A DNA stretch of 62,023 nt, filler included, from Deltaproteobacteria bacterium (GTDB taxonomy: Bacteria > Myxococcota > JACRCW01): assembly GCA_016218805.1 (NCBI GenBank). It is 3 parts of 3 records of this genome, joined end to end, with 100 filler letters (N's around TTAATTAATTAA, not from the genome) between each part and the next. Parts side by side here need not be neighbours in the genome. Positions count along the whole stretch, not along the records: positions 34,183 to 62,023 come from JACRCW010000135.1; 2 more parts are not named here. One strand, given 5' to 3'. A model generated the notes under the pieces. The model saw only the letters and a program-made list of their open reading frames with translations. It made no database searches and was not told where the DNA came from. Of the stretch, positions 1-62,023 are shown piece after piece; the first letter of the stretch is position 1; every line of letters begins with the position of its first letter. The position numbers were made by a program, and so were the translations under genes.

Positions 1-2
1 CT

Positions 3-1058
3 GCCCTCCCGCTGCCCGCGCTGGAGCGCGCCCGTGACGAGTTCCTGGACTTCCAGGGGTCCGGGATGTCCATCATGGAGCACAGCCACCGCGGCAAGGA
101 GTACGAGGCCGTCCACAACGAGGCCATTGCCCTGCTGCGCAACGAGCTGTCCATCCCCGACGCGTACCACGTGCTGTTCATGCAGGGCGGCGCCCATCTG
201 CAGTTCTGCACGCTGCCCATGAACTTTGCGCACGGCGGCAAGCAGGCGGACTTCGTCATCACCGGGCACTGGGCCAAGGTGGCGCTCAACCACGCCAAGG
301 CGCTGGGCAGCCCGCGCGTGGCCTGCACCACCGAGGTGGACGGTAAGTTCACCCGCATCCCCAACCAGGCCGAGATCAAGGTGGACCCGGCGGCCGCCTA
401 CGCGCACCTGACCACCAACAACACGATCTTTGGCACGCAGTTCCACTACGTCCCGGACGTGGGCAACGTGCCGCTCATTGCGGACATGAGCTCAGACTTC
501 CTGTGGAAGAAGTTTGACGTGAGCCGTTACGCGCTGACCTACGCCGGCGCGCAGAAGAACATCGGGCCGTCCGGGATCGTCGTCGTGGTGGCGCACAAGG
601 ATTTCATTGAGAAGAACGAGCGCAAGGACCTGCCGGAGACGCTCAAGTACAGCACGTACGCCAAGAACAATTCGCTGTTCAACACGCCGCCCACGTTTGC
701 CATCTACATGGTGCGCAACGTGCTGGCGTGGATGAAGTCCGTGGGCGGGCTGGCGCAGGTCTCCAAGTGGAATGACGAGAAAGGCGCGCTGCTGTACGGC
801 GCGCTGGACCGGATGAACGCGTTCTACAAATGCCCGGTGGAGAAGGACAGCCGGTCCTACATGAACGTGGTGTTCCGCCTGCCGACGGAGGCGCTGGAGG
901 AGACGTTTGTATCTGAGGCCAAGAAGGCCGGCATGGTGGGCCTCAAGGGGCACCGCTCCGTTGGCGGCATCCGCGTGTCCACCTACAACGCCGTCACCGT
1001 GGACAGCGTGAAGACGCTGGTGTCGTTCATGGAAGCGTTTGCCAAGAAGAACGGCTGA
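3..1058 (+). CDS. serC: 3-phosphoserine/phosphohydroxythreonine aminotransferase (5' end outside window)
   Basis: Frame is open to the window edge ([30 protein letters not shown]). Motifs [33 protein letters not shown] (PLP lysine), [20 protein letters not shown]. Confidence 0.97.
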
Positions 1059-1103
1059 ACGCGTCATTGCGGTGAGGCGTCGGGCGGGCCAACATCCGTC
1101 CTG

Positions 1104-2222
1104 ATGCGCCCCCGCGCTCTCCTGGGTGTCCTGGCCGTCGTGGTGGCCGCTGCGTGCGACCCCGCGGTGGAGGATGGCACCGCCTGCGGCCACGAGCTGT
1201 GCGGCCCGGGCACGCGGTGCGTGGCGTCGGAATGCCGGGCCACGTGCGAAAAGCTTGAGGACTGCGCCATCACCGAGACGTGCGAGGGCAACGTGTGCCT
1301 GCCGTCTGCCTCGGTGTCCTCGGGCGGGGCGGCCACCGCCTTCTCGCTGGCCGTGAGCCAGGCCCCCAGCGCCGCGTCGTCCTCGTCGTCGTCGTCCGCG
1401 CCGTCGCAACCTTCGTCCGCCACGCCGCCACCGCCGTCGTCGTCGCCGCCGCCCGGCACTTCGTCGCGGCCGCCCTCGTCGTCCCGGCCGCCCAGTTCGT
1501 CCGCGCGCCCACCGTCGTCGTCGTCCTGCACGCGGAATGCGTGCGGCGGGTGCAGTGCGCTGGCGGGAACCCCGGGGACGGCGTGTGGCACATGCGGCAC
1601 CTGGCACTGCAACGGTGGCAACGCGGTCAGCTGTGACAATCCGGGTGTCGCGTTCGACACCGCCGCGACGTTTGCGGTGCTCTCCGGGTTCCACGCGGAC
1701 TGCAACGCCGCGTCCGAGGCGGTGGCGGGCGCGTGCTTTGCGGCCATCAACCGGTACTGCGCGGACCTGGGATGCGCGCGCAGCGGCTTTGGCGCCGTGG
1801 AGGCACAGGAGTCCCTGCTGCAATTCACCTGCACGGGTGGCACCGCGTACCCCAACGTCCCCTACGCCACCCTGGCCGCGCGCCATCCCTTCTGTGATGG
1901 CTCCATCCAGCGCCTGGGGGCCGCGTGCAACCTCGCCATCCACCAGGAGTGCATGGGCCGCGGGTTTGTCACCGGCTACGGCCCCACGGAGAACTACGGG
2001 AACAACCTGGACTTCGTGTGCCTGCCCACCGCGTTCCTCGTGGACACTTCGTACGCAGCGCTGTCGGCCTATTTCGCGCAGTGCGACGGATCGACGATGT
2101 CGTGGGGCATGGACTGCAACGCGGCCATCCACCGCTTCTGCCTGGATGGCGGGTATGAGAGCGGGTTTGGCCCCGTGGCGTTCCCGGGCAGCGGGTCCCT
2201 CACGGTTGCCTGCGTGCGCTGA
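1104..2222 (+). CDS. Cys-rich lipoprotein with Ser/Pro linker and three ~68-aa C-terminal repeats
   Basis: Lipobox-like VAAAC; Ser-rich linker; repeats CFAAINRYC..SGFGAVE, CNLAIHQEC..TGYGPTE, CNAAIHRFC..SGFGPVA. Confidence 0.8.
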   Translation: MRPRALLGVLAVVVAAACDPAVEDGTACGHELCGPGTRCVASECRATCEKLEDCAITETCEGNVCLPSASVSSGGAATAFSLAVSQAPSAASSSSSSSAPSQPSSATPPPPSSSPPPGTSSRPPSSSRPPSSSARPPSSSSCTRNACGGCSALAGTPGTACGTCGTWHCNGGNAVSCDNPGVAFDTAATFAVLSGFHADCNAASEAVAGACFAAINRYCADLGCARSGFGAVEAQESLLQFTCTGGTAYPNVPYATLAARHPFCDGSIQRLGAACNLAIHQECMGRGFVTGYGPTENYGNNLDFVCLPTAFLVDTSYAALSAYFAQCDGSTMSWGMDCNAAIHRFCLDGGYESGFGPVAFPGSGSLTVACVR

Positions 2223-2261
2223 GTTGCGGGCGGCGTTGCCGCTGCCGCAGGATGACGTCCC

Positions 2262-2678
2262 ATGGCCCCAACGCTGCTGCTCCTTGCCACGCTCCTTGCG
2301 CCCGCACAGGAGGACGCCTTCCCCCTGTCCCCCGGCGAAGCCGCTGCCGACGAGAACCCCTGGAACGCCCGCGGTGTTGCGGCGCGGCTGATCACCGGGA
2401 CCACCACCTGCACGCTGTGCAGCAGCGGCTGTTGCGGGGTGGGCTGGGGGCTGGCCGGCGGCACCATCATCCTGTCCGGGCTGTCCAGCCTGCCCCAGGT
2501 GAACACGCCGCTGCTGGCCGCCGGCGCGGGCGCGTGCGGCGTGGGCGTGCTCCTGGCCCTGACGCTGCTGCTGTTCCCCGTGATCAGCATCCCCCTGGGA
2601 TTTGTTGGGCTGTGGGACTGGCAGACGTTCTACTGGGTGGCGGAGTTCATGCTGACAATGATGACGGTGATGTTCTGA
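2262..2678 (+). CDS. small hypothetical membrane protein
   Basis: Signal-like N-terminus and several hydrophobic segments; GC3-rich codons. Confidence 0.6.
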   Translation: MAPTLLLLATLLAPAQEDAFPLSPGEAAADENPWNARGVAARLITGTTTCTLCSSGCCGVGWGLAGGTIILSGLSSLPQVNTPLLAAGAGACGVGVLLALTLLLFPVISIPLGFVGLWDWQTFYWVAEFMLTMMTVMF

Positions 2679-2708
2679 GGGGCCGCGCGTAGGAAGATCA
2701 AACCCGCA

Positions 2709-3443
2709 TCACGTCAGCAACGGCAACACGCCCACGGCGGCCACCGTGGCCAGGCCCAGCGCCAGGGGCCACAGCAGCAGCGTCCCGGCGTGCAGCGCCG
2801 CGGTGCCCGTCACCACCCACGGAAGCGTTTGCGCCGTGGTGGCGGAGACCGGCGGCTGCGGTGCCACCTGGTAGAGCGTCCAGGCCGCGGCCAGCGGGGG
2901 CAGCACCAACGCCGCACCCACCAGGTGCCACAGGGGCAGCAGCGCGCATGCGGCCAGCGCCGCCGCAGTGCCCGCGCGCAGCGCCAGCTTCCCCGGCGTC
3001 CGCCCGCGCGCGTCCAGCATGGCCAGGATGTGCGTGAGGGCCGTGGCCATCAGGGCGGCCAGCGCCACGCCCATGGCGGGCAGCGCCACGGCCGCGGCCA
3101 GCATGGCGCCCAGCAGCGCGGTGGAGGGATCCCCCTGCGGATGGAAGAACCCCGCCAGCGGCGGATCCCTCAGCTTCCCGTCAAAGTACGCCACGGGCGA
3201 AGTGGCGATGGACAACCAGAGTCCCGCCAGGCTGCCCGCCCCGCCGGTGGCCAGCGCGCCGACGGAGAGGAACGCCAGCACGGACTGGACGGGCAGGAGC
3301 TCCTGGGCGGTGGCGTCTTCAAGTTGCAGGCTGGCATCAGCCGGTGCCGCAGCACCCGGCAGTGTGTCCGGGGCCGGCACGGCAGGCTCCGGGGTGCCCG
3401 CCAGGAGCACCACGCCGAAAAGCGCGCACAGGGCAGAGATCAT
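2709..3443 (-). CDS. hypothetical multi-pass membrane protein
   Basis: Start re-chosen at MISALCALFGVVLL (signal-like); about 5 hydrophobic helices. Confidence 0.6.
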   Translation of the reverse strand: MISALCALFGVVLLAGTPEPAVPAPDTLPGAAAPADASLQLEDATAQELLPVQSVLAFLSVGALATGGAGSLAGLWLSIATSPVAYFDGKLRDPPLAGFFHPQGDPSTALLGAMLAAAVALPAMGVALAALMATALTHILAMLDARGRTPGKLALRAGTAAALAACALLPLWHLVGAALVLPPLAAAWTLYQVAPQPPVSATTAQTLPWVVTGTAALHAGTLLLWPLALGLATVAAVGVLPLLT

Positions 3444-3556
3444 GACACAGGCTTGTCCCAGCGAGGCGGGCGCTGCAAGCGTGGCTGCACCCGGCGTTTG
3501 TGCGGCATGCTTAGGTGCGCGGGCACATGCCCGGGAGAGAGAAGGCCACGGTGGAC

Positions 3557-4807
3557 ATGCTGGAGCAGCTCCGGGCACTGGATGCCGCCGTGGCGCGGGC
3601 GGTGGCGCTCGCGCGGGAGCTGGAGGAGCTGCGCGCGGTGGTGCTGGCCGCGCGCGACCGGGCATGGGAGGAGCTGGCCGCCCAGGTGCTTCCGGTGCTG
3701 GACGCGGCCCCGCTGGACCGGGCGTGCCAGCTGCTGGGCGTCCCGGCGTTGGCCTCGTCGCTGGTCCTGGGAGCGCACGGGCAGGAGCGGGGTGAGCTGG
3801 CGGCGCGCCTGGCCGAGGTGGGTCCCGCGGCGGAGGCGGAGGCCGGTGACCGGTTGGATGCGCTGGAAGTGCAACAGCGCGAGCTGCGCGAGTGGATCGA
3901 CTCCGTCCGCGCCGGGGTGGCGCGGCGGCTGGCGGACCCGCGGTTTGCCGCGGCGGTGACGACGGAGGGAGCCGCGTGGTGGACGTTCAGCCACTGGCGC
4001 AACGCGCGCGCGGAGGAGGCGCTGCTGGCGCGGCACGGCACGGCACTGGGCACGCGCACGCTGGCGGAGCTGCTGGACAAGCACCGCGCGCAGGCGGACA
4101 CGCTCAAGGACCTGGAGGCGCAACAGGCGGCCCTGTCCCGCGAACGCGCGTTGACGCGCAGCCGCGTGGGACGGGCGCGGGATCTTGCGGCCACCGCGGC
4201 GGGATTGGACGCGCGCCACCTGGGGTTGGCCCGCAAGCGCGTGGTGGAGGCGCTGGGCGCGCTCAAGGACGCGGCGCTGCTGCGCACGTCGGCTGGGGTG
4301 GCGGGCGGGGCGGCCATGGCCCGGCGCGTGCTCGGGCTCGGTGCCAAAGCGCGCTATCTGGATGCGCTGCGCACGCACGTGGTGGCGCCGGTGGAGGCCA
4401 GCGCGCGCGAACACGCGCAACGGATTGCGCAGGCCATGGAAGCCGGGCTGGCCAACGTGGCCTACGCCCGGGAGGACGTTGCGGTCCGGTTGGTGGCGCG
4501 GCTGGACGAAGCGCGCGCCCTGGTGGACCGGCTGATCGCATTTGACGCGTATGAACGCTACGCGCCTGAAGTGCACCCGTTGTGGTGGGACTGGTTCATG
4601 GATGGCGAGGAGCCCGGCACGCACATCCCTGAAGTGGCGGTGTTCCGCGCGGAGCACCGCGGCGTGGTGTTCCGCCCGCCCGCGGTGGAGGCAGCCCCGC
4701 CATCCATGCCTGTGGACCCGTTCTACCAGCCGGGCCGCGAGCTCCTGTTCGGATCCACGGCGGACACGCCGCTCACGCCGGACGACGACGACGACAAGAA
4801 GACCTGA
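3557..4807 (+). CDS. hypothetical helical/coiled-coil protein
   Basis: Long Ala/Leu/Glu/Arg-rich ORF with high GC3; start taken at MLEQLRALD. Confidence 0.7.
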   Translation: MLEQLRALDAAVARAVALARELEELRAVVLAARDRAWEELAAQVLPVLDAAPLDRACQLLGVPALASSLVLGAHGQERGELAARLAEVGPAAEAEAGDRLDALEVQQRELREWIDSVRAGVARRLADPRFAAAVTTEGAAWWTFSHWRNARAEEALLARHGTALGTRTLAELLDKHRAQADTLKDLEAQQAALSRERALTRSRVGRARDLAATAAGLDARHLGLARKRVVEALGALKDAALLRTSAGVAGGAAMARRVLGLGAKARYLDALRTHVVAPVEASAREHAQRIAQAMEAGLANVAYAREDVAVRLVARLDEARALVDRLIAFDAYERYAPEVHPLWWDWFMDGEEPGTHIPEVAVFRAEHRGVVFRPPAVEAAPPSMPVDPFYQPGRELLFGSTADTPLTPDDDDDKKT

Positions 4808-4810
4808 GCG

Positions 4811-5752
4811 TCACTTGCGGTGCGTGTAGATGTCGTGGCGGATGTCGCGCGGGAGGTTCCACCCGGAGGGGTCCGGGCCGGAGAGTTCGCCCAGGTTGAC
4901 GTCGGAGATCACCAGGTCGGGGTGCTTGCTGAGGTTGGGCAGCACGCCGTTGGGTCCGCAGAAGTAGCTCTCGCCAAAGTACGCCTGGTTCCACGGCGCC
5001 TCGGTGCCCCGCCGGTTGGACCCGCCTATGAACAGGTCATGCCGGGCAGCGTCCACGGGAAACTCCAGGTGCCACATGCGCTGGCTCTTCTGGCCAAAGG
5101 TCACCGCCGGGGCAAACACCAGCTCCGCGCCCTCCTTGGCCAGCGAATACATCACGCCCTCAAAGTGCCGGTCATAACAGATGGCCGCGCCAAGGAGGCC
5201 CAGCGTGGTGCGGAACACCGGGAAATAGCGGTTGGCGGACACGTTGGCCGGCGTGTCGCCGTCGTTCCCGTCGGAGCGGTCGTAGTAGAACGGCTCGTCA
5301 AAGCTGCCCTGCTCATTGGTCCCCTGCGGCAGGTGGGTTTTGCGGTACTTACCCAGAACCTCCCCCTTCTCGTCGATAAACACCGCGGTGTTGAACCGCT
5401 TGCCGGACGGGTCGCGCTCGTAGAGGGGTGCCACCACAATCATGCACAGGTCGCGCGCGGCAGCGCGCAGCGCGGTGACGGTGGGACCGGCGGCGGCGTC
5501 CTCCGCCAGGCCAAACCACATGGGGTCTTTGCCCAGGGCAAAGTACGGCGCCGTGAACAGTTCGCCAAAGCCAATCACCTGCACGCCGTGTTCACGGGCA
5601 ACGCGCATGAGCGCCACGTGGTGGTCCACGTTGGCACGGCGGATGTCCTCCAGGTGCTTGGACAGCGCGGGCAGCCCCGCCACCTTGTCCGGCATGTTCC
5701 GGTAGGCGTTGCTTGTCTGGGTCATGGCCGCACGGATAAGTCGTTTCTGCAT
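4811..5752 (-). CDS. nitrilase-superfamily carbon-nitrogen hydrolase, beta-ureidopropionase/N-carbamoylase-like
   Basis: Glu-Lys-Cys triad in [34 protein letters not shown]. Confidence 0.9.
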
Positions 5753-5759
5753 GGGTACC

Positions 5760-7022
5760 TCAGTCGCGCTCGTCCGCCAGGCCCAGCAGCACGTCCAGCA
5801 TCACGTTGACGCCGTTGGCACACTGCTCGGTTGTGGAGAACTCGCGCGGGTTGTGACTGATCCCGTCGTATTCGCCCGGGACAAAGACCATGGCGGCACG
5901 CGTGACGCGGGCCATCTCCTGCGCGTCGTGCCCTGCGCCGGAGACAATGGGCATGTTCACCAGCTTGCGCCGTCCCGCCGATGACGCGATGCGCTCCTGG
6001 ATGCCGCCGTCAAAGTGCGCGCAGTCCGTCCGCGCGGTCTGCCGCCAGTCGAGCTTCACGCCTTCCTCGCGGGCCACCAGTTCGTAGAACGCTTTGAGGT
6101 CCGCTTCGGCGGCGCGCATGAACGCGTCATCCGGGTTGCGCAGGTCCACCGTGGCCGTCATGCGCCCCGGGATGATGTTCACCAGTCCGGGCACGGGAAC
6201 CATGGCGCCCATGGTGGCGCGCATCTGCGTGCCGTAGCGGCCGGACGCGGTCATCTCCCGCATCTTCAGGTTCACGCGCGCCGCGGCCAGCCCCGCGTCC
6301 GCACGCAGTTCCATGGGCGTGGTGCCCGCGTGCGCGCTCTTCCCGGTGATGGTCAGTTCGTGCCAGGAGATGGCCTGCACACCGGTGACGACGCCCACGT
6401 CCATGTTCCGGGAGCGGAGCACGGGGCCCTGCTCCACGTGGCACTCCAGGTACGCGTGCGGCGGGGGCAGTTTCTCGTCGGTGTTACCCAGGAAGCCAAT
6501 CTTCTCCAGTTCACCGCGGACGGTGAGGCCGGCGCGGTCCTGGAGCGCGTACGCGGTCTCCAGCGGGATGCGGCCGGTGGCCACCGCGCTGCCCAGCATG
6601 TCCGTGCCAAAGCGTGAGCCCTCTTCGTCGGTGAAGAACCCAACGACGACCGGGCGCCGCGTGGTGGTGTTGGCGTCATTGAGCGTGTGGATGATCTCCA
6701 GCGCGCCCAGCACGCCCAGGCACCCGTCAAACATTCCCGCGGTGGGGACGCTGTCAATGTGTGAGCCCATCATGACGGGGCGCAGCGCGTTGTCCGTCCC
6801 GGGACGCCGCGCGTAGACATTCCCAATGCGGTCGGTGGTGACCGTCAGTCCCAGGGCTTTCATCTTTGCCGCCACGTGCCGGCGGCCTTCGCCGTCCGCG
6901 GCGGTGAGGGCCAGGCGGTTGACGCCGTGGAGGCCGGTGTTCCCGTCAACGTAACTGCCAATGCGCCCCAGTTCCTGCAATGAAGCGGTGAGCCGGGCCG
7001 GGTTGATGGAGAGTTCACTCAT
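5760..7022 (-). CDS. M20 Zn-dependent amidohydrolase (allantoate amidohydrolase/N-carbamoyl-L-amino acid hydrolase family)
   Basis: [53 protein letters not shown]. Confidence 0.93.
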
Positions 7023-7042
7023 GGGTCACTCCGCACAGCGTC

Positions 7043-7184
7043 GCCTCCCCCCATGTGGGGGGAGGCCGGTCGATGCGGAGCATCGACCGGGTGGGGGGAG
7101 GAGGCAGGGGGTGGCGCAAGCGCTTGGCCCGCCGCCACCGCTTGCCCTGACGGGGCAGTCCGGCTCTCCCCGAGTGGGGGGAAG
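7043..7184. repeat. REP-like multi-hairpin palindromic element inside the operon
   Basis: GCCTCCCCCC-atgt-GGGGGGAGGC (7043-7066); CCGGTCGATGC-gga-GCATCGACCGG (7066-7090); weaker hairpins at 7143-7157 and 7164-7184. Confidence 0.7.
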
Positions 7185-7194
7185 TGAAAGTGTG

Positions 7195-8298
7195 TCACGG
7201 CAGCGCATCCATCCTGCTCCACAGCCGGGCCGCAGCATGTTTTGCATCTTCTACGATCTTCCCCAGCTCCGCGCGCACAAGCACGCCGTCCTGTACGACG
7301 ACGTCACCCGCGACGCTGACGTGCCGCGCGCGTCCATCCGGTTCGCGCGCGACCTGGTCATCCCAGTCCCGCCACAGCTCCGCCGCCAGCGCGTGGCCGC
7401 CGCCGGTGCGCGCGCGCCACAGCTCGCCGTCCAGCGGTTGTGCCGCGCTCTGGGATTCCACGCGCAATCCCGCGCGTTCCGCTGCCATGTCCGCCGCCCA
7501 CCCGTCGGTGCCCAGCGCCACATGCCGGCTGGCCACCAGCGCGCGCGCGTAGCCCACGCGGTTGCCCGCGTTGGAACGCGGATTCTGCACCAGCCAGCAG
7601 CCCCGGCTTTCCGCGTCGCGCACCTGCGGTTCGGACAGGTGGACCCCGTGCGCCAGGATGGACCCACGGGGCAGCGCGCCCAGTTGCGCCAGCCGCTCCA
7701 GCGGGCCCGCGTACCCGCGCCGCGTGGCGTCCACCACGTCGGCGCCGTCTTCCGCCACGTGCACGTGCATACGCACGCCCAGCTCACGCGCCAGCCGTCC
7801 CGCCTCGCGGATCGTCTCGTCGGACACGGTGAAGGACGCGTGCAGGCCCACGCCGCCCGTCACACGCGGCCGCGTGTTGTGGCGCAGGAACCGGCGGTTC
7901 TCTTCCAGTCCGCGCCGGCCTTCGTCCGGACCGCCGTTGCGGTCGGTTGCCCCGTACGCCACAAACAACCGCGCGCCCAGTTCGTGCGCGGCATCCGCCA
8001 GCACGTCCAGCGATCCCGCGATGAAAGTGGGCGATTCGTGGTGGTCCACCAGCGTGGTGGTGCCCGCCAGCAGCGCGTGGGCCACGTAATAACGCGCGGA
8101 GGCGCGCAGCGTGTCCTCATCCAGCGCGCGGTCCAGGCGCCACCAGACGCGCTCCAGGATCTGCAGGAAGTTCTCCGGGGGGGCCTTGGGCGCGGGCATC
8201 CCCAGCGGCGCCAGCCCGCTGTACAGGTGCGTGTGCGCGTTGACCTGCGCGGGTTCCACCGTCGTTCCGCGGCAGTCCAGGCGGTCCAGCGCGGTCAT
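7195..8298 (-). CDS. metal-dependent amidohydrolase, SsnA-like
   Basis: [69 protein letters not shown] overlaps the xdh stop codon (ATGA). Confidence 0.85.
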
Positions 8299-10928
8299 CG
8301 CCACGTGCTCCGGTCACCCTTGATGCGGCCCACGCTCATCGCCCGGGAAGCGGGCGAGTCCTTCATTGGCAGTTCGTACCGGCGGATACCGTCAAACGCC
8401 TCCAGCGCGCCGGCCACCGCTCCCGCCGTGGGAACCAACCCAATCTCGCCCACGCCCTTGGCACCAAACGGCCCCTCGGGCTCGTGGTCCTCAACCAGGA
8501 TCACCTCCACCGCGGGCATGTCACGCGACCGCAGCACGCCGATGTCGCGCAGCTTCACCGTCACCGGCATGCCGTTCACCGTTGGCAGTTCTTCGGTGAG
8601 CGCGTACCCCAGGCCCATGTGGATGGCGCCTTCAATCTGCCCCACGCACAGCGACGGGTTGATCGCCTTGCCCACGTCATGCGCGGCGACGAACTTCTCC
8701 ACCTTTCCTTCGCCATCCAGGATGCACAGCTGCGTGGCGTAGCCAAACGCGGTGTGCGTCTTGATCTTTGGCACGTCCGCGCCCAGCGGCGTGGTGTCCT
8801 TGATGACGACGTCCGCGGCGTACACGCGGCCCACCAGGTCCTTCAGCGTGAGCCCCTTGTCCAGGTCCACCTTCATCTTCTCGGCGGCTTCCTTGGCGGC
8901 GCGGCCGGAGAACAGCGTGGCGCGGGACCCGGTGGTCTGTCCGCAGCCCAGCACGTACGTGCTGTCCACGTACGCGCGGAACACGCTGCCGGGCAGCCCG
9001 GTCACCTCCACGGCGCACTGGATGAGGATGGTCAACAGGCCCTGACCCATCTCCGTGTAGCCGTTGTACAGGGACACGGTGCCGTCCTCCTCCACCACCA
9101 GGCGGCACTTGCCCCATTCGGCCACGCCATTGCCAATGCCGGAATTCTTGATGCCGCACCCGATGCCCACCGCTTTCCCGGCTTTCTTGGCCGCGTAATA
9201 CGCGTCCTTCACCGCGTGCAGCGTCTGCCGGATGCCCACGGACTTCTCCAGCACCTGGCCCGTGGAGAACACATCCCCCACCACGACGACATTGCGGTCG
9301 CGGATCTCCCACCCGTCAATGCCGACCTTCCTGGCCAACTGGTCCAGGCACCCTTCCATGGCAAACGACGCCTGGTTGGCGCCAAACCCCCGCATGGCGC
9401 CGCACGGCGGGTTGTTGGTGTACGCGGCCACCGCTTCAATATCCACGTGGGCCACCCGGTAAGGACCGCAAGCGTGCCCCGCGGCGCGCTCCAGTACCTT
9501 CCCGCCCACGGACGCGTACGCGCCGGAGTCGCCAATCATCCGCACGTGCACGGCGGTGAGCTTCCCCTGGGCGTCGCAACCCACGCGGTAGTGCATCTCA
9601 ATGGGATGGCGCTTGGGGTGCATACGCACGGATTCCTCGCGGCACAGCTTCACGCGCACGGGCTTGTTGGTGAGGAACGCCAGCAACGCCGCGTGCGCCT
9701 GCACGCTCATGTCCTCCTTGCCGCCAAACGCACCGCCGGACGGCGCCAACTCCACGTAGACGTTGTCCTCGGGGATGCCCAGAAACGCAGCCACCTGCCG
9801 GCGGTCGTCAAACACGCCCTGGCCTTGCGTGTACAAGCCCCACTTGCCGTCGGCCAGCGGCTCAGCCAGCGCGCACTCCGGTTCCAGGAACAGGTGCTCA
9901 ATGCGCTGCGTCTTCCACGTCCCCTCAACGACATGGGCGCTCTTCGCCAAAGCGTCCTCAGCGTTGCCGCGCGTGATGCGCGACCGGCTGAGCAGGTTGT
10001 CGTGCTTGGGGTTCACCTGCGGGGCGCCGGGCTTGATGGACTCCTTGGGGTCCAGGATCGCCGGGAGCACTTCGTACTCCACCTCCACCAGCGCGGTGGC
10101 GGCCCGCGCCGTGCGCTCGTCCACCGCAGCCACCGCGGCCAGCACGTCGCCCACGTAGCGGGTCTCCTCCCCCACGGCGATGAAGCCGGGCCAGTCGCTG
10201 TACAGGATGCCGTACCAGCGCTCGCCGGGAACGTCCGCCGCCGTGGCCACCGCCACCACGCCGGGATGCGCCCTGGCCTTGCTGACGTCAATGCGCTTCA
10301 CCCGGGCGCGCGCGTGCTGCGAGTACACCAGCGCGCCATGCAACATTCCCTCACGCTGCATGTCCGCCACGTAGGGCCGGTCCCCCAGCGTCATCTCCGC
10401 GCCGCCGTAGCGCGCCCAGGACTTCCCCACGCGCCCGTCCTCCGGCAGCACCGGCATCTGGCCCGTCTTCCGCGCCTTGGCGTACGTCTCAATGGCGTCA
10501 ATGATCTTGATGTACCCCGTGCAGCGGCACAGGTGCCCGTCAATGGCCTTGGTTATTTGCGCGCGCGTCGGCTCGGGATTGGCGTCCACCAGGTTCTTGG
10601 CGCGCAGCGCAATGCCGGGGATGCAGAAGCCGCACTGCAGCCCCGCCGCCGCCACAAACGACTTCGCCAGCATCTCACGCTCGACGGCGGGCAGCCCTTC
10701 CAGCGTGACGATCTGCTTGCCCTGCGCCTTGGTCACGTCCGTGGCACACGTGGTCTTGGCCTGTCCGTCCACAATGGCCAGGCAGCAGCCGCATTGGCCC
10801 TGGGGCGCGCAGCCGTCCTTGCAGGACTTGATGCCGCACTGCTCGCGCAGCGTGTCCATCAGTGACTGGCCGGGCGCCGCGTCAATGCGGCGCTTCTCGC
10901 CGTTGAGCGTGAATTCGACGGTGGTCAT
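8295..10928 (-). CDS. xdh: selenium-dependent-type xanthine dehydrogenase (fused 2x[2Fe-2S] + molybdopterin-binding domains)
   Basis: [61 protein letters not shown]. Start re-chosen at [10 protein letters not shown]. Confidence 0.88.
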
Positions 10929-11028
10929 GCGTGTCCTCCGAGGGCGCGGGGACACTACACGGCGTCGCGCGGGTGGGCCAGACGCCGGGGGAGGGTGGAG
11001 CCGCAGACCGGGGGCGGAACCGTCGCCA

Positions 11029-13245
11029 TCACCAGGCCACGCCGCGGCGGAAGAAACCGCCGGCGTATACCGTGGTCCGGGTGGACCCGTTGAACACGTA
11101 CAGGTCGTAACCGTCACCGTGCTGGGCGCTGTACTCGCGCCAGGTGGCGTGCACCAGGCGTGACCCATTGTCCTCGTAGTCCAGCCATTCGCGGTTCCAG
11201 TAGTCACCAGACTGGTTGCGCACAAACGCGCTGCCACCAAGGGCTACCGTGAGCGTGATGGCGCCGGTGGACGCGTTGACGATGATGAGGCCCTGGTCCG
11301 TGCTGACGGCGTACGCGGTGCCCGCGCTGTTGAAGTCCCACGCGGAGCCCTTGTGGTGCGTGTCGTTGACGCGCGCGGTGCCTTCGCCGGCGTAGTTGAC
11401 GTTGAGGTTGCGGGTCACCGCGCCCGTCGTGGAGTTGTAAGCGGTGATCATCATGCCGGTGAACGTTTCGGACCCGCTGAACGCGCACCCGTCACGCGAG
11501 ATGGCCACCTCCGCGGCGCCGGGAACGGGGCGCGGGTGCACGTACCACCGCAGGCAGGTGTTGGCGCCGTTGGTGGGGTAGTTGTTGGGGTTGGCCAGCG
11601 TGACAAAGGTGGCCGCGGCGGAACCATCCGGTGGCGCCTTAATGACGACGTCAATCTCTGTGCCGCTGCCGATGTCGTAGCATTCGCCGAGGAACATGAC
11701 CTGCGCGTTGCTCACGAACGCCGGCTGCGCGAAACCGTACAGCTGCGTGTTCTGCGGGCAGGGCAGCGTGTCCGGTGAGACGCGGTGCACGCGTTCCGCC
11801 TGCAGGTCCATGACGTACGCGTCCCAGCGCCCGCCATTCCAGTTGGAGGTGAACGCAATGAGGCCGCGGTTGGGGCTGATGGCCACGTCCTGGATGAGCA
11901 TCCCGGGAACCAGGAAGTGGCTGACCTGGTCCACCGCGCCGCTGCCGTCGGCCAGCACCACGAACAGTTCGTCACCCTCCACCGCGTTGCCAAACGGGTC
12001 GGTGTCCGCGTTGGCACCCCCGGCGACGATGACGCCGCTGTTGATGCTGGCAAAGGCGCTCCACGCGTCGCCCCCTGCGATGGCGCTGGGGTCATACGCA
12101 CCGGGGTACACCGCAATGCGGTACGGCCCGGTGGTGGACCCCACGCTGGTGACGCCGAGGAAGTACGTGGCGGTATCCGGAATGGTGACGTTGGCCACTT
12201 CAAAACCGCCGGTGGCGGCGGCGTTCACCATGTCACCAATGCGGGTGCCGTCCGCCTTGAAGACGCCCACGGAGAGGTCCGCAGTGGCCTGCGGGTACGC
12301 AACGAGCCGCACATGCCAGGTGCCCGGCGTGAAGGCGTAGGACCAGTAATCAAACTCCTTGGCCGGTGAGACGGTGCCGGACTGGTAGCTGCGCAGCGTG
12401 GTGATGAGCGCGCCTTCGCCGTCGGTGAACTCGTCCATGAAATGATCGCAATCGTTGTCCTTCTGGTCGACGATGTCGTCCTTGCCGGGCGTGATGGCGG
12501 CGTCCTGCGGGCCGCAGTCGCCGGCGCGCTCGGTGACGGTGTCGGCGTCAAAGTCGATATCCAGCGGATCGGTGCACACGGTCACGGAGGCGTGGCACTG
12601 CTTGCCACCGGTGCACTCGTCAACCTGGGTGTCGCAGTCGTTGTCCTGGGTGTCGCATTTATCCTCGTCGGCCAGCCAGTCGGCGGAGGTGTAGTGACAG
12701 ACCCAGCCGCCGGTACCTTCGCAGGCGGGCACGGTGCCCGCGCACACGCCGTCGCTGTCGCAGAAGGCGGCGGGTGGTGTGAGGTTGTTGTCTGGCGTGC
12801 CGTCGCAGTCGTTGTCGTGCCCGTCGCAGGTGACTTCCTGGGCCTCGTAGTTGGACGGGTAGGCGCAGCGCCATTGCGTGCCCACGCAGGTGGGCGTGGT
12901 GCCGGCGCACACGCCGGTGTTGGCGCACGCGGGCTGAGAGCCCGTGCAGCCGCCGGAACTGCTGCTGCTGCTTCCGCCCGTGGACGAACTGGAGGACCCG
13001 CCGGAGGAGGAGGAGGAGGAGGACGAGCTTGAGGACGACGAGGACGAACTGGTCCCGCCGCTGGATGATGCTGCGGATGATGATGACGCGGACGCGCCGG
13101 AGCTGCCGCCCGTGGATGTGGACGATGATGAGGAAGACGATGATGATGATGATGACGACGAGCTGTCATCATCATCCGACCCGCCATTGGAGCAGGCCGC
13201 AACAAGAAGGCAGGCAAACGCAACACCACGCACGAACTTGGACAT
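11029..13245 (-). CDS. large lipoprotein: Ser linker, Cys/Asp-rich repeats, PPC-like domain, TolB-like propeller
   Basis: MSKFVRGVAFACLLVAAC lipobox; repeated CDxxDNDCD motifs; TYFLGVTS..TGPYRIAV; ISPNRGLIAFTS. Confidence 0.8.
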   Translation of the reverse strand: MSKFVRGVAFACLLVAACSNGGSDDDDSSSSSSSSSSSSSSSTSTGGSSGASASSSSAASSSGGTSSSSSSSSSSSSSSSSGGSSSSSTGGSSSSSSGGCTGSQPACANTGVCAGTTPTCVGTQWRCAYPSNYEAQEVTCDGHDNDCDGTPDNNLTPPAAFCDSDGVCAGTVPACEGTGGWVCHYTSADWLADEDKCDTQDNDCDTQVDECTGGKQCHASVTVCTDPLDIDFDADTVTERAGDCGPQDAAITPGKDDIVDQKDNDCDHFMDEFTDGEGALITTLRSYQSGTVSPAKEFDYWSYAFTPGTWHVRLVAYPQATADLSVGVFKADGTRIGDMVNAAATGGFEVANVTIPDTATYFLGVTSVGSTTGPYRIAVYPGAYDPSAIAGGDAWSAFASINSGVIVAGGANADTDPFGNAVEGDELFVVLADGSGAVDQVSHFLVPGMLIQDVAISPNRGLIAFTSNWNGGRWDAYVMDLQAERVHRVSPDTLPCPQNTQLYGFAQPAFVSNAQVMFLGECYDIGSGTEIDVVIKAPPDGSAAATFVTLANPNNYPTNGANTCLRWYVHPRPVPGAAEVAISRDGCAFSGSETFTGMMITAYNSTTGAVTRNLNVNYAGEGTARVNDTHHKGSAWDFNSAGTAYAVSTDQGLIIVNASTGAITLTVALGGSAFVRNQSGDYWNREWLDYEDNGSRLVHATWREYSAQHGDGYDLYVFNGSTRTTVYAGGFFRRGVAW

Positions 13246-13490
13246 GGAATCCCTCCCAGGAGTTTGGGGCGCTATTACGCGGCGGACGTCGCCACGGGCA
13301 AGCGCTTGCAGCCGGATGAACACCACGCTGAAACGGCACGTGCGTCGCCGCGGTGAGCTGCCCGGGTCTGCGGATGGGAGGGTGGGCGGGCAGCGGGAGT
13401 GGGAGCGGGAAGTGAGATCTCCGTGGGCCCGGCCTCTGGCCGGGCGCCGGCCCCTTGTCGACTCTCCCCTCGCCCTGGGGGCGTTGAACC

Positions 13491-13730
13491 ATGCCGCTGG
13501 TCAACGCAGGGACGGTGCACCCGCGCGTCAGAAGCGGGTTGGCGGAGGACGTGCTGCAGCGGTGGTTGTCGCTGGTGCAGCTCACGGCGATTCTGCAGGG
13601 CGTGATCGCCCGGCGCGTCTCCATTGCTGACGTGGAACGCATCCTGGTCACGCTCTCCCAAGTGGGTGCGGAGGAGCGCCGGCCGGAGGTACTGGTGGAC
13701 CGTCTGTGCGCGGTATTGCGTCGTGCGTGA
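13491..13730 (+). CDS. stand-alone fragment resembling the FlhA/SctV (FHIPEP) cytoplasmic C-terminal subdomain
   Basis: LSLVQLTAILQGVIARRVSIADVERILVTLSQ..PEVLVDRLCAVL parallels the FHIPEP pattern LsL..l..VLQ.LL.E.VSIRDL..ILETL..d...L.E.VR.aL (from memory). Confidence 0.55.
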   Translation: MPLVNAGTVHPRVRSGLAEDVLQRWLSLVQLTAILQGVIARRVSIADVERILVTLSQVGAEERRPEVLVDRLCAVLRRA

Positions 13731-13757
13731 GGCGAGGGCGGGTCGCCCTGCTCGCCT
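13730..13757 (+). terminator. GC-rich hairpin immediately after the stop codon
   Basis: AGGCGAGGGCG-ggt-CGCCCTGCTCGCCT; no U-tract. Confidence 0.35.
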
Positions 13758-13808
13758 GATAGTGAAGGGCTGGGGCAACATCGGCCCTGGGAGGGAGGTT
13801 TGGTCGCC

Positions 13809-14216
13809 ATGCAGCCTCCCTTTTTAATCCTTTGTGATGATGGTGAGGTGCTTCTCCTGGGCAGTGCGGACGTCGCAAGCACAGCCATGGAGGCGGCGGA
13901 CGTGGAAGCCAAATGCTATCCCAAAGCGTTTGATTCCACCGGGTGCCGTGTTGATGTCGTGGTGCGTCCTCCGCGCGACGGGTTTCCCAAGGCGTTCGGA
14001 CGTCAGGTGATTGGTTTGACCCAGGTGGAGGTGACGCCCACCGGCGCAGAGGAGTTGCGTGCTCTGCTTCGCGACCGCCTCGGAGACGCGGGCGCTAAGC
14101 GCACGCTGTCCGACCTTGTCCAGGCGGCCGCCGAAGCGACCAACAAACCGAGGCCACGGAAACTGATAGGAAACCGGTCTCCCTACTGCATCCCAAGGCA
14201 GGCGCGCCGCCACTAG
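13809..14216 (+). CDS. small hypothetical protein (accessory, lower GC3)
   Basis: MQPPFLILCDDGEV..EAADVE..AFDSTG..EELRALLRDRL; preceded by GGAGG. Confidence 0.6.
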   Translation: MQPPFLILCDDGEVLLLGSADVASTAMEAADVEAKCYPKAFDSTGCRVDVVVRPPRDGFPKAFGRQVIGLTQVEVTPTGAEELRALLRDRLGDAGAKRTLSDLVQAAAEATNKPRPRKLIGNRSPYCIPRQARRH

Positions 14217-14401
14217 CCCAACTTCCCCGTTCGACCATGTCGGAGGCCATCCATTGCAGAGCGTTCTCGGGGCGCCTGGCAGTGCGATTACGGCAGGGAA
14301 CGTGAGCCGCTATGCGGACGCGACGCCAGCGCCGAGCCTTCAGGCGCGAACGACAACCCGCTGGAACTGGGTCCGGAGGACAGTTCCCCGAGGGTACGGT
14401 G

Positions 14402-14876
14402 ATGCACAAGAACACACTTCTAGTCGTCTTGGCGGCCATGGTCTGTTCATGCGACGGTGCGACAGGCATAGAGTGGCTGGCGAGAACCAAGCTGCAGTTG
14501 GACTCTCCGTGTGTGGCCGCCGCCCTCGCCAGGAAATGCGGATCTTGCGGAAGTCAAACGAATACGAGAGCCAACGCGCACTTCTGCATTTGGCGTTAGT
14601 CCGGTGAAAGGGTTTGATGGCGTCGAGGCCCGTCTCCTTGCCGGCTACATTCTGACCATCGAGCACGACGGCCCGGACTGGCGCATTCGGGCCCTGTGTC
14701 GCAACTGCTCGCCCTTGCCTGCCCGGGAAATCAACTCATTGCGCCAAGCCCTATCGCGGATGGTCGAGCGCCTGCGAACAGAGTGCCGCGAGCAGCAGCC
14801 GCCTACCGAAGCCGATATCGTCGAAACCTGCATACGGACGAGAGAGCCCTGTGCGCCAGGACGCGCCGGTCCTTGA
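14402..14876 (+). pseudogene. frameshifted putative lipoprotein
   Basis: MHKNTLLVVLAAMVCSC..CVAAALA continues plausibly as GNADLAEVKRIRE.. in another frame; one extra base near 14531. Confidence 0.5.
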
Positions 14877-15058
14877 GCCCGGCGAGCCAAGGTGCGGTCC
14901 ATTCCCTGGATTCGCGGAAATCACGCGAAACCGCGTGCGGTTACCCACGGTGCCCGCACTTGCCGTCCCGGGGGCGTTCTTGGGCTGCGCTCCCCACCGT
15001 CGTGGGCCAGGTTCTATTGTCCCGTGGCGGATTCCCGGCCCGTTCCGGTGGCCATCAA

Positions 15059-15190
15059 CAACGCATGAGACGACGCGTTGCGTGTCGACGTCTGACAACG
15101 TCCGCGCAAGGAGCACCGCTCATGGCGGAGGATGAGCGCCGGAGGGATGCGCACCCGGACCGTCAGTGCGCGGTATTGCGTCCCGCGCAA
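15059..15190 (+). repeat. eroded direct-repeat copy of 13502-13730
   Basis: GGACCGTC(T/A)GTGCGCGGTATTGCGTC at 13697-13722 and 15157-15182 (25/26 identical, 1460 bp apart); GAGCGCCGG at the same offset; CAACGCA..GACG further upstream. Confidence 0.8.
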
Positions 15191-15210
15191 AACGCAAGCT
15201 CAGCGCACCT

Positions 15211-15592
15211 TCACCACCCGCACTGCTTGCCTTCATTCTGCTTGTCCAGCCACGTCTTGAGCGGCGCGAAGTAGTCCACCAGCGCGGTAGCATCCATCTG
15301 CTTCTGGCCGGTGACAACCTCCAGCGCTTCGGGCCAGGGGCGCTGGATGCCCATCTCCAGCATTTTGCGCAGTTTCTCGCCGGCGGCGGCGTTGCCGTAG
15401 ATGGTGCAGCGGTTGAGCGGGCCCTGGTACCCGGCCGTCTGGCACAGCGAACGGTGGAACTGGTACTGCAGGATGCGCGCGAGGAAGTAGCGCGTGTACG
15501 GGACGTTGCCGGGGACGTGGTACTTGGCGCCCGGGTCAAAGAACGTCTCGGGGCGCTCCATGGCGGGTTCAATGCCTTGGTACTTCTTACGC
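15211..15592 (-). CDS. M2 family metallopeptidase (ACE/peptidyl-dipeptidase A-like), C-terminal part only
   Basis: [48 protein letters not shown]; truncated by the contig end. Confidence 0.93.
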
Positions 15593-15692
15593 NNNNNNNN
15601 NNNNNNNNNNNNNNNNNNNNNNNNNNNNNNNNNNNNTTAATTAATTAANNNNNNNNNNNNNNNNNNNNNNNNNNNNNNNNNNNNNNNNNNNN
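15593..15692. other. artificial contig linker
   Basis: N-run with TTAATTAATTAA (stops in all frames) at 15637-15648. Confidence 0.99.
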
Positions 15693-15831
15693 AACATTGT
15701 CAAGACCGATCCCAGCCGCACCCTGGGCGTCCCCAACACCCGCAAGCGTGCGGGCGGTGACCGCAAGTACTTGATTCACCTCATGACTGGAGCCCTCATC
15801 ATGTAAGGCCTGTCAGAATGCGACCGCCCTG
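15693..15831 (+). mobile_element. ISAs1-family IS right end (transposase C-terminus plus terminal IR)
   Basis: NIVKTDPSRTLGVPNTRKRAGGDRKYLIHLMTGALIM* (15693-15806) fits the ISAs1 tail pattern RKxAGWDxxYL; ATGCGACCGCCCTG (15818-15831) fits the ISAs1 end ..TGCGxxxGCCCTG. Confidence 0.8.
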
Positions 15832-15832
15832 C

Positions 15833-17593
15833 GCGGTGGTGCCACTGTCGCAGGCGGAACTTGCGCCCGTGGACATTTCGGTGTCGCAGACCACGGGCAA
15901 CTACTTCGGCACCACCGTGGAGGTCACGGCAACGCCCGCGGGTTCGTTCCTGTTTGACCGGCGCGCCCGGAGCACGCTGGTGGTGACCGACAGTGCGCCG
16001 ATGGCCCCCCAGTCCGTGCGGCTCTTCCTGCCGCCGGGTGACTGGACACTCCGCGCCTTCCGTGACGCCGACGGGGATGGCCTGCCAACGATTCTCAGCG
16101 GGACGCCGGGGGATGCACAGGCCGCCGCCGTGGTGCCGGTGGGCGTGGGGGGCGCCTCCGCGACACTGGTGTTGGACACGCCCACGCTGGCCGGCACGTA
16201 CACGGGCCTGGATGCGTATGCCGCCACGCACCGCAACAGCCAGGATGCGCCCGGATGCGGAGGCTTCCACGTGGAGGCCACCGCGGTGGTCCAGGGCAGC
16301 GCAGCGGAACTTGACCTGCCGCAAGTGCGCGGACCACGCGGCTACGCCGTCCTTGTTGACGACGGCGATTGCGACCGGGGCGGGCTTGGCGTGTCAGGGA
16401 GCTTTGACAACCGGCAGGGTGATGGCCGGCTCACCGCGGGGTTTGCAGATGCCGCGGACATCGACAGCGGCGAATACCTGTTCGCGTGGCGCAACTCCGT
16501 CCACGACATGATCCACATGCAGCGGGACACCATCGCCTCGCCGCTGATCCGGTTCCCGCTGTTCACGCCGCTCGCCTTGCCGGACGGGGCGCGTCCTTCC
16601 GCCACCACGGCTCCGCACCTGGAATGGGCCGCCGTCCCAGGCGCGGACGCCTACCAGCTGGCGTGGACGCCGGTGGCTGAGCTGTCCACGTGGGTGGGAA
16701 CCACCACGCGGGACACGTTCCTGGATCCCGCCGGGCTGCTGGATGGCACCGCGTACCGGTTTGACCTCCAGCCCCTCGCCTATCACGCGGGTGTCGTCGG
16801 CAACCTGGAGGCCCGTGGCTACGCCGCGCAGGGCAACGCGTTCATCATTGATACCAGCGGTTCGCGCACGGTCACGTTTTCCGGCGCCATCCGGAACCAC
16901 ACCGTGCTCTCCGGGAGAGTGTTTGTGTTTGCCAGGGGATGCCAGCGCCAGGGCGGGGGTGACCCGGCGGACTGCGGGTACGATCCTCAGGCCACGACGA
17001 CCCTGTCCATGGGAGCGCTGTCCTACTCCGTGGCGGTCCTGCGCACGTCCGTGGTGGGCCGCGGGAGCGTGGAGGCGTACCTGGAGGTCCCCGGCGGGGA
17101 CCCGGGCGGCAACAACCAGGTGCAGGCACGCCGCGCCGCGCTGGACGGCACGCTGGGGGCCACGGATGTGGACTTGGACCTGTGGAAGATTCCCGTCCTG
17201 TATGACCCGCCGGAGGGTGAACGCGGCACGGGGGACGCGCCCCACTTCACGTGGGAGAACTACCTGCTCACCCCCGGCGAGGCACCACCGGTTTTCAGCC
17301 TGGTGTTCTTTGCCGAGGCGGTCACGCCCTCCGGCGGATTCCCGGCCATTGCGTGGGGACTGCCGGCGGACGCCACGGAATGGCCGGGGGCGCCCAACGC
17401 CGTGGACGTCCGCCTGCTGGCCACCACCCAGCCCAGCGAAGCCGACCTCTCCAGCGCGACCTCCTGGCGGTGGGGCGTGGTGATGCTGGAGTGCGCATTT
17501 GGCGACCTGGCGTATGACGCGTGCGTGACCACGGCCATCGCGGATGACGGGCCGACCGTCGTCGCCACGCACAGCCTGTTCACGCAGAACTGA
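15833..17593 (+). pseudogene. secreted beta-sandwich protein, 5' part displaced by the IS
   Basis: The apparent ATG lies inside the IS end; no signal peptide; Ca-binding-like DADGDG and DDGDCD..DNRQGDG motifs. Confidence 0.65.
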
Positions 17594-17655
17594 GCGCGGG
17601 CGACACGTCCGCACGGGCTGGGCTATCGTCCGGGCTCCGGGGCGGGGGAGGCCAC

Positions 17656-19440
17656 ATGACGCGACAGCTGTTGGGGTCCGGCTTGGCGGGGGTGGCGTTG
17701 CTGGTCCTGGCGTGCCCGTCCGGCGGTGATGACGACACCTCCGCATGCAACAGCACGCACGACTGCGATTCCAACCGAATCTGCGACAACGGCCAGTGCG
17801 TAGCCCCGGTGCAGGGCGACGGGGGTGTCGCCGGCAGCAGCGGTGGGGCGGCCTCCTCGGCGTCCGCGCCGGCCTCCGGGAGCAGCGCCGGCTCAGGCAC
17901 CAGCCATGCCGCGGGGAATTCCTCCCGCGGCTCTTCCAGTTCGGCGCGCGCCAGCACGTCCGTACCCGCCAACACCACCGGGACGGTGGTGACCACCGAA
18001 TACGCGCCCGAACAATTGCGGGAAGGCGGCGTGGTGATCCTGCGGCTGCACCTGGGCGCCACGCCTTCGCGCACCGTGAGCTGCCCCATCGACTGGACGG
18101 GCGCCGCGGCCCAGGCGCGGGCGCTGCCGTCTTCCTTCTCCGGTGACGCGGACACGCTCAGCGTGCTGGTGGAAGCACCCCAGGACCGCGAAGCGGAGAC
18201 TCCGGACGTCCTGCTGGCGCAGGTGGGCGCGTGCACGTCCTTGGACGCGCGCTTCATGGGCGTGGATCCGCCGGACCTGGCCATCCCGTTCCTGGATGAT
18301 GACCTGGCGGGGCTGGCGTTCACGCCGGACCCGGTGCACCTGCTGGAGGGTGACCGGGTGGTGGTGGGCGTATACGTGACCAGCCAGCCGGCGGTGGACC
18401 TGGAGTTGTCCGCCACGGTGGAGGACGCGGCGGGGCGGCTGCAGGCGGCGCCCGCGCTGCTGGCCATCCCGCGGCTGTTCTGGACGCTGCCGGCGGAGCT
18501 GACACTGCAGGTGCCGCCGGACGCGGTGGCCACGCCGCGGCGGGACATGCTGGTGCGCGTGCGCGTGTCCACGGTCGGCGCGGGTCCCTACCAGGACCTG
18601 GAGGCGGTGCTGCCGGTGCGCCAGCAGCCGGACACGGTGGTGGTGTCCGCCCCGGTGGTGGTGGCGCGTGAGGGTGCTCCGGCCATTGATGTGCCGGTGA
18701 CCTTCAGCCCTGCGCCGGCCTCCCCGGTCACGGTGAGCGTGAGTTCGTCCAGCGCGCGCCTGGCGGTGAAGGGGCCGGGCGGGCTGGTCTCCTTCACGCT
18801 GGAAGCGGGCCCCGGCGGTCCGGTGCTGCTGAACCTGACCGTCAGTGATGACAGCCTGTTCCAGGCGGACGAAGCCGCCACCGTGACGCTGACCTTTGAC
18901 ACGGTGGATCCCGTCTACCAGGGCCTGGGCGCGCACGCGCTGCCGGTGACCCTGGCCAACAATGACCTATGGACGTACCTGACGGGCGCGGCGGTGATGC
19001 CCGGTGGGGGCGTGGCGGCGTTTGATGCCACGTGCCGGTCAGACGTCCGGCGCCCGTCCGTGTACCCGGAGCCAACGTGGGCGGCGCTGGTGGGATCCGC
19101 GCAGCGCACGCCCGGCTCACCGCACTGGGTGCTGCAGCCCTACTCCACCTACCATGAGCAACCCGGCGGTCCCGGAACCTCCCGGGCGGTGTTCTCCACG
19201 GACGCGCAGGCCCGCGTGGTCTTCCCGGTGCAGAGCTACCAGTCCGCGTATGAGAACACCTGGACGGGCCTGGCGGGCGACACAACGCCCATCACGACGG
19301 ACAACTGTGACAACTGGACCAACAGCACCACCAGTTCCGGACGCAACGGCCGCAGCAACGTCACCTACCAGGCGTTCCTGGATTACAACAACACCGCCTG
19401 CGGCAGTTCGCGCAGCCTGATGTGCGTGCAGGTTCCCTAG
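17656..19440 (+). CDS. lipoprotein with Cys-rich module, Ig/Calx-beta-like domains and a C-terminal DUF1554 (endostatin-like) domain
   Basis: LLVLAC lipobox; VSDDSLFQADE; GGVAAFDATC..WVLQPYSTY..WTGL..NCDNWT..LMCVQ. Confidence 0.78.
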   Translation: MTRQLLGSGLAGVALLVLACPSGGDDDTSACNSTHDCDSNRICDNGQCVAPVQGDGGVAGSSGGAASSASAPASGSSAGSGTSHAAGNSSRGSSSSARASTSVPANTTGTVVTTEYAPEQLREGGVVILRLHLGATPSRTVSCPIDWTGAAAQARALPSSFSGDADTLSVLVEAPQDREAETPDVLLAQVGACTSLDARFMGVDPPDLAIPFLDDDLAGLAFTPDPVHLLEGDRVVVGVYVTSQPAVDLELSATVEDAAGRLQAAPALLAIPRLFWTLPAELTLQVPPDAVATPRRDMLVRVRVSTVGAGPYQDLEAVLPVRQQPDTVVVSAPVVVAREGAPAIDVPVTFSPAPASPVTVSVSSSSARLAVKGPGGLVSFTLEAGPGGPVLLNLTVSDDSLFQADEAATVTLTFDTVDPVYQGLGAHALPVTLANNDLWTYLTGAAVMPGGGVAAFDATCRSDVRRPSVYPEPTWAALVGSAQRTPGSPHWVLQPYSTYHEQPGGPGTSRAVFSTDAQARVVFPVQSYQSAYENTWTGLAGDTTPITTDNCDNWTNSTTSSGRNGRSNVTYQAFLDYNNTACGSSRSLMCVQVP

Positions 19441-19454
19441 CGGTTTTGGCGTAT

Positions 19455-22271
19455 CTACCCGGCGGGCGCGGGCTCCTCGTCCTCCACCAGGCGCAGGCCG
19501 GGGGGAAGGCTCTCGCCCAGCATGCGCGCCTGGTCTGCCACCTCCAGGCCGTGGCTGCCCGTCTCCACCAGGGCCACCCAGCCTTCGCTGCCGGGGACCG
19601 GGCGCAGGCGGTCCAGGACGCGGGCGCGGATGGCGTCAGACACGTCGCGCGCGCGGTCCTGCGTGCGCCGGGCCAGCAGCGTGGCGGCAAACGCCGCGCC
19701 CTCGGTCTTGGCCCAGTCCCGCGCCAGCAGCTTGTCCAGCCACTCCTCCACCGTGGCGGTGCGCACCACGTCGGCGGCGCTGCCGTGGAACGGCACGCGC
19801 GCGCCCACCCGGCCCAGGGTCCACCAGCTGCGGCGGGCACCGTCGGCGGCCTCCAACTCGTGCAGCAGCCAGCGGCCGACCTCCGCCTTGCGCTCCGCGG
19901 GCAGCCGCTCCAGTGACGCGGCCAGCCGCACCATCTCCTCGCGGCCTTCGGCGCGCGGGCCCTTGGGGCGGGGCGGCGGCCCGCGGCCGGTGTGCGGCCG
20001 CAGATAGGGCGTCAGCGTCTCCAGGATGCGCTCGTGCTGGGCGCGGTTGAGGCCGCCGGCCACGCGGCGCCACATCACCCACCATTCCACCCAGTTGGGA
20101 ACCTGGGAGGTGTGCTGCACGCCGGGCTCGTAGATGCTCCAAAGATCGTTCACGCGGAACGGGTCCAGCGGCGCGCCAAAGCCCGGCCGCAGGCAGTAGC
20201 CCGCCCACTGGAACCACACGCGCTCGTGGTCCGGGGTGCGTCGGCGCCGGTCGGCACCGGACCACAACACGGTGAACAACTCGCGCAGCGTGGCGGTGTT
20301 CCAACTGTCGCGCTCGCCCAGGGCCTTGCCCAGCGCGCGCCCCAGGTTCTTCACGTCACGCGGCTCCACCGGCTGCGGCCGCCGCCCATAGATGCGCTCA
20401 AGCTGGTCCCGCGCGTCCACCAGTCCGCGTTGCTGCGGGGGAATGCTGCCCTCCACGCGGCGTTCCTCAACGGGGGCGCCGCCGCCGCCGCCGCGCAGCT
20501 GGAACTGCAGCCGCCAGCGGGCATCCGCGCTGACCAGGGACAGCTCCAGCGTCCCAATGTCGGTGGCCAGTGCGTGCAGCTGCACGGGCACTTCGCCCCC
20601 CTTGCCTTCCAGCACCGTCTGGATCGGCGGGAGCGGCTCGTAGGCCTCAGCGGGCTGCAGCGTCACCACCTCGCCCAGCGCATGGTGTCCCGTGGATGAG
20701 GCGAACAGCGGAAAGCGCGCGGGGCGCCCCACGGTGAGCGCAAACGTCCGAGGGAGGGTCAGCTCCTCCATGCCTTCATGCCCGCGCGGGATGACGCACA
20801 GCGCGCGGTCCCCATCCAGCCCTACGTAGTACGCCCGCGCGGTGCCGCCGCCGATGCGGTAACCCAGCCCGCGCCGCGTCAGCCCGTGGTAGACCGCGCC
20901 GCGCGCCACGGCGGCGTCCAGCGACGTGTACGGCAGCGACGGCACCGGTGGCGCACCCGGCCACCACGCGTTGAACACCTCCTGCAGCCGGGTGCGGATG
21001 GCACCGGCGCGGAACACGCCTCCGTTGAGCAGCACCGCATCCGGGCGCGGCAGCAGGGTGGAATCCGCGGGCTGCCCCAGCACCGCGCGCGCGGCCGCCG
21101 CATGGCGCCACAGGAACGCGCTGACATGCCGGGGCACCGCGGTCTCATGCGCGTACGGGAGGCCCAGCTCCATCAGGCCACCCGCGCGCCCGCGCGGCCG
21201 GGCCTGCTCCGCGGGGCCCACGGGGAAGAACCCGTCCAGGAGCACGGCCAGCGCCTCCTCGCGCGCCAGCTCCACCTTGATGGCCCCACCCACCAGCTTG
21301 CTGCCGCGGCCCGCCACGGAGATGCCGTAGCGCGGCGGGCCGCCCTTGTCGGACAGCAGCGCCTGCTTGCCCAGGCGGCACACGTGCACCAGCTGCGCGT
21401 ACTGCGCCACCTCCAGCTTGCCCGTCCCGCCCAGTGCCCGCTGCTCGCACAGCCGCGCCAGGGCCAGGTCCATGTTGTCACCGCCCAGCAGGATGTGGTC
21501 ACCCACGGCAATGCGCTTGAGCGTGACCTCGCCGTTGGGCGCGTGGCCCACCTCCACCAGGGTGAGGTCCGTGGTGCCACCGCCCACGTCGACAACCAGC
21601 ACCAGGCGCGTGCCGTCCAGCGCGCGCGCCAGGGCGCTGCCCGCCGCGCCCACAAAGTCGTAGAACGCGGCCTGCGGCTCCTCCACGAGGAACAGCCGTG
21701 GCAGGCCCGCCTCCGCCGCCGCCTTCACCGTGAGCTCGCGCGCCACCTCGTCAAAGCTGGCGGGGACGGTGAGCACCACCTCCTGCTCCGGCAGCGGCGC
21801 ATCCGGGTGGGCATGGTTCCACGCGTTGACCACGTGGCACAGCACGCCGGTGCTGGCCGCCACCGGGCTGAGGCGGCGGACCTCGTCGGGCGCACCCCAC
21901 GGGAGGATGGGCGCCTCGCGGTCCACGCCGCCGTGACACAGCCAGCTCTTGGCGGAGGTGACCAGCCGCCCGGGGGTCTTGGCGCCCAGGCGCTTGGCCA
22001 CCTCGCCCACCAGCACGGGCGCGGCCGTTGGCGCGGCGGCGTCCCACGGGAGGCGGAGCTGGTCGCGCGGCAGTTCGTCCGGGTGGGGCAGGTAGAGGGC
22101 GGAGGGGAGCGCCGGCAGGGCGCTGACCTCGCCGGGGGAGAGGAACTGCGGGACGGGGAAGACCGCCACCGCGCGCCCCGGCTCCTCGGCGCGGGCCGCG
22201 TCCACGGACGCGCACGCCACCACGGTGTTGGTGGTTCCCAGATCAATTCCCACGACGTACTTCGCCGCCAT
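19455..22271 (-). CDS. Hsp70-family protein with DUF3731-type C-terminal extension
   Basis: GIDLGTTN, SAKSWLCH, TVPASFDE, EEPQAA, DVGGGTTD, LGGDNMD; C-terminal GYCLRPGFG and LGESLPPGL. Confidence 0.92.
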   Translation of the reverse strand: MAAKYVVGIDLGTTNTVVACASVDAARAEEPGRAVAVFPVPQFLSPGEVSALPALPSALYLPHPDELPRDQLRLPWDAAAPTAAPVLVGEVAKRLGAKTPGRLVTSAKSWLCHGGVDREAPILPWGAPDEVRRLSPVAASTGVLCHVVNAWNHAHPDAPLPEQEVVLTVPASFDEVARELTVKAAAEAGLPRLFLVEEPQAAFYDFVGAAGSALARALDGTRLVLVVDVGGGTTDLTLVEVGHAPNGEVTLKRIAVGDHILLGGDNMDLALARLCEQRALGGTGKLEVAQYAQLVHVCRLGKQALLSDKGGPPRYGISVAGRGSKLVGGAIKVELAREEALAVLLDGFFPVGPAEQARPRGRAGGLMELGLPYAHETAVPRHVSAFLWRHAAAARAVLGQPADSTLLPRPDAVLLNGGVFRAGAIRTRLQEVFNAWWPGAPPVPSLPYTSLDAAVARGAVYHGLTRRGLGYRIGGGTARAYYVGLDGDRALCVIPRGHEGMEELTLPRTFALTVGRPARFPLFASSTGHHALGEVVTLQPAEAYEPLPPIQTVLEGKGGEVPVQLHALATDIGTLELSLVSADARWRLQFQLRGGGGGAPVEERRVEGSIPPQQRGLVDARDQLERIYGRRPQPVEPRDVKNLGRALGKALGERDSWNTATLRELFTVLWSGADRRRRTPDHERVWFQWAGYCLRPGFGAPLDPFRVNDLWSIYEPGVQHTSQVPNWVEWWVMWRRVAGGLNRAQHERILETLTPYLRPHTGRGPPPRPKGPRAEGREEMVRLAASLERLPAERKAEVGRWLLHELEAADGARRSWWTLGRVGARVPFHGSAADVVRTATVEEWLDKLLARDWAKTEGAAFAATLLARRTQDRARDVSDAIRARVLDRLRPVPGSEGWVALVETGSHGLEVADQARMLGESLPPGLRLVEDEEPAPAG

Positions 22272-22372
22272 GCCGCTGCCTGCCTCCGGTCGCGCGCGCT
22301 CGTAGCACGCCCGCTCTGCCGCGGGCAGGCCGCCGTGTGGTCCGGGCGTGCGCTCCTGCTAGTCTGTCTGCC

Positions 22373-23134
22373 GTGGCCCGCTTGCTTGAGCAGATTGTCT
22401 CGCCTCCGCAGCCCTGCACGTACTTGCCGGGACTGGAAGCGGTGATGGAGACGCGCGTGATGCTGGAGGTGTCCGCCGCCGAGCTGGACGCGCTGCTGGC
22501 GCGCGGTTGGCGCCGGTTTGGCCCTACCTATTTCCGTCCGCGGTGCCGCGCGTGCGCCGAATGCGTCTCCCTGCGCGTGCCGGTGAACACCTTTGCACCC
22601 ACGCATTCGCAGCTGCGCGCGCTGCGCAAGTGCCGGGACGTGGAGGTGCACGTGGGGGTGCCGCGCGTGGACACGGAGCGGATGGACCTCTACCACCGCT
22701 GGCACGCCATGCGGGAAGCGGACCGCGGCTGGACCGGGGACACCGTCACCCACGAGCAGTACGCCATGCAGTTCTGCTTCCCGCACCCGGCCGCGCGCGA
22801 GATGACCTACCGGCTTGACGGCAAGCTCATTGGGGTAGGCATTGTGGACGAGACACCCGCCGCGCTGTCCAGCGTGTACTTCTACTTTGACCCGCAGCAC
22901 CGCCGGCTGTCACTGGGCGTGGCCAGCGCGCTGCTGGAGATTGCGCACGCGCAGCGCCGGGGCCGCAGGTGGCTGTACCTGGGCTACCGGGTCCAGGCGT
23001 GTCCGTCGCTGCAGTACAAGGGGACCTTTGGTCCGCATGAGCTGCTGGTGGGCCGGCCGGAGCCGGACGACGAGCCCCGCTGGGTGCCACCGCCGGAGCA
23101 CCCGCTTGCCGCCCCGCCCGCGGCGGACGGGTGA
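22373..23134 (+). CDS. ate: ATE1-like aminoacyl-tRNA-protein transferase (Asp/Glu leucyltransferase, Bpt)
   Basis: PCTYLP, GWRRFG, FRPRCRACAECVSLR, ALSSVYFYFDP, YLGYRV..LQYK. Confidence 0.92.
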   Translation: MARLLEQIVSPPQPCTYLPGLEAVMETRVMLEVSAAELDALLARGWRRFGPTYFRPRCRACAECVSLRVPVNTFAPTHSQLRALRKCRDVEVHVGVPRVDTERMDLYHRWHAMREADRGWTGDTVTHEQYAMQFCFPHPAAREMTYRLDGKLIGVGIVDETPAALSSVYFYFDPQHRRLSLGVASALLEIAHAQRRGRRWLYLGYRVQACPSLQYKGTFGPHELLVGRPEPDDEPRWVPPPEHPLAAPPAADG

Positions 23135-23199
23135 TGCGCATGGCGCCAGGCCCCACCACGGGAGACGGTGACCGGCGCCGCCGCCGGGAAGGCACGGAG

Positions 23200-24372
23200 G
23201 TGCAGGGCTCCATCCTGTTCAACGGCAACATTGAGCGGGAGACGGACTTCATCCAGCGGTTCAAGGACCGCATTCTCACCTCCCGCCACCAGGACGCCGC
23301 GGTCCGGGGCTCGCGCAAGGTGCTGATGGTGACCGCCGCGTGGAAGAAGGACGAATACAATGAGGGCCACGTCCGCGCGGCGCTCAACGCCATTGGCATC
23401 CCGTCCCGCTACGAGGCCGGGTACGACCAGAACATCCAGAACCTGGCGGTCTACCACGGGTTCAACAGCCTCAAGCAGAAGGAACCGGAACTCTACGCAA
23501 AATACCATGAAAAGCAGGAGGTCATCAAAGGCGTGAAACAGTTCTACCGCAAGAAAAACACGCAATTGGTGGCGCTGCTCAAGGACCAGAAGGAGCTCAT
23601 CCAACGCACGTTCCCCGGCACCACGCTGGCGCAGGTGCTCAACTACCCGGTGCAGGCCACGCGCAAGGACCTGCCGTCCCTGTCACCGCGGCAGTTGCAC
23701 TTCCACTACTGCTGCCAGGATGTGCAGGGGACGCTGCGCGCCATTGTGCAGAATGACGAGAAGATGGTGGAGATCTGCAGCGAGATTGACCTGTACTTTG
23801 CCGCCAGCTCCGGGCTGGCCGCCAACGCCACCTACCGCGAGATGCGCGCCCGGCTGGTGGAGCGCATCCTGTCCGCCAACTCCATCTTCATCTTTGGCGG
23901 GCACGTGGCCATCCTCTACAACCGCCTGAACTTCTTCAAGCTGAAGGAGGCGTTTGTGGAGGCACTGCGGCGGGGAACCAACTTCTACACCATCTCCGCG
24001 GGCACCGGCGTGCTGTGCAACCGCATCATCCTGTATGACGACTTTGGCGAGGACCGGCACGTGGCGCGGGATTTTGAGTTCTTTGACAACGGGTTTGGCA
24101 TTGTCACCAAAATCCAGGTGTTTCCGCACTGCATGGACCGCATCAAGACGGATGACCCGGACAACCTGGCGTACCTGGCGCACCGGTTTGAGAGTTCGTG
24201 TTGTCTGGGGATGAACCAGGAGTCCTTCCTGCTGATGGAGACGGTGGCGGACGGCGCGGACGCCACGCGGGAGCGGTTTGTGTCCATGGGGGAGAAGGAC
24301 GCGGTGTGGGTGTTTGACAAGACGGGGCGCAAGACGCCCAAGGGAAACGGCGAGGAACTCGCGCTATCGTAA
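23200..24372 (+). CDS. class I glutamine amidotransferase-like / peptidase S51-like protein with helical insertion
   Basis: LMVTAAW, IFIFGGHVAILYNRL, nucleophile-elbow TISAG, VFPH. Confidence 0.7.
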   Translation: MQGSILFNGNIERETDFIQRFKDRILTSRHQDAAVRGSRKVLMVTAAWKKDEYNEGHVRAALNAIGIPSRYEAGYDQNIQNLAVYHGFNSLKQKEPELYAKYHEKQEVIKGVKQFYRKKNTQLVALLKDQKELIQRTFPGTTLAQVLNYPVQATRKDLPSLSPRQLHFHYCCQDVQGTLRAIVQNDEKMVEICSEIDLYFAASSGLAANATYREMRARLVERILSANSIFIFGGHVAILYNRLNFFKLKEAFVEALRRGTNFYTISAGTGVLCNRIILYDDFGEDRHVARDFEFFDNGFGIVTKIQVFPHCMDRIKTDDPDNLAYLAHRFESSCCLGMNQESFLLMETVADGADATRERFVSMGEKDAVWVFDKTGRKTPKGNGEELALS

Positions 24373-24400
24373 TCGGGCGGCGCGGTGTCCCTGTCCGTTC

Positions 24401-25651
24401 TCAGGGTGCGGCGGCCACGTGCGCCACGGTGCGGTCCACCAGTCCCAGGAACGCGCGCGTGGTGCGTTCCAGGTGCTCCTCCGGGGTGTCCTCCTCCTTG
24501 CAGTGACTCAGTCCGCGGGTGGAGGACGAAAACACCATCACCGTGGGCACCCGCGCGGCCATTTCAGAGGCGTCATGCAGCGGGCCGGAGGGCAGCCGTG
24601 GCGCCTCGCCGGTGACTTCCTGGACGGACTGTTCACACAGGCGCAGCAGCGCGGGGTCAAACGGCCGCGGCGCAATGCGCAGCAGGTGGCGCCACTCCAC
24701 GGTGACGTTGTTCTCCCGGGCCAACCGCTCGGAGGCGGCGCGGGCCTCACGGTTCATCACCGCCAGCACCTCCGCGTCCAGCGCGCGCTGGTCCAGTGAA
24801 ATCTCGCAGACCCCGGGCACGGCGGTGACCACGCGCGGCTCCACGTTGACCACGCCCACGGTGCACACCACGCCAGCACCCGGCTTGGAATGGCGCAGCG
24901 CAATCTGCCGGCATTCCAGCGCGGTGGCGGCGGCGGCAAGGAACGCGTCCCGCCGCATGGGGATGGGGGTGGAGCCGGAGTGCGCCGCCTGGCCCGTGAA
25001 GCGCATCATGTGCCGCTCCACGCCAAAGGTGCCAATGACCACGCCGGTGGACTTGCCCAGGCTTTCCAGCACGGGGCCCTGCTCAATGTGGACCTCCAGG
25101 TAGGCGCGCGCATCAATTGCCTTGAATTGTGTGTGCGCATCCAGCACGCGCTCCAAATCAACGCCATTCTCCCGCAGCGCATCCGGCAGCGCGGTGCCGT
25201 GACGGTCCTTGAGTCCGCGCACGTCCTCCAGTTGCAGGGTCCCGGCGGCGGCGGCGGAGCCAAACAGGCTGCGGCCAAACCGGGCGCCCTCTTCATCCGC
25301 CCAGTCCACCAGCTTGAGGGTCACGGGTGGCTTCTTTCCGCGGGCGTGGCTGCGCAGCGCCTCCAGCGCGGCCACCACACCAAAACACCCGTCCAGCCAG
25401 CCGCCGTTGGGCACGCAGTCCAGGTGGCTCCCCATGATGATGGTGCGCGCCGAATCGCCGGGGACGGTGACCCACAGGTTGCCGGCCGCGTCAGGTTCCG
25501 CGCGCAGGCCCAGTTCCGCCACCTTGCCCTGGAACCATGCGCGCGCGTCGCGCCACACGGGTCCCCACGCCAGCCGCTGCGCGCCTTCCGGCGTGGACGT
25601 CCTGGCGGCCAGTTCCTTGAGCTCTGCAATCACCCGGCGTGCGTCTGACAT
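24401..25651 (-). CDS. M20 Zn-dependent amidohydrolase (hydantoinase/carbamoylase family), second paralogue
   Basis: GSHLDCVPNGGWLDG, DEEGARFG, EVHIEQGPVL, HSGSTPI, SGPLHDA, SHCKEED. Confidence 0.93.
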   Translation of the reverse strand: MSDARRVIAELKELAARTSTPEGAQRLAWGPVWRDARAWFQGKVAELGLRAEPDAAGNLWVTVPGDSARTIIMGSHLDCVPNGGWLDGCFGVVAALEALRSHARGKKPPVTLKLVDWADEEGARFGRSLFGSAAAAGTLQLEDVRGLKDRHGTALPDALRENGVDLERVLDAHTQFKAIDARAYLEVHIEQGPVLESLGKSTGVVIGTFGVERHMMRFTGQAAHSGSTPIPMRRDAFLAAAATALECRQIALRHSKPGAGVVCTVGVVNVEPRVVTAVPGVCEISLDQRALDAEVLAVMNREARAASERLARENNVTVEWRHLLRIAPRPFDPALLRLCEQSVQEVTGEAPRLPSGPLHDASEMAARVPTVMVFSSSTRGLSHCKEEDTPEEHLERTTRAFLGLVDRTVAHVAAAP

Positions 25652-25759
25652 GGCTCACCTCGTGTTGGGCGGGCGACTATAGCCGCGCGGTCCGGCGCGC
25701 CCGAGGTCCCCGGCTCGTTATCTTGCACGTGAGCGCAAGCGGGAGGATCCTGTGGGGGC

Positions 25760-27982
25760 ATGGAGGCATTCCCGCTTCCCGTGCTCGAACCCGGCGGGGC
25801 CGTACGATTCGCCTCGAGGGGGGACCTTCGCGCGTTCTGGACCAAGTACCTGGCGCGGGGCGCGCTGGCGGCGCTCCCCGGCAGGACCGTGGCGCCGCTG
25901 GAACAGTTTGAGATCACGCTGGAAGGAGGGGGCCTGGGGCGGCCCGTCAGGCTGCGCGTGGAGGTTGTGTACATGCAGCCGGAGCGGGTGCTGATGCGCC
26001 TGCTGGATCCGCCGCCGGAGATGCCGGCGGTGCTGCTGGAGCTGCCAGTGTCGGCCCCCGTGCCCGCGGCGCCGCCTGCGCGGGTCCCCACACCCCAGCC
26101 CACGCTCGATGGTGACGTGCTCCGCTTTGCCGACGTGGCAGAATGGAAAGCCGCCCGCGCGGCGCTGGGCGGTATCGGTGCGCTGGTGGCGGTCTGCCTG
26201 GGCGAAACACCTGAGTCCGCCCGTGACCTTAGCATCGTCGTCGGCGACCGGCATGCCGTGCAGAAGGTGCATTGCGACTTCTTGCCGGGCCGCCTGGGCA
26301 CCATCATTGTCCGGGCGAATTCCCGTGGGGGCTGGCAGCCCGTTCTCGACGAGCTTGACCTGCCCGAGGGCACGATGCCCGCGGCACCACCACCTCCACC
26401 GCCACCCGCACCTGCGCCACCGCCGCCACCACCACCGCCCGCACCCGCACCTGCGCCATCACCGCCGCCGCCACCTCCCGCGCCCGCACCCATCCCGCCG
26501 CCACCACCACCACCACCGCCTCCTCCCCCGCCCCAGCCATCACCGCCGCCGCCACCGCCACCCGAGCCCTCCATCGCCACGCTGCCGCCCTTCCTGTCCG
26601 GGGACGTGCTGACCTTCCAGGGATACGAGGACCTGAAGGCGGCGCGCGCCACGCTCGACTCCATGGGCGCCGTCGTGTCGGTGTGCGACGACGCGCGACC
26701 GCCGCCGGCGTTGACCCTGCGCGTCATGGTCCAGGCGACGGAGGCGCGCACCCGCATCCGTTGCCAACTGACGCGGGTGCAGTCCGGCAGCGTGCTGGTC
26801 CAGGCGGAGAACAAGCGGGACTGGGCCACCGTGCTGGAGGAACTGGACCCGCGTCTGCCGCCGCCGGGCGCCGCGGTGCGGCCGCCGCCGCCATCCCGGA
26901 CCGCCACGCGGCCCTTCATCATGGCGCCGCGCGCGCAGGCCGTGGACCCCAAGGGGCACCTGTACAACCCCACCACCGTGGACGGGATCCTGCGGCTCCC
27001 GGTGAACCGGCAACCCACGGAAGCCGAATCCGCGCGCCCCTCCGTGCCCTTGTGGCTGCGCTGGATGCGCCAGCAACCGGGCATCCTGCGCGTGGACCTC
27101 AAGGCGGACAGCAAGCCGGTGCAACCGCTGTTCTTCCTGCACGGCAAGGAGGTGCGTGCCTCCGCCGGGCTGCAGTCACTGGGGCGCGCGCTGGCGGTGG
27201 AGCACCTGGAGTACGAGCTGGCCACCCTGCCGCAGGCGCCGCCGTTCACGCAGGGCGGCCGCACGCTGCACCTGGTGGTGGAGACCATCCGCGGGCTGCT
27301 GGCCAGCCATGACGTGGATGAGATTGCGCACGCGTTCCCCTACATCAACGACGAGCGCCTGGTGACCGCGTCGCCCGAGATCATGGACACCCTTGGGCTG
27401 CCGTCCGCGCATGACCGGTTTGCCCGCACGTGCCTGAAGGGGGATGCGCGCGTGAAGGACGTGGTGGAATCCGGCACCGGTGCCCGCAACGGCTGGGATG
27501 TGCTGGTGCTGCTGCACCTGTACGGCGGCCTGTCCTTCAAGGAGGGCGTGTCCCGCTACGCAGACGGCCACGGCGACGTGGACGCCCCGGAGCTCATACT
27601 GCGGCGTGACCTGTTTGAGGTGCTGGGGTTGCACTGGTCCTCCAGCCCCAGCGAGTTGGGGTCCGCGTACGCCAAGGCGAAGACCGACTGGGGCCCGCAC
27701 GGGAAGCGGCACCCCCCGGATGCCAAGCTGGCCGCAAAGATCATGGAGCGCATTGAGGAAGCGTTCCGCACCCTGTCACGCCCGGACCTGCGGCAGGCCT
27801 ACCGCAAGGAGACCTTCAAGCTGGTGTGGAGCACGCAGGCCCAGATTCTGGTGGACAAGGCGCGGCTGGAGCTGCACCGGCTGGACGTGCCGGAGGCGCG
27901 GCGCTGCCTGCAGGCGGCGCTGGACATCTACCCGACTGATGAAGCCGCCAAGCTCATGGAGACGCTGGACGCGCGCCGGTGA
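25760..27982 (+). CDS. multidomain protein: duplicated ~95-aa domain, poly-Pro linker, degenerate J-like domain, TPR-like tail
   Basis: DGDVLRFADVAEWKAARAAL vs SGDVLTFQGYEDLKAARATL; DLFEVLGLHW..IEEAFRTLS..RQAY; no HPD. Confidence 0.72.
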   Translation: MEAFPLPVLEPGGAVRFASRGDLRAFWTKYLARGALAALPGRTVAPLEQFEITLEGGGLGRPVRLRVEVVYMQPERVLMRLLDPPPEMPAVLLELPVSAPVPAAPPARVPTPQPTLDGDVLRFADVAEWKAARAALGGIGALVAVCLGETPESARDLSIVVGDRHAVQKVHCDFLPGRLGTIIVRANSRGGWQPVLDELDLPEGTMPAAPPPPPPPAPAPPPPPPPPAPAPAPSPPPPPPAPAPIPPPPPPPPPPPPPQPSPPPPPPPEPSIATLPPFLSGDVLTFQGYEDLKAARATLDSMGAVVSVCDDARPPPALTLRVMVQATEARTRIRCQLTRVQSGSVLVQAENKRDWATVLEELDPRLPPPGAAVRPPPPSRTATRPFIMAPRAQAVDPKGHLYNPTTVDGILRLPVNRQPTEAESARPSVPLWLRWMRQQPGILRVDLKADSKPVQPLFFLHGKEVRASAGLQSLGRALAVEHLEYELATLPQAPPFTQGGRTLHLVVETIRGLLASHDVDEIAHAFPYINDERLVTASPEIMDTLGLPSAHDRFARTCLKGDARVKDVVESGTGARNGWDVLVLLHLYGGLSFKEGVSRYADGHGDVDAPELILRRDLFEVLGLHWSSSPSELGSAYAKAKTDWGPHGKRHPPDAKLAAKIMERIEEAFRTLSRPDLRQAYRKETFKLVWSTQAQILVDKARLELHRLDVPEARRCLQAALDIYPTDEAAKLMETLDARR

Positions 27983-27994
27983 GCGCGGGCAGCG

Positions 27995-28786
27995 TCAGCC
28001 TGTGGGCGTGCCGCCGGGGGCGCCGGGCTCCACGCCCGGGTCAGTAGCCGGCACGGTGCTCTGCCCGTCCACCATGGCCTGGGATTCCCGCGGGTGCCAG
28101 CCGGCCGGGGCGCGCGCGGGCGCCGGGCCCCGCCACGGGCGGAACGTCCGCAGGATCACCCCGCCCGCCCCCACGCAGATGGCGGAGTCCGCAATGTTGA
28201 ACGTGGGCCAGTGCGGCCAGCCCGGGTTCACGGTGGACAGGTGCCAGTCAATGAAGTCAATGACGTACCCGTAGCTCATCCGGTCAATCAGGTTCCCCAG
28301 CGCGCCGCCGAGGATGAGCGCAAAGCACGTGAGGATGAGCCAGTCCGGCTCCCGCGTGCGCCAGTACCAGGTCAGGATGAGGAACATGGCCAGCATGCTC
28401 ACCACCACCAGGAACGGCTTGCGGATCCACTCGGGGAGGGACGCGGTGAGGCTGAAGGCCGCTGCCGGGTTCTCCACGTAACGCAGGTCAAACAGGCCCT
28501 CCACCACGGTGACCTTGCGCACGGGCATCCAGATCTTCACCGGGTCCGAACCCGGCGCCGCGCCGTAGGGCACCGCCTGCCGCGCTTCTGCCAGCTCCTT
28601 CTGCGCAATGAGCTTGCTGCCCTGGTCCAGCGTGACGGTCATGGACACCACCGCCGGTAGCAGCAGCAGCTTGGCCCAACGTGGTGCGTCAGGCCCGCCG
28701 TCAACTCCCCGGCGGTGCTCCGAGGTTTCCGCAAACGCCGCGGGCGCCGCCGGGACAATGTCGTGCTGCGTGTCGGATGCGTTCAC
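27995..28786 (-). CDS. lspA: lipoprotein signal peptidase II
   Basis: LDQGSK, ENPAAAFSL, GGALGNLIDR, VIDFID, WPTFNIADSAI; GTG start with GGAG. Confidence 0.95.
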   Translation of the reverse strand: MNASDTQHDIVPAAPAAFAETSEHRRGVDGGPDAPRWAKLLLLPAVVSMTVTLDQGSKLIAQKELAEARQAVPYGAAPGSDPVKIWMPVRKVTVVEGLFDLRYVENPAAAFSLTASLPEWIRKPFLVVVSMLAMFLILTWYWRTREPDWLILTCFALILGGALGNLIDRMSYGYVIDFIDWHLSTVNPGWPHWPTFNIADSAICVGAGGVILRTFRPWRGPAPARAPAGWHPRESQAMVDGQSTVPATDPGVEPGAPGGTPTG

Positions 28787-28802
28787 CGTGGGGTCTCCGC
28801 TC

Positions 28803-31800
28803 TCACGCCGGGGGCGCGATGCCCGCCGCCTCGTCCTCAGGCAGGTGGCACTTTTTGTATTTCTTACCACTGCCGCAGTAACACGGGTCATTGCGGCCAA
28901 TCTTGGGGACCTCACGCCGCACCGGGACCTTGGGCCCCGGCGCCGCGGGGGTGGACGGGCGCCCGCCGCCCACCGCCTGCGCCGCCGCCGCCGCGGGGTC
29001 CGCCGCGCTCTGCTCGGTGGGCTTCTCCGCCTCGGCGTGCTTCTCCAGCAGCTGCTGCCGCTGCCGCGCGGCCATCTCGCGCTGGCGGCGTTCCAGGGCG
29101 GCCACCTCCTCCTCGCCGCTGTCACGCCGGATCTGCACGTGGAACATCATCCGCACAATGTCCGTGCCAATGGCGTTCATCATGGCAATGAACGTGTTGT
29201 ACCCCTCCTTCTTGTACTCCTGCTTGGGGTCCTTCTGGCCGTACCCGCGCAGGTAGATGCCCTCGCGCAGGTGGTCCATGGCAATGAGGTGCTCCTTCCA
29301 ATGCCTGTCAATGGTCTCCAGGAACAACCGCTGCTCCAGGTGCCGGATGATCTCCGGCCCGAACTCGCGCTCGCGTGCGGTGTAGAAGCGCTCGCACTCC
29401 TCATAGATACGCTCCTCCAGCAGCTGCCGCGTGGCCGAGTGCCCCACCAGGTCCACGCTGACGCCAAACACCTCCTTCACGCCCAGCTTGACGCCCTCCA
29501 GTTTCCATTCGCTGGAGGGGGTGTCCGCCGGACAGCTCTCATCCAGGATCCCCAGGATCACGTCCTCAATCCGGTCCAGCACCATCTCGTGGACGTCCTT
29601 GCCGTCCAGCACCTGCCGCCGCATGCCGTACACGGCCTTGCGCTGCAGGTTCATCACGTCGTCGTACTCAATGAGGTTCTTGCGGATGTCAAAGTGGTGA
29701 CCTTCCACTTTCTTCTGCGCATTCTGCACGGAACTGCTCACCATCTTGGCTTCAATGGGCTCGCCGTCCTGCATCCCCAGCCGCTCCATCATGGGGATGA
29801 GCTTGTCCCCGCCAAAGATGCGCATCAGGTCATCCTGCAGTGACAGGTAGAACCGCGAGCTGCCGGGGTCACCCTGGCGGCCCGCGCGGCCGCGCAGCTG
29901 GTTGTCAATGCGGCGTGACTCGTGGCGCTCCGTGCCCAGGATGTGCAGCCCGCCCGCGGCAATGACCTCCTCCTTCTCCTTCTTGCATTGCGAGTCAAAT
30001 CCCGGGAGCACCTCCGAGTATTTCTGCACCGCCTTCCGGTAGAACTCCTGGTGCTTCTGGTAGACCGCCAGCGCTTCCGGCGGCAGGTTGGCCTCCTGGA
30101 ACACCTGCTCGGCGGGCTGCAGGCGCAGCTTGGTGATGATGTCGTAGGACAGGCCCGCCTCCTCGGCGGCCAGGCGGTCCGTGTTGATGAGGTCCGGGCG
30201 CCCGGACAGAAACCCAAAGTGCGCCACCTCGTGGATGCCCAGGTCCGTCTGCACGCGCCCGTCCTCCGCCGCCAGGCGGGCCTCCTCCTCGTTGAACAGG
30301 CGGGCCACCTCGGCGCGCGCCATGTACTCCGCGTTGCCGCCCAGCAGGATGTCCGTGCCGCGGCCGGCCATGTTGGTGGAGATGGTGATGCGGCCCTTGC
30401 GGCCGGCCTGGGCAATGATCTCGGCCTCGCGGCGGTGCTGCTTGGCGTTGAGCACCTCGTGCGGGATGCCCTTCTTCTTGAGCAGCCGCGCCACCACTTC
30501 GCTCTTCTCCACGCTGGTGGTGCCCACCAGGACGGGCTGGGACCGCGCGTAGCAGTCCTCCAGCTCCTTGGTGCACGCGTCAAACTTCTCCTTCTCCGTC
30601 TTGTAGACCAGGTCCTCCCCGTCGGACCGCGCAATCTTGCGGTTGGTGGGGATGACCACCACGTCCAGGTTGTAGATCTTCGCGAACTCTTCCGCCTCGG
30701 TGTCCGCGGTGCCGGTCATGCCGCACATCTTCCCGTACATGCGGAAGAAGTTCTGGAAGGTCACCGTGGCCAGGGTCACCGTCTCATTCTCAATGGTGAC
30801 GCCCTCCTTGGCCTCAATGGCCTGGTGCAGCCCGTCACTCCAGCGGCGGCCCTCCATGATGCGGCCGGTGTGCTCGTCAACGATCTTCACCTCGCCGCCG
30901 TCCACCACGTAGTCCACGTCCCGCTTGTACAGGCTGTGCGCGCGCAGGGCCTGCTGGACGTGGTGCAGGATCTCAATGTTCCGCGGGTCATACAGGTTGT
31001 CCACGGACATCAGCTTCTCGGTGCGTTCCACGCCGTCCTCGGTGAGCACCGCGGACTTGCTCTTCTCGTCAATGGTGTAGTGCTCGTCCTTCTTGAGGCG
31101 CGGGATGATGGTGTTCACCGTGCGGTACAGGTCGGTGGACTGCTCGGCCTGGCCGCTGATGATGAGCGGGGTGCGCGCCTCGTCAATGAGAATGGAGTCC
31201 ACCTCGTCCACAATGGCAAAGTGGTGCCCGCGCTGGGTGTAGTCCTTGAGCCCGTACTTCATGTTGTCGCGCAGGTAGTCAAACCCGTACTCGTTGTTCT
31301 GGCCGTACGTGATGTCGCTGCCGTACGCCTGCTGGCGCTGCCGGTCCGTGAGGCCGTGGATGATGACGCCCACCTGCAGGCCCAAAAAGCGGTAGATGCG
31401 GCCCATCCACTCCGCGTCGCGCGTGGCCAGGTAGTCATTCACCGTGACCACGTGCACGCCGCGCCCGGCCATGGCGTTGAGCACCGCCGGCAGCGTGGCA
31501 ACGAGCGTCTTGCCCTCGCCGGTCTTCATCTCGGAGATCTTGCCCTCATGCAGCACCATGCCGCCAATGAGCTGTACGTCGTAGTGGCGCATGCCCAGCA
31601 CGCGGCGCGCGGCCTCGCGGGTCAGCGCAAAGCTGTCATGCAACACGCCATCCAGCGCCTTGTCGAAGTCCGCGCGCTTGAGGTCATCCGGCTTCTTGCC
31701 GCTGGCCTGCAGGGCGTTCTGGACCTTTTCCCTGAGCTCACCGGTGCGCGCGGACAGCTGCGCGTCCGTCATGGCCTTGTAGCGTTCCTCCAGCGCGTTG

Positions 31801-31877
31801 ATCGCCACCACGCGCGGCTGGAGGCGCCTCAGTTCGCGCTCGTTCTTGGTGCCAAAGACCGCACTCAGGATACCCAT
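28803..31877 (-). CDS. secA: preprotein translocase ATPase SecA
   Basis: [57 protein letters not shown] motif [18 protein letters not shown]. Confidence 0.99.
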
Positions 31878-31903
31878 GTGATTCCACCCGATTAAGACGC
31901 CAA

Positions 31904-31925
31904 GGCCCCGGGAACTTCCGGGGCC
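31904..31925. promoter_or_regulatory. hairpin just upstream of the secA start
   Basis: GGCCCCGG-gaactt-CCGGGGCC. Confidence 0.35.
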
Positions 31926-32056
31926 CGTCCACCACCACCCGCTCCGGACCGACGAGACCGGCGGGTTGGGCGCCCCATATAGTCATCCCGCGCGGGGTTG
32001 ACCATGCCCGGGTGCGCTTTCCCCCCTGGGGGAAATTCCTTCGCCGTTACCGGAAG

Positions 32057-32518
32057 CTACGCGCCCAGGTGCGGGGCGTCGCGCTCGCACAGGCGGGCGG
32101 CGGTGCGGAAGCTCCGCGGGAAGGTGGCGCGCATGTACGCCAGGTAGAACGGGCGCGTGAGGCGACCCGCCGCGCCGCGCGGCCGCACGTCAAACTCAAT
32201 GTGCACGTGCGTGCGGCCGTCCTTTTCGGTGAGCGTGAAGCGGTCCACCTGCGCGAGCGCCAACGGCAGCGCCACGTCGATGTGAAACCGTCCCTCGTCC
32301 TGCAGGTGCACGGTCTCCGGGATGAGCAGTTCCACGCCCAGCGGCATGCGCCACCAGGTGTGGAGGTCAATCCGGGGGCCCTCGCGTTTGAGCACGCGGA
32401 TGCGGTGCGGTTGTTCGCGGGGGTCGGTGGCGTCGTACGCGTCCGGGAAACCGGTCCACCAGCGGTGCACTTCCGCGCGCGGGCGCGCCACCTCCACGTC
32501 CACCACAAAGTCCGCCAT
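32057..32518 (-). CDS. SRPBCC/START-like protein
   Basis: VDVEVARPRAEVHRWWT..FTLTEKDGRTHVHIEFDV..C-terminal helix; 2 bp downstream of the glycosyltransferase. Confidence 0.7.
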   Translation of the reverse strand: MADFVVDVEVARPRAEVHRWWTGFPDAYDATDPREQPHRIRVLKREGPRIDLHTWWRMPLGVELLIPETVHLQDEGRFHIDVALPLALAQVDRFTLTEKDGRTHVHIEFDVRPRGAAGRLTRPFYLAYMRATFPRSFRTAARLCERDAPHLGA

Positions 32519-32520
32519 GT

Positions 32521-33795
32521 TCAGTGCTTCTCCAGCGCGCCCAGGCGTTCCACCGCGCGTGCCACGCCGTCTTCGGCGCGCATTGCCTCGCCCACGGCCC
32601 GGGCGCGGGTGCGCATGCCCGCGTCCTGTACCGCTTCACGGATGCGCGCGGCCAGCGTATCCGCGCGAATCTTCCGCCGTGGCACCGCGGCAGGCGCCAC
32701 GCCGCGCTTCCTGAGCGCGGTGGCCCAGAAGAACTGGTCCGCAATGTACGGGACCAGCACGGACGGCACGCCGGCCACGCACGCCGCCTGCGTGGTGCCC
32801 GCGCCGCCGTGGTGAACCACCGCCGCGCAACCGGGAAACACCCGCGCATGGTCCGCGCGGGTCACCTTGAACACGTCCGCCGGCACGTCCATGGCGGGCA
32901 ACGTGTCCCACGGCGCCTGCAGGATGGCGCGCGCGCCGCTGCGGGACGCGGCGTCCAGCAGGAAGCGCGTGGCCACCGCGGGCTCCTCGTCACCCACCAG
33001 CATCATGCTGCCCAGCGTCAGGTAGACCGGCGGCGGGCCCGCGCTGATGAACGCGTCCAACCCGTCTGGCAGCGGCTCCGGGTGCAGCGCGGCGGGCGCG
33101 TTGAGGAAGCCGCACACGTCCACCTCCGGCGGCCAGTCCGCCGGCCGCGGCACCAGCGTGGGGGACACGGTCACCAGGATCACCGGCATCGGCGTGGCGT
33201 GGTCATCGTAGACGTTGGTCAGCAGGGGCACGCCTTCGCGGCGGCGCAGCGCGTTGATGGGCCCGGTGAACAGGCGGTTGGCCAGCTTGGCGGACGCCCA
33301 CCAGCCCACGCCGTTGAGGAAACCCAGGTCCGGCATGCCCAGCGGTGGGAACGCGCGCGTAGGGAGCACCGGCGCGGTGAACACCGGGACCACCGGCCGC
33401 TGCACCTTGGCCGCCGCGGTGATGGCGGGATGCACCAGGAAGTGCGCCACCACCACGTCGTTGTCGCGGACCAGGCGCACGGACTCGGCCCAGAGTTCCT
33501 CCACCATGGGCTCCAGCAACTGCTCGCTGACCACCTGCACCTGCTTGATGGGGTCCGCCTTGAGCACGGCCTCACGCAATGCCCGCTCAGCGCCTGTACG
33601 CGCGCGCGCCACGTGTGCCTCACCCAGCGCCGTCACGCGGCAACCCATGCCGGCCACCGCGGCCCGCCAGTCGCGCCCCTCCACGGACGTGTACACAAAA
33701 TCCACGGCGTGGCCCGCGCGTACCAGCCCGCCGGCCAGCGCCATGAACGGCCGGACGTCCCCCTCTGAGCCCCACGTGATGACGCCAATCTTCAA
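32521..33795 (-). CDS. GT1 glycosyltransferase (sterol/lipid glucosyltransferase-like)
   Basis: KIGVITWGSEGDVRP, VYLTLGSM, VVHHGGAGTT, PYIADQFFW; TTG start inferred. Confidence 0.9.
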   Translation of the reverse strand: MKIGVITWGSEGDVRPFMALAGGLVRAGHAVDFVYTSVEGRDWRAAVAGMGCRVTALGEAHVARARTGAERALREAVLKADPIKQVQVVSEQLLEPMVEELWAESVRLVRDNDVVVAHFLVHPAITAAAKVQRPVVPVFTAPVLPTRAFPPLGMPDLGFLNGVGWWASAKLANRLFTGPINALRRREGVPLLTNVYDDHATPMPVILVTVSPTLVPRPADWPPEVDVCGFLNAPAALHPEPLPDGLDAFISAGPPPVYLTLGSMMLVGDEEPAVATRFLLDAASRSGARAILQAPWDTLPAMDVPADVFKVTRADHARVFPGCAAVVHHGGAGTTQAACVAGVPSVLVPYIADQFFWATALRKRGVAPAAVPRRKIRADTLAARIREAVQDAGMRTRARAVGEAMRAEDGVARAVERLGALEKH

Positions 33796-33941
33796 GGCAG
33801 GTACTCCCAGCCGCCCAGAGCCACACTCCCCGCCACCGCCACCTTCACGCTGTGCATGCCGGCCTCCCGTGTGCGGACGCTGGCGCAGTCCTGCCGCTGA
33901 CACAACGGGCCCGTCCTCATGGAGGGACGGCGCGGGCAGCG

Positions 33942-34082
33942 CCCGGGGGCCGCCACGCACTACCCGGGGGCCTCCCGGCACCACCCGGGGCGCCCGGACA
34001 ATCACCCGGGAGACGGTCTGCAGCCTGTGGTGAACCTCCCGGAGAACGCCGCGCGGCTCCCGGGTAGTGCCGGGAGGCTCCC
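33942..34082. repeat. imperfect 21-bp tandem repeats plus an inverted copy, at the contig end
   Basis: CCCGGG-starting units at 33942, 33963, 33984 and 34005; 34059-34082 is the reverse complement of 33966-33989 (22/24). Confidence 0.7.
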
Positions 34083-34182
34083 NNNNNNNNNNNNNNNNNN
34101 NNNNNNNNNNNNNNNNNNNNNNNNNNTTAATTAATTAANNNNNNNNNNNNNNNNNNNNNNNNNNNNNNNNNNNNNNNNNNNN
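34083..34182. other. artificial contig linker
   Basis: N-run with TTAATTAATTAA. Confidence 0.99.
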
Positions 34183-34431
34183 GCTGTGCCGGTGCATGGC
34201 GACGTCACGGGTGTCCCGCTGGCGTCCCGGCCGGGGGCGGCCGGGCCACACCGCGCTGGCGTGCTACCTGGCCGCAGCGGCGTTGTCGATCCCAGCGTCT
34301 ACAACCATCTCGCATCACACCCGCGGAGCCACCGCCAGATCCAATCCAGCCCCTAGCCGGGCACGCCACCCCAACCGAATCGCCGTGGCCCACCCCTTTG
34401 CGCCCGGCTCCGCTGTGCCGAAGGCCCCACC

Positions 34432-35346
34432 ATGACCACCCACACCCGCCTGCCCACGCACCGCAAGCCAACGCGGACCTTCTCCGCGGCAACCCCGGCG
34501 GACCTGCCTGACGACGTTGACCTGGCGGAGCGGCTGGCAACCCTGCTGACAACTGAGGGCATGCAACTCCCACCGCTGGGGGGCACCGCGGCCCGGATGC
34601 ACCGCCTGGCGTTGGACCCGCGCTCCACGCTGGACCAAGTGCTGCAGCTCATCCAGCACGAGCCCTCCCTGGCCTTGCGTGTCATGCGCCTGGCGAACTC
34701 CGCCGCTATGTCCCCCGCACACCCCGCCAAGGACCTGCGCGCCGCGCTGTTGCGGGTGGGGATCCTGGGGGCGCGGGACATGGCGTTCGCGCTCAGCCTG
34801 GGCGCCGTGGTCCACGCCGCGGCGCTGCGGGAGGACCTCGCCGGCGTGTACCGTCACTCCTACATGGTGGCCAGCGGTTCCCATTGGGCTTGCCGCGCCG
34901 TGGGATTGGACAGCGCGCAGGGCTTCCTGTGCGGCCTGATGCATGACATTGGCGCGCTGGGCATTTTGGTGGCGCTGGCCCCGCACGTACAGAAGGACGC
35001 CACCCTGGCCAACCGGGCCGCCATCCGTCTCCTGGTGGACCGGGAGCACCAACAGGTGGGCGAAGACCTCCTCACCACCTGGCACCTCCCGTCCCTGGTG
35101 GTCGCCGTGGCGCGCTGGCACCACCGCCCGGAGCATGCCGGCGCCGCCGAGCCGCTGGTGCGCCTCATCGCCGCCGTGGACAAGGCAGCGGAGGCCATGG
35201 CGGCCAACCCGCAGGATGGTGTGGCGCCCTTGATGGAGCTGCCCGAGCTGTTTGTGGCCGGGCTCAGTCCACCGCAGGTCCGCGCGCTGGGGGTGGTGCT
35301 GGATGAAGCGGCCAAGGACAGCACGGCGGATGCGCTGGTTGCCTGA
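34432..35346 (+). CDS. HDOD domain protein
   Basis: LPPL, EPSLALRVMRLANS, GFLCGLMHDIG, HQQVG..WHLP..WHHRP. Confidence 0.92.
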   Translation: MTTHTRLPTHRKPTRTFSAATPADLPDDVDLAERLATLLTTEGMQLPPLGGTAARMHRLALDPRSTLDQVLQLIQHEPSLALRVMRLANSAAMSPAHPAKDLRAALLRVGILGARDMAFALSLGAVVHAAALREDLAGVYRHSYMVASGSHWACRAVGLDSAQGFLCGLMHDIGALGILVALAPHVQKDATLANRAAIRLLVDREHQQVGEDLLTTWHLPSLVVAVARWHHRPEHAGAAEPLVRLIAAVDKAAEAMAANPQDGVAPLMELPELFVAGLSPPQVRALGVVLDEAAKDSTADALVA

Positions 35347-35355
35347 CTGGCGCAC

Positions 35356-35672
35356 CCATGCGCGGGTCCGGACTTTTGCTGGATAGCCAGACTTTCTCTT
35401 CAGCGTCCGGCAGCAGGTAGCCCGCCCACCTCCGGCGGGGTGGACCCGGCGCGGCCTGAGCGCCCCAGGCCGATGAACGGCGCCAATGCCCGCATCCGCT
35501 GTGGCTTGCGTGAGCAGGTGCGCGTTCAACGGAATCCACATGCCCGCACACACCGCCGCGACGCCAGCACGTGTTTCACGTGACGCGAGCTGGCATGTTC
35601 TCATTGTCCGGACGAGCCGGATCCGCTGCAGCGCTGACTTGGGCGCCCCTATCCGCCGTGCCGTGACGTGCC
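35356..35672 (-). pseudogene. deletion-collapsed remnant of the TetR gene and its upstream gene (51140-52814)
   Basis: CTTTCTCTTCAGCGTCCGG.AGCAGGTAGCCC, CCAGGCCGATGAACGGCGCCA and TTGCGTGAGCAGGTGCGC are shared with 51176-51433 in the same order, with internal deletions. Confidence 0.9.
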
Positions 35673-35701
35673 GACTCCCTCAACGGGGGTCCGGGAGCTC
35701 C

Positions 35702-37447
35702 ATGCCGAATCCGATGCGGATGTTCGAGCGCGTTCTGTTGTCGCAGGTCATCTGCCTCACGGCGGTGACCGTGGCGCTGTTCGTGTGGCTGCAGACTTCC
35801 CACGGCACCTCCCGCGCCGCGCGCGCCGAGGCCATAGCGGGGCTCAAGCGCCTGGACGGCCAGCTTCACCGGGCCTTGCCGCAATCCATGACATACGCGG
35901 CCCACCGCAGGTCCCAGGACCGGGCCGCGGCGGAGGAGACGCTGCGCGCCGCCGTTGAGGAGGCGGGCCGGCTGCGCGCGCTGCTGCCAAGGCTTGAGCG
36001 GACCCTGGAGGCGCTGTCCGCACGCGCCGCGTCCATTGGGCGGTTGTTTCCTACGCTGGAGGAAGACGGCGCTGGGCCAGCGACCATGGCCGCGCTGGAG
36101 AAGGAGTTTGCCTGGGTGTTGGACGAAACGGCGCGACTGGAGGAGACGGCCATGGCCGCCGCGGAGGATCTGCAGGCCTGGCATATCCAGGTCATGTCGG
36201 CGGCTTGGATTGGTGCGCTGCTGCTGTTCCTCGTGCTCGCCGTTGTGGCGCGTTACCAGTACCAGGCGGCCACGCGGCGGGAGACCCAAACGTGGAGCGA
36301 GTTCCTGCACCGCGCTGCCGCCGCGGTGGAAGAGGGCGGCGGGGTCCAGCAGACGGCAGCGGACCCTCCGCTGCCCGCCGCCGGCACGCTGGTTCTGGCC
36401 ATCTCCCGCGCGCAGGCCGCGCGCGTGGCGCTGGGCGCGGACCTGCACCGCGAGCAGACGCGCGGCGCCGTCCTGTTCAACCTCACCCGCCGCCTGGACC
36501 TCGCGGAATCCGAGAACGACGTATGCGACGCGGTGTTGACCGCGTCCCGCGTGCTGCTCCCCCAACACGAACCGCTCTTGATGATGGCGGACAACTCACG
36601 CGCCAGCCTGGAGGTGGCGGCCGGAACCGCCCAGCGGTTGTGCGAAGCCTGCTCCCCGCTGGCCTGCCCCGCCGTGCGCTGGGGGCAGGCGTATGTCTCC
36701 GCGCCTGGCAGCGGAATGGACCGTTGCCCGCGGCTGTGCGTGGACCATCCGGCCGTGGTGACCTGCGTGGCACTGTCGGCGCGTGGCAACTCGCTGGGTG
36801 TGGTGCAGCTGGCCGGCCCCGCGCTGGAACACCGCCAGGCGGAGCTGTTGACCACCGCGGTGGTGCTCATTGGCGCGCGCTTGGGCGTGGTCCGCGCCAT
36901 GGAAGAGCGCGAAGTGCAGGCGACCACTGATGTTCTCACCGGACTTGCCAACCGCCGGGCCATGAATGACGCGCTACGCCGGCTGGCGGCGGCGGGAACG
37001 CGCTTTGCCGTGGTGGCCGCGGATCTGGACCACTTCAAACGCCTGAACGACACCTATGGCCACGAAGTGGGCGACCAGTGTCTCAAGGCGTTTGCGGGTG
37101 TGCTCCGCGAGGCCTGCCGCACCCATGATCTCCCGTGCCGGCCGGGCGGCGAGGAGTTCACGCTGGTCCTCCCCGGTTCGGACATGGCGGGCGGGCAGGC
37201 CGTCGCGGAGCGCATCCAACGTCTGCTCGCCGCCGCCTGCGAGCGCAGGGGAATGGCATTCACCACATCCCTGGGCGTTGCTGCGTGCGCGGGAGAAGGC
37301 GAGCAGGCTGCCGACGTCCTGCGACGGGCTGATGCGGCGCTGTACGCAGCCAAGGCCGCCGGACGGGATCGAATCGTTGTGGACGGAACGCCCGCGCCCG
37401 GCAACGGGCACGATCCCGCCGCCGGAGTCGTGTGCGCCAGCACGTGA
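35702..37447 (+). CDS. membrane diguanylate cyclase (2 TM, Cys-containing GAF-like, GGDEF)
   Basis: TDVLTGLANRR, DLDHFKRLNDTYGHEVGD, RTHD I-site, GGEEF, RADAALYAAKAAGRD. Confidence 0.93.
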   Translation: MPNPMRMFERVLLSQVICLTAVTVALFVWLQTSHGTSRAARAEAIAGLKRLDGQLHRALPQSMTYAAHRRSQDRAAAEETLRAAVEEAGRLRALLPRLERTLEALSARAASIGRLFPTLEEDGAGPATMAALEKEFAWVLDETARLEETAMAAAEDLQAWHIQVMSAAWIGALLLFLVLAVVARYQYQAATRRETQTWSEFLHRAAAAVEEGGGVQQTAADPPLPAAGTLVLAISRAQAARVALGADLHREQTRGAVLFNLTRRLDLAESENDVCDAVLTASRVLLPQHEPLLMMADNSRASLEVAAGTAQRLCEACSPLACPAVRWGQAYVSAPGSGMDRCPRLCVDHPAVVTCVALSARGNSLGVVQLAGPALEHRQAELLTTAVVLIGARLGVVRAMEEREVQATTDVLTGLANRRAMNDALRRLAAAGTRFAVVAADLDHFKRLNDTYGHEVGDQCLKAFAGVLREACRTHDLPCRPGGEEFTLVLPGSDMAGGQAVAERIQRLLAAACERRGMAFTTSLGVAACAGEGEQAADVLRRADAALYAAKAAGRDRIVVDGTPAPGNGHDPAAGVVCAST

Positions 37448-37513
37448 GGGCGCGCCCAATCCAGACGCAGGTGAATGCACAGCCGCGCTTCCGCTCCTAG
37501 GTGCCCCGGGGAT

Positions 37514-37862
37514 CCTGTCCTCGCATAAAGGAGACAGCCATCAAGACCCGCCGAGCTGTCGGTGCTCCGGGCGCGTTGGGACCGGGGTCCGCCCCGGCCT
37601 TGAGTCCGTCGCCATCCAACCGGCCGGAGGCCAGAACTCCAAACGCGTGGTGGGCAACATCGGTCCGGACATCTGACGGGGAGGCGGTCAGACGGAAGGG
37701 GGGGGCGGCGCCTGGCGGGGAGGCCACGCAGGAGCGCGGGTTGCGCGTGCGCGGCGCCGCTGCCAAATGAAATGACCGCGGGTGAAGAATCAGGAGTCGT
37801 GTACCCCTCCCGCACCCGCCTCGGTGACAAGGGGAAAGGTGACCACAACCATCCGTGATCAC
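37514..37862. repeat. eroded collinear remnant of 52825-53950
   Basis: TCCTCGCA..TCAA..CCCGC..GTCGG..CGGGCGCG (vs 52831-52887); GGTGAAGA..TCAG (vs 53530); ACCCGCC..GTGACCA..TCCG.GAT (vs 53900-53947). Confidence 0.55.
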
Positions 37863-37907
37863 ACACGCAACGGGCCCGCAACGGGTGTGGGTTGCCCGCG
37901 CCGGGAA

Positions 37908-40517
37908 TCAGCCAGCCAACACCTGCTGGATGACCCGCTTCAGCGCGGCCATGTCCACCGGCTTGTCCAACCGCGGGTTGTTCACGCTGTCCAGGAACGC
38001 GCGTCCGGTGGGGGTGAATGCGCCACCGCTGATGAAGACCACACGGTCAACCAACTCCGGATGGCGGCGCTTCAACTCAGCAAACAGGTCCATGCCGGTC
38101 ATGTCCGGCATCATCAGGTCACACAGGATCACGTCAAAGGGCTGCTCGGCCAGGATGGCCAGCGCCGCACGACCCCCGTCCGCCAACTGCACGTCGTGGT
38201 CGTTTTGGAGGATCCGGCGCAACCCCACGGCCACCAGCGGGTCGTCGTCCACCACGAGGATCCTGCCCCGCGCGGCTGCGTCGGGCGGCGCATCCTCCCC
38301 GGGCGTACCGCGGGAGGCCCCGGAGGACGGCGGGAGCGTCACGGTGAAGCAGCTGCCTACGCCAACCCGGCTCCTGACAGTCAGTGTGCCGCCGCAGGAC
38401 GCAATGATCGCCTTGCAGATGCTGAGGCCCAGACCCGTCCCCTGGCCCACGGGCTTGGTGGTGAAGAACGGGTCAAAGATGCGCTCCTGGAGTTCCTCCG
38501 GAATTCCGCACCCCGTGTCATGCACTTCCACCACCGCGTCACCGTCGTCGCCCGTCCGGATCCTGACGCGGATCTCGTTGGTCCCCGCCTGGCCCTCCGG
38601 GATGGCGTGGGCGGCGTTGATCAACAGGTTCAGGAACACCTGGCCAAGCTTGGACTCGTTGGCATCCACCAGCGGGGCCACTCCAATCTCGCGGGTGAAC
38701 TGAGCCCGGTGCCGCACGTGGTTCCACGCCAGGGACACCGCCGCTTCCAGGACGCGGACCAGGGATGCCGGCCGCACGGGTTCATCCTCGGCGGAACGGG
38801 AGAGCGTACCCAGGTCCCGCGCAATCCTCCGGACGCGCTCCGCCCCGTCCCGCGCGTCGTTCACCGCTGAAATCACATCGTCCAGATGTGCCTCCATCCC
38901 GCACTGCCGGGTCACATCCGCCTGTTTGAGTCCCTCCATTCTCGCCGCAACGTGCTGCAGGTTCGCCAGCACATAGCTGAGCGGGTTGTTGATCTCGTGG
39001 GCCACGCCGGCAGCCAGCGTGCCCGCAGCCAGCATCCGGTCCATCTCCAGCGCCTTGGCGGCCAGAACCTGCCCGGTGGACACATCCCTCAGAATACCAA
39101 TGAACGCGGCGTCACCCCCAATCCCGCACGCGCTGACGGTGCATTCTACCGGGAACACAGTGCCATCCCTTCGCCGCCCCTCCAGCAGACGGGCTCCAAC
39201 CGGGGGCACCGCCGCCACCAATGTCCGTTCATTCGGCGCCGCGCCCTCGGGGCATGCCAGCATGGCCAGACACCGCCCGATGAGTTGATCCCCGTCCCAG
39301 CCGAACATCTTCTCCGTCGCGGCGTTGTTGTACGTAATCCGCCCCTGCGCATCCAGAAGCACCACCGCGTCCGTGGCGGACTCCACCACCGCGTTGAAGC
39401 GCGTTTCGGAGGCGGCCGCGCGTGCTACCAGCGCCTCTTCCTGGGTCAGGTCCTCGGCCACCAGCAACAACCGCTGTGGCCCCGCACCGTCGTCCATGGC
39501 GGCCAACGTCGCCCGCATGTGGCGGCGCTCGCCCAGACTGCCACACCCGTCCAACAGCAGCGCGCGCCGCGTCTGGCGGGTGGCCAACACTTCGGCCACC
39601 GCATCCCGCAGCCGCTCGCCGCCCAGGAACGCGGTAACCGGACGCCCCAGCACGTCAGACTCGGACAGCCCCAACGTAGCCGCCAGCCCGCGGTTGGAGC
39701 GCAACACGGTGAGGTCCTCGCGCAGCACCAGCATGATGACGGGCACGCATTCAATGATCATCTCCGCCTGGCGCCGCTGTCCTTCTGACGTGGCCAACAT
39801 GTGCCCCGCCTGTTCTGCCATCTCATTGAAAGCACCCGATAGAACCGCGAGCTCGTCCTTGCTGTTCAAGCGCACCCGGATGGAATAGTCCCCGCCACGC
39901 ACCCGCCCGGCGGCGGCGGTCAGTTGCTGCAACGGCCTCACCAGGAACCGGCGGGTCAGCACCAGCCCGGCGAGCAGCACCAGCAGAACCACTCCCAGAA
40001 GAGTCCCCAGCCCGAGCATGAGGTTCGCGCGCAGCCGGTGCATGCGCGCTTCGTAGGCGTTGACCAACGCCTCTGAACGCACCCGCAGCTGCTCCATGCT
40101 AGCGTCCGTCCGCGACGACACGGCAGCCCCAGGCCCCAATCCCCCGGCAGCAACCCGCCGCAGGTCCACAACCACCACCTGCCATTGCGCCTCCACCGCA
40201 TCCAGCGCCGGGAGAAGCTCCGCGGGCGCGGGACCAAGCCGGGGGTCCGCGGAGTCTCCGTGGCGGAGACGGTGCAACGCGGACGAGAAGGCCTCCGTCC
40301 GCTCCTGCAGCCCGGCGCGATCCTCCAACTGCCCGGCGGACACCATGTTCAACCAGGACCGCAGCTCCACGGACAGCATCCGCTGCCGCCCGGCAAGGTT
40401 CAGAAACCGCGCGTCTGACCGGGTTTCCCGCAGGTGGTCCGCCACGACGACCACCCCCACCAGCGCGGCGAGCAGAGGGAACACAAGCACCAAGCCCACC
40501 TTGGTGGTCAGTCTCAT
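37908..40517 (-). CDS. hybrid histidine kinase: NarX/PilJ-type sensor, HAMP, 2xPAS, HisKA, HATPase, REC
   Basis: P-box-like LNLAGRQRMLS; GVAHEINNPL; FFTTKPVGQGTGLGL; LVVDDD..LCDLMMP. Confidence 0.92.
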   Translation of the reverse strand: MRLTTKVGLVLVFPLLAALVGVVVVADHLRETRSDARFLNLAGRQRMLSVELRSWLNMVSAGQLEDRAGLQERTEAFSSALHRLRHGDSADPRLGPAPAELLPALDAVEAQWQVVVVDLRRVAAGGLGPGAAVSSRTDASMEQLRVRSEALVNAYEARMHRLRANLMLGLGTLLGVVLLVLLAGLVLTRRFLVRPLQQLTAAAGRVRGGDYSIRVRLNSKDELAVLSGAFNEMAEQAGHMLATSEGQRRQAEMIIECVPVIMLVLREDLTVLRSNRGLAATLGLSESDVLGRPVTAFLGGERLRDAVAEVLATRQTRRALLLDGCGSLGERRHMRATLAAMDDGAGPQRLLLVAEDLTQEEALVARAAASETRFNAVVESATDAVVLLDAQGRITYNNAATEKMFGWDGDQLIGRCLAMLACPEGAAPNERTLVAAVPPVGARLLEGRRRDGTVFPVECTVSACGIGGDAAFIGILRDVSTGQVLAAKALEMDRMLAAGTLAAGVAHEINNPLSYVLANLQHVAARMEGLKQADVTRQCGMEAHLDDVISAVNDARDGAERVRRIARDLGTLSRSAEDEPVRPASLVRVLEAAVSLAWNHVRHRAQFTREIGVAPLVDANESKLGQVFLNLLINAAHAIPEGQAGTNEIRVRIRTGDDGDAVVEVHDTGCGIPEELQERIFDPFFTTKPVGQGTGLGLSICKAIIASCGGTLTVRSRVGVGSCFTVTLPPSSGASRGTPGEDAPPDAAARGRILVVDDDPLVAVGLRRILQNDHDVQLADGGRAALAILAEQPFDVILCDLMMPDMTGMDLFAELKRRHPELVDRVVFISGGAFTPTGRAFLDSVNNPRLDKPVDMAALKRVIQQVLAG

Positions 40518-40578
40518 CCCGTACCCCAACGACGTTGACGGCTCACTCAGAGAAGGGCTGCGCACTCGCGGCACCTTT

Positions 40579-40592
40579 CATGGGTACCCATG
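40579..40592. promoter_or_regulatory. perfect 14-bp palindrome in a divergent promoter region
   Basis: CATGGGTACCCATG; contains TACCCAT on both strands. Confidence 0.4.
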
Positions 40593-40804
40593 GAACGGGC
40601 GCCACGGTGTCCCCATGCAAAGCCGCCGCCAACTGTCCGAAGGATCAGGAGACGCACCGAGGCGGGGGCCTGCTGCTGCTGCCTTCACACTCCACCCTTC
40701 CGCGCCGATGCCGTTACGACGCAACAACTTGGCGGCCGTGTTGAAGCGTGGGTGGTCACCGAGTATGGACTACAAACAATGGGGGGGGTGCTGAGGCTGG
40801 GGCA

Positions 40805-41746
40805 ATGACAACCGGGAGTCCGAAGGGGAGCGTGACGACGGGGGGAACCGTTCACTGCACGCCGGCGGCAAAGTCCGCGGACGCGTGTCCGTTGGCGGCC
40901 ACGGCGGCGGCGTTGGTGGAGGTGGCGCGGGAACCCATGGTGGTCCTGGATTCGGGGCTGCGCGTGGTGGCCATGAACGCCGGAATGCGGAGGCAACTCG
41001 GAGTGGAGCTGGAGGACGTGCGCGGCCGGGATTTCTGCGCAACGTGCATTGCGGCGGGTAGTCAGGCGGAGGTGTGTGCGGTGTTGCGCGCGGCCCTGCG
41101 CCGACGGACCCAGGACAGCGGGCGCGTCATCCTGTCCGGCGAACGCGAGCTGCCGGTCTGCGTGGTGCCGGTAGGGGTTCCTCCCCTGGTCCTGCTGGTG
41201 CTGCGCGGGGCGACGCCGGTCGCGCACCTGGGGAAGTCCCGCACCATGGGCACCGCCGCACTGACCATCTCCACGGCGCCAGATTCGTTCGGCCGCATCA
41301 TGGCGGGCGCGTCCAACGGGTCGTCCGGGGAGCTTTGCTTCCGCCACCTGCGGCACGCGGAGCAGCAATGCCCGGACTGCCCCGTGCGCGAGTTGGACCA
41401 CGCGCCAGCCGCCTTCCGGACCGTCCTGGGCCCGCGTGCCGGCGAGGTGACGCTCGTCCAGGCGACCCGTTCCGGGGAGACGGTGGCGGACGTGGTGGTG
41501 TGCACGGTGCGGCAATCCGTTGTGGGTGACCTGGTGCGCACGCGCGTGCACGCGCTGGCCAGCGGCGCACGGCTCACTCCGCAGGAGGAACGGGTGCTCC
41601 ACCAGTTGATGACCGGCGCGCAACAGAATCACATCGCACAGGAACTTGGGATCACGGTGCGCACGGTCAAGTTCCACCAGGCCAACCTGCTGCAGAAGCT
41701 CGGGGCGGACTCCCGGGCGGACCTGACGCGGCTGCTCACTTCGTGA
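40805..41746 (+). CDS. PAS + LuxR-HTH transcriptional regulator
   Basis: PMVVLDSGLRVVAMN; LCFRHL..CPDCPV; LTPQEERVL..IAQELGITVRTVKFHQANLLQKLG. Confidence 0.9.
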   Translation: MTTGSPKGSVTTGGTVHCTPAAKSADACPLAATAAALVEVAREPMVVLDSGLRVVAMNAGMRRQLGVELEDVRGRDFCATCIAAGSQAEVCAVLRAALRRRTQDSGRVILSGERELPVCVVPVGVPPLVLLVLRGATPVAHLGKSRTMGTAALTISTAPDSFGRIMAGASNGSSGELCFRHLRHAEQQCPDCPVRELDHAPAAFRTVLGPRAGEVTLVQATRSGETVADVVVCTVRQSVVGDLVRTRVHALASGARLTPQEERVLHQLMTGAQQNHIAQELGITVRTVKFHQANLLQKLGADSRADLTRLLTS

Positions 41747-41773
41747 GGCCGCGCGGAAAGGCGTTGTTGCCCA

Positions 41774-44041
41774 TCACGTGAACGAGGCCACCACCGCCCG
41801 CAGCGCCCCGACGTCAAACGGCTTGGCCACCCGCGCATTGGTCACGCTTTCCAGGAAGTCGCGCGCCTCCGCGCCCAGGACGCCACCGCTCACAAACACA
41901 ATCCGCTGGGCCATTGCAGGCGCCCGTTCGGACACCGCCCGGTAGACGGCCAAGCCGTTGCACCCCGGCATCGCCAGGTCACACAGCACCACGTCAAACT
42001 GTGCGCCACCCGTGAGCAGCTCCACCGCGCTCCGTCCGGAGTGGACTGCTACCACCTCATGCGTCGGCTCCAGGATCCGCGCCACGGCCCGGGTGAACAG
42101 CGGGTCGTCATCCACCACCAGCACGCGCGCGCGCCGCGGCATCCCGGCCGTGGCCACCTCTGCCTCCACCGTGCCCGCGTCCGCGCTGGCGCGCCGCGGC
42201 GCGGCCGGCAGCGTCAGGCGGAACGTGGAACCCTTGCCCACCACAGACTCCACCGTCAGGCGGCCACCCAGCTCGTTGACGATGCGCTGGCTGATGACCA
42301 AGCCCAACCCGGTCCCCTCTCCCTCGGGCTTGGTGGTGAAGAAGGGCGTGAACAAGCGCTTGAGCGTCTCCGGCGTCATCCCGGCACCGGTGTCGGTGAC
42401 CTCCACCACCACGTCGTCCGCCTGGGCACGGGTGGTGACCCGCACCTCATGCGCATCCGCACAGCCCGCGGGTATGGCCTGGGACGCATTGAGCAACAGG
42501 TTCAGGACCACTTGACCCAACTTGGAGGGATTGGCCTTCACCGGCGGGGTTGGGCCCAGCGTGGCTACCAGCCTTGCGCGCTGGCGTACCTGGTGCGCGG
42601 CCATCCGCAGCGCAGGCTCCAGGGCCTGCGCCAACTCCACCGCCTCATGCGGCTGCGTCCCGGCGCGGCTGAAGGTCCGTAGGTCTGAGACCACCGTCCG
42701 GATGGTCCGCGCGGCCTCGCGTGCGTCCACCAACTTCTCGCGGTGTTCCGCCAGCGCGGCCGGGTTGCCACCAAGCGAACCAACCTCCGCCGCGGCCAGG
42801 TCCAAGTTGCACAGCAACGCTGCGAGCGGGCTGTTCACTTCGTGCGCCACGCCCGCGGCAAGCATGCCCACCGAGGCCAGGCGGTCCGTCATGGCAATTT
42901 GCGCCTCCAGATTGCGGCGCTCCGTCACCTCCCGGGACGACGCCACTGCGGCGACAACCTGGCCGCCCTCCACCACGGGGCCAAGCTGCGTCTGGAAGTA
43001 CGCCTTGGTGCCATCCGGATACTCGCGGACCGGGTCCACCGACGTGATCTCGCGCCGATCAAACACGGCGGTGAGCGCTGCCATCACCTGTTCACGGCAC
43101 TCCTCGCCCAGGAATTCCGTCACAGAGTGCCCCTCCAGGTCAGCGGGCTGTAGACCGGGGCGCGACGCGCGGTTGACGGACAGGATCATCCCTTGGCGAT
43201 CCAGCGTGGCGATGAAGTCGGGCGATTGGCGCACGATGGCTTCCCAGTGGGCGCGCGCCCGCTCCGCGGCCAGTTCCGCCGTCACCCGGTCCGTGACGTC
43301 CTGCACAATGCCCCGCAACATGGCGCGTCCGTCCGCTCCCGTTGAGGGCGCGGCGCTGGTTTCAAGCCACCGCCAGGACCCGTCCGCGTGACGCAACCGC
43401 AGGCGCGTCCGGTACGGCTCCCCCTTGGCCATGGCTGCGGACGTTGCGGACTGGAGCGCCGCACGGTCCTCCGGGTGCACGTCCTGCATGAACGCGTCTG
43501 ACGTGGCGTGGGGCGCCGTCAGGCCCAGCAGGTCCAACAACTCCGGCGAGTAGGTCCGCGCGTCCGTCGCCAGGTCCAACTCCCAGCTCCCCAGTTTTGC
43601 CAGCACCGCGGACTGCCGGAGGCGCTCCTCGCTGGTGCGCAGGGCCTCCTCCATGCGGTGGCGGTCGGTCAGGTCGCGCACGGCGGCCAGCGTGGCCGGA
43701 CCGCCCGCCGTCACGCATGGCCGCAGGTAGATGTCCAAGGGGATGACCGAACCATCCGCCCGCACGCCCATACAGTTGAGGCACTGGCCCATCCGCCGGA
43801 GATGTGGGTTGTCGGCATAGGCACGCATCTGCTCCTGGTGCTGCGCGCGCCGGGTAGGAGGAACAAGATCGTGAATGGGCCGGCCCACCAGTGCCCCGGG
43901 CGGAACACCGAATATCTCATCCGCCTGCGCGTTGGCGGCCTGGATCACGGCGCCGGCATCTACCAGCAGCAGCGCATCAGGCGACGCGTCCAGCAGCAGA
44001 TCCACGTCATCCGACGCAAGCGCCACCGGTTTCTTGTTCAT
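41774..44041 (-). CDS. cytoplasmic hybrid histidine kinase (3xPAS, HisKA, HATPase, REC)
   Basis: First PAS is FixL-like (LVPPTRRAQHQEQMRAY..RRMG); GVAHEVNSPL; FFTTKPEGEGTGLGL; LCDLAMP. Confidence 0.92.
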   Translation of the reverse strand: MNKKPVALASDDVDLLLDASPDALLLVDAGAVIQAANAQADEIFGVPPGALVGRPIHDLVPPTRRAQHQEQMRAYADNPHLRRMGQCLNCMGVRADGSVIPLDIYLRPCVTAGGPATLAAVRDLTDRHRMEEALRTSEERLRQSAVLAKLGSWELDLATDARTYSPELLDLLGLTAPHATSDAFMQDVHPEDRAALQSATSAAMAKGEPYRTRLRLRHADGSWRWLETSAAPSTGADGRAMLRGIVQDVTDRVTAELAAERARAHWEAIVRQSPDFIATLDRQGMILSVNRASRPGLQPADLEGHSVTEFLGEECREQVMAALTAVFDRREITSVDPVREYPDGTKAYFQTQLGPVVEGGQVVAAVASSREVTERRNLEAQIAMTDRLASVGMLAAGVAHEVNSPLAALLCNLDLAAAEVGSLGGNPAALAEHREKLVDAREAARTIRTVVSDLRTFSRAGTQPHEAVELAQALEPALRMAAHQVRQRARLVATLGPTPPVKANPSKLGQVVLNLLLNASQAIPAGCADAHEVRVTTRAQADDVVVEVTDTGAGMTPETLKRLFTPFFTTKPEGEGTGLGLVISQRIVNELGGRLTVESVVGKGSTFRLTLPAAPRRASADAGTVEAEVATAGMPRRARVLVVDDDPLFTRAVARILEPTHEVVAVHSGRSAVELLTGGAQFDVVLCDLAMPGCNGLAVYRAVSERAPAMAQRIVFVSGGVLGAEARDFLESVTNARVAKPFDVGALRAVVASFT

Positions 44042-44261
44042 CTGGAATCTCCTGAGCTGCCTCAGAGTTCGGCGGTGGAACCTATCAAGGCCTGGAACCG
44101 GCGGCAGGATCCACGTGTCGGAGGACCACTCCCGAAAAAAGTTCCGGTCACGGGTGTCTCAATGTGTCACCAACGAGACTGCTTCCCGGCGACTGTAGCG
44201 TCGCATTTGGGACTGGCGGTGAATGGGCACGCGAGAAGGACCCGCTGGCGCGGCGCTGTCC

Positions 44262-44367
44262 TGGTCACCTACATCCGGGAGGTCTCCCGCACCGGGAACC
44301 GCGCCGGACGTGAAGCGCGGTGACCGGGTCGGCCAGGCCCCCGCGGGCTTGCTCCTGCCAGTCTGAA
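44262..44367. repeat. fused remnants of both flanks of the 54085-55911 gene
   Basis: TGGTC..ACATCCGGG..GGAGGTC..CCGCACCGGG (vs 53952-54014), then TGACCGGGTCGGCCAGG (vs TGAGCCGGTTGGCCAGG at 55909-55925). Confidence 0.7.
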
Positions 44368-44458
44368 GGCCCTGAGCATCTTGGTCAGGTCAGGCCAAGT
44401 AGCGTGACGCTGCTTGCGACGCCGCGGGCTAGGCGTGCCGCAATCCGGGAAACACGCG

Positions 44459-45607
44459 TCAAGGGGAGCACTGGAACAACTCTGGCCCCGAGGCGACCGG
44501 CACCAGGCAGGCGAATCCTTGCGAGCACCCGTTGTAGCGACTCACGGTGAACGCTTCCGGGGTCACGGTGATCGCAAAGGGCGCCCATAGCTCGCCTTCA
44601 AAGAGCAGGCGGGTGTCGCTCGTCCGCAGGGCGTCACCGTCAATGGACACTGTCACCGTGACCGCGGTGGGGTTGAGCAGGGTCCCGCCGGCGGCCACAT
44701 ACGCACCGGCCAGATAGACCCCATCCGGCGGATCCACCACGGTCACGGTTTCCGGCCCGGGACCGTTGACTGCGTCCACGTCAAGCATTGGGTCGCCCAC
44801 GGCGCGCGTCGCTCCGTTCGCAGCCCAGTCCGGGGCGGCGGTGGCGGTGGTGGTGCACGTCATGGAGTAGCAGTCCGTGGCGGTGCACATGCCAAGCGTG
44901 CCCCGCGCCAGGTGCGCATCAATGTCGTCAGGCGAGCCCGATGGCCAGCTCACCTGCACCCGCACGGTGTGGCTGATGGCGCCGGATGATGCTGGCGCGG
45001 CGGAGGAAGAGGGCACCCCCGGCCCTGACGAAGCGAACGACGCAGGGGTCGAAAACGCGGATGAGGTGGCGCCGAAAGACGAGGACGGAGCCAAAGCGGA
45101 AGTCGGGGCCGTGGAGGACGTGGAGGAGACAACGCCGGACGTGGATGCGGATGAGCTGACGACAGAAGTGGGTGGCGCCGCGCTGGAGGAGGACGCAGAC
45201 GCGCTGGAGTTGGAACCACCGGAACTTGACGACCCGCTGCTGCTTGAGTCACCGACCACGCACGCCAGCCGGCCCTCCGCCACATTGCAGCGGTAGCCCT
45301 CCGCCTCCCGGCACTGGCCCACGCCGTCACAGCGCCGGAAGCAGGCACGGCTCACTTCGGTCAGGGGGAGACACACGTCGCCAGCGCAATCCGCGTCAGA
45401 CACGCAGGCTTGGCTGCAGTAACCGCCAGGGAGCGACGTGAGGCACACCATGCCCTCCGCGCAATCCGCTCTGCCGGCACATGCCGCACCGGGCGCCTCG
45501 GGCTGTTGGGACGTGCTGCCACCGCCGCCGCCGCCGTTGCACGCCGTCAGAATCACGCCCCACCACGCGACCACCACCCGCCATCTCAGGCTTTGCATGC
45601 ATTCCAT
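44459..45607 (-). CDS. Cys-rich lipoprotein with Ser linker and YfaP/DUF2135-like C-terminal domain
   Basis: ILTAC lipobox; VQVSW..DIDAHL..LDVDAVNGPGPETV. Confidence 0.78.
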   Translation of the reverse strand: MECMQSLRWRVVVAWWGVILTACNGGGGGGSTSQQPEAPGAACAGRADCAEGMVCLTSLPGGYCSQACVSDADCAGDVCLPLTEVSRACFRRCDGVGQCREAEGYRCNVAEGRLACVVGDSSSSGSSSSGGSNSSASASSSSAAPPTSVVSSSASTSGVVSSTSSTAPTSALAPSSSFGATSSAFSTPASFASSGPGVPSSSAAPASSGAISHTVRVQVSWPSGSPDDIDAHLARGTLGMCTATDCYSMTCTTTATAAPDWAANGATRAVGDPMLDVDAVNGPGPETVTVVDPPDGVYLAGAYVAAGGTLLNPTAVTVTVSIDGDALRTSDTRLLFEGELWAPFAITVTPEAFTVSRYNGCSQGFACLVPVASGPELFQCSP

Positions 45608-45611
45608 TCCA

Positions 45612-47033
45612 TCAGGGGTTGCGGCATTGCCTGCCGACGTTCGGGACGTTGGTGCACACCAGCGGAGAACAGCAATCCGCAGTGGAAGCGCAGGGATCCA
45701 TCATGAAACCGTGCGCGCAGCATTTCCCGCCAATGACCGGGGCCTGGTCGCAGCACTCTTCGCGGGCAGTGGCCGCCTCACCGTGCCCAAGACAGCAGGT
45801 GCCGCTGACAAAGTCGCACCTGCCCGCGCAGCAATCGTTGCTGTCGCGGCACGCGGTTCCCGGGTTCGTGCAACAACGTTCGAATCCGACCTCGCCACCG
45901 CACGCCATTGCGGTAGTCGTTTCCCCGGTGCAGCACTCGCCGGTGGATGAACAAGACTGTCCCCTGTGCGTGCAGCACCGCCCGCCGGTGCACGCGCCTG
46001 AGCAGCAGTCCTCGTCCCGCGTGCAGACCTGGCCGCCTGGAGTGCAGCAGTTCTGGTAGTCCGCCAACGCAGGGTCTGACCAGTAGGGTTGGCACCCCGT
46101 TCCCGCACAGCACAGGGCGCAACTGAGGACGGATTCGCCCTGGTAGTAGCCGTATTCTCTGCCCGGCAGGTCGCAGCAGGTGCCGCCCTGGCAACTCAGC
46201 CCGACCAGGCAGTCGTTGTCGGAGCCGCACGGCCCCCCGGGGTCCTGACCGCAATCCCGGGTGCCGGCGTGGCAGCATCTGCCTCGGCGGCACGCCAAGT
46301 TCTCACAGCATTCTCCGTCCACCGAACACGGTTCGTCATAGTCGGAACACCAAGCGCACAAGCCCTGCCGGCAGATGCCGGAACAACAGTCACCGGAGAC
46401 GTCACAGGACGCCAACACCGCGCGGCAGCTCTGGCACCCATTCCCGGAGCACGTGCCGCACATCCCATTGGCGCATGCGCCACTGCAGCACTCCGAGTAG
46501 GAACTGCAAACGGCACCCAAGTCCTTGCACATCCCACCGACGCTGGAACTGCTCCGGCCGGTGGTGGTCCCGCTGCTGGCGGCGGGGGGAGAAGATGATG
46601 ACCTCACGGTGGTCAATGAAGATGGAGAGACCGTGCCTCCACTGGAACCGGTGCCGGACGATCCTGCGCCGCACCCGCCCGACGAGCAGGATGCCTGGCA
46701 TGTCCACTGGTCGCCCTGCGGCGTGCAGCGGTAGCCCTCGGTCACGCGGCATTCCACGTCCTGCATGCAGGCGGGTTGGCACTGAAGAGACCCGGCCGCG
46801 GCGAGGATGCACGTGCTCCCACTCGGGCAGTCATCCATGCCAAGGCAGGCCTTGACGCAGGTTCCCCCCGGTTGGCTCAAGTCACACCAGTACCCGAGGC
46901 CGCAACTGCCTCTTGTGCACGCCCGGCCAATGGGGCCCCCGCCGTCCGTGCCGCCCGCCGGTTCGTCCTTGGCGGTGCAGTGGACAAGGGCCACCAGCAG
47001 GGCTGGAATCGTGAGTCGTCGGGCTCGGTCCAT
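45612..47033 (-). CDS. very Cys-rich lipoprotein with tandem C-x5-CC-x3-C modules
   Basis: LVALVHC; repeated CSSYSECCSGAC, CDVSGDCCSGIC, CTRDEDCCSGAC, CRDSNDCCAGRC. Confidence 0.78.
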   Translation of the reverse strand: MDRARRLTIPALLVALVHCTAKDEPAGGTDGGGPIGRACTRGSCGLGYWCDLSQPGGTCVKACLGMDDCPSGSTCILAAAGSLQCQPACMQDVECRVTEGYRCTPQGDQWTCQASCSSGGCGAGSSGTGSSGGTVSPSSLTTVRSSSSPPAASSGTTTGRSSSSVGGMCKDLGAVCSSYSECCSGACANGMCGTCSGNGCQSCRAVLASCDVSGDCCSGICRQGLCAWCSDYDEPCSVDGECCENLACRRGRCCHAGTRDCGQDPGGPCGSDNDCLVGLSCQGGTCCDLPGREYGYYQGESVLSCALCCAGTGCQPYWSDPALADYQNCCTPGGQVCTRDEDCCSGACTGGRCCTHRGQSCSSTGECCTGETTTAMACGGEVGFERCCTNPGTACRDSNDCCAGRCDFVSGTCCLGHGEAATAREECCDQAPVIGGKCCAHGFMMDPCASTADCCSPLVCTNVPNVGRQCRNP

Positions 47034-47330
47034 GGCCCCTGTTTGTCGTCGTGTCCGGTCCATTGCGCGGCCCATACACGTAGCCCCGTCCGTGGACAAG
47101 GTCCGCGGCGCGCTTGAACACCAGAACCCGGCCCCCACCGCTCCTTCCCCAGCAGGCGCGCGACGACGAGGAAGACGCCCTCCGCTGCTGGCGTCATTGG
47201 TGCAGGGTGGCGGCTTGGGGTGCTGCGCACCGCGCGGGTTCCAACGGTTCAAGAACGCCTCGGAGGACGTCGAGGAGACACTGCGCCGTTGCCTTGCCCG
47301 GCAGGAAGCTGCCCGCTAGAAGTGCCATCC

Positions 47331-48608
47331 ATGAGCATGCTCACGAGGACAGTCCTCAACAACAACGTTGGCACACGGATCGGTACGCGGCGGGAGGACG
47401 GACTTCCGGCGCAGGGTGGCGTCAGCGCGCCCCAGGTGAACCCCAATGCGCCGACGCGGGAGGCCCAAACGCAGGGTTTGATCAAGTCCGCAGCCAGCGC
47501 GCTCGACCGCGGCCAGAAGGCTGTGGCAGGCGGCGCGCTGGGGTCTGGCCCGGCGTCCGCCACTTTTGGCCAGCGGAGCTTGCAGGGCTCACCGCTGGGC
47601 GTGCGGTTCTTCAGTGCGGCTCCCACCAGGCAGCCAAGCGCATTGGAGCTGGCAGTCGACGTGAGCCTCCTGCAGCGGCTTCGGCTGGTGGGGGAGGACT
47701 GCCGGGGTCTCGCTGAACGCGCCGTTGAGGCAGGAGGGCCGGGACTCAGCGAGGAGCAGAAGGCTAACGGGATCGCATCGGAGCTCATCCGCTCGCGTTG
47801 GCAGATCGTGGGGGCGCGGCGTGACGTGGTGGGGGGAGGAGAGGATTTGAAGGCGGCCTTTGACGCTTGGGCGGGCGCCGGTCGCCCGCGGCTGACGCCA
47901 AAGGTGCTGGAATCCGTCATTGACCCCAAGCTCAACCCCGACCTCGCCAGCCCCACGCCGTGCAAGAGCGTCTGGGAGCTGATGAAGGTGGTGAACCCGC
48001 TTGCGCAGATGGGGTGCGTGGCTGACGGGATCAGCGACCGCATCAACCTCGCGCTGAAGGAGCAAGGTCCCAACCTCAGCGACCAGGTGCAGTTGAACAC
48101 AGTGGCCTCGGAGATTTTCCGCTCGCGATGGCAGCTCACGGGGGCACGGCATGACGCGGTGGGGGGCGGTGCGGACCTGAAGGCGGCCTTTAACGCGTGG
48201 GTCAGCGCGGGACGGCCGCAACTGACGCCCAAGGTGCTGGAAACGATCATTGATCCCAAGCTCAATCCCAGCCTGGCCGAACCCAGGCAGTGCACGAGCG
48301 TCTGGGACCTCATGGCAGTGGTCAACCAGCTTCAGGGGCTGGGGTGCGTTGCGGACGGGATCAGCGACCGCATCAACCTGGCGCTGAAGGAGCAAGGGCC
48401 CAACCTCAGCGACCAGGTGCAATTGAACACGGTGGCCTCGGAGATTATTCACTCGCGCTGGCAGATCACGGGGGCACGGCATGACGCGGTGGGGGGCGGT
48501 GCGGACCTGAAGGCGGCCTTTGACGCGTGGGTCAGCGCGGGACGGCCGCAACTGACGCCCAAGGTGCTGAAGTCGGTCATTGACCCTCAGTTGAATCCAA
48601 ACCTCTGA
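47331..48608 (+). CDS. hypothetical protein with three tandem 110-aa repeats
   Basis: 330-nt period; ASEI.RSRWQ.TGARHD.VGGG.DLKAAFDAW..AGRP.LTPKVL..IDP.LNP three times; 48011-48275 and 48341-48605 near-identical. Confidence 0.8.
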   Translation: MSMLTRTVLNNNVGTRIGTRREDGLPAQGGVSAPQVNPNAPTREAQTQGLIKSAASALDRGQKAVAGGALGSGPASATFGQRSLQGSPLGVRFFSAAPTRQPSALELAVDVSLLQRLRLVGEDCRGLAERAVEAGGPGLSEEQKANGIASELIRSRWQIVGARRDVVGGGEDLKAAFDAWAGAGRPRLTPKVLESVIDPKLNPDLASPTPCKSVWELMKVVNPLAQMGCVADGISDRINLALKEQGPNLSDQVQLNTVASEIFRSRWQLTGARHDAVGGGADLKAAFNAWVSAGRPQLTPKVLETIIDPKLNPSLAEPRQCTSVWDLMAVVNQLQGLGCVADGISDRINLALKEQGPNLSDQVQLNTVASEIIHSRWQITGARHDAVGGGADLKAAFDAWVSAGRPQLTPKVLKSVIDPQLNPNL

Positions 48609-48831
48609 CCGCGTCGTTTCTCAGCCGCCCTCCGAATCCTTCACCGCCCTGACGTGCGCGAATCACGTTGCAACTCCTCCGCCCGGGAGCTGCGACGCCG
48701 ATGCGTCGTCGGCGTTCTTGGACCTGGCGCTCGGCGAGTTTACCGAATGCCAGCACCGCGCCTATGAACGGTGCATGGACACTCGCCAATACCCCCCGGT
48801 CCCCGTTCCATTGGCCCCCAACTAGCACCTC

Positions 48832-49656
48832 GTGACGTCGGGCGGAACTCTGGGGTTCTTCTGGATCCTGATCGTACCCCTGGTGTTCATGTCCTATATG
48901 ATCGTCCCGGCCATCCTTGCCGTGTTCCTCGTATCGCGCACCGGGCGCTATTGGCTGACCACCGAGCGGCTGCTCTGGAAGCCGCGCCTGCGTGGCCTGC
49001 AGCAGATGGCACTCAAGGACCTGGACCTCTCCAACATCGGCATCCGCGTGCGCACGCGAACCCTCATTGCTCGCGGCAAGGGCCGCACCATCTCCATGTG
49101 GGCCATCCAGCGGATTGAGGAACTCTGGGGCGGACTCCTGCTGTTCACGGCGCTGCCATTACCACCGTCAACAGGCGACCATTGGGAGTCCGTGCCCGTC
49201 GTGTGCACCGCGTACTGCTCCGAAGGATGGAACTCGCAGCCGGGTTTTGCGGTCTTGGGGAGTGACCGCGTGGTGTTCCTGCCGCGGACCCCCATGACGT
49301 CAGCCGGCCATCTTGTGGGCAACATTGCGTTGGCCATGGTGGGAGTGATGAGGTCAAGCCTCAAAGCAAGCCTTCCCTGGCCCCGCTGGATTGAGTGGGC
49401 AGCCTCTGCGTTGGGATCCGCGTTTGTGCAAACGCTGGAGGACGCCGCCGCCCGGACAGGCGGCGCCACCTGGGACTCCGCGGTGACCGGAAGCCCCGTC
49501 GGGAGGAAGGCAAAGGACACCTCGGTGATGCTCACACGGGGCAAACAGACTATGACCATCCGGTTCTCCAGTTCCGCGGCGGCGGATCAGTTCTGTAACG
49601 GATGGTCGCATTCGCCTGGCGGGTCTGCGGGGGACTCGTCGTCGTCGTGCGCATGA
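48832..49656 (+). CDS. hypothetical membrane protein with bPH-like segment (possibly 5'-truncated)
   Basis: N-terminal TM followed by GRYWLTTERLLW. Confidence 0.6.
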   Translation: MTSGGTLGFFWILIVPLVFMSYMIVPAILAVFLVSRTGRYWLTTERLLWKPRLRGLQQMALKDLDLSNIGIRVRTRTLIARGKGRTISMWAIQRIEELWGGLLLFTALPLPPSTGDHWESVPVVCTAYCSEGWNSQPGFAVLGSDRVVFLPRTPMTSAGHLVGNIALAMVGVMRSSLKASLPWPRWIEWAASALGSAFVQTLEDAAARTGGATWDSAVTGSPVGRKAKDTSVMLTRGKQTMTIRFSSSAAADQFCNGWSHSPGGSAGDSSSSCA

Positions 49657-49694
49657 AGGAGAACCGGTGCCGTTGAACGCAGGCCGTTTCCCTC

Positions 49695-49875
49695 GGTGTC
49701 GGCTGGCCGCACGAGACGCCTGCGCTTCACGGGATCTGCGCCAGCGAACGGGTATTGGGTGGCATTTCGCAGGGGCGCCCGGCTGCAGGCGCACGGACCT
49801 CCGCCATGTGATGCATTGGCGCAACTCGCGCTTGCGCCGCGGCGATGCGCGGACAACATGGTCAGCGCCGCACCC
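49695..49875 (+). pseudogene. eroded remnant of the 5' part of the NIT chemoreceptor gene (56178-56567)
   Basis: CGGGTA(T/C)TGGG (49749 vs 56260), GG.CGCCC.GC..GGC..ACGGACCT (49773-49800 vs 56403-56429), GCGCGGACAAC (49847 vs 56540); collinear. Confidence 0.7.
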
Positions 49876-49923
49876 CAATGGGCGCCCACCCATGGCAAAT
49901 CCGTTCCCGGCTGCTCCTCACCA

Positions 49924-50340
49924 TCAGGGTGTTGGACGCGAGCGAAGGTACTCCGCGAACGCCCGGTCCTCGCGCATGATGTGGTTCACCAGCCATCCCA
50001 CCACCAGCCGATTGGTCAGGCGGACAAGATTCGCTCCCGCTCCCGCTTCCTCCAAGACCAGCGTGAGTTCAGCCAGGTGTGCCGCCATGGTTCTGTGCAG
50101 TACCCGGTGGGAAACGCGTCCCGGGTAGCGGGCCGCGTCATGCTGGGCTTCTTCCGCGGTGAAGTGTTCCCTGATGTAGCTCTGCAGGTACTCCAGGAGC
50201 GGCCGCACTTCTTCCGCGCTCTTTCCTCGGACGCACGCCTCAAACAGCACGTTGGCGCGCCGGAAGATCTCCTTGTGCTGGTCGTCCACATCAGGCACGC
50301 CGGTGGCAAGACTGGCGGTCCACTGGAAAGCTACCGGCAT
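49924..50340 (-). CDS. bacteriohemerythrin (single domain)
   Basis: W..LATGVPDVDDQH, HFTAEE, YP..H...H, WLVNHIMRED: the full di-iron ligand set. Confidence 0.93.
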   Translation of the reverse strand: MPVAFQWTASLATGVPDVDDQHKEIFRRANVLFEACVRGKSAEEVRPLLEYLQSYIREHFTAEEAQHDAARYPGRVSHRVLHRTMAAHLAELTLVLEEAGAGANLVRLTNRLVVGWLVNHIMREDRAFAEYLRSRPTP

Positions 50341-50478
50341 TGGCAGGGCCTCACTCCCCCCCGGCGCCCGGCGAATAGACCATGCGCGCACGCGCTCCGC
50401 TATCAATGGTGCGCTGTGGTGTGCTGGTCCCCGGACAAGCCAACCGCCCCACGCCTTGGTTCATGACCGGCCCCCTTG

Positions 50479-50627
50479 CCGCCGTGGGCGGAGGTGCGCG
50501 TGGACGGCAAGCGCATGGGCGTGACGCCCATGGCACCCCTGAAACTGGTGGAGGCGAGCACCAGGTGGTCCTGGACAACAAGGACCTCAAGGCGCGCAAG
50601 ACGCTTCCATGGCGGACCACACATTGA
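50479..50627 (+). pseudogene. frameshifted PEGA-domain fragment
   Basis: PPWAEVRVDGKRMGVTPMAPLKLVE / GEHQVVLDNKDLKARKT split across two frames. Confidence 0.7.
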
Positions 50628-50802
50628 TGCATGGTCCTCGCCGCGGAGATCACCGCACGCAAGCTCGCCGCATAGGGCCACCTTTCCCTGGGGACCGGGA
50701 CTCAGCCCGGCATACCCGAAGGCGTCGTGGCGGGTGGAGCGTCAACGCGAGGGCAACCAAGCGCCAGCATACTCAGGACTGGATCCGCCATGACGCTCCG
50801 CG

Positions 50803-51055
50803 TTACGGCTTTGACGGGGCCCGCCCAGCGCCTCGTATTCTCGACACAGAACCACCTCCTCCTTGCGGACGCGCGTACGCAGGGCGGCCATGAGTTTCCC
50901 CTGTTCGCGGGCAAACTGGAACGAGTCCACCGGCGCCCCGGGTCTCTGCCGAAGCGTTGGAAGCACTCAACGGCCTGCGCGGACACCCAGATGGTCGGAT
51001 TGACGTCCAAGAACGGTTGGTTGGAGTTGGACCGTCATGCGCCAGCATGGTGCAC
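50803..51055 (-). pseudogene. frameshifted, deleted copy of the hemerythrin-like gene at 61129-61554
   Basis: TTCCCCTGTTCGCGGGCAAACTGGAACGAGTCCACCGG is identical in both; PVDSFQFAREQGK.MAALR.R.RKEEVVL; at least two frameshifts. Confidence 0.93.
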
Positions 51056-51139
51056 CGCAGAGTCGCCGGAGGCGTCAACGGCTCCATCTGGGCTGCCAAG
51101 GACCGCATGGCGGATGCGTGGGTTGCCTGCTGGCGCACT

Positions 51140-51805
51140 TCATGCGCGGGCCCGGGCTTTCCCGGATAGCGAGCCTTTCTCTTCAGCGTCCGGAAGCAGG
51201 TAGCCCAGCACCAGCCGCGTGATCTCCTCCACCACCACCTCCGGCGGGACGGACCCGGCGCCGCCCAGGGCGGACATGTACAGCACCGCCTCCATGCTGT
51301 GGACCACCACGTACGCCATCAGGTCCGCGTTCCCGGGGCGCAGTTCGGCGCGGCGGGCCTCAATCAGCGAGCGCACCAGGCCGATGAACGGCGCCATGCC
51401 CGCGTCCGCCGTGGTTTGCGTGAGCAGGTGCGCTTTTAGCGGAATCAACGCACGGCACAGTGCGTCCTGCAGCAGGTTGCGCCGGTGAATGGTCTCCACC
51501 ACGCGCCGCACCAGCACGGGAAGGGGCGCCCGCGCCACGTCAGGCAGCGCCGCCTGGAGGGCGCGGAGAATCTCCTCGTTTTCCCGCTCCAGCACGGCCG
51601 CGCACAAGGCGTGCTTGTCCGGGAAGTACTGGTAGAGCGTCCCAATGCTGACGCCCGCCAGCCGCGCTACCTCCTTGGTGGTGAGACCGTCCACGCCACG
51701 CCGAATCAGCACGCGCTCAGTCGCCTGGAGCACCGCGTCCACGGTGACGCGGGCCCGGGCCTGGAGCGGCCGCTTGCGGTAGCGCAGCGCTGGCTTGCGG
51801 AGCAT
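51140..51805 (-). CDS. TetR/AcrR family regulator
   Basis: RKRPLQARARVTVDAVL..TTKEVARLAGVSIGTLYQYFPDK. Confidence 0.95.
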   Translation of the reverse strand: MLRKPALRYRKRPLQARARVTVDAVLQATERVLIRRGVDGLTTKEVARLAGVSIGTLYQYFPDKHALCAAVLERENEEILRALQAALPDVARAPLPVLVRRVVETIHRRNLLQDALCRALIPLKAHLLTQTTADAGMAPFIGLVRSLIEARRAELRPGNADLMAYVVVHSMEAVLYMSALGGAGSVPPEVVVEEITRLVLGYLLPDAEEKGSLSGKARARA

Positions 51806-51807
51806 GG

Positions 51808-52806
51808 CTACTCAATGGGCCGGCGCGTATCCACGGCCGCGCGGCGCCCTTCGCCAATGTCACGGTAACGCTGCACCATTTCCTTGAAAAAACCACCCAG
51901 GCCGGCCTGCCCGGTGAGTTCATTGGTGAGGCCCTGACCCAACACAAAACGCGCCAATTGCGTGCCAGGCGTGCGCACCTGGTGCACTGAATGGCTGCGC
52001 ACCAGCACCTTCCCGTCGTCCGTGCGCTGGAAATCAATGTATCCGTCGTCCTTCATGACGCTGCGGGTCTTCAACGTCAGCGCCGAAGGGTCCGAGTGGA
52101 ACACGTGCCACGATACCTTGGTGCCCTGCTCGCCAATCTCCACGATGGAGTTCTTGGTCATGTCCAGGTTGCTGGGGAACGAGTCCAGGCTCATGCGCTC
52201 CTGCTGATGCACCTCCAGGACCCCGTCGGGGCGTTGGGTCCTGGACAACTCGCGCACCTCGCCACCGCGGTAGCGCGGGAGGTTGGGACTCCAATCCAGG
52301 GGATTCATGCGCGCCATGAACGTGTCGTAATCCACGTTGATGCGGCCCTCGGTCAGCTCGTGGATTCCGCCCTGTTTGTCCACGTGCGTGCCGGTAAGGA
52401 TCTCGCCGCGGCGCAACGCGTCGTCATGGCGTTCCACCAGCGCGGTCATGTCCCGCCGGACCGCCGGGTCCAAACTCACGGACGTGTCCGCCAGCGCGGC
52501 ACGCAACGCGGTCACGTCAAAGGTATCCACCTTGCCCACGCGCAGGCCGGCCAGGTGCACGTCCTCGCGCATGGCCCCCTGGATGGAGTTGTTGGGCGTG
52601 CCCACCAGGCCTGCGCCGCCGGGCGAGAAGTACTCGTCCCGCGTGATGCGCTTGTCCGCGCCGGCCTTGTCCAGCCGCGCCCGCAGCTCTGCGGACATGT
52701 CCCCGCGGAGCGAGTCCACACCCGAACGCACCTGCTTCCACGCCGCGTCATCCGGGGTCTTGACGGAGGGATGGATGGGGAACCGGTTGGAATAGACGGT
52801 GGTCAT
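51808..52806 (-). CDS. hypothetical protein, C-terminal half START/SRPBCC-like
   Basis: GC3-rich ORF ending 2 bp before the tetR start; fold is a guess from the strand/helix pattern. Confidence 0.65.
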   Translation of the reverse strand: MTTVYSNRFPIHPSVKTPDDAAWKQVRSGVDSLRGDMSAELRARLDKAGADKRITRDEYFSPGGAGLVGTPNNSIQGAMREDVHLAGLRVGKVDTFDVTALRAALADTSVSLDPAVRRDMTALVERHDDALRRGEILTGTHVDKQGGIHELTEGRINVDYDTFMARMNPLDWSPNLPRYRGGEVRELSRTQRPDGVLEVHQQERMSLDSFPSNLDMTKNSIVEIGEQGTKVSWHVFHSDPSALTLKTRSVMKDDGYIDFQRTDDGKVLVRSHSVHQVRTPGTQLARFVLGQGLTNELTGQAGLGGFFKEMVQRYRDIGEGRRAAVDTRRPIE

Positions 52807-52972
52807 GACGTGCCACCTTAGCACCCTGCCTCCTCGCAAACGGCTCGCGTTCAAAGCCCGCGCCGGCCACGTCGGGAACGGGCGCGGGATTCCGGCGCGG
52901 ATCGAAGGGCGCTCAGTTTCGGCGGACGCGTTTGTCCCGCGGGTACCCTGGGTAGGCCCGGCGCCCGGGTCC

Positions 52973-53431
52973 TCAGCGGCGCGTGCGGTTCTTGGCCGCG
53001 TTGAGATCCCGCAGCAGCGCCGTGTCCGGTGACTTGCCCAAGCGGGGGTCCGGTCCCTTGGCGTCCGCCTTGAACATCTTCTTGGCGTCGGTGATCTCCT
53101 GGGAATCCCATTCGAGCTTGTCACCGCCCATGATGCTGGAAGGCTTCACGCCTCGGCGGCGCAGATGCGGCACGGCCTCGTTCATCAGGCGATAGATGAG
53201 CTTGCTGGCGTCAGGGGAGTTCTTCTTCTCCTCCAGGAACCAGGCCGCCACCCCCAACTCCTCTGTGGCGTCCGCCAAGTCCGGCTTGTCGAAGTAGCCG
53301 GCGTACTTCTCACGGAGGATCTTCTCCCCGTCCGCGTTGATGACGAGCGCTGCTCCCTTGCCGGGGGCAAGCACGGAAAAGACCACGTCCGCGATGGCGT
53401 GACGTGGCCGGTCTTTCTTGGCGGGTGACAT
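52973..53431 (-). CDS. hypothetical protein
   Basis: 152-aa ORF with globular-type composition and high GC3. Confidence 0.7.
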   Translation of the reverse strand: MSPAKKDRPRHAIADVVFSVLAPGKGAALVINADGEKILREKYAGYFDKPDLADATEELGVAAWFLEEKKNSPDASKLIYRLMNEAVPHLRRRGVKPSSIMGGDKLEWDSQEITDAKKMFKADAKGPDPRLGKSPDTALLRDLNAAKNRTRR

Positions 53432-53538
53432 GGACGGACCCCGTGGAGTTTGTGTTGGACCAGCCTGCGGAAACAGGACGGCCGCGGTGGAGAGGTCTCC
53501 GCCGCGGCCGCATCCCGCTTGACTGTCTGGTGAAGATG

Positions 53539-53751
53539 TCAGCGGATGGCGTCGCGAACCTGTTCAGGCATGCGGTCGAATGCGCTCTGCTTGGCCAGGT
53601 TGGGAAGCGAGGCATATTCCTGCTTCAGCGAGGCGATGTCCTTCTCACTCAGGCCATTGTTCACCGCGGACGCCGCGTGTTGGAGGAAGGACTCCACCTT
53701 GCCGCTCAAGCCGCCCGACATCGCGTTCCGAATCGCGCCACCGATATCCAT
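53539..53751 (-). CDS. small hypothetical protein (70 aa)
   Basis: GGAGGA RBS before MDIGGAIRNAMSGG. Confidence 0.65.
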   Translation of the reverse strand: MDIGGAIRNAMSGGLSGKVESFLQHAASAVNNGLSEKDIASLKQEYASLPNLAKQSAFDRMPEQVRDAIR

Positions 53752-53914
53752 GGTTCTTCCTCCGTGCTGGGGTTGACTTACGTACATCTTGATTCATCGC
53801 ACCTGGCTGCCCCCATGTCCACACCATAAAGACACTGGTATTCCGTGTGTGCATGGTTCCCACACCGCGAATTTCGAAGGCAACACGCCACGAAGCCCGA
53901 CCCGCCCTTCCCCT

Positions 53915-53930
53915 GTTTGACGATGTAAGG
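53915..53930 (-). promoter_or_regulatory. 16-bp motif, left copy
   Basis: Reads CCTTACATCGTCAAAC on the minus strand; 15/16 match to 55979-55994. Confidence 0.5.
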
Positions 53931-54084
53931 GAGTGACCATCCGCGATTCAGTGGTCGTCACATCCGGGCAAGCGGAGGTCGGCGGAGCGCTCGTTGCGGA
54001 CTTGCCGCACCGGGCCTGCATGGTCAAACGCGGCCTTCACGCAAAAGTGGCACTCCGGTTCCGCAGTGGTACAGGTCGGCGGCC

Positions 54085-55911
54085 ATGACCAACGGCAAGG
54101 GCAAGAATGCTCGTCCCGGCCCAACAAGCACGGCACAGGAGATCCTCTCCGCGTTGGTGGACCGGGAGGGAGCCACGGCTGTTACGGAGGCGCTAGGCCG
54201 AGTTCTCGCCGAGCGGCGCGCGGGCGCGCCCTCCGCCCGCGCGGAGCAGGTTGCCCACCATATCCGCGCTGGAGAACCCCGGCGCGCACGGCGGGAGCTG
54301 GGACCCCGCTGGCGAGACGCCATCTCCGACGATCCCGAGGTGACGGTGGGGCACGCAGAACTGGCGACACTGCGTGGGGACATGCAGCTTGCCCGGCATC
54401 TGCTGTGGTCGGTGGCTCACGTCGACTCGCCAGGGCTCCAGGCACGACGCCGCATTGCGCTCGCCCTTTCGTACTTCCTGGAGGACCGGCATGACCGTTC
54501 CCTGGCCGCCGCCCGGCTGGCCTCCCAGGAGCCCCTGTTCACGGAGATCGCCCAAGCGGTTGAGGCGATGTCGCTCATTGGATTGGGACGCATTGACCGC
54601 GCTGAGGCGATGCTCGCGGCGGCTGGACGGACCCGGACGGGCTTGTTGGCCGCCGTGGGTGCGTGCGCCGCCTATCGCCGTGGGGATCTGCTGGCATGCC
54701 TGGACGAGCACAAGACCACCCTGGACGTCCTATCCAACGAGGGCGACCTGGTGGCCCGGTCCGTCCTGGCGCGTCCATTGGCATGGGCGGCCATGCGCCT
54801 TGGCCGGTTTGACGAGGCAGAGGTGTTTCTTCAGGCCGAGGAAACCACCTGTGGCCAAACCGGCCTCCCGGCGCTGGCGCCGCTGCTGGACGCGGACCGC
54901 GCTGAGCTCGCGGCGGCGCGCGGGCATCTCCCGGAGGCCCGCGAACGAGTCCGCCGGGCGCTCGCAGCCTCCCCCAACTCGCCCGATGTGCGCATCAACG
55001 CCTGGGCCCTTGGCGAGCCGGTCCCACCGCCGCACTGCGGGCCTGCCGCGGTGCACGCCTGGGGAGACCTCAAGGCCGCTGAGCACGCCCTTGAGACTGG
55101 ACACCGGAGCGAAGCGGCCACGAGGGCCCAGACCGCCGCCCAATGGTATCGGGAGGTGGGTGCCTGGTACGAGGTCGCGCGTGCACAGCTGGCTTCCGCC
55201 GAGGCCAACGCGTGGGAGGCGCCGCTGGACGCGGGGCTCGCACTTGCCGAATGCGAACGGATCGCTGAGACGCGTGGCTATGGCCCAATCAGGGTGGGAG
55301 CTTCGCTGGTGCGGGCCAGCATCGCGGATCGGGGTGGCGACCTGGCCGGATACAGGCAGGCCATGGAACAGGCCCTTGCGCGCGCCGGGACGGCAGTGGA
55401 CCGGTCGTTGGCGTCGGCGTGCTCGCGGTGCGGCGTGCCAGCGGGTTCGGCCTTGGGAACGGATTGCCCGTGGAGGAGCCGCGTTCAGCGCCTGGGTCTT
55501 GACCGGCCTGCCACGGACGTCTGGACGCTGGGGCCGCGCGTGCACCTGCTGTCCGCCGGAGAGGCCGCCCCGGTGCCGGTGGACATTGAGGTGGACAGGG
55601 CGCGCAACGTCATCGTCATCGGCGGGTGCGCTCATGCGTCCACCCCTCAGCGACAGCAACTGCTCGCGTTGTTCGGACGAGCCGGCCAGGGGGGTGTCTC
55701 GCTTGAAGAGATCCACCGCGCCGTGGGACCGGGATGCGTCTATCACCCCCTGCGGCACCGGGACGCGCTGTACGTCGCGGTGGCACGGCTCCGTGCGTGG
55801 GTGGAACCACTGGTCCACGCGCCCGTGCTGGCGCGGGATCCCACCGGCTATCGCGTCGTGAACGGCGTGCGTGTTGCGGTGCGTGAACCCAACTGCGCAG
55901 TGCCCCCATGA
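54085..55911 (+). CDS. TPR-like helical protein with C-terminal OmpR-type winged-helix DNA-binding domain
   Basis: Ala/Leu-rich repeats; VSLEEIHRAV..YHPLRHRDALYVAVARLR..GYR. Confidence 0.75.
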   Translation: MTNGKGKNARPGPTSTAQEILSALVDREGATAVTEALGRVLAERRAGAPSARAEQVAHHIRAGEPRRARRELGPRWRDAISDDPEVTVGHAELATLRGDMQLARHLLWSVAHVDSPGLQARRRIALALSYFLEDRHDRSLAAARLASQEPLFTEIAQAVEAMSLIGLGRIDRAEAMLAAAGRTRTGLLAAVGACAAYRRGDLLACLDEHKTTLDVLSNEGDLVARSVLARPLAWAAMRLGRFDEAEVFLQAEETTCGQTGLPALAPLLDADRAELAAARGHLPEARERVRRALAASPNSPDVRINAWALGEPVPPPHCGPAAVHAWGDLKAAEHALETGHRSEAATRAQTAAQWYREVGAWYEVARAQLASAEANAWEAPLDAGLALAECERIAETRGYGPIRVGASLVRASIADRGGDLAGYRQAMEQALARAGTAVDRSLASACSRCGVPAGSALGTDCPWRSRVQRLGLDRPATDVWTLGPRVHLLSAGEAAPVPVDIEVDRARNVIVIGGCAHASTPQRQQLLALFGRAGQGGVSLEEIHRAVGPGCVYHPLRHRDALYVAVARLRAWVEPLVHAPVLARDPTGYRVVNGVRVAVREPNCAVPP

Positions 55912-55978
55912 GCCGGTTGGCCAGGGCCGCGCCAGCCCCGCCGTCAGGAACCGGGCGATGGGTGCGCCGACGGGTGCG

Positions 55979-55994
55979 CCTTACATCGTCTAAC
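55979..55994 (+). promoter_or_regulatory. 16-bp motif, right copy
   Basis: CCTTACATCGTCTAAC. Confidence 0.5.
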
Positions 55995-56157
55995 GCCGGC
56001 AGCCGGGGTCAGCTCCTCTGGGAGCAACCAGCACTTTTGGACAGTATTCCCGCTCCTGCCCACGCATAAGACTGCGCCGTCCAGCGGGGGACAGGAGCAC
56101 GCACATGGGGTCCGCGCAGCCCAGACCCACGCCGGTGTTGGCCGTGGTGGTGGCGAC

Positions 56158-58752
56158 GTGACACCGCGGCTCACGTTGGGTGTGAAGCTGGCGGGCATCC
56201 TGGTCCCGCCGTGCCTGGCCCTGGTGCTGGTGGCGGGTCACGGCCTGGTGGAGCGCTGGCGGGTACTGGGCTCCATGACGCAGGTGGAAACCCAGGTGAC
56301 CGTCAGCCTTCACGCCAACGCGCTGGTACATGAACTGCAGAGGGAGCGCGGGGCAACCAGCCTGTTTGTCGCAAGCCGGGGAGCGCGCTTTCAAGCCGAA
56401 GTGGACGCCCAGCGCCGGCAGACGGACCTGGCCCTGGAGGTGCTGCGCGCGCTCCAGCTCCGCGCCGCCGGTGCGGATTGGGCAGATCAGGTGGCCGGGG
56501 CGCTGGCGCCCCTGGAGGGGCTGACCAGGCTGCGCAAACGCGCGGACAACCTCGGGCTGGCAGCACCGGAGGTCTTTGATTGGTACACGGGCGTCATTGA
56601 GCGCGGGCTGGACCTGATGACGGACATGTCCGCCGTGCGGGCCAGTTCGGAGATTCACGCCGCGCAGGTGGCGGCCATCCATCTTTCATGGGCCAAGGAG
56701 ATGAACGGGCGCCAGCGGGCCTATCTCAGCCGCGTGTTCTCCACGGGTGACCGGGGACCGGATGTGCTGGACGGCCTGACGCGCCTGCGCACCGCCCAGG
56801 AGGTCCACACACGCACCTTCTCGCTCCACGCGTCGCCCGAACACCGGCGCCTGCTGGCAGACGCGCTGGCCAACGCTCCGGAGGTGAAAGCCGCGCAGGA
56901 AATGTGGGGAATTGCGGAACGCCGGGCAATGTCCGGGGATTACGGTGTGGACGCGACCCGGTGGTTCACCGCCATCACGGGGAGGATTGACCGCCTCAAG
57001 ACGGTGGAAGACCACCTGTTGGGTGACCTGGTGTCCACCGCCCGCAACCTGCGGGATGACGCCCGCGATGGCCTGGTGGCGTTTGTGGTCCTCGCCCTGT
57101 CCGCCGTGCTGGCGTGCCTGGCCCTGGGAGTCACGCTCATCCGCAGCACCACCCACTCGCTGCGGAAGATGGTGGGCGCCGCCCGTCGGATTGCGGATGG
57201 GGACCTTGCCGTGGTGCTGGAGGTGCATTCGCGTGACGAGATAGGCGCGTTGGCCGCTGCGTTCCGCGGCATGACCGCCAACCTCCGGAGCATGGTCGGG
57301 CGAGCGCAGGAACTGTCGGCCGCGGTGGATGCGGTGGTGGCCACCAATGCAACCGCGAGCGACCGGATGAAGCGTGGCGCCCTTGAGCAGACGCACGCCG
57401 TGCATTCCGCGGACCGCGCCATGGCCAACCTCAGCCGCGCGGCCACCTCCATGACCCGGTCCATTGAGGGCTTTTCCAGGCTGCTGGAGCAGAACTCGGG
57501 CGCCGTGCTGTCCAGCGCCCTGGCGGGGCAGGGTCTGGACGAGAGCGTGGGCCAGTTGGGCGTGGAGGTGGCCGAAGTGGCCCGGGCCAACACTGCCAAC
57601 GCCGAGGACCTGGTGGGCATTGCGCAGAAGCTGGCACGGGCCTCCACCGAGTCAGACGGCGCGGTGGCCACCCTGGTGCAGATCGATGCCGCGACGCGGC
57701 AGATCGCCGGGCATACGCGGGAAGCCGCGGTGCTGGCGCGGGAGATGTCCCAGCACGGCAGCCGCGGCGCGGCGTCCACCCAGGCCACCCATGCAGGCCT
57801 GCAGACGGTGAAGAACCACGTTGTTGGTCTGGTGGACGTCATCCGGCAGACGGACGTTCAGGCGCGTGAGATCGGAAGCGTGCTTGCGGTGATCGAGGAA
57901 TTCGCGCGCCGGTCGCGGCTGCTTGCGCTGAACGCCAGCATCCTGGCCGCGGAAACCGGCAACCGGGGCCGCGGGTTTGACGTCGTTGCCTCCCAGATGA
58001 ACGACCTTGCCCAGAAGACCGCCCAATCCACCCTCCAGGTCACCACCATCCTCACGGGCATTGCCAGCCTGGTCAGCCGGAGCGTGGACTCCGCGCAGGC
58101 GGCCATGACGTGCGTGTCCAACTGCGAACGCCAATCGCAGGAGACGGCCGAAGCCCTGGACGGGATGCGGCGACGCACCGTGACCATGGAGGAGGCCAGC
58201 GCGCAGGTGGCACACGCCACCGAGGACCAGGTCAAAGGCTCCAATATCGCCACGAACAACCTGGACCGGCTGTCACACGCCATCCGCGCCATCAGCCAGT
58301 CCGTCGTGGAGCTTTCCGGGCGCACCTCCGCCGTGGTCCACGCCATGGATCGGGTGGGCGAGCTGGTGGGGCGTATCAAGGGCAGCACGAGCGAACAGGC
58401 GGCGGATACCCGGCAGATAGCCACCAATACCGGCAAGGTCATGGAGGCCATCCAGGACATCAACCGTGAGGCGGACGTCCAGGAGAACGAGAGCGGCAGC
58501 ATCTCGGCCGCGCTGCGCGGGGCTTCGCTGGTGGCCGAGTCCACCGTCCGGGGTGTGTGCCAGCTTGATGAGGGCCTGCTCGTACTCCGGGGCCACGCCC
58601 AGGCGCTTCGGAAGGAAATGAACCGATTCAAGCTGGGAACCGATTCTGCTCCAACACCAACGGGGGAAGGGAGAAGTCATGAACGTGAACAACCAGGACT
58701 ACCTGGCAGGACTGCGGACTGCGCACCGGGTCGTGGAGCGGCTGTTGGATGA
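56158..58752 (+). CDS. methyl-accepting chemotaxis protein with NIT (nitrate/nitrite) sensor domain and HAMP
   Basis: LVHELQRERG, AKEMNGRQRA, WFTAITGRID; DEIGALAAAF; divergent tip SRLLALNASILAAETGNRGRGFDVVA. Confidence 0.92.
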   Translation: MTPRLTLGVKLAGILVPPCLALVLVAGHGLVERWRVLGSMTQVETQVTVSLHANALVHELQRERGATSLFVASRGARFQAEVDAQRRQTDLALEVLRALQLRAAGADWADQVAGALAPLEGLTRLRKRADNLGLAAPEVFDWYTGVIERGLDLMTDMSAVRASSEIHAAQVAAIHLSWAKEMNGRQRAYLSRVFSTGDRGPDVLDGLTRLRTAQEVHTRTFSLHASPEHRRLLADALANAPEVKAAQEMWGIAERRAMSGDYGVDATRWFTAITGRIDRLKTVEDHLLGDLVSTARNLRDDARDGLVAFVVLALSAVLACLALGVTLIRSTTHSLRKMVGAARRIADGDLAVVLEVHSRDEIGALAAAFRGMTANLRSMVGRAQELSAAVDAVVATNATASDRMKRGALEQTHAVHSADRAMANLSRAATSMTRSIEGFSRLLEQNSGAVLSSALAGQGLDESVGQLGVEVAEVARANTANAEDLVGIAQKLARASTESDGAVATLVQIDAATRQIAGHTREAAVLAREMSQHGSRGAASTQATHAGLQTVKNHVVGLVDVIRQTDVQAREIGSVLAVIEEFARRSRLLALNASILAAETGNRGRGFDVVASQMNDLAQKTAQSTLQVTTILTGIASLVSRSVDSAQAAMTCVSNCERQSQETAEALDGMRRRTVTMEEASAQVAHATEDQVKGSNIATNNLDRLSHAIRAISQSVVELSGRTSAVVHAMDRVGELVGRIKGSTSEQAADTRQIATNTGKVMEAIQDINREADVQENESGSISAALRGASLVAESTVRGVCQLDEGLLVLRGHAQALRKEMNRFKLGTDSAPTPTGEGRSHEREQPGLPGRTADCAPGRGAAVG

Positions 58753-59119
58753 CCTTGGGAATCAGATCCGCTTGGGTGACGTGCGCGGTGCCACGGCGAC
58801 GTTGAGGCGGCTGCAGGAGTCCCTTCTGGCGCATCTCAAGAGCGAGGATGAGAAACTGTACATTGACCTGAAATCCGCCGATCCGAGCGGAACCGGCGGC
58901 ATGATCTCCGTGACGGTGAGCACCTTCTCCACGGCCATGCGGGGAATCTCCGCGCGCGCGGACCGCTTCTTCAAGAAGTACGGCGACGGCGCCGCCATCT
59001 CCGGAGACCCCAAGGGACTGCAGAGTGACTTTGCCAACCTCCAGGCGGACATCCTCAGGCGCATCCAGTCTGAGGAAACCGTGCTTTACCCGCTCTATGA
59101 GAAGCACTGCGGAGGCTGA
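58679..59119 (+). CDS. hemerythrin-like (HHE cation-binding) protein
   Basis: AHR..LLAHLKSEDEKLY..RIQSEETVLYP. Confidence 0.85.
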   Translation: MNVNNQDYLAGLRTAHRVVERLLDDLGNQIRLGDVRGATATLRRLQESLLAHLKSEDEKLYIDLKSADPSGTGGMISVTVSTFSTAMRGISARADRFFKKYGDGAAISGDPKGLQSDFANLQADILRRIQSEETVLYPLYEKHCGG

Positions 59120-59172
59120 TTGCCGCGGCGGCGACGACCCGCATCCGGAGCGAAGCGCAGGGGGCCAGGACC

Positions 59173-61098
59173 ATGGGTGATGCGCGCGTCATCACGTTTC
59201 TCTATGGGCTGGCGTTCTTCGCCATGGGGACCGCCGTGTTCGCCCGCGCACGCCCGTTGCGGAGGGAGCGGCGGGCACGGGCCTTCCTGTGGCTGGCCGC
59301 TTTCGGATTGAGCCACGGTTTTCACGAGTGGCTGGACCTCTATGGCCGCGTGGTGGGTCCCCACGCCGGGGTGCGCCTGATTGAAGCCACGCTGGCCGTG
59401 CTCTCCTTCGGGTGCCTGCTCCAGTTCGGACTTGATCTTCTCACCATTGAATCGGCGGCGCGCTCCCGCTGGGTGACGCACCTGTCCACCTTGGCGGTCA
59501 CGGGGTTGCTGCTGGCACTGGGTCTCGGGCTGGGGGAACGGACACTCATGGTCGTGGGGGCGAGGTTCCTCGCCGGAGCGCCGGGTGCCTGGTTTGCGGT
59601 GGTTGGCCTGTGGCGCGGCCGCCGGCACCTGTTCACCGGCCCGGGCGGCACCTCCCGGCGTGCGCGGCTCATTGGCACGGCCATGATCCTGTTCCTTGGC
59701 GCGTACGGGCTGGCCACCCTGCCGGGACCGCGCGGAGACTTCTTCCCAGCCAACGCTCTCAACGAAGTGGCGTTCCTCCAGCTGCTGGGCGTGCCCATCC
59801 AGGTGGTCCGCGCCATTCTCGCGGTGGGCGTGAGCGCCATGGCCCTGCTGTCCCTGGACGTGTTCGACAGGATCGAGTGGCAGCGACTGGAGACCCAACT
59901 CGCGGCGGCGACCGCGGCGGCGGAACGGTCGTACGTCAGTTTCCGGAAGATGATCGAGAAATCCGCCGACGGCATTGGCGTCTTCCGCGACAACCGTCTT
60001 GTCTATGCCAACCGGGCGTATTCAGGTCTGCACGGTGCGGCTGACGCCGGGGCGCTCCTTGGCCAGGACCTGGCGGACACAGTCCACCCCGACGACCGCC
60101 ACCACCTGGACCTCCTGCTCGCACCCTCCTCGTCCCCCGGCGACGCCCGCGCCTCGGCCGACCTGCGGCTGGCGCCGCGTGATGGCAGGACGCTGGAGGT
60201 GGAACTGAGCGCTATGGCCCTGGACTTTGACGGCGCCCCCTGCGTGTTGATCAACGCGCGCGACCTGACGGACCGCAAGCGCGACACCGCCCGAACCATG
60301 CATGTGGACCGGATGATCGCGGTTGGCACATTGGCCGCTGGGGTGGCCCATGAGATCAACAACCCGCTCACCTACGTCGCATCCAATCTCGGCTATTTGG
60401 CCCAGCACCTGCCGGGGTTGATCTCCGAATGCGCGGCGTCCCGCGCGCGGCAGGTGACCCTGGCCGGCGGTCCCGGAACGGGTGAGAGCACCAAGGTTCC
60501 CGTGGGGGAGTTGGCGGCGGCCGTTCGCGAGGCCTTGGATGGCGTGAGCCGGGTGACCATGATTGTGCGGGACCTCAAGACGTTCTCCCGCACCGCGCCG
60601 CAGTGCCATGGCCCGGTGGACGTGCGCCGGGTGCTTGACACCGTGGTCAGGCTTGCGACGGCAGAGACCCGCCATCGCGCCCGCGTGGTCAAGGACTTTG
60701 CCGTGGTCCTGCCGCCGGTTGCCGCCGAGGAGACACGGCTGGGGCAGGTATTCCTGAACCTGCTGGTGAACGCCGCTCAGGCCATCCCGGAGGGAAGCGC
60801 AGAGACCAACGAGATTCGACTCATGGCCTGCCCGGCGGGCGCCGGACGGGTCATGGTGGAGGTGCGTGACACGGGTGCGGGCATTCCAGTGGAAACGCTC
60901 CCGCGCATCTTTGACCCGTTCTTCACCACCAAGCCAGTCGGCCAGGGGACAGGTCTTGGTCTGTCCATCTGCCGGGGCATCGTCGAGGGCCTGGGTGGCG
61001 AGATCGTCGTTGAAAGCCAGGTTGGCAAGGGTTCCGTCTTCCGCGTCATCCTACCGGCGGGAGTTCACACCGCCGCCGGGCCTGTCGTGAAGGGGTGA
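59173..61098 (+). CDS. multi-TM sensor histidine kinase with PAS (no REC domain)
   Basis: FLYGLAFFAMG..LAAFGLSHGFHEWLD membrane domain; GVAHEINNPL; FFTTKPVGQGTGLGL. Confidence 0.92.
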   Translation: MGDARVITFLYGLAFFAMGTAVFARARPLRRERRARAFLWLAAFGLSHGFHEWLDLYGRVVGPHAGVRLIEATLAVLSFGCLLQFGLDLLTIESAARSRWVTHLSTLAVTGLLLALGLGLGERTLMVVGARFLAGAPGAWFAVVGLWRGRRHLFTGPGGTSRRARLIGTAMILFLGAYGLATLPGPRGDFFPANALNEVAFLQLLGVPIQVVRAILAVGVSAMALLSLDVFDRIEWQRLETQLAAATAAAERSYVSFRKMIEKSADGIGVFRDNRLVYANRAYSGLHGAADAGALLGQDLADTVHPDDRHHLDLLLAPSSSPGDARASADLRLAPRDGRTLEVELSAMALDFDGAPCVLINARDLTDRKRDTARTMHVDRMIAVGTLAAGVAHEINNPLTYVASNLGYLAQHLPGLISECAASRARQVTLAGGPGTGESTKVPVGELAAAVREALDGVSRVTMIVRDLKTFSRTAPQCHGPVDVRRVLDTVVRLATAETRHRARVVKDFAVVLPPVAAEETRLGQVFLNLLVNAAQAIPEGSAETNEIRLMACPAGAGRVMVEVRDTGAGIPVETLPRIFDPFFTTKPVGQGTGLGLSICRGIVEGLGGEIVVESQVGKGSVFRVILPAGVHTAAGPVVKG

Positions 61099-61128
61099 CG
61101 CGGGGTCTTGACGCACGCGCAATAGGAG

Positions 61129-61554
61129 CTACGGCTTTGACGGCACACGCCCCAGCGTCTCGTACTCCGGGTACAGGACCACCTCCTCCTTGCGGATGCG
61201 TGCGCGCAGGGCGGCCATGAACTTCCCCTGTTCGCGGGCAAACTGGAACGAGTCCACCGGGCGGGCGTCATCTCCGAAGCGCTGGAAGAACTCAACGGCC
61301 ATGGCGGACACCACATCCATGTCCGCCGCGAACTGATCCAGCGTGGACCGCAGCGCCGGACGGGTCCGCGCCGCCGCGGCCAGCGCCGGGTACATCTCCT
61401 TGTCCTCCAGGGCCAGGTGCGCCAGCAGGGCATCACGTGCGCTCAACAGCAGTTTCCGTCCCTCGGGTGAAGAAACCCCGCGCTCAGTCACGGCGTTCAG
61501 CAGCGCAACCAGCTCCCGGTGCTGCGCACTCAGCTTTTCGATCAAGGGTGACAT
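61129..61554 (-). CDS. hemerythrin-like (HHE cation-binding) protein
   Basis: GGAGGAG RBS; QHRE..LLAHLALEDKEMYP..RIRKEEVVLYP. Confidence 0.88.
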   Translation of the reverse strand: MSPLIEKLSAQHRELVALLNAVTERGVSSPEGRKLLLSARDALLAHLALEDKEMYPALAAAARTRPALRSTLDQFAADMDVVSAMAVEFFQRFGDDARPVDSFQFAREQGKFMAALRARIRKEEVVLYPEYETLGRVPSKP

Positions 61555-62023
61555 CGCTCCTCCTGCCCGCCCCGCGCGCTCCTCGGACACAGTCTTGGGT
61601 GGGGATCACACGCCGTCAACGGGGCTGCCAGATCGCGCAAGGCCTGCTGTCCACCGCTCCCTGAGCGCGCCGCCTTGCGCCGCCAGCAGCCCGACCGGTG
61701 GCACACCGCCGAACCGCTGCTTCGTCTTTGCCCATTGTGCAACCCGGTATGGGTCGCGCGCCGGGGGCCCACCCGCTGGCGCGCCCCTGCGGGATCCCCT
61801 CATTTGCCGTTGAGCCACCGTGAGGGCAGGCTATGCGGAGCAAGCCGGGTCCGGGAGGACTCCCCACCCTTTCGTCAAGGTAAATTCGTTGCTAGCCCCC
61901 CTTGGCGATGGCCGCTGGGATCGGCCATCGGTTTGGGTCGTAGGTGGTGTCGTTCCGGAGCATGGCGACGAGGACAGACAAGAGCCGGTCACCGACGATT
62001 CGGAGCGCATGGCCGTGTTCGCA

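Follow-up and report, generated by a model that had tools for sequence, protein, structure and literature searches.

How did one bacterial contig come to carry the same gene ends twice, in the same order and orientation, around two different sets of genes? The window, the whole stretch of 62,023 nucleotides that was analyzed, consists of joined contigs with an N linker at 34083-34182, and positions 34183-62023 represent one whole contig (G000:C102, 27,841 bp). The source organism is an uncultured groundwater bacterium, its genome a 170-contig draft assembled from a groundwater metagenome. An earlier note had read 35.3 to 51.1 kb as a collinear "ghost" of 51.1 to 61.6 kb, explained either by tandem duplication with reciprocal loss or by stacking of two alleles. 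The frame consists of the following features.

34432 to 35346, plus strand: gene of 304 aa with an HDOD domain, anchoring the frame on the left (Pfam HDOD, E 2e-32; GC3 0.88)
35308 to 35346, plus strand: HDOD tail, left copy, the functional gene end (33 of 38 positions identical to 51092-51129)
35347 to 35556, minus strand: dead fragment of the tetR 3' end, stub A' (BLASTN, 86% and 81%; MAFFT alignment)
35557 to 50803, no strand: interior of the left block (X; 15.2 kb) with nine intact genes (Pfam, NCBIfam, GC3, translations)
50804 to 51034, minus strand: Hr2 3' stub (B'), a frameshifted hemerythrin-like fragment (core 50804-50987 with 61130-61312, 84%)
51035 to 51098, no strand: junction zone, left-copy end to right-copy start (direct reading)
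51092 to 51129, plus strand: right copy of the HDOD tail, dead, with the stop TGA reading TGC (alignment)
51140 to 51805, minus strand: intact tetR, 221 aa (Pfam TetR_N, TetR_C_15; GC3 0.82-0.87)
61129 to 61590, minus strand: intact hemerythrin-like gene Hr2, anchoring the frame on the right (Pfam Hemerythrin, E 2e-12)

The same-orientation tandem frame proposed earlier is real: each block begins with the HDOD tail and the tetR 3' end and finishes with the Hr2 3' end. Homology has a sharp onset at 35308/51092, with no similarity to the right block in the alignment upstream of 35308, ends in the middle of tetR at about 35556/51463, and resumes at the Hr2 stop codon at 50804/61130. The end of the left block adjoins the start of the right one, the Hr2 stub being followed by the HDOD tail and the intact tetR from 51092 onward. 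This stub reaches to 57-104 bp before the second HDOD tail, and over this final stretch the alignment with Hr2 is weak, so that the position of the right breakpoint is approximate. Positions 51073-51098 of the junction resemble 61615-61630, and a GCCA microhomology shared with 35311-35314 possibly contributed to the joint, judging from the letters on both sides.

BLASTN at word size 7 (34201-51100 against 51101-62023) yielded 64 hits at E ≤ 10. All direct matches with E < 1e-3 were within the tetR or Hr2 end regions: 50804-50987 with 61130-61312 (84.4% over 186 nt, E 6e-44), 35317-35423 with 51101-51206 (86.1% over 108 nt, E 3e-24), 35433-35539 with 51346-51449 (81.3% over 107 nt, E 3e-20), and one further, weaker piece, also in the tetR region. 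Strong inverted matches of 38328-39043 and 42204-42685 to 61059-60305 (~63%) were set aside as histidine-kinase domain paralogy, which is not collinear. Seven pairs of matching stretches had been claimed, and these were evaluated by local alignment against 200 dinucleotide shuffles and against 150 segments drawn at random from this genome, the HDOD-tail pair against the shuffles alone and the other six against both controls. Three pairs, with an identity of ~84-87%, stood out clearly: the HDOD tail (z 17.8; 0/200 shuffles reached its score), the tetR 3' end (z 26.9; 0/200 shuffles and 0/150 segments), and the Hr2 3' end (z 66; again 0/200 and 0/150). Three others were background. The score of 37514-37862 with 52825-53950 was reached by 61/200 shuffles and 121/150 segments (z 0.5), which means that this pair is absent; that of 44262-44367 with the 54-56 kb gene by 4/200 and 15/150; and that of 49695-49875 with the 5' end of the NIT-MCP gene, a GC-rich alignment of ~65% identity, by 2/200 and 2/150, which is not convincing. 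The remaining pair, 51073-51099 with 61614-61630, is suggestive only, with 3/200 shuffles and 1/150 segments for a 71-bp target and 120/1000 controls for a wider target of 711 bp.

The assertion that most intergenic gaps are collinear ghosts was not borne out, since the interior pairs are at background and neither DNA nor protein searches revealed an interior remnant. Searching the left block with the right-block proteins (tblastn) returned the tetR stub and the Hr2 stub and nothing else beyond kinase-domain paralogy, and the reverse search with the left-block proteins revealed no remnant in the right block, the remaining match being 42-43% kinase-domain paralogy. As had been noted, the nine genes of the left block are intact (continuous ORFs with a coding-type GC3 pattern) and have no counterpart in the right copy by tblastn.

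35486 or ~35702 to 37447, plus strand: GGDEF gene (Pfam/NCBIfam)
37908 to 40574, minus strand: PilJ-HAMP-PAS hybrid kinase (Pfam/NCBIfam)
40748 to 41746, plus strand: PAS-LuxR gene (Pfam/NCBIfam)
41774 to 44041, minus strand: PAS hybrid kinase (Pfam/NCBIfam)
44459 to 45607, minus strand: first Cys-rich protein
45612 to 47252, minus strand: second Cys-rich protein
47220 to 48608, plus strand: protein with 3 × 110-aa repeats
48832 to 49656, plus strand: protein with a hydrophobic N terminus
49924 to 50406, minus strand: bacteriohemerythrin (Pfam/NCBIfam)
50480 to 50605, minus strand: partial PEGA-domain gene copy, non-coding, 127 bp (97.6% to G000:C23:5878-6004, 1-bp deletion)
50624 to 50742, no strand: piece of a dispersed intergenic repeat (88-89% to C97:20892-20994)

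Nothing in its composition marks block X as a later arrival, because it is native-like: its tetranucleotide correlation with the genome is 0.979, the 6.7th percentile of genome windows. Searches of the 15.2 kb found no mobile-element gene, tRNA, or terminal repeat. The PEGA-domain gene on C23 is intact (continuous ORF, GC3 0.93), and the copy at 50480-50605 is a captured fragment of younger age. The adjacent repeat recurs as an ~89% piece on C159 and at 74-81% on C141, C146, and C132.

The right block and the contig ends contain, in addition, the following features.

51808 to 53431, minus strand: two genes upstream of tetR, ~333 aa (Met at 52809) and 152 aa (coding-type GC3)
54085 to 55911, plus strand: protein of 608 aa, TPR matches weak (Pfam TPR_14, E 0.0065, under the cut-off)
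56158 to 58752, plus strand: NIT-HAMP-MCP chemoreceptor (Pfam NIT, E 3e-50, HAMP, MCPsignal)
59173 to 61098, plus strand: PAS histidine kinase HK3 (Pfam)
34183 to 34323, no strand: right ~140 bp of a dispersed (MITE-like) repeat of ~230-240 bp, forming the contig start
61787 to 62023, no strand: dispersed repeats at the contig end (matches to other contigs of the genome)

The tetR gene comes last in a row of minus-strand genes that also includes 51808-52809 and 52973-53431, and a gap of 2 bp separates it from the upstream ORF, which makes the right-block content the likelier original company of tetR. The two upstream genes had no Pfam or NCBIfam match and no relative among the genome contigs searched, the 608-aa protein was absent from G001-G003, and Hr2 had no other copy in the genome. 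HK3 is 42-43% identical to both left-block kinases, with equal or better paralogs on C144, C54, C164, and C26; a 30-bp spacer lies between its stop codon and that of Hr2. The statement that no transposase or integrase is present is true within the contig, yet both contig ends are dispersed repeats. The one at 34183-34323 has copies of 95-100% identity on ~18 other contigs, mostly at contig ends, and a full copy at G000:C10:5827-6070; at the other end, 61853-62023 matches the end of C139 (99.4%), 61912-62023 matches C169:1-112 (100%), and 61787-61862 matches C70 at 92%.

The tetR stub matches the C-terminal ~107 codons of the intact gene with deletions of 26 bp and 102 bp (tblastn: aa 115-138 and 197-217). 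It differs at 25 of 186 sites (p 0.134), distributed 7:9:9 over the codon positions, with 8 synonymous and 17 non-synonymous differences. Homology of the Hr2 stub begins at the Hr2 stop codon and stops after the equivalent of ~220 bp of the 462-bp gene (tblastn: aa 111-147 at 84%; aa 81-108 at 52%, E 8e-4); here, the differences amount to 30 at 182 sites (p 0.165), distributed 8:6:16, 15 of them synonymous. A 111-aa ORF at 50803-51138 has a different frame from that of Hr2. Pooled, the differences are distributed 15:15:25, and 23 of 55 are synonymous. A rough model of our own predicts ~40% synonymous differences for one neutral and one constrained copy and ~70% for two constrained copies, so these substitutions would fit the former and not two constrained genes. 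Frameshifts or deletions disrupt both stubs, and the substitutions are even over the codon positions, which indicates long neutral evolution. This pattern, with third positions accounting for 25/55 differences, contradicts a recent origin by stacking of two functional alleles. Divergence is alike in the HDOD tail (5/38), the tetR segment, and the Hr2 segment, which fits a single event.

We consider that there is about an even chance that the locus is a scar left by a single, old head-to-tail duplication of a ~10.5 kb unit, with the left interior replaced by the nine-gene block. The unit may have been copied in place by illegitimate, possibly microhomology-mediated, recombination; it would have begun 35-39 bp ahead of the HDOD stop codon and reached into or just past Hr2, with the tetR row, the TPR protein, NIT-MCP, and the PAS kinase between, and the novel joint would be placed at 51035-51098. 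The right copy, 51092 to ~61630, would have stayed intact. The left copy would have lost its function almost at once, with its two ends, the tetR and Hr2 stubs, as survivors, and the stretch from the tetR 5' half to the kinase would have been replaced by 15.2 kb with nine genes for signaling and surface proteins of native-like composition. The geometry of the frame, the neutral decay of both stubs, the lack of interior remnants, and a physically real joint are what the data show; the microhomology at the breakpoint, this order (duplication first and replacement soon after), and the source of the nine-gene block are inferred. Direct local repeats are common in this genome (53 of 59 same-contig repeat pairs are direct and 6 inverted, at ≥100 bp, ≥75% identity, and 0.5-60 kb apart), which counts for a tandem duplication. 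The direct repeats remaining in the locus, ~370 bp at 85% identity with a longest exact run of 21 nt, are too diverged for ready collapse by homologous recombination, and this would explain why the structure persisted. The right edge of block X coincides with the Hr2 stop codon within 1-2 bp, an observation counted against replacement and unexplained for a random one. The native-like composition of the block and the lack of mobile-element genes, tRNAs, or terminal repeats in it count against this reading as well.

It is very improbable that the contig is an assembly artefact joining two strain variants or loci, even though the genome is a metagenome draft in 170 pieces and the contig is bounded by dispersed repeats. 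In independently assembled Logan contigs from X1, the likely source run, and X2, from the same study, which gives support that is not fully independent, the joint was recovered. A 3,839-bp X1 contig covers the HDOD-stub-GGDEF joint (34295-38133) and one of 9,469 bp runs from 50904 over 51092 past 54182 through the Hr2 stub, HDOD tail, and tetR, both with no differences; a 537-bp X2 contig bridges the latter joint again (50846-51344, 8 differences). In X1, every long piece from the two blocks has a depth of 24.8-26.9, uniformly ~25x. Bridging in two samples together with uniform depth makes an artefact unlikely, and the ≤21 exact nucleotides shared by the copies are too short to mislead a k-mer assembler. 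Logan contigs break at the 127-bp two-copy repeat (50480-50605/C23), so that what ties the nine-gene block to the Hr2 stub is the original assembly together with the C23 ORF, a continuous frame that crossed assembly paths would break; a break there would still leave both stubs and the joint. Separate copying of a tetR/HDOD and an Hr2 fragment into non-coding DNA by two unrelated small duplications is just as remote. The genome does capture gene fragments in spacers, such as the 97.6% copy from C23, and contains many short local repeats, but the two fragments point the same way, have diverged to a similar extent, and sit exactly at the expected ends of a tandem copy, and the Hr2 fragment ends ~57-104 bp from the start of the segment copied by the other one.

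A second, diverged version of the locus from a related strain (HDOD, tetR remnant, nine-gene block, Hr2) may have been stacked beside the resident HDOD-tetR-...-Hr2 when a circularized or illegitimately joined fragment integrated in a Campbell-like manner, with no duplication in situ; this is unlikely, if less so than the two preceding possibilities. It produces the same geometry, supplies a source for the nine-gene block, and explains why the homology sets in at precisely the Hr2 stop codon, much as it would where a variable island meets its conserved flank; some third-position excess in the Hr2 stub (16/30, 15 synonymous) also speaks for it. The tetR stub, in contrast, bears no trace of purifying selection, and its pattern together with the pooled synonymous count indicates that most divergence arose after the left copy had died. 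Neither a second allele nor a related strain is visible: the TetR sequence occurs on one contig only, the next-closest public homolog being 49% identical, and metagenome contigs contained nothing closer than 34% for HDOD. No related genome carrying the locus was present in the collections searched, which makes old stacking inseparable from in-situ duplication. More doubtful than stacking is reciprocal loss from a duplicated ~26 kb unit that held both gene sets, the left copy losing the tetR 5' half to the kinase and the right copy GGDEF to bacteriohemerythrin. No outside DNA would be required, both blocks are native-like in composition, and the gene sets are fully complementary; deletions were at work in both stubs, and the 30 bp that separate the stop codons of the kinase and Hr2 might reflect a deletion trimmed back to the borders of the genes. 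Against this, two clean deletions (~9.7 and 15.2 kb) would be needed, with their inner ends meeting in one intergenic spacer, and lost genes left no remnant in either direction at the DNA or protein level, although the equally old stubs of tetR, Hr2, and HDOD (~440-540 bp) are still ~85% identical. With the interior ghosts at background, this route has no positive evidence. Of the earlier interpretation, the tandem frame is supported; reciprocal loss is not, and keeps a low probability.

With one old duplication and a replaced left interior as the preferred reading, the locus is an ordinary kind of genome rearrangement and not a gene-by-gene "ghost." Spontaneous segmental tandem duplications of bacterial chromosomes form by illegitimate or short-homology recombination and are stabilized later by loss or divergence of one copy; most of those described are recent and unstable. 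This locus has in common with them the same orientation, a novel end-to-start joint, decay of the redundant copy into pseudogene stubs, and breakpoints inside genes on both sides (the HDOD 3' end, and in or just past Hr2). It differs in that the left interior is a different, intact nine-gene set instead of a decayed right copy and, from most described cases, in the age of the joint (~15% divergence). Variable genomic islands sit between conserved flanking genes and are exchanged by homologous recombination in these flanks. Here, too, two different cassettes lie between the same flanks, the tetR side and the Hr2 side, and homology on the Hr2 side starts exactly at a gene border; unlike in such islands, both cassettes are in one genome in tandem, the tetR-side border is mid-gene, one flank pair is dead with neutral and not purifying divergence, and no strain with the alternative allele was found.

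Tandem duplication-random loss is known from animal mitochondrial genomes. Two tandem frames, complementary gene sets, and pseudogene remnants at some positions are shared with it, whereas the remnants here are only at the two frame ends and not where the supposedly lost genes would have been, and an outgroup with the union order is not available. A literature search returned no paper pairing tandem duplication with reciprocal loss in bacterial genomes; the papers found on tandem duplication-random loss in prokaryotes were, by their titles and abstract openings, mitogenome studies only. In Whitworth 2015 (PMC4603909), differences between myxobacterial two-component gene sets are attributed mainly to lineage-specific loss, with contributions of lateral acquisition and some local duplications. 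That study compares gene inventories across genomes, and a frame of duplicated ends with dead stubs, as seen here, is not among the things it describes; the locus agrees with its pattern as an island of signaling genes with local duplication and turnover of the gene set.

The right block of the locus, at about 51.1-61.6 kb, provides with its start and its end a frame around the left block, at about 35.3-51.1 kb, and the end of the left block abuts the start of the right block. This is the mark of a segment of about 10.5 kb having been duplicated head to tail. According to the match boundaries, which were taken from MAFFT and tblastn, homology sets in abruptly at 35308/51092, 39 bp ahead of the stop codon of the HDOD gene, a stop that reads TGC in the right copy, and extends across the 3' portion of tetR as far as about 35556/51463, with 26 bp and 102 bp missing from the left copy. 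A second homology starts at 50804/61130, at most 1-2 bp from the stop codon of Hr2, the right block's intact hemerythrin-like gene, and stays strong as far as 50987/61312; the dead Hr2 stub in the left block can be traced at the protein level to 51034 (Hr2 residues 81-108, 52%, E 8e-4). The novel joint leads from this stub (to at least 51034) within 57 bp into the second HDOD tail at 51092, the position of the breakpoint being approximate, and the zone 51073-51098 possibly shares a GCCA overlap with 35311-35314. The flanking repeats are diverged gene fragments of 230-370 bp and not att-like. Between them, no collinear homology along the whole unit was found by BLASTN, tblastn and genome-segment controls: the ends match and the interiors are unrelated.

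Features of contig C102 (positions 34183-62023)
34183-34323, partial copy of a MITE-like dispersed repeat of about 230-240 bp (full copy at 5827-6070 of contig C10; about 20 copies, 95-100% identity)
34432-35346, + strand, HDOD gene (left block)
35347-35556, dead 3' piece of tetR (tetR stub)
35486-37447, + strand, GGDEF cyclase, long ORF from 35486 with alternative starts near 35702 (left block)
37908-40574, - strand, PilJ-HAMP-PAS hybrid kinase (left block)
40748-41746, + strand, PAS-LuxR regulator (left block)
41774-44041, - strand, PAS hybrid kinase (left block)
44459-45607, - strand, Cys- and Ser-rich protein with 20 Cys (left block)
45612-47252, - strand, Cys-rich protein, 546-aa ORF with 78 cysteines, no family match (left block)
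47220-48608, + strand, three-repeat protein, repeats of about 110 residues, no Pfam or NCBIfam match (left block)
48832-49656, + strand, protein with a hydrophobic N-terminus (left block)
49924-50406, - strand, bacteriohemerythrin (left block)
50480-50605, fragment of a PEGA-domain gene, 127 bp, frameshifted, 97.6% identical to the intact gene on contig C23 (5820-6347, - strand)
50804-51034, dead 3' piece of Hr2 (Hr2 stub)
51140-51805, - strand, TetR, with two same-strand genes of no assigned function upstream (right block)
54085-55911, + strand, 608-aa protein with weak TPR matches (right block)
56158-58752, + strand, NIT-HAMP-MCP chemoreceptor (right block)
59173-61098, + strand, PAS kinase (right block)
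61129-61590, - strand, Hr2, hemerythrin-like gene (right block)
61787-62023, dispersed repeats at the contig end, 171 bp shared with the end of contig C139 (99.4%) and 112 bp with the start of contig C169 (100%)

Some of these genes have features of their own. The longest GGDEF reading frame begins, at 35486-35556, on the strand antisense to the tetR stub, and over its initial 18 codons it shares 83% identity with the antisense-translated intact tetR; in-frame ATGs are found at 35540, 35702, 35714 and 35720. The true start of the cyclase gene, and perhaps also its promoter, may be located inside or just beyond the dead stub. Both Cys-rich genes, at 44459-45607 and 45612-47252, have an unusual codon-position GC content with GC2 higher than GC1. 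A 330-bp tandem repeat at 47848-48550 encodes the three repeats of the protein at 47220-48608, and the antisense ORF at 47249-48325 is probably spurious. The 111-aa ORF at 50803-51138 was rejected as a gene, being out of the Hr2 frame and without a coding GC3 pattern. Paralogs of four left-block genes are present on contig C164 (29735-39445 and 52978-53361), namely of a kinase (44%), the GGDEF cyclase (46%), the second kinase (57%, full-length) and the bacteriohemerythrin (40%), which hints at an older paralogous signaling cluster.

The window consists of several contigs joined to 62 kb, with an N linker and a short AT spacer at 34083-34182. Everything at positions 1-34082 belongs to other contigs (C86 in the first part), so that nothing to the left of 34183 neighbors the duplication locus. 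Positions 34183-62023 are contig C102 in its full length of 27,841 bp, from a draft genome of 6.43 Mb, 170 contigs and 92% completeness. Dispersed repeats flank this contig on both ends. The majority of the copies of the MITE-like repeat are located at contig ends, and the half-copies there overlap in a stretch of about 55 bp (C10:5927-5981 in the full copy); this repeat is the chief cause of the contig breaks, including that at the start of C102. At the other end, the right neighbor of Hr2 is ambiguous in the assembly because the terminal sequence is common to C139 and C169.

The public runs containing the locus are groundwater metagenomes of a single study. In run X1, possibly the source sample, a Logan contig of 3,839 bp spans 34295-38133 with zero differences, another of 9,469 bp covers in part 50904 to beyond 54182, also with zero differences, and all long pieces of both blocks have a depth of 24.8-26.9. 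Run X2 of the same study contributes a Logan contig of 537 bp with 8 differences that covers 50846-51344. The two decisive joints thus occur in assemblies made independently, and the two blocks are equally abundant. Exact identity between the copies extends over 21 nt at most. A caveat concerns the connection of the nine-gene block with the Hr2 stub: it crosses the 127-bp PEGA copy, at which the Logan contigs break. The counterpart on C23 lies within an uninterrupted ORF, which makes the assembled pairing the sensible one. The PEGA fragment on C102 occupies the intergenic stretch that separates the bacteriohemerythrin gene from the Hr2 stub; it has the look of captured filler and is far younger than the duplication. 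Two further runs, X3 and X4, cover the locus thinly, and none of their pieces listed bridges a joint. The 15 joints listed, beyond which there were a further 108, did not include a recombinant one from 35.3 kb to 51.1 kb without the nine-gene block.

The earlier note had read most gaps of the left block as collinear "ghosts" of the right block, in seven pairs, and had proposed a word-size-7 BLASTN with shuffles as a check. This comparison yielded 64 matches at E<=10. The direct matches with E<1e-3 were confined to the tetR or Hr2 end regions: 50804-50987/61130-61312 (84%, E 6e-44), 35317-35423/51101-51206 (86%, E 3e-24), 35433-35539/51346-51449 (81%, E 3e-20) and one weaker tetR piece. The seven pairs were also given local-alignment scores, with 200 dinucleotide shuffles and 150 random genome segments as controls. 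The matches of Hr2 (z 66) and tetR (z 26.9) were reached by none of the 200 shuffles and none of the 150 segments, and that of the HDOD tail (z 17.8) by none of the 200 shuffles, the control used for this pair. These three far exceed the controls and are real; all are direct, with reverse-strand scores at background. The pair at 37514-37862 was equaled by 61 of 200 shuffles and 121 of 150 segments and that of the 44.3-kb gap by 4 and 15, respectively, placing both in the background, and the pair of the 49.7-kb gap was marginal (2 of 200 and 2 of 150), with a GC-rich alignment of about 65% identity. The end pair 51073-51098/61615-61630 passed on a narrow target (1/150) and did not pass on a wider one (120/1000), so it is suggestive; as a microhomology breakpoint it was rejected, not being significant alone. 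With three pairs real, one suggestive and three absent, the reading of most gaps as ghosts does not hold. The GC content is about 68% throughout the window, which makes weak nucleotide matches cheap, and the locus is a warning of how easily such matches are over-read.

The divergence of the matching pieces was used to judge their age and state. Differences number 25 among 186 sites in the tetR stub (7:9:9 by codon position, with 8 synonymous and 17 non-synonymous), 30 among 182 in the Hr2 stub (8:6:16; 15 and 15) and 5 among 38 in the HDOD tail, and this similarity fits a single event. Pooled for both stubs, 25 of the 55 differences (45%) were at third positions and 23 of 55 (42%) were synonymous. 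This matches the pattern of one drifting and one constrained copy and not that of two selected genes, an expectation that is a rough estimate made for this analysis, and indicates that the left copies have been dead for nearly all the time since the split. Differences are not concentrated at third positions and synonymous sites, as they would be if two functional alleles had been stacked recently, and this speaks against a recent form of the allele stacking suggested before.

By BLASTN and tblastn, the left interior of 15.2 kb (35557-50803) contained no remnant of the right-block genes, and the right block contained none of the interior genes; apart from the two stubs, tblastn in both directions showed nothing but kinase paralogy of a generic kind. 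Kinase identity between the blocks is 63% at the nucleotide and 42-43% at the amino acid level; it was rejected as evidence for a block duplication because the match is inverted and each kinase is equaled or surpassed by paralogs in other parts of the genome. Both blocks are native-like in composition, with a GC content of 0.68 and a tetranucleotide correlation with the genome of 0.979 in the left interior (6.7th percentile of genome windows) and 0.976 in the right block (12.7th percentile). As noted before, there is no transposase or integrase: neither these nor a relaxase appeared among 25 ORFs searched with Pfam and 10 with NCBIfam. No tRNA gene was found in 34183-62023, and the locus has none of the marks of a mobile island, that is, mobility gene, tRNA or att site, or foreign composition. 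The gap between the tetR start and the nearer upstream gene is 2 bp, and this tight row suggests that the right-block content is the original company of tetR.

A DNA search of 41 genomes (the source and 40 relatives) gave matches at the domain level only. In G001, the sole genome of the same family, an HDOD homolog (45%) has a radical SAM gene and a Ser/Thr kinase as unrelated neighbors. The three nearest genomes, G001 to G003, showed no synteny with the locus and no orthologs of the chemoreceptor, the 608-aa protein or the PAS-LuxR regulator. TetR reached at most 34-37% across most of its length in the 41 genomes, with shorter N-terminal matches of up to 46%, and 49% in its closest homolog among 5.8 billion proteins. 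Metagenome contigs scanned for HDOD contained 44 loci, the best at 34%, and genome-contig scans with the 333-aa tetR neighbor and the chemoreceptor gave no match. Since no related locus was present in the genomes, contigs and proteins searched, the rival histories are inseparable here.

The simplest history would be a head-to-tail duplication of the segment of about 10.5 kb, soon followed by replacement of the interior of the left copy by the nine-gene block. As an alternative, a diverged version of the locus may have been integrated beside the resident one long ago in a Campbell-like manner, which would account for the homology border at the Hr2 stop codon. A signaling island of about 26 kb may also have been duplicated, each copy keeping a complementary half after clean reciprocal loss, an event in a free-living bacterium resembling tandem duplication-random loss (TDRL) in animal mitochondrial genomes. 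Two large deletions would be enough for this, no outside DNA would be needed, both blocks look native and no gene was retained twice. The ends of the deletions would have to coincide, however, and no remnants were found in either copy where the lost genes would have stood, the three interior pairs being matched by genome segments (121, 15 and 2 of 150) and tblastn finding none in both directions. This makes such an origin rather improbable and leaves the gene-by-gene ghosts with reciprocal loss, as originally proposed, unsupported.

The locus bears a duplication scar, genuine though ordinary, whose content has turned over. The genome is rich in local direct repeats: among 59 same-contig repeat pairs, on 39 contigs, 53 have the direct and 6 the inverted orientation. 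Direct pairs 5-24 kb apart with 84-96% identity are found at C85:10818-11206/18887-19241, C133:98403-98589/107835-108019, C24:137-652/24968-25483 and C19:57360-59003/64530-66163, and these may be more duplication frames of the same kind. At present, this is an ordinary rearrangement in a lineage without sequenced close relatives. It is also a clean, datable case of turnover in a signaling-gene neighborhood of a large, signaling-rich genome: of the two frames that a local duplication left behind, one now holds a different set, comprising a diguanylate cyclase, two hybrid kinases, a LuxR regulator, surface proteins and a hemerythrin, which adjoins the original one of the TetR row, a nitrate-type chemoreceptor, a kinase and a hemerythrin-like protein. 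Given sequences from relatives, the locus could reveal whether such islands grow by duplication and replacement, by allele stacking or by duplication and complementary loss. In the part of the literature covered by the search, TDRL appeared in mitochondrial studies only, and no paper on tandem duplication with reciprocal loss in bacterial genomes was found. For myxobacteria, a published survey traces differences in two-component gene sets mostly to loss, and further to lateral acquisition and some local duplications (PMC4603909).
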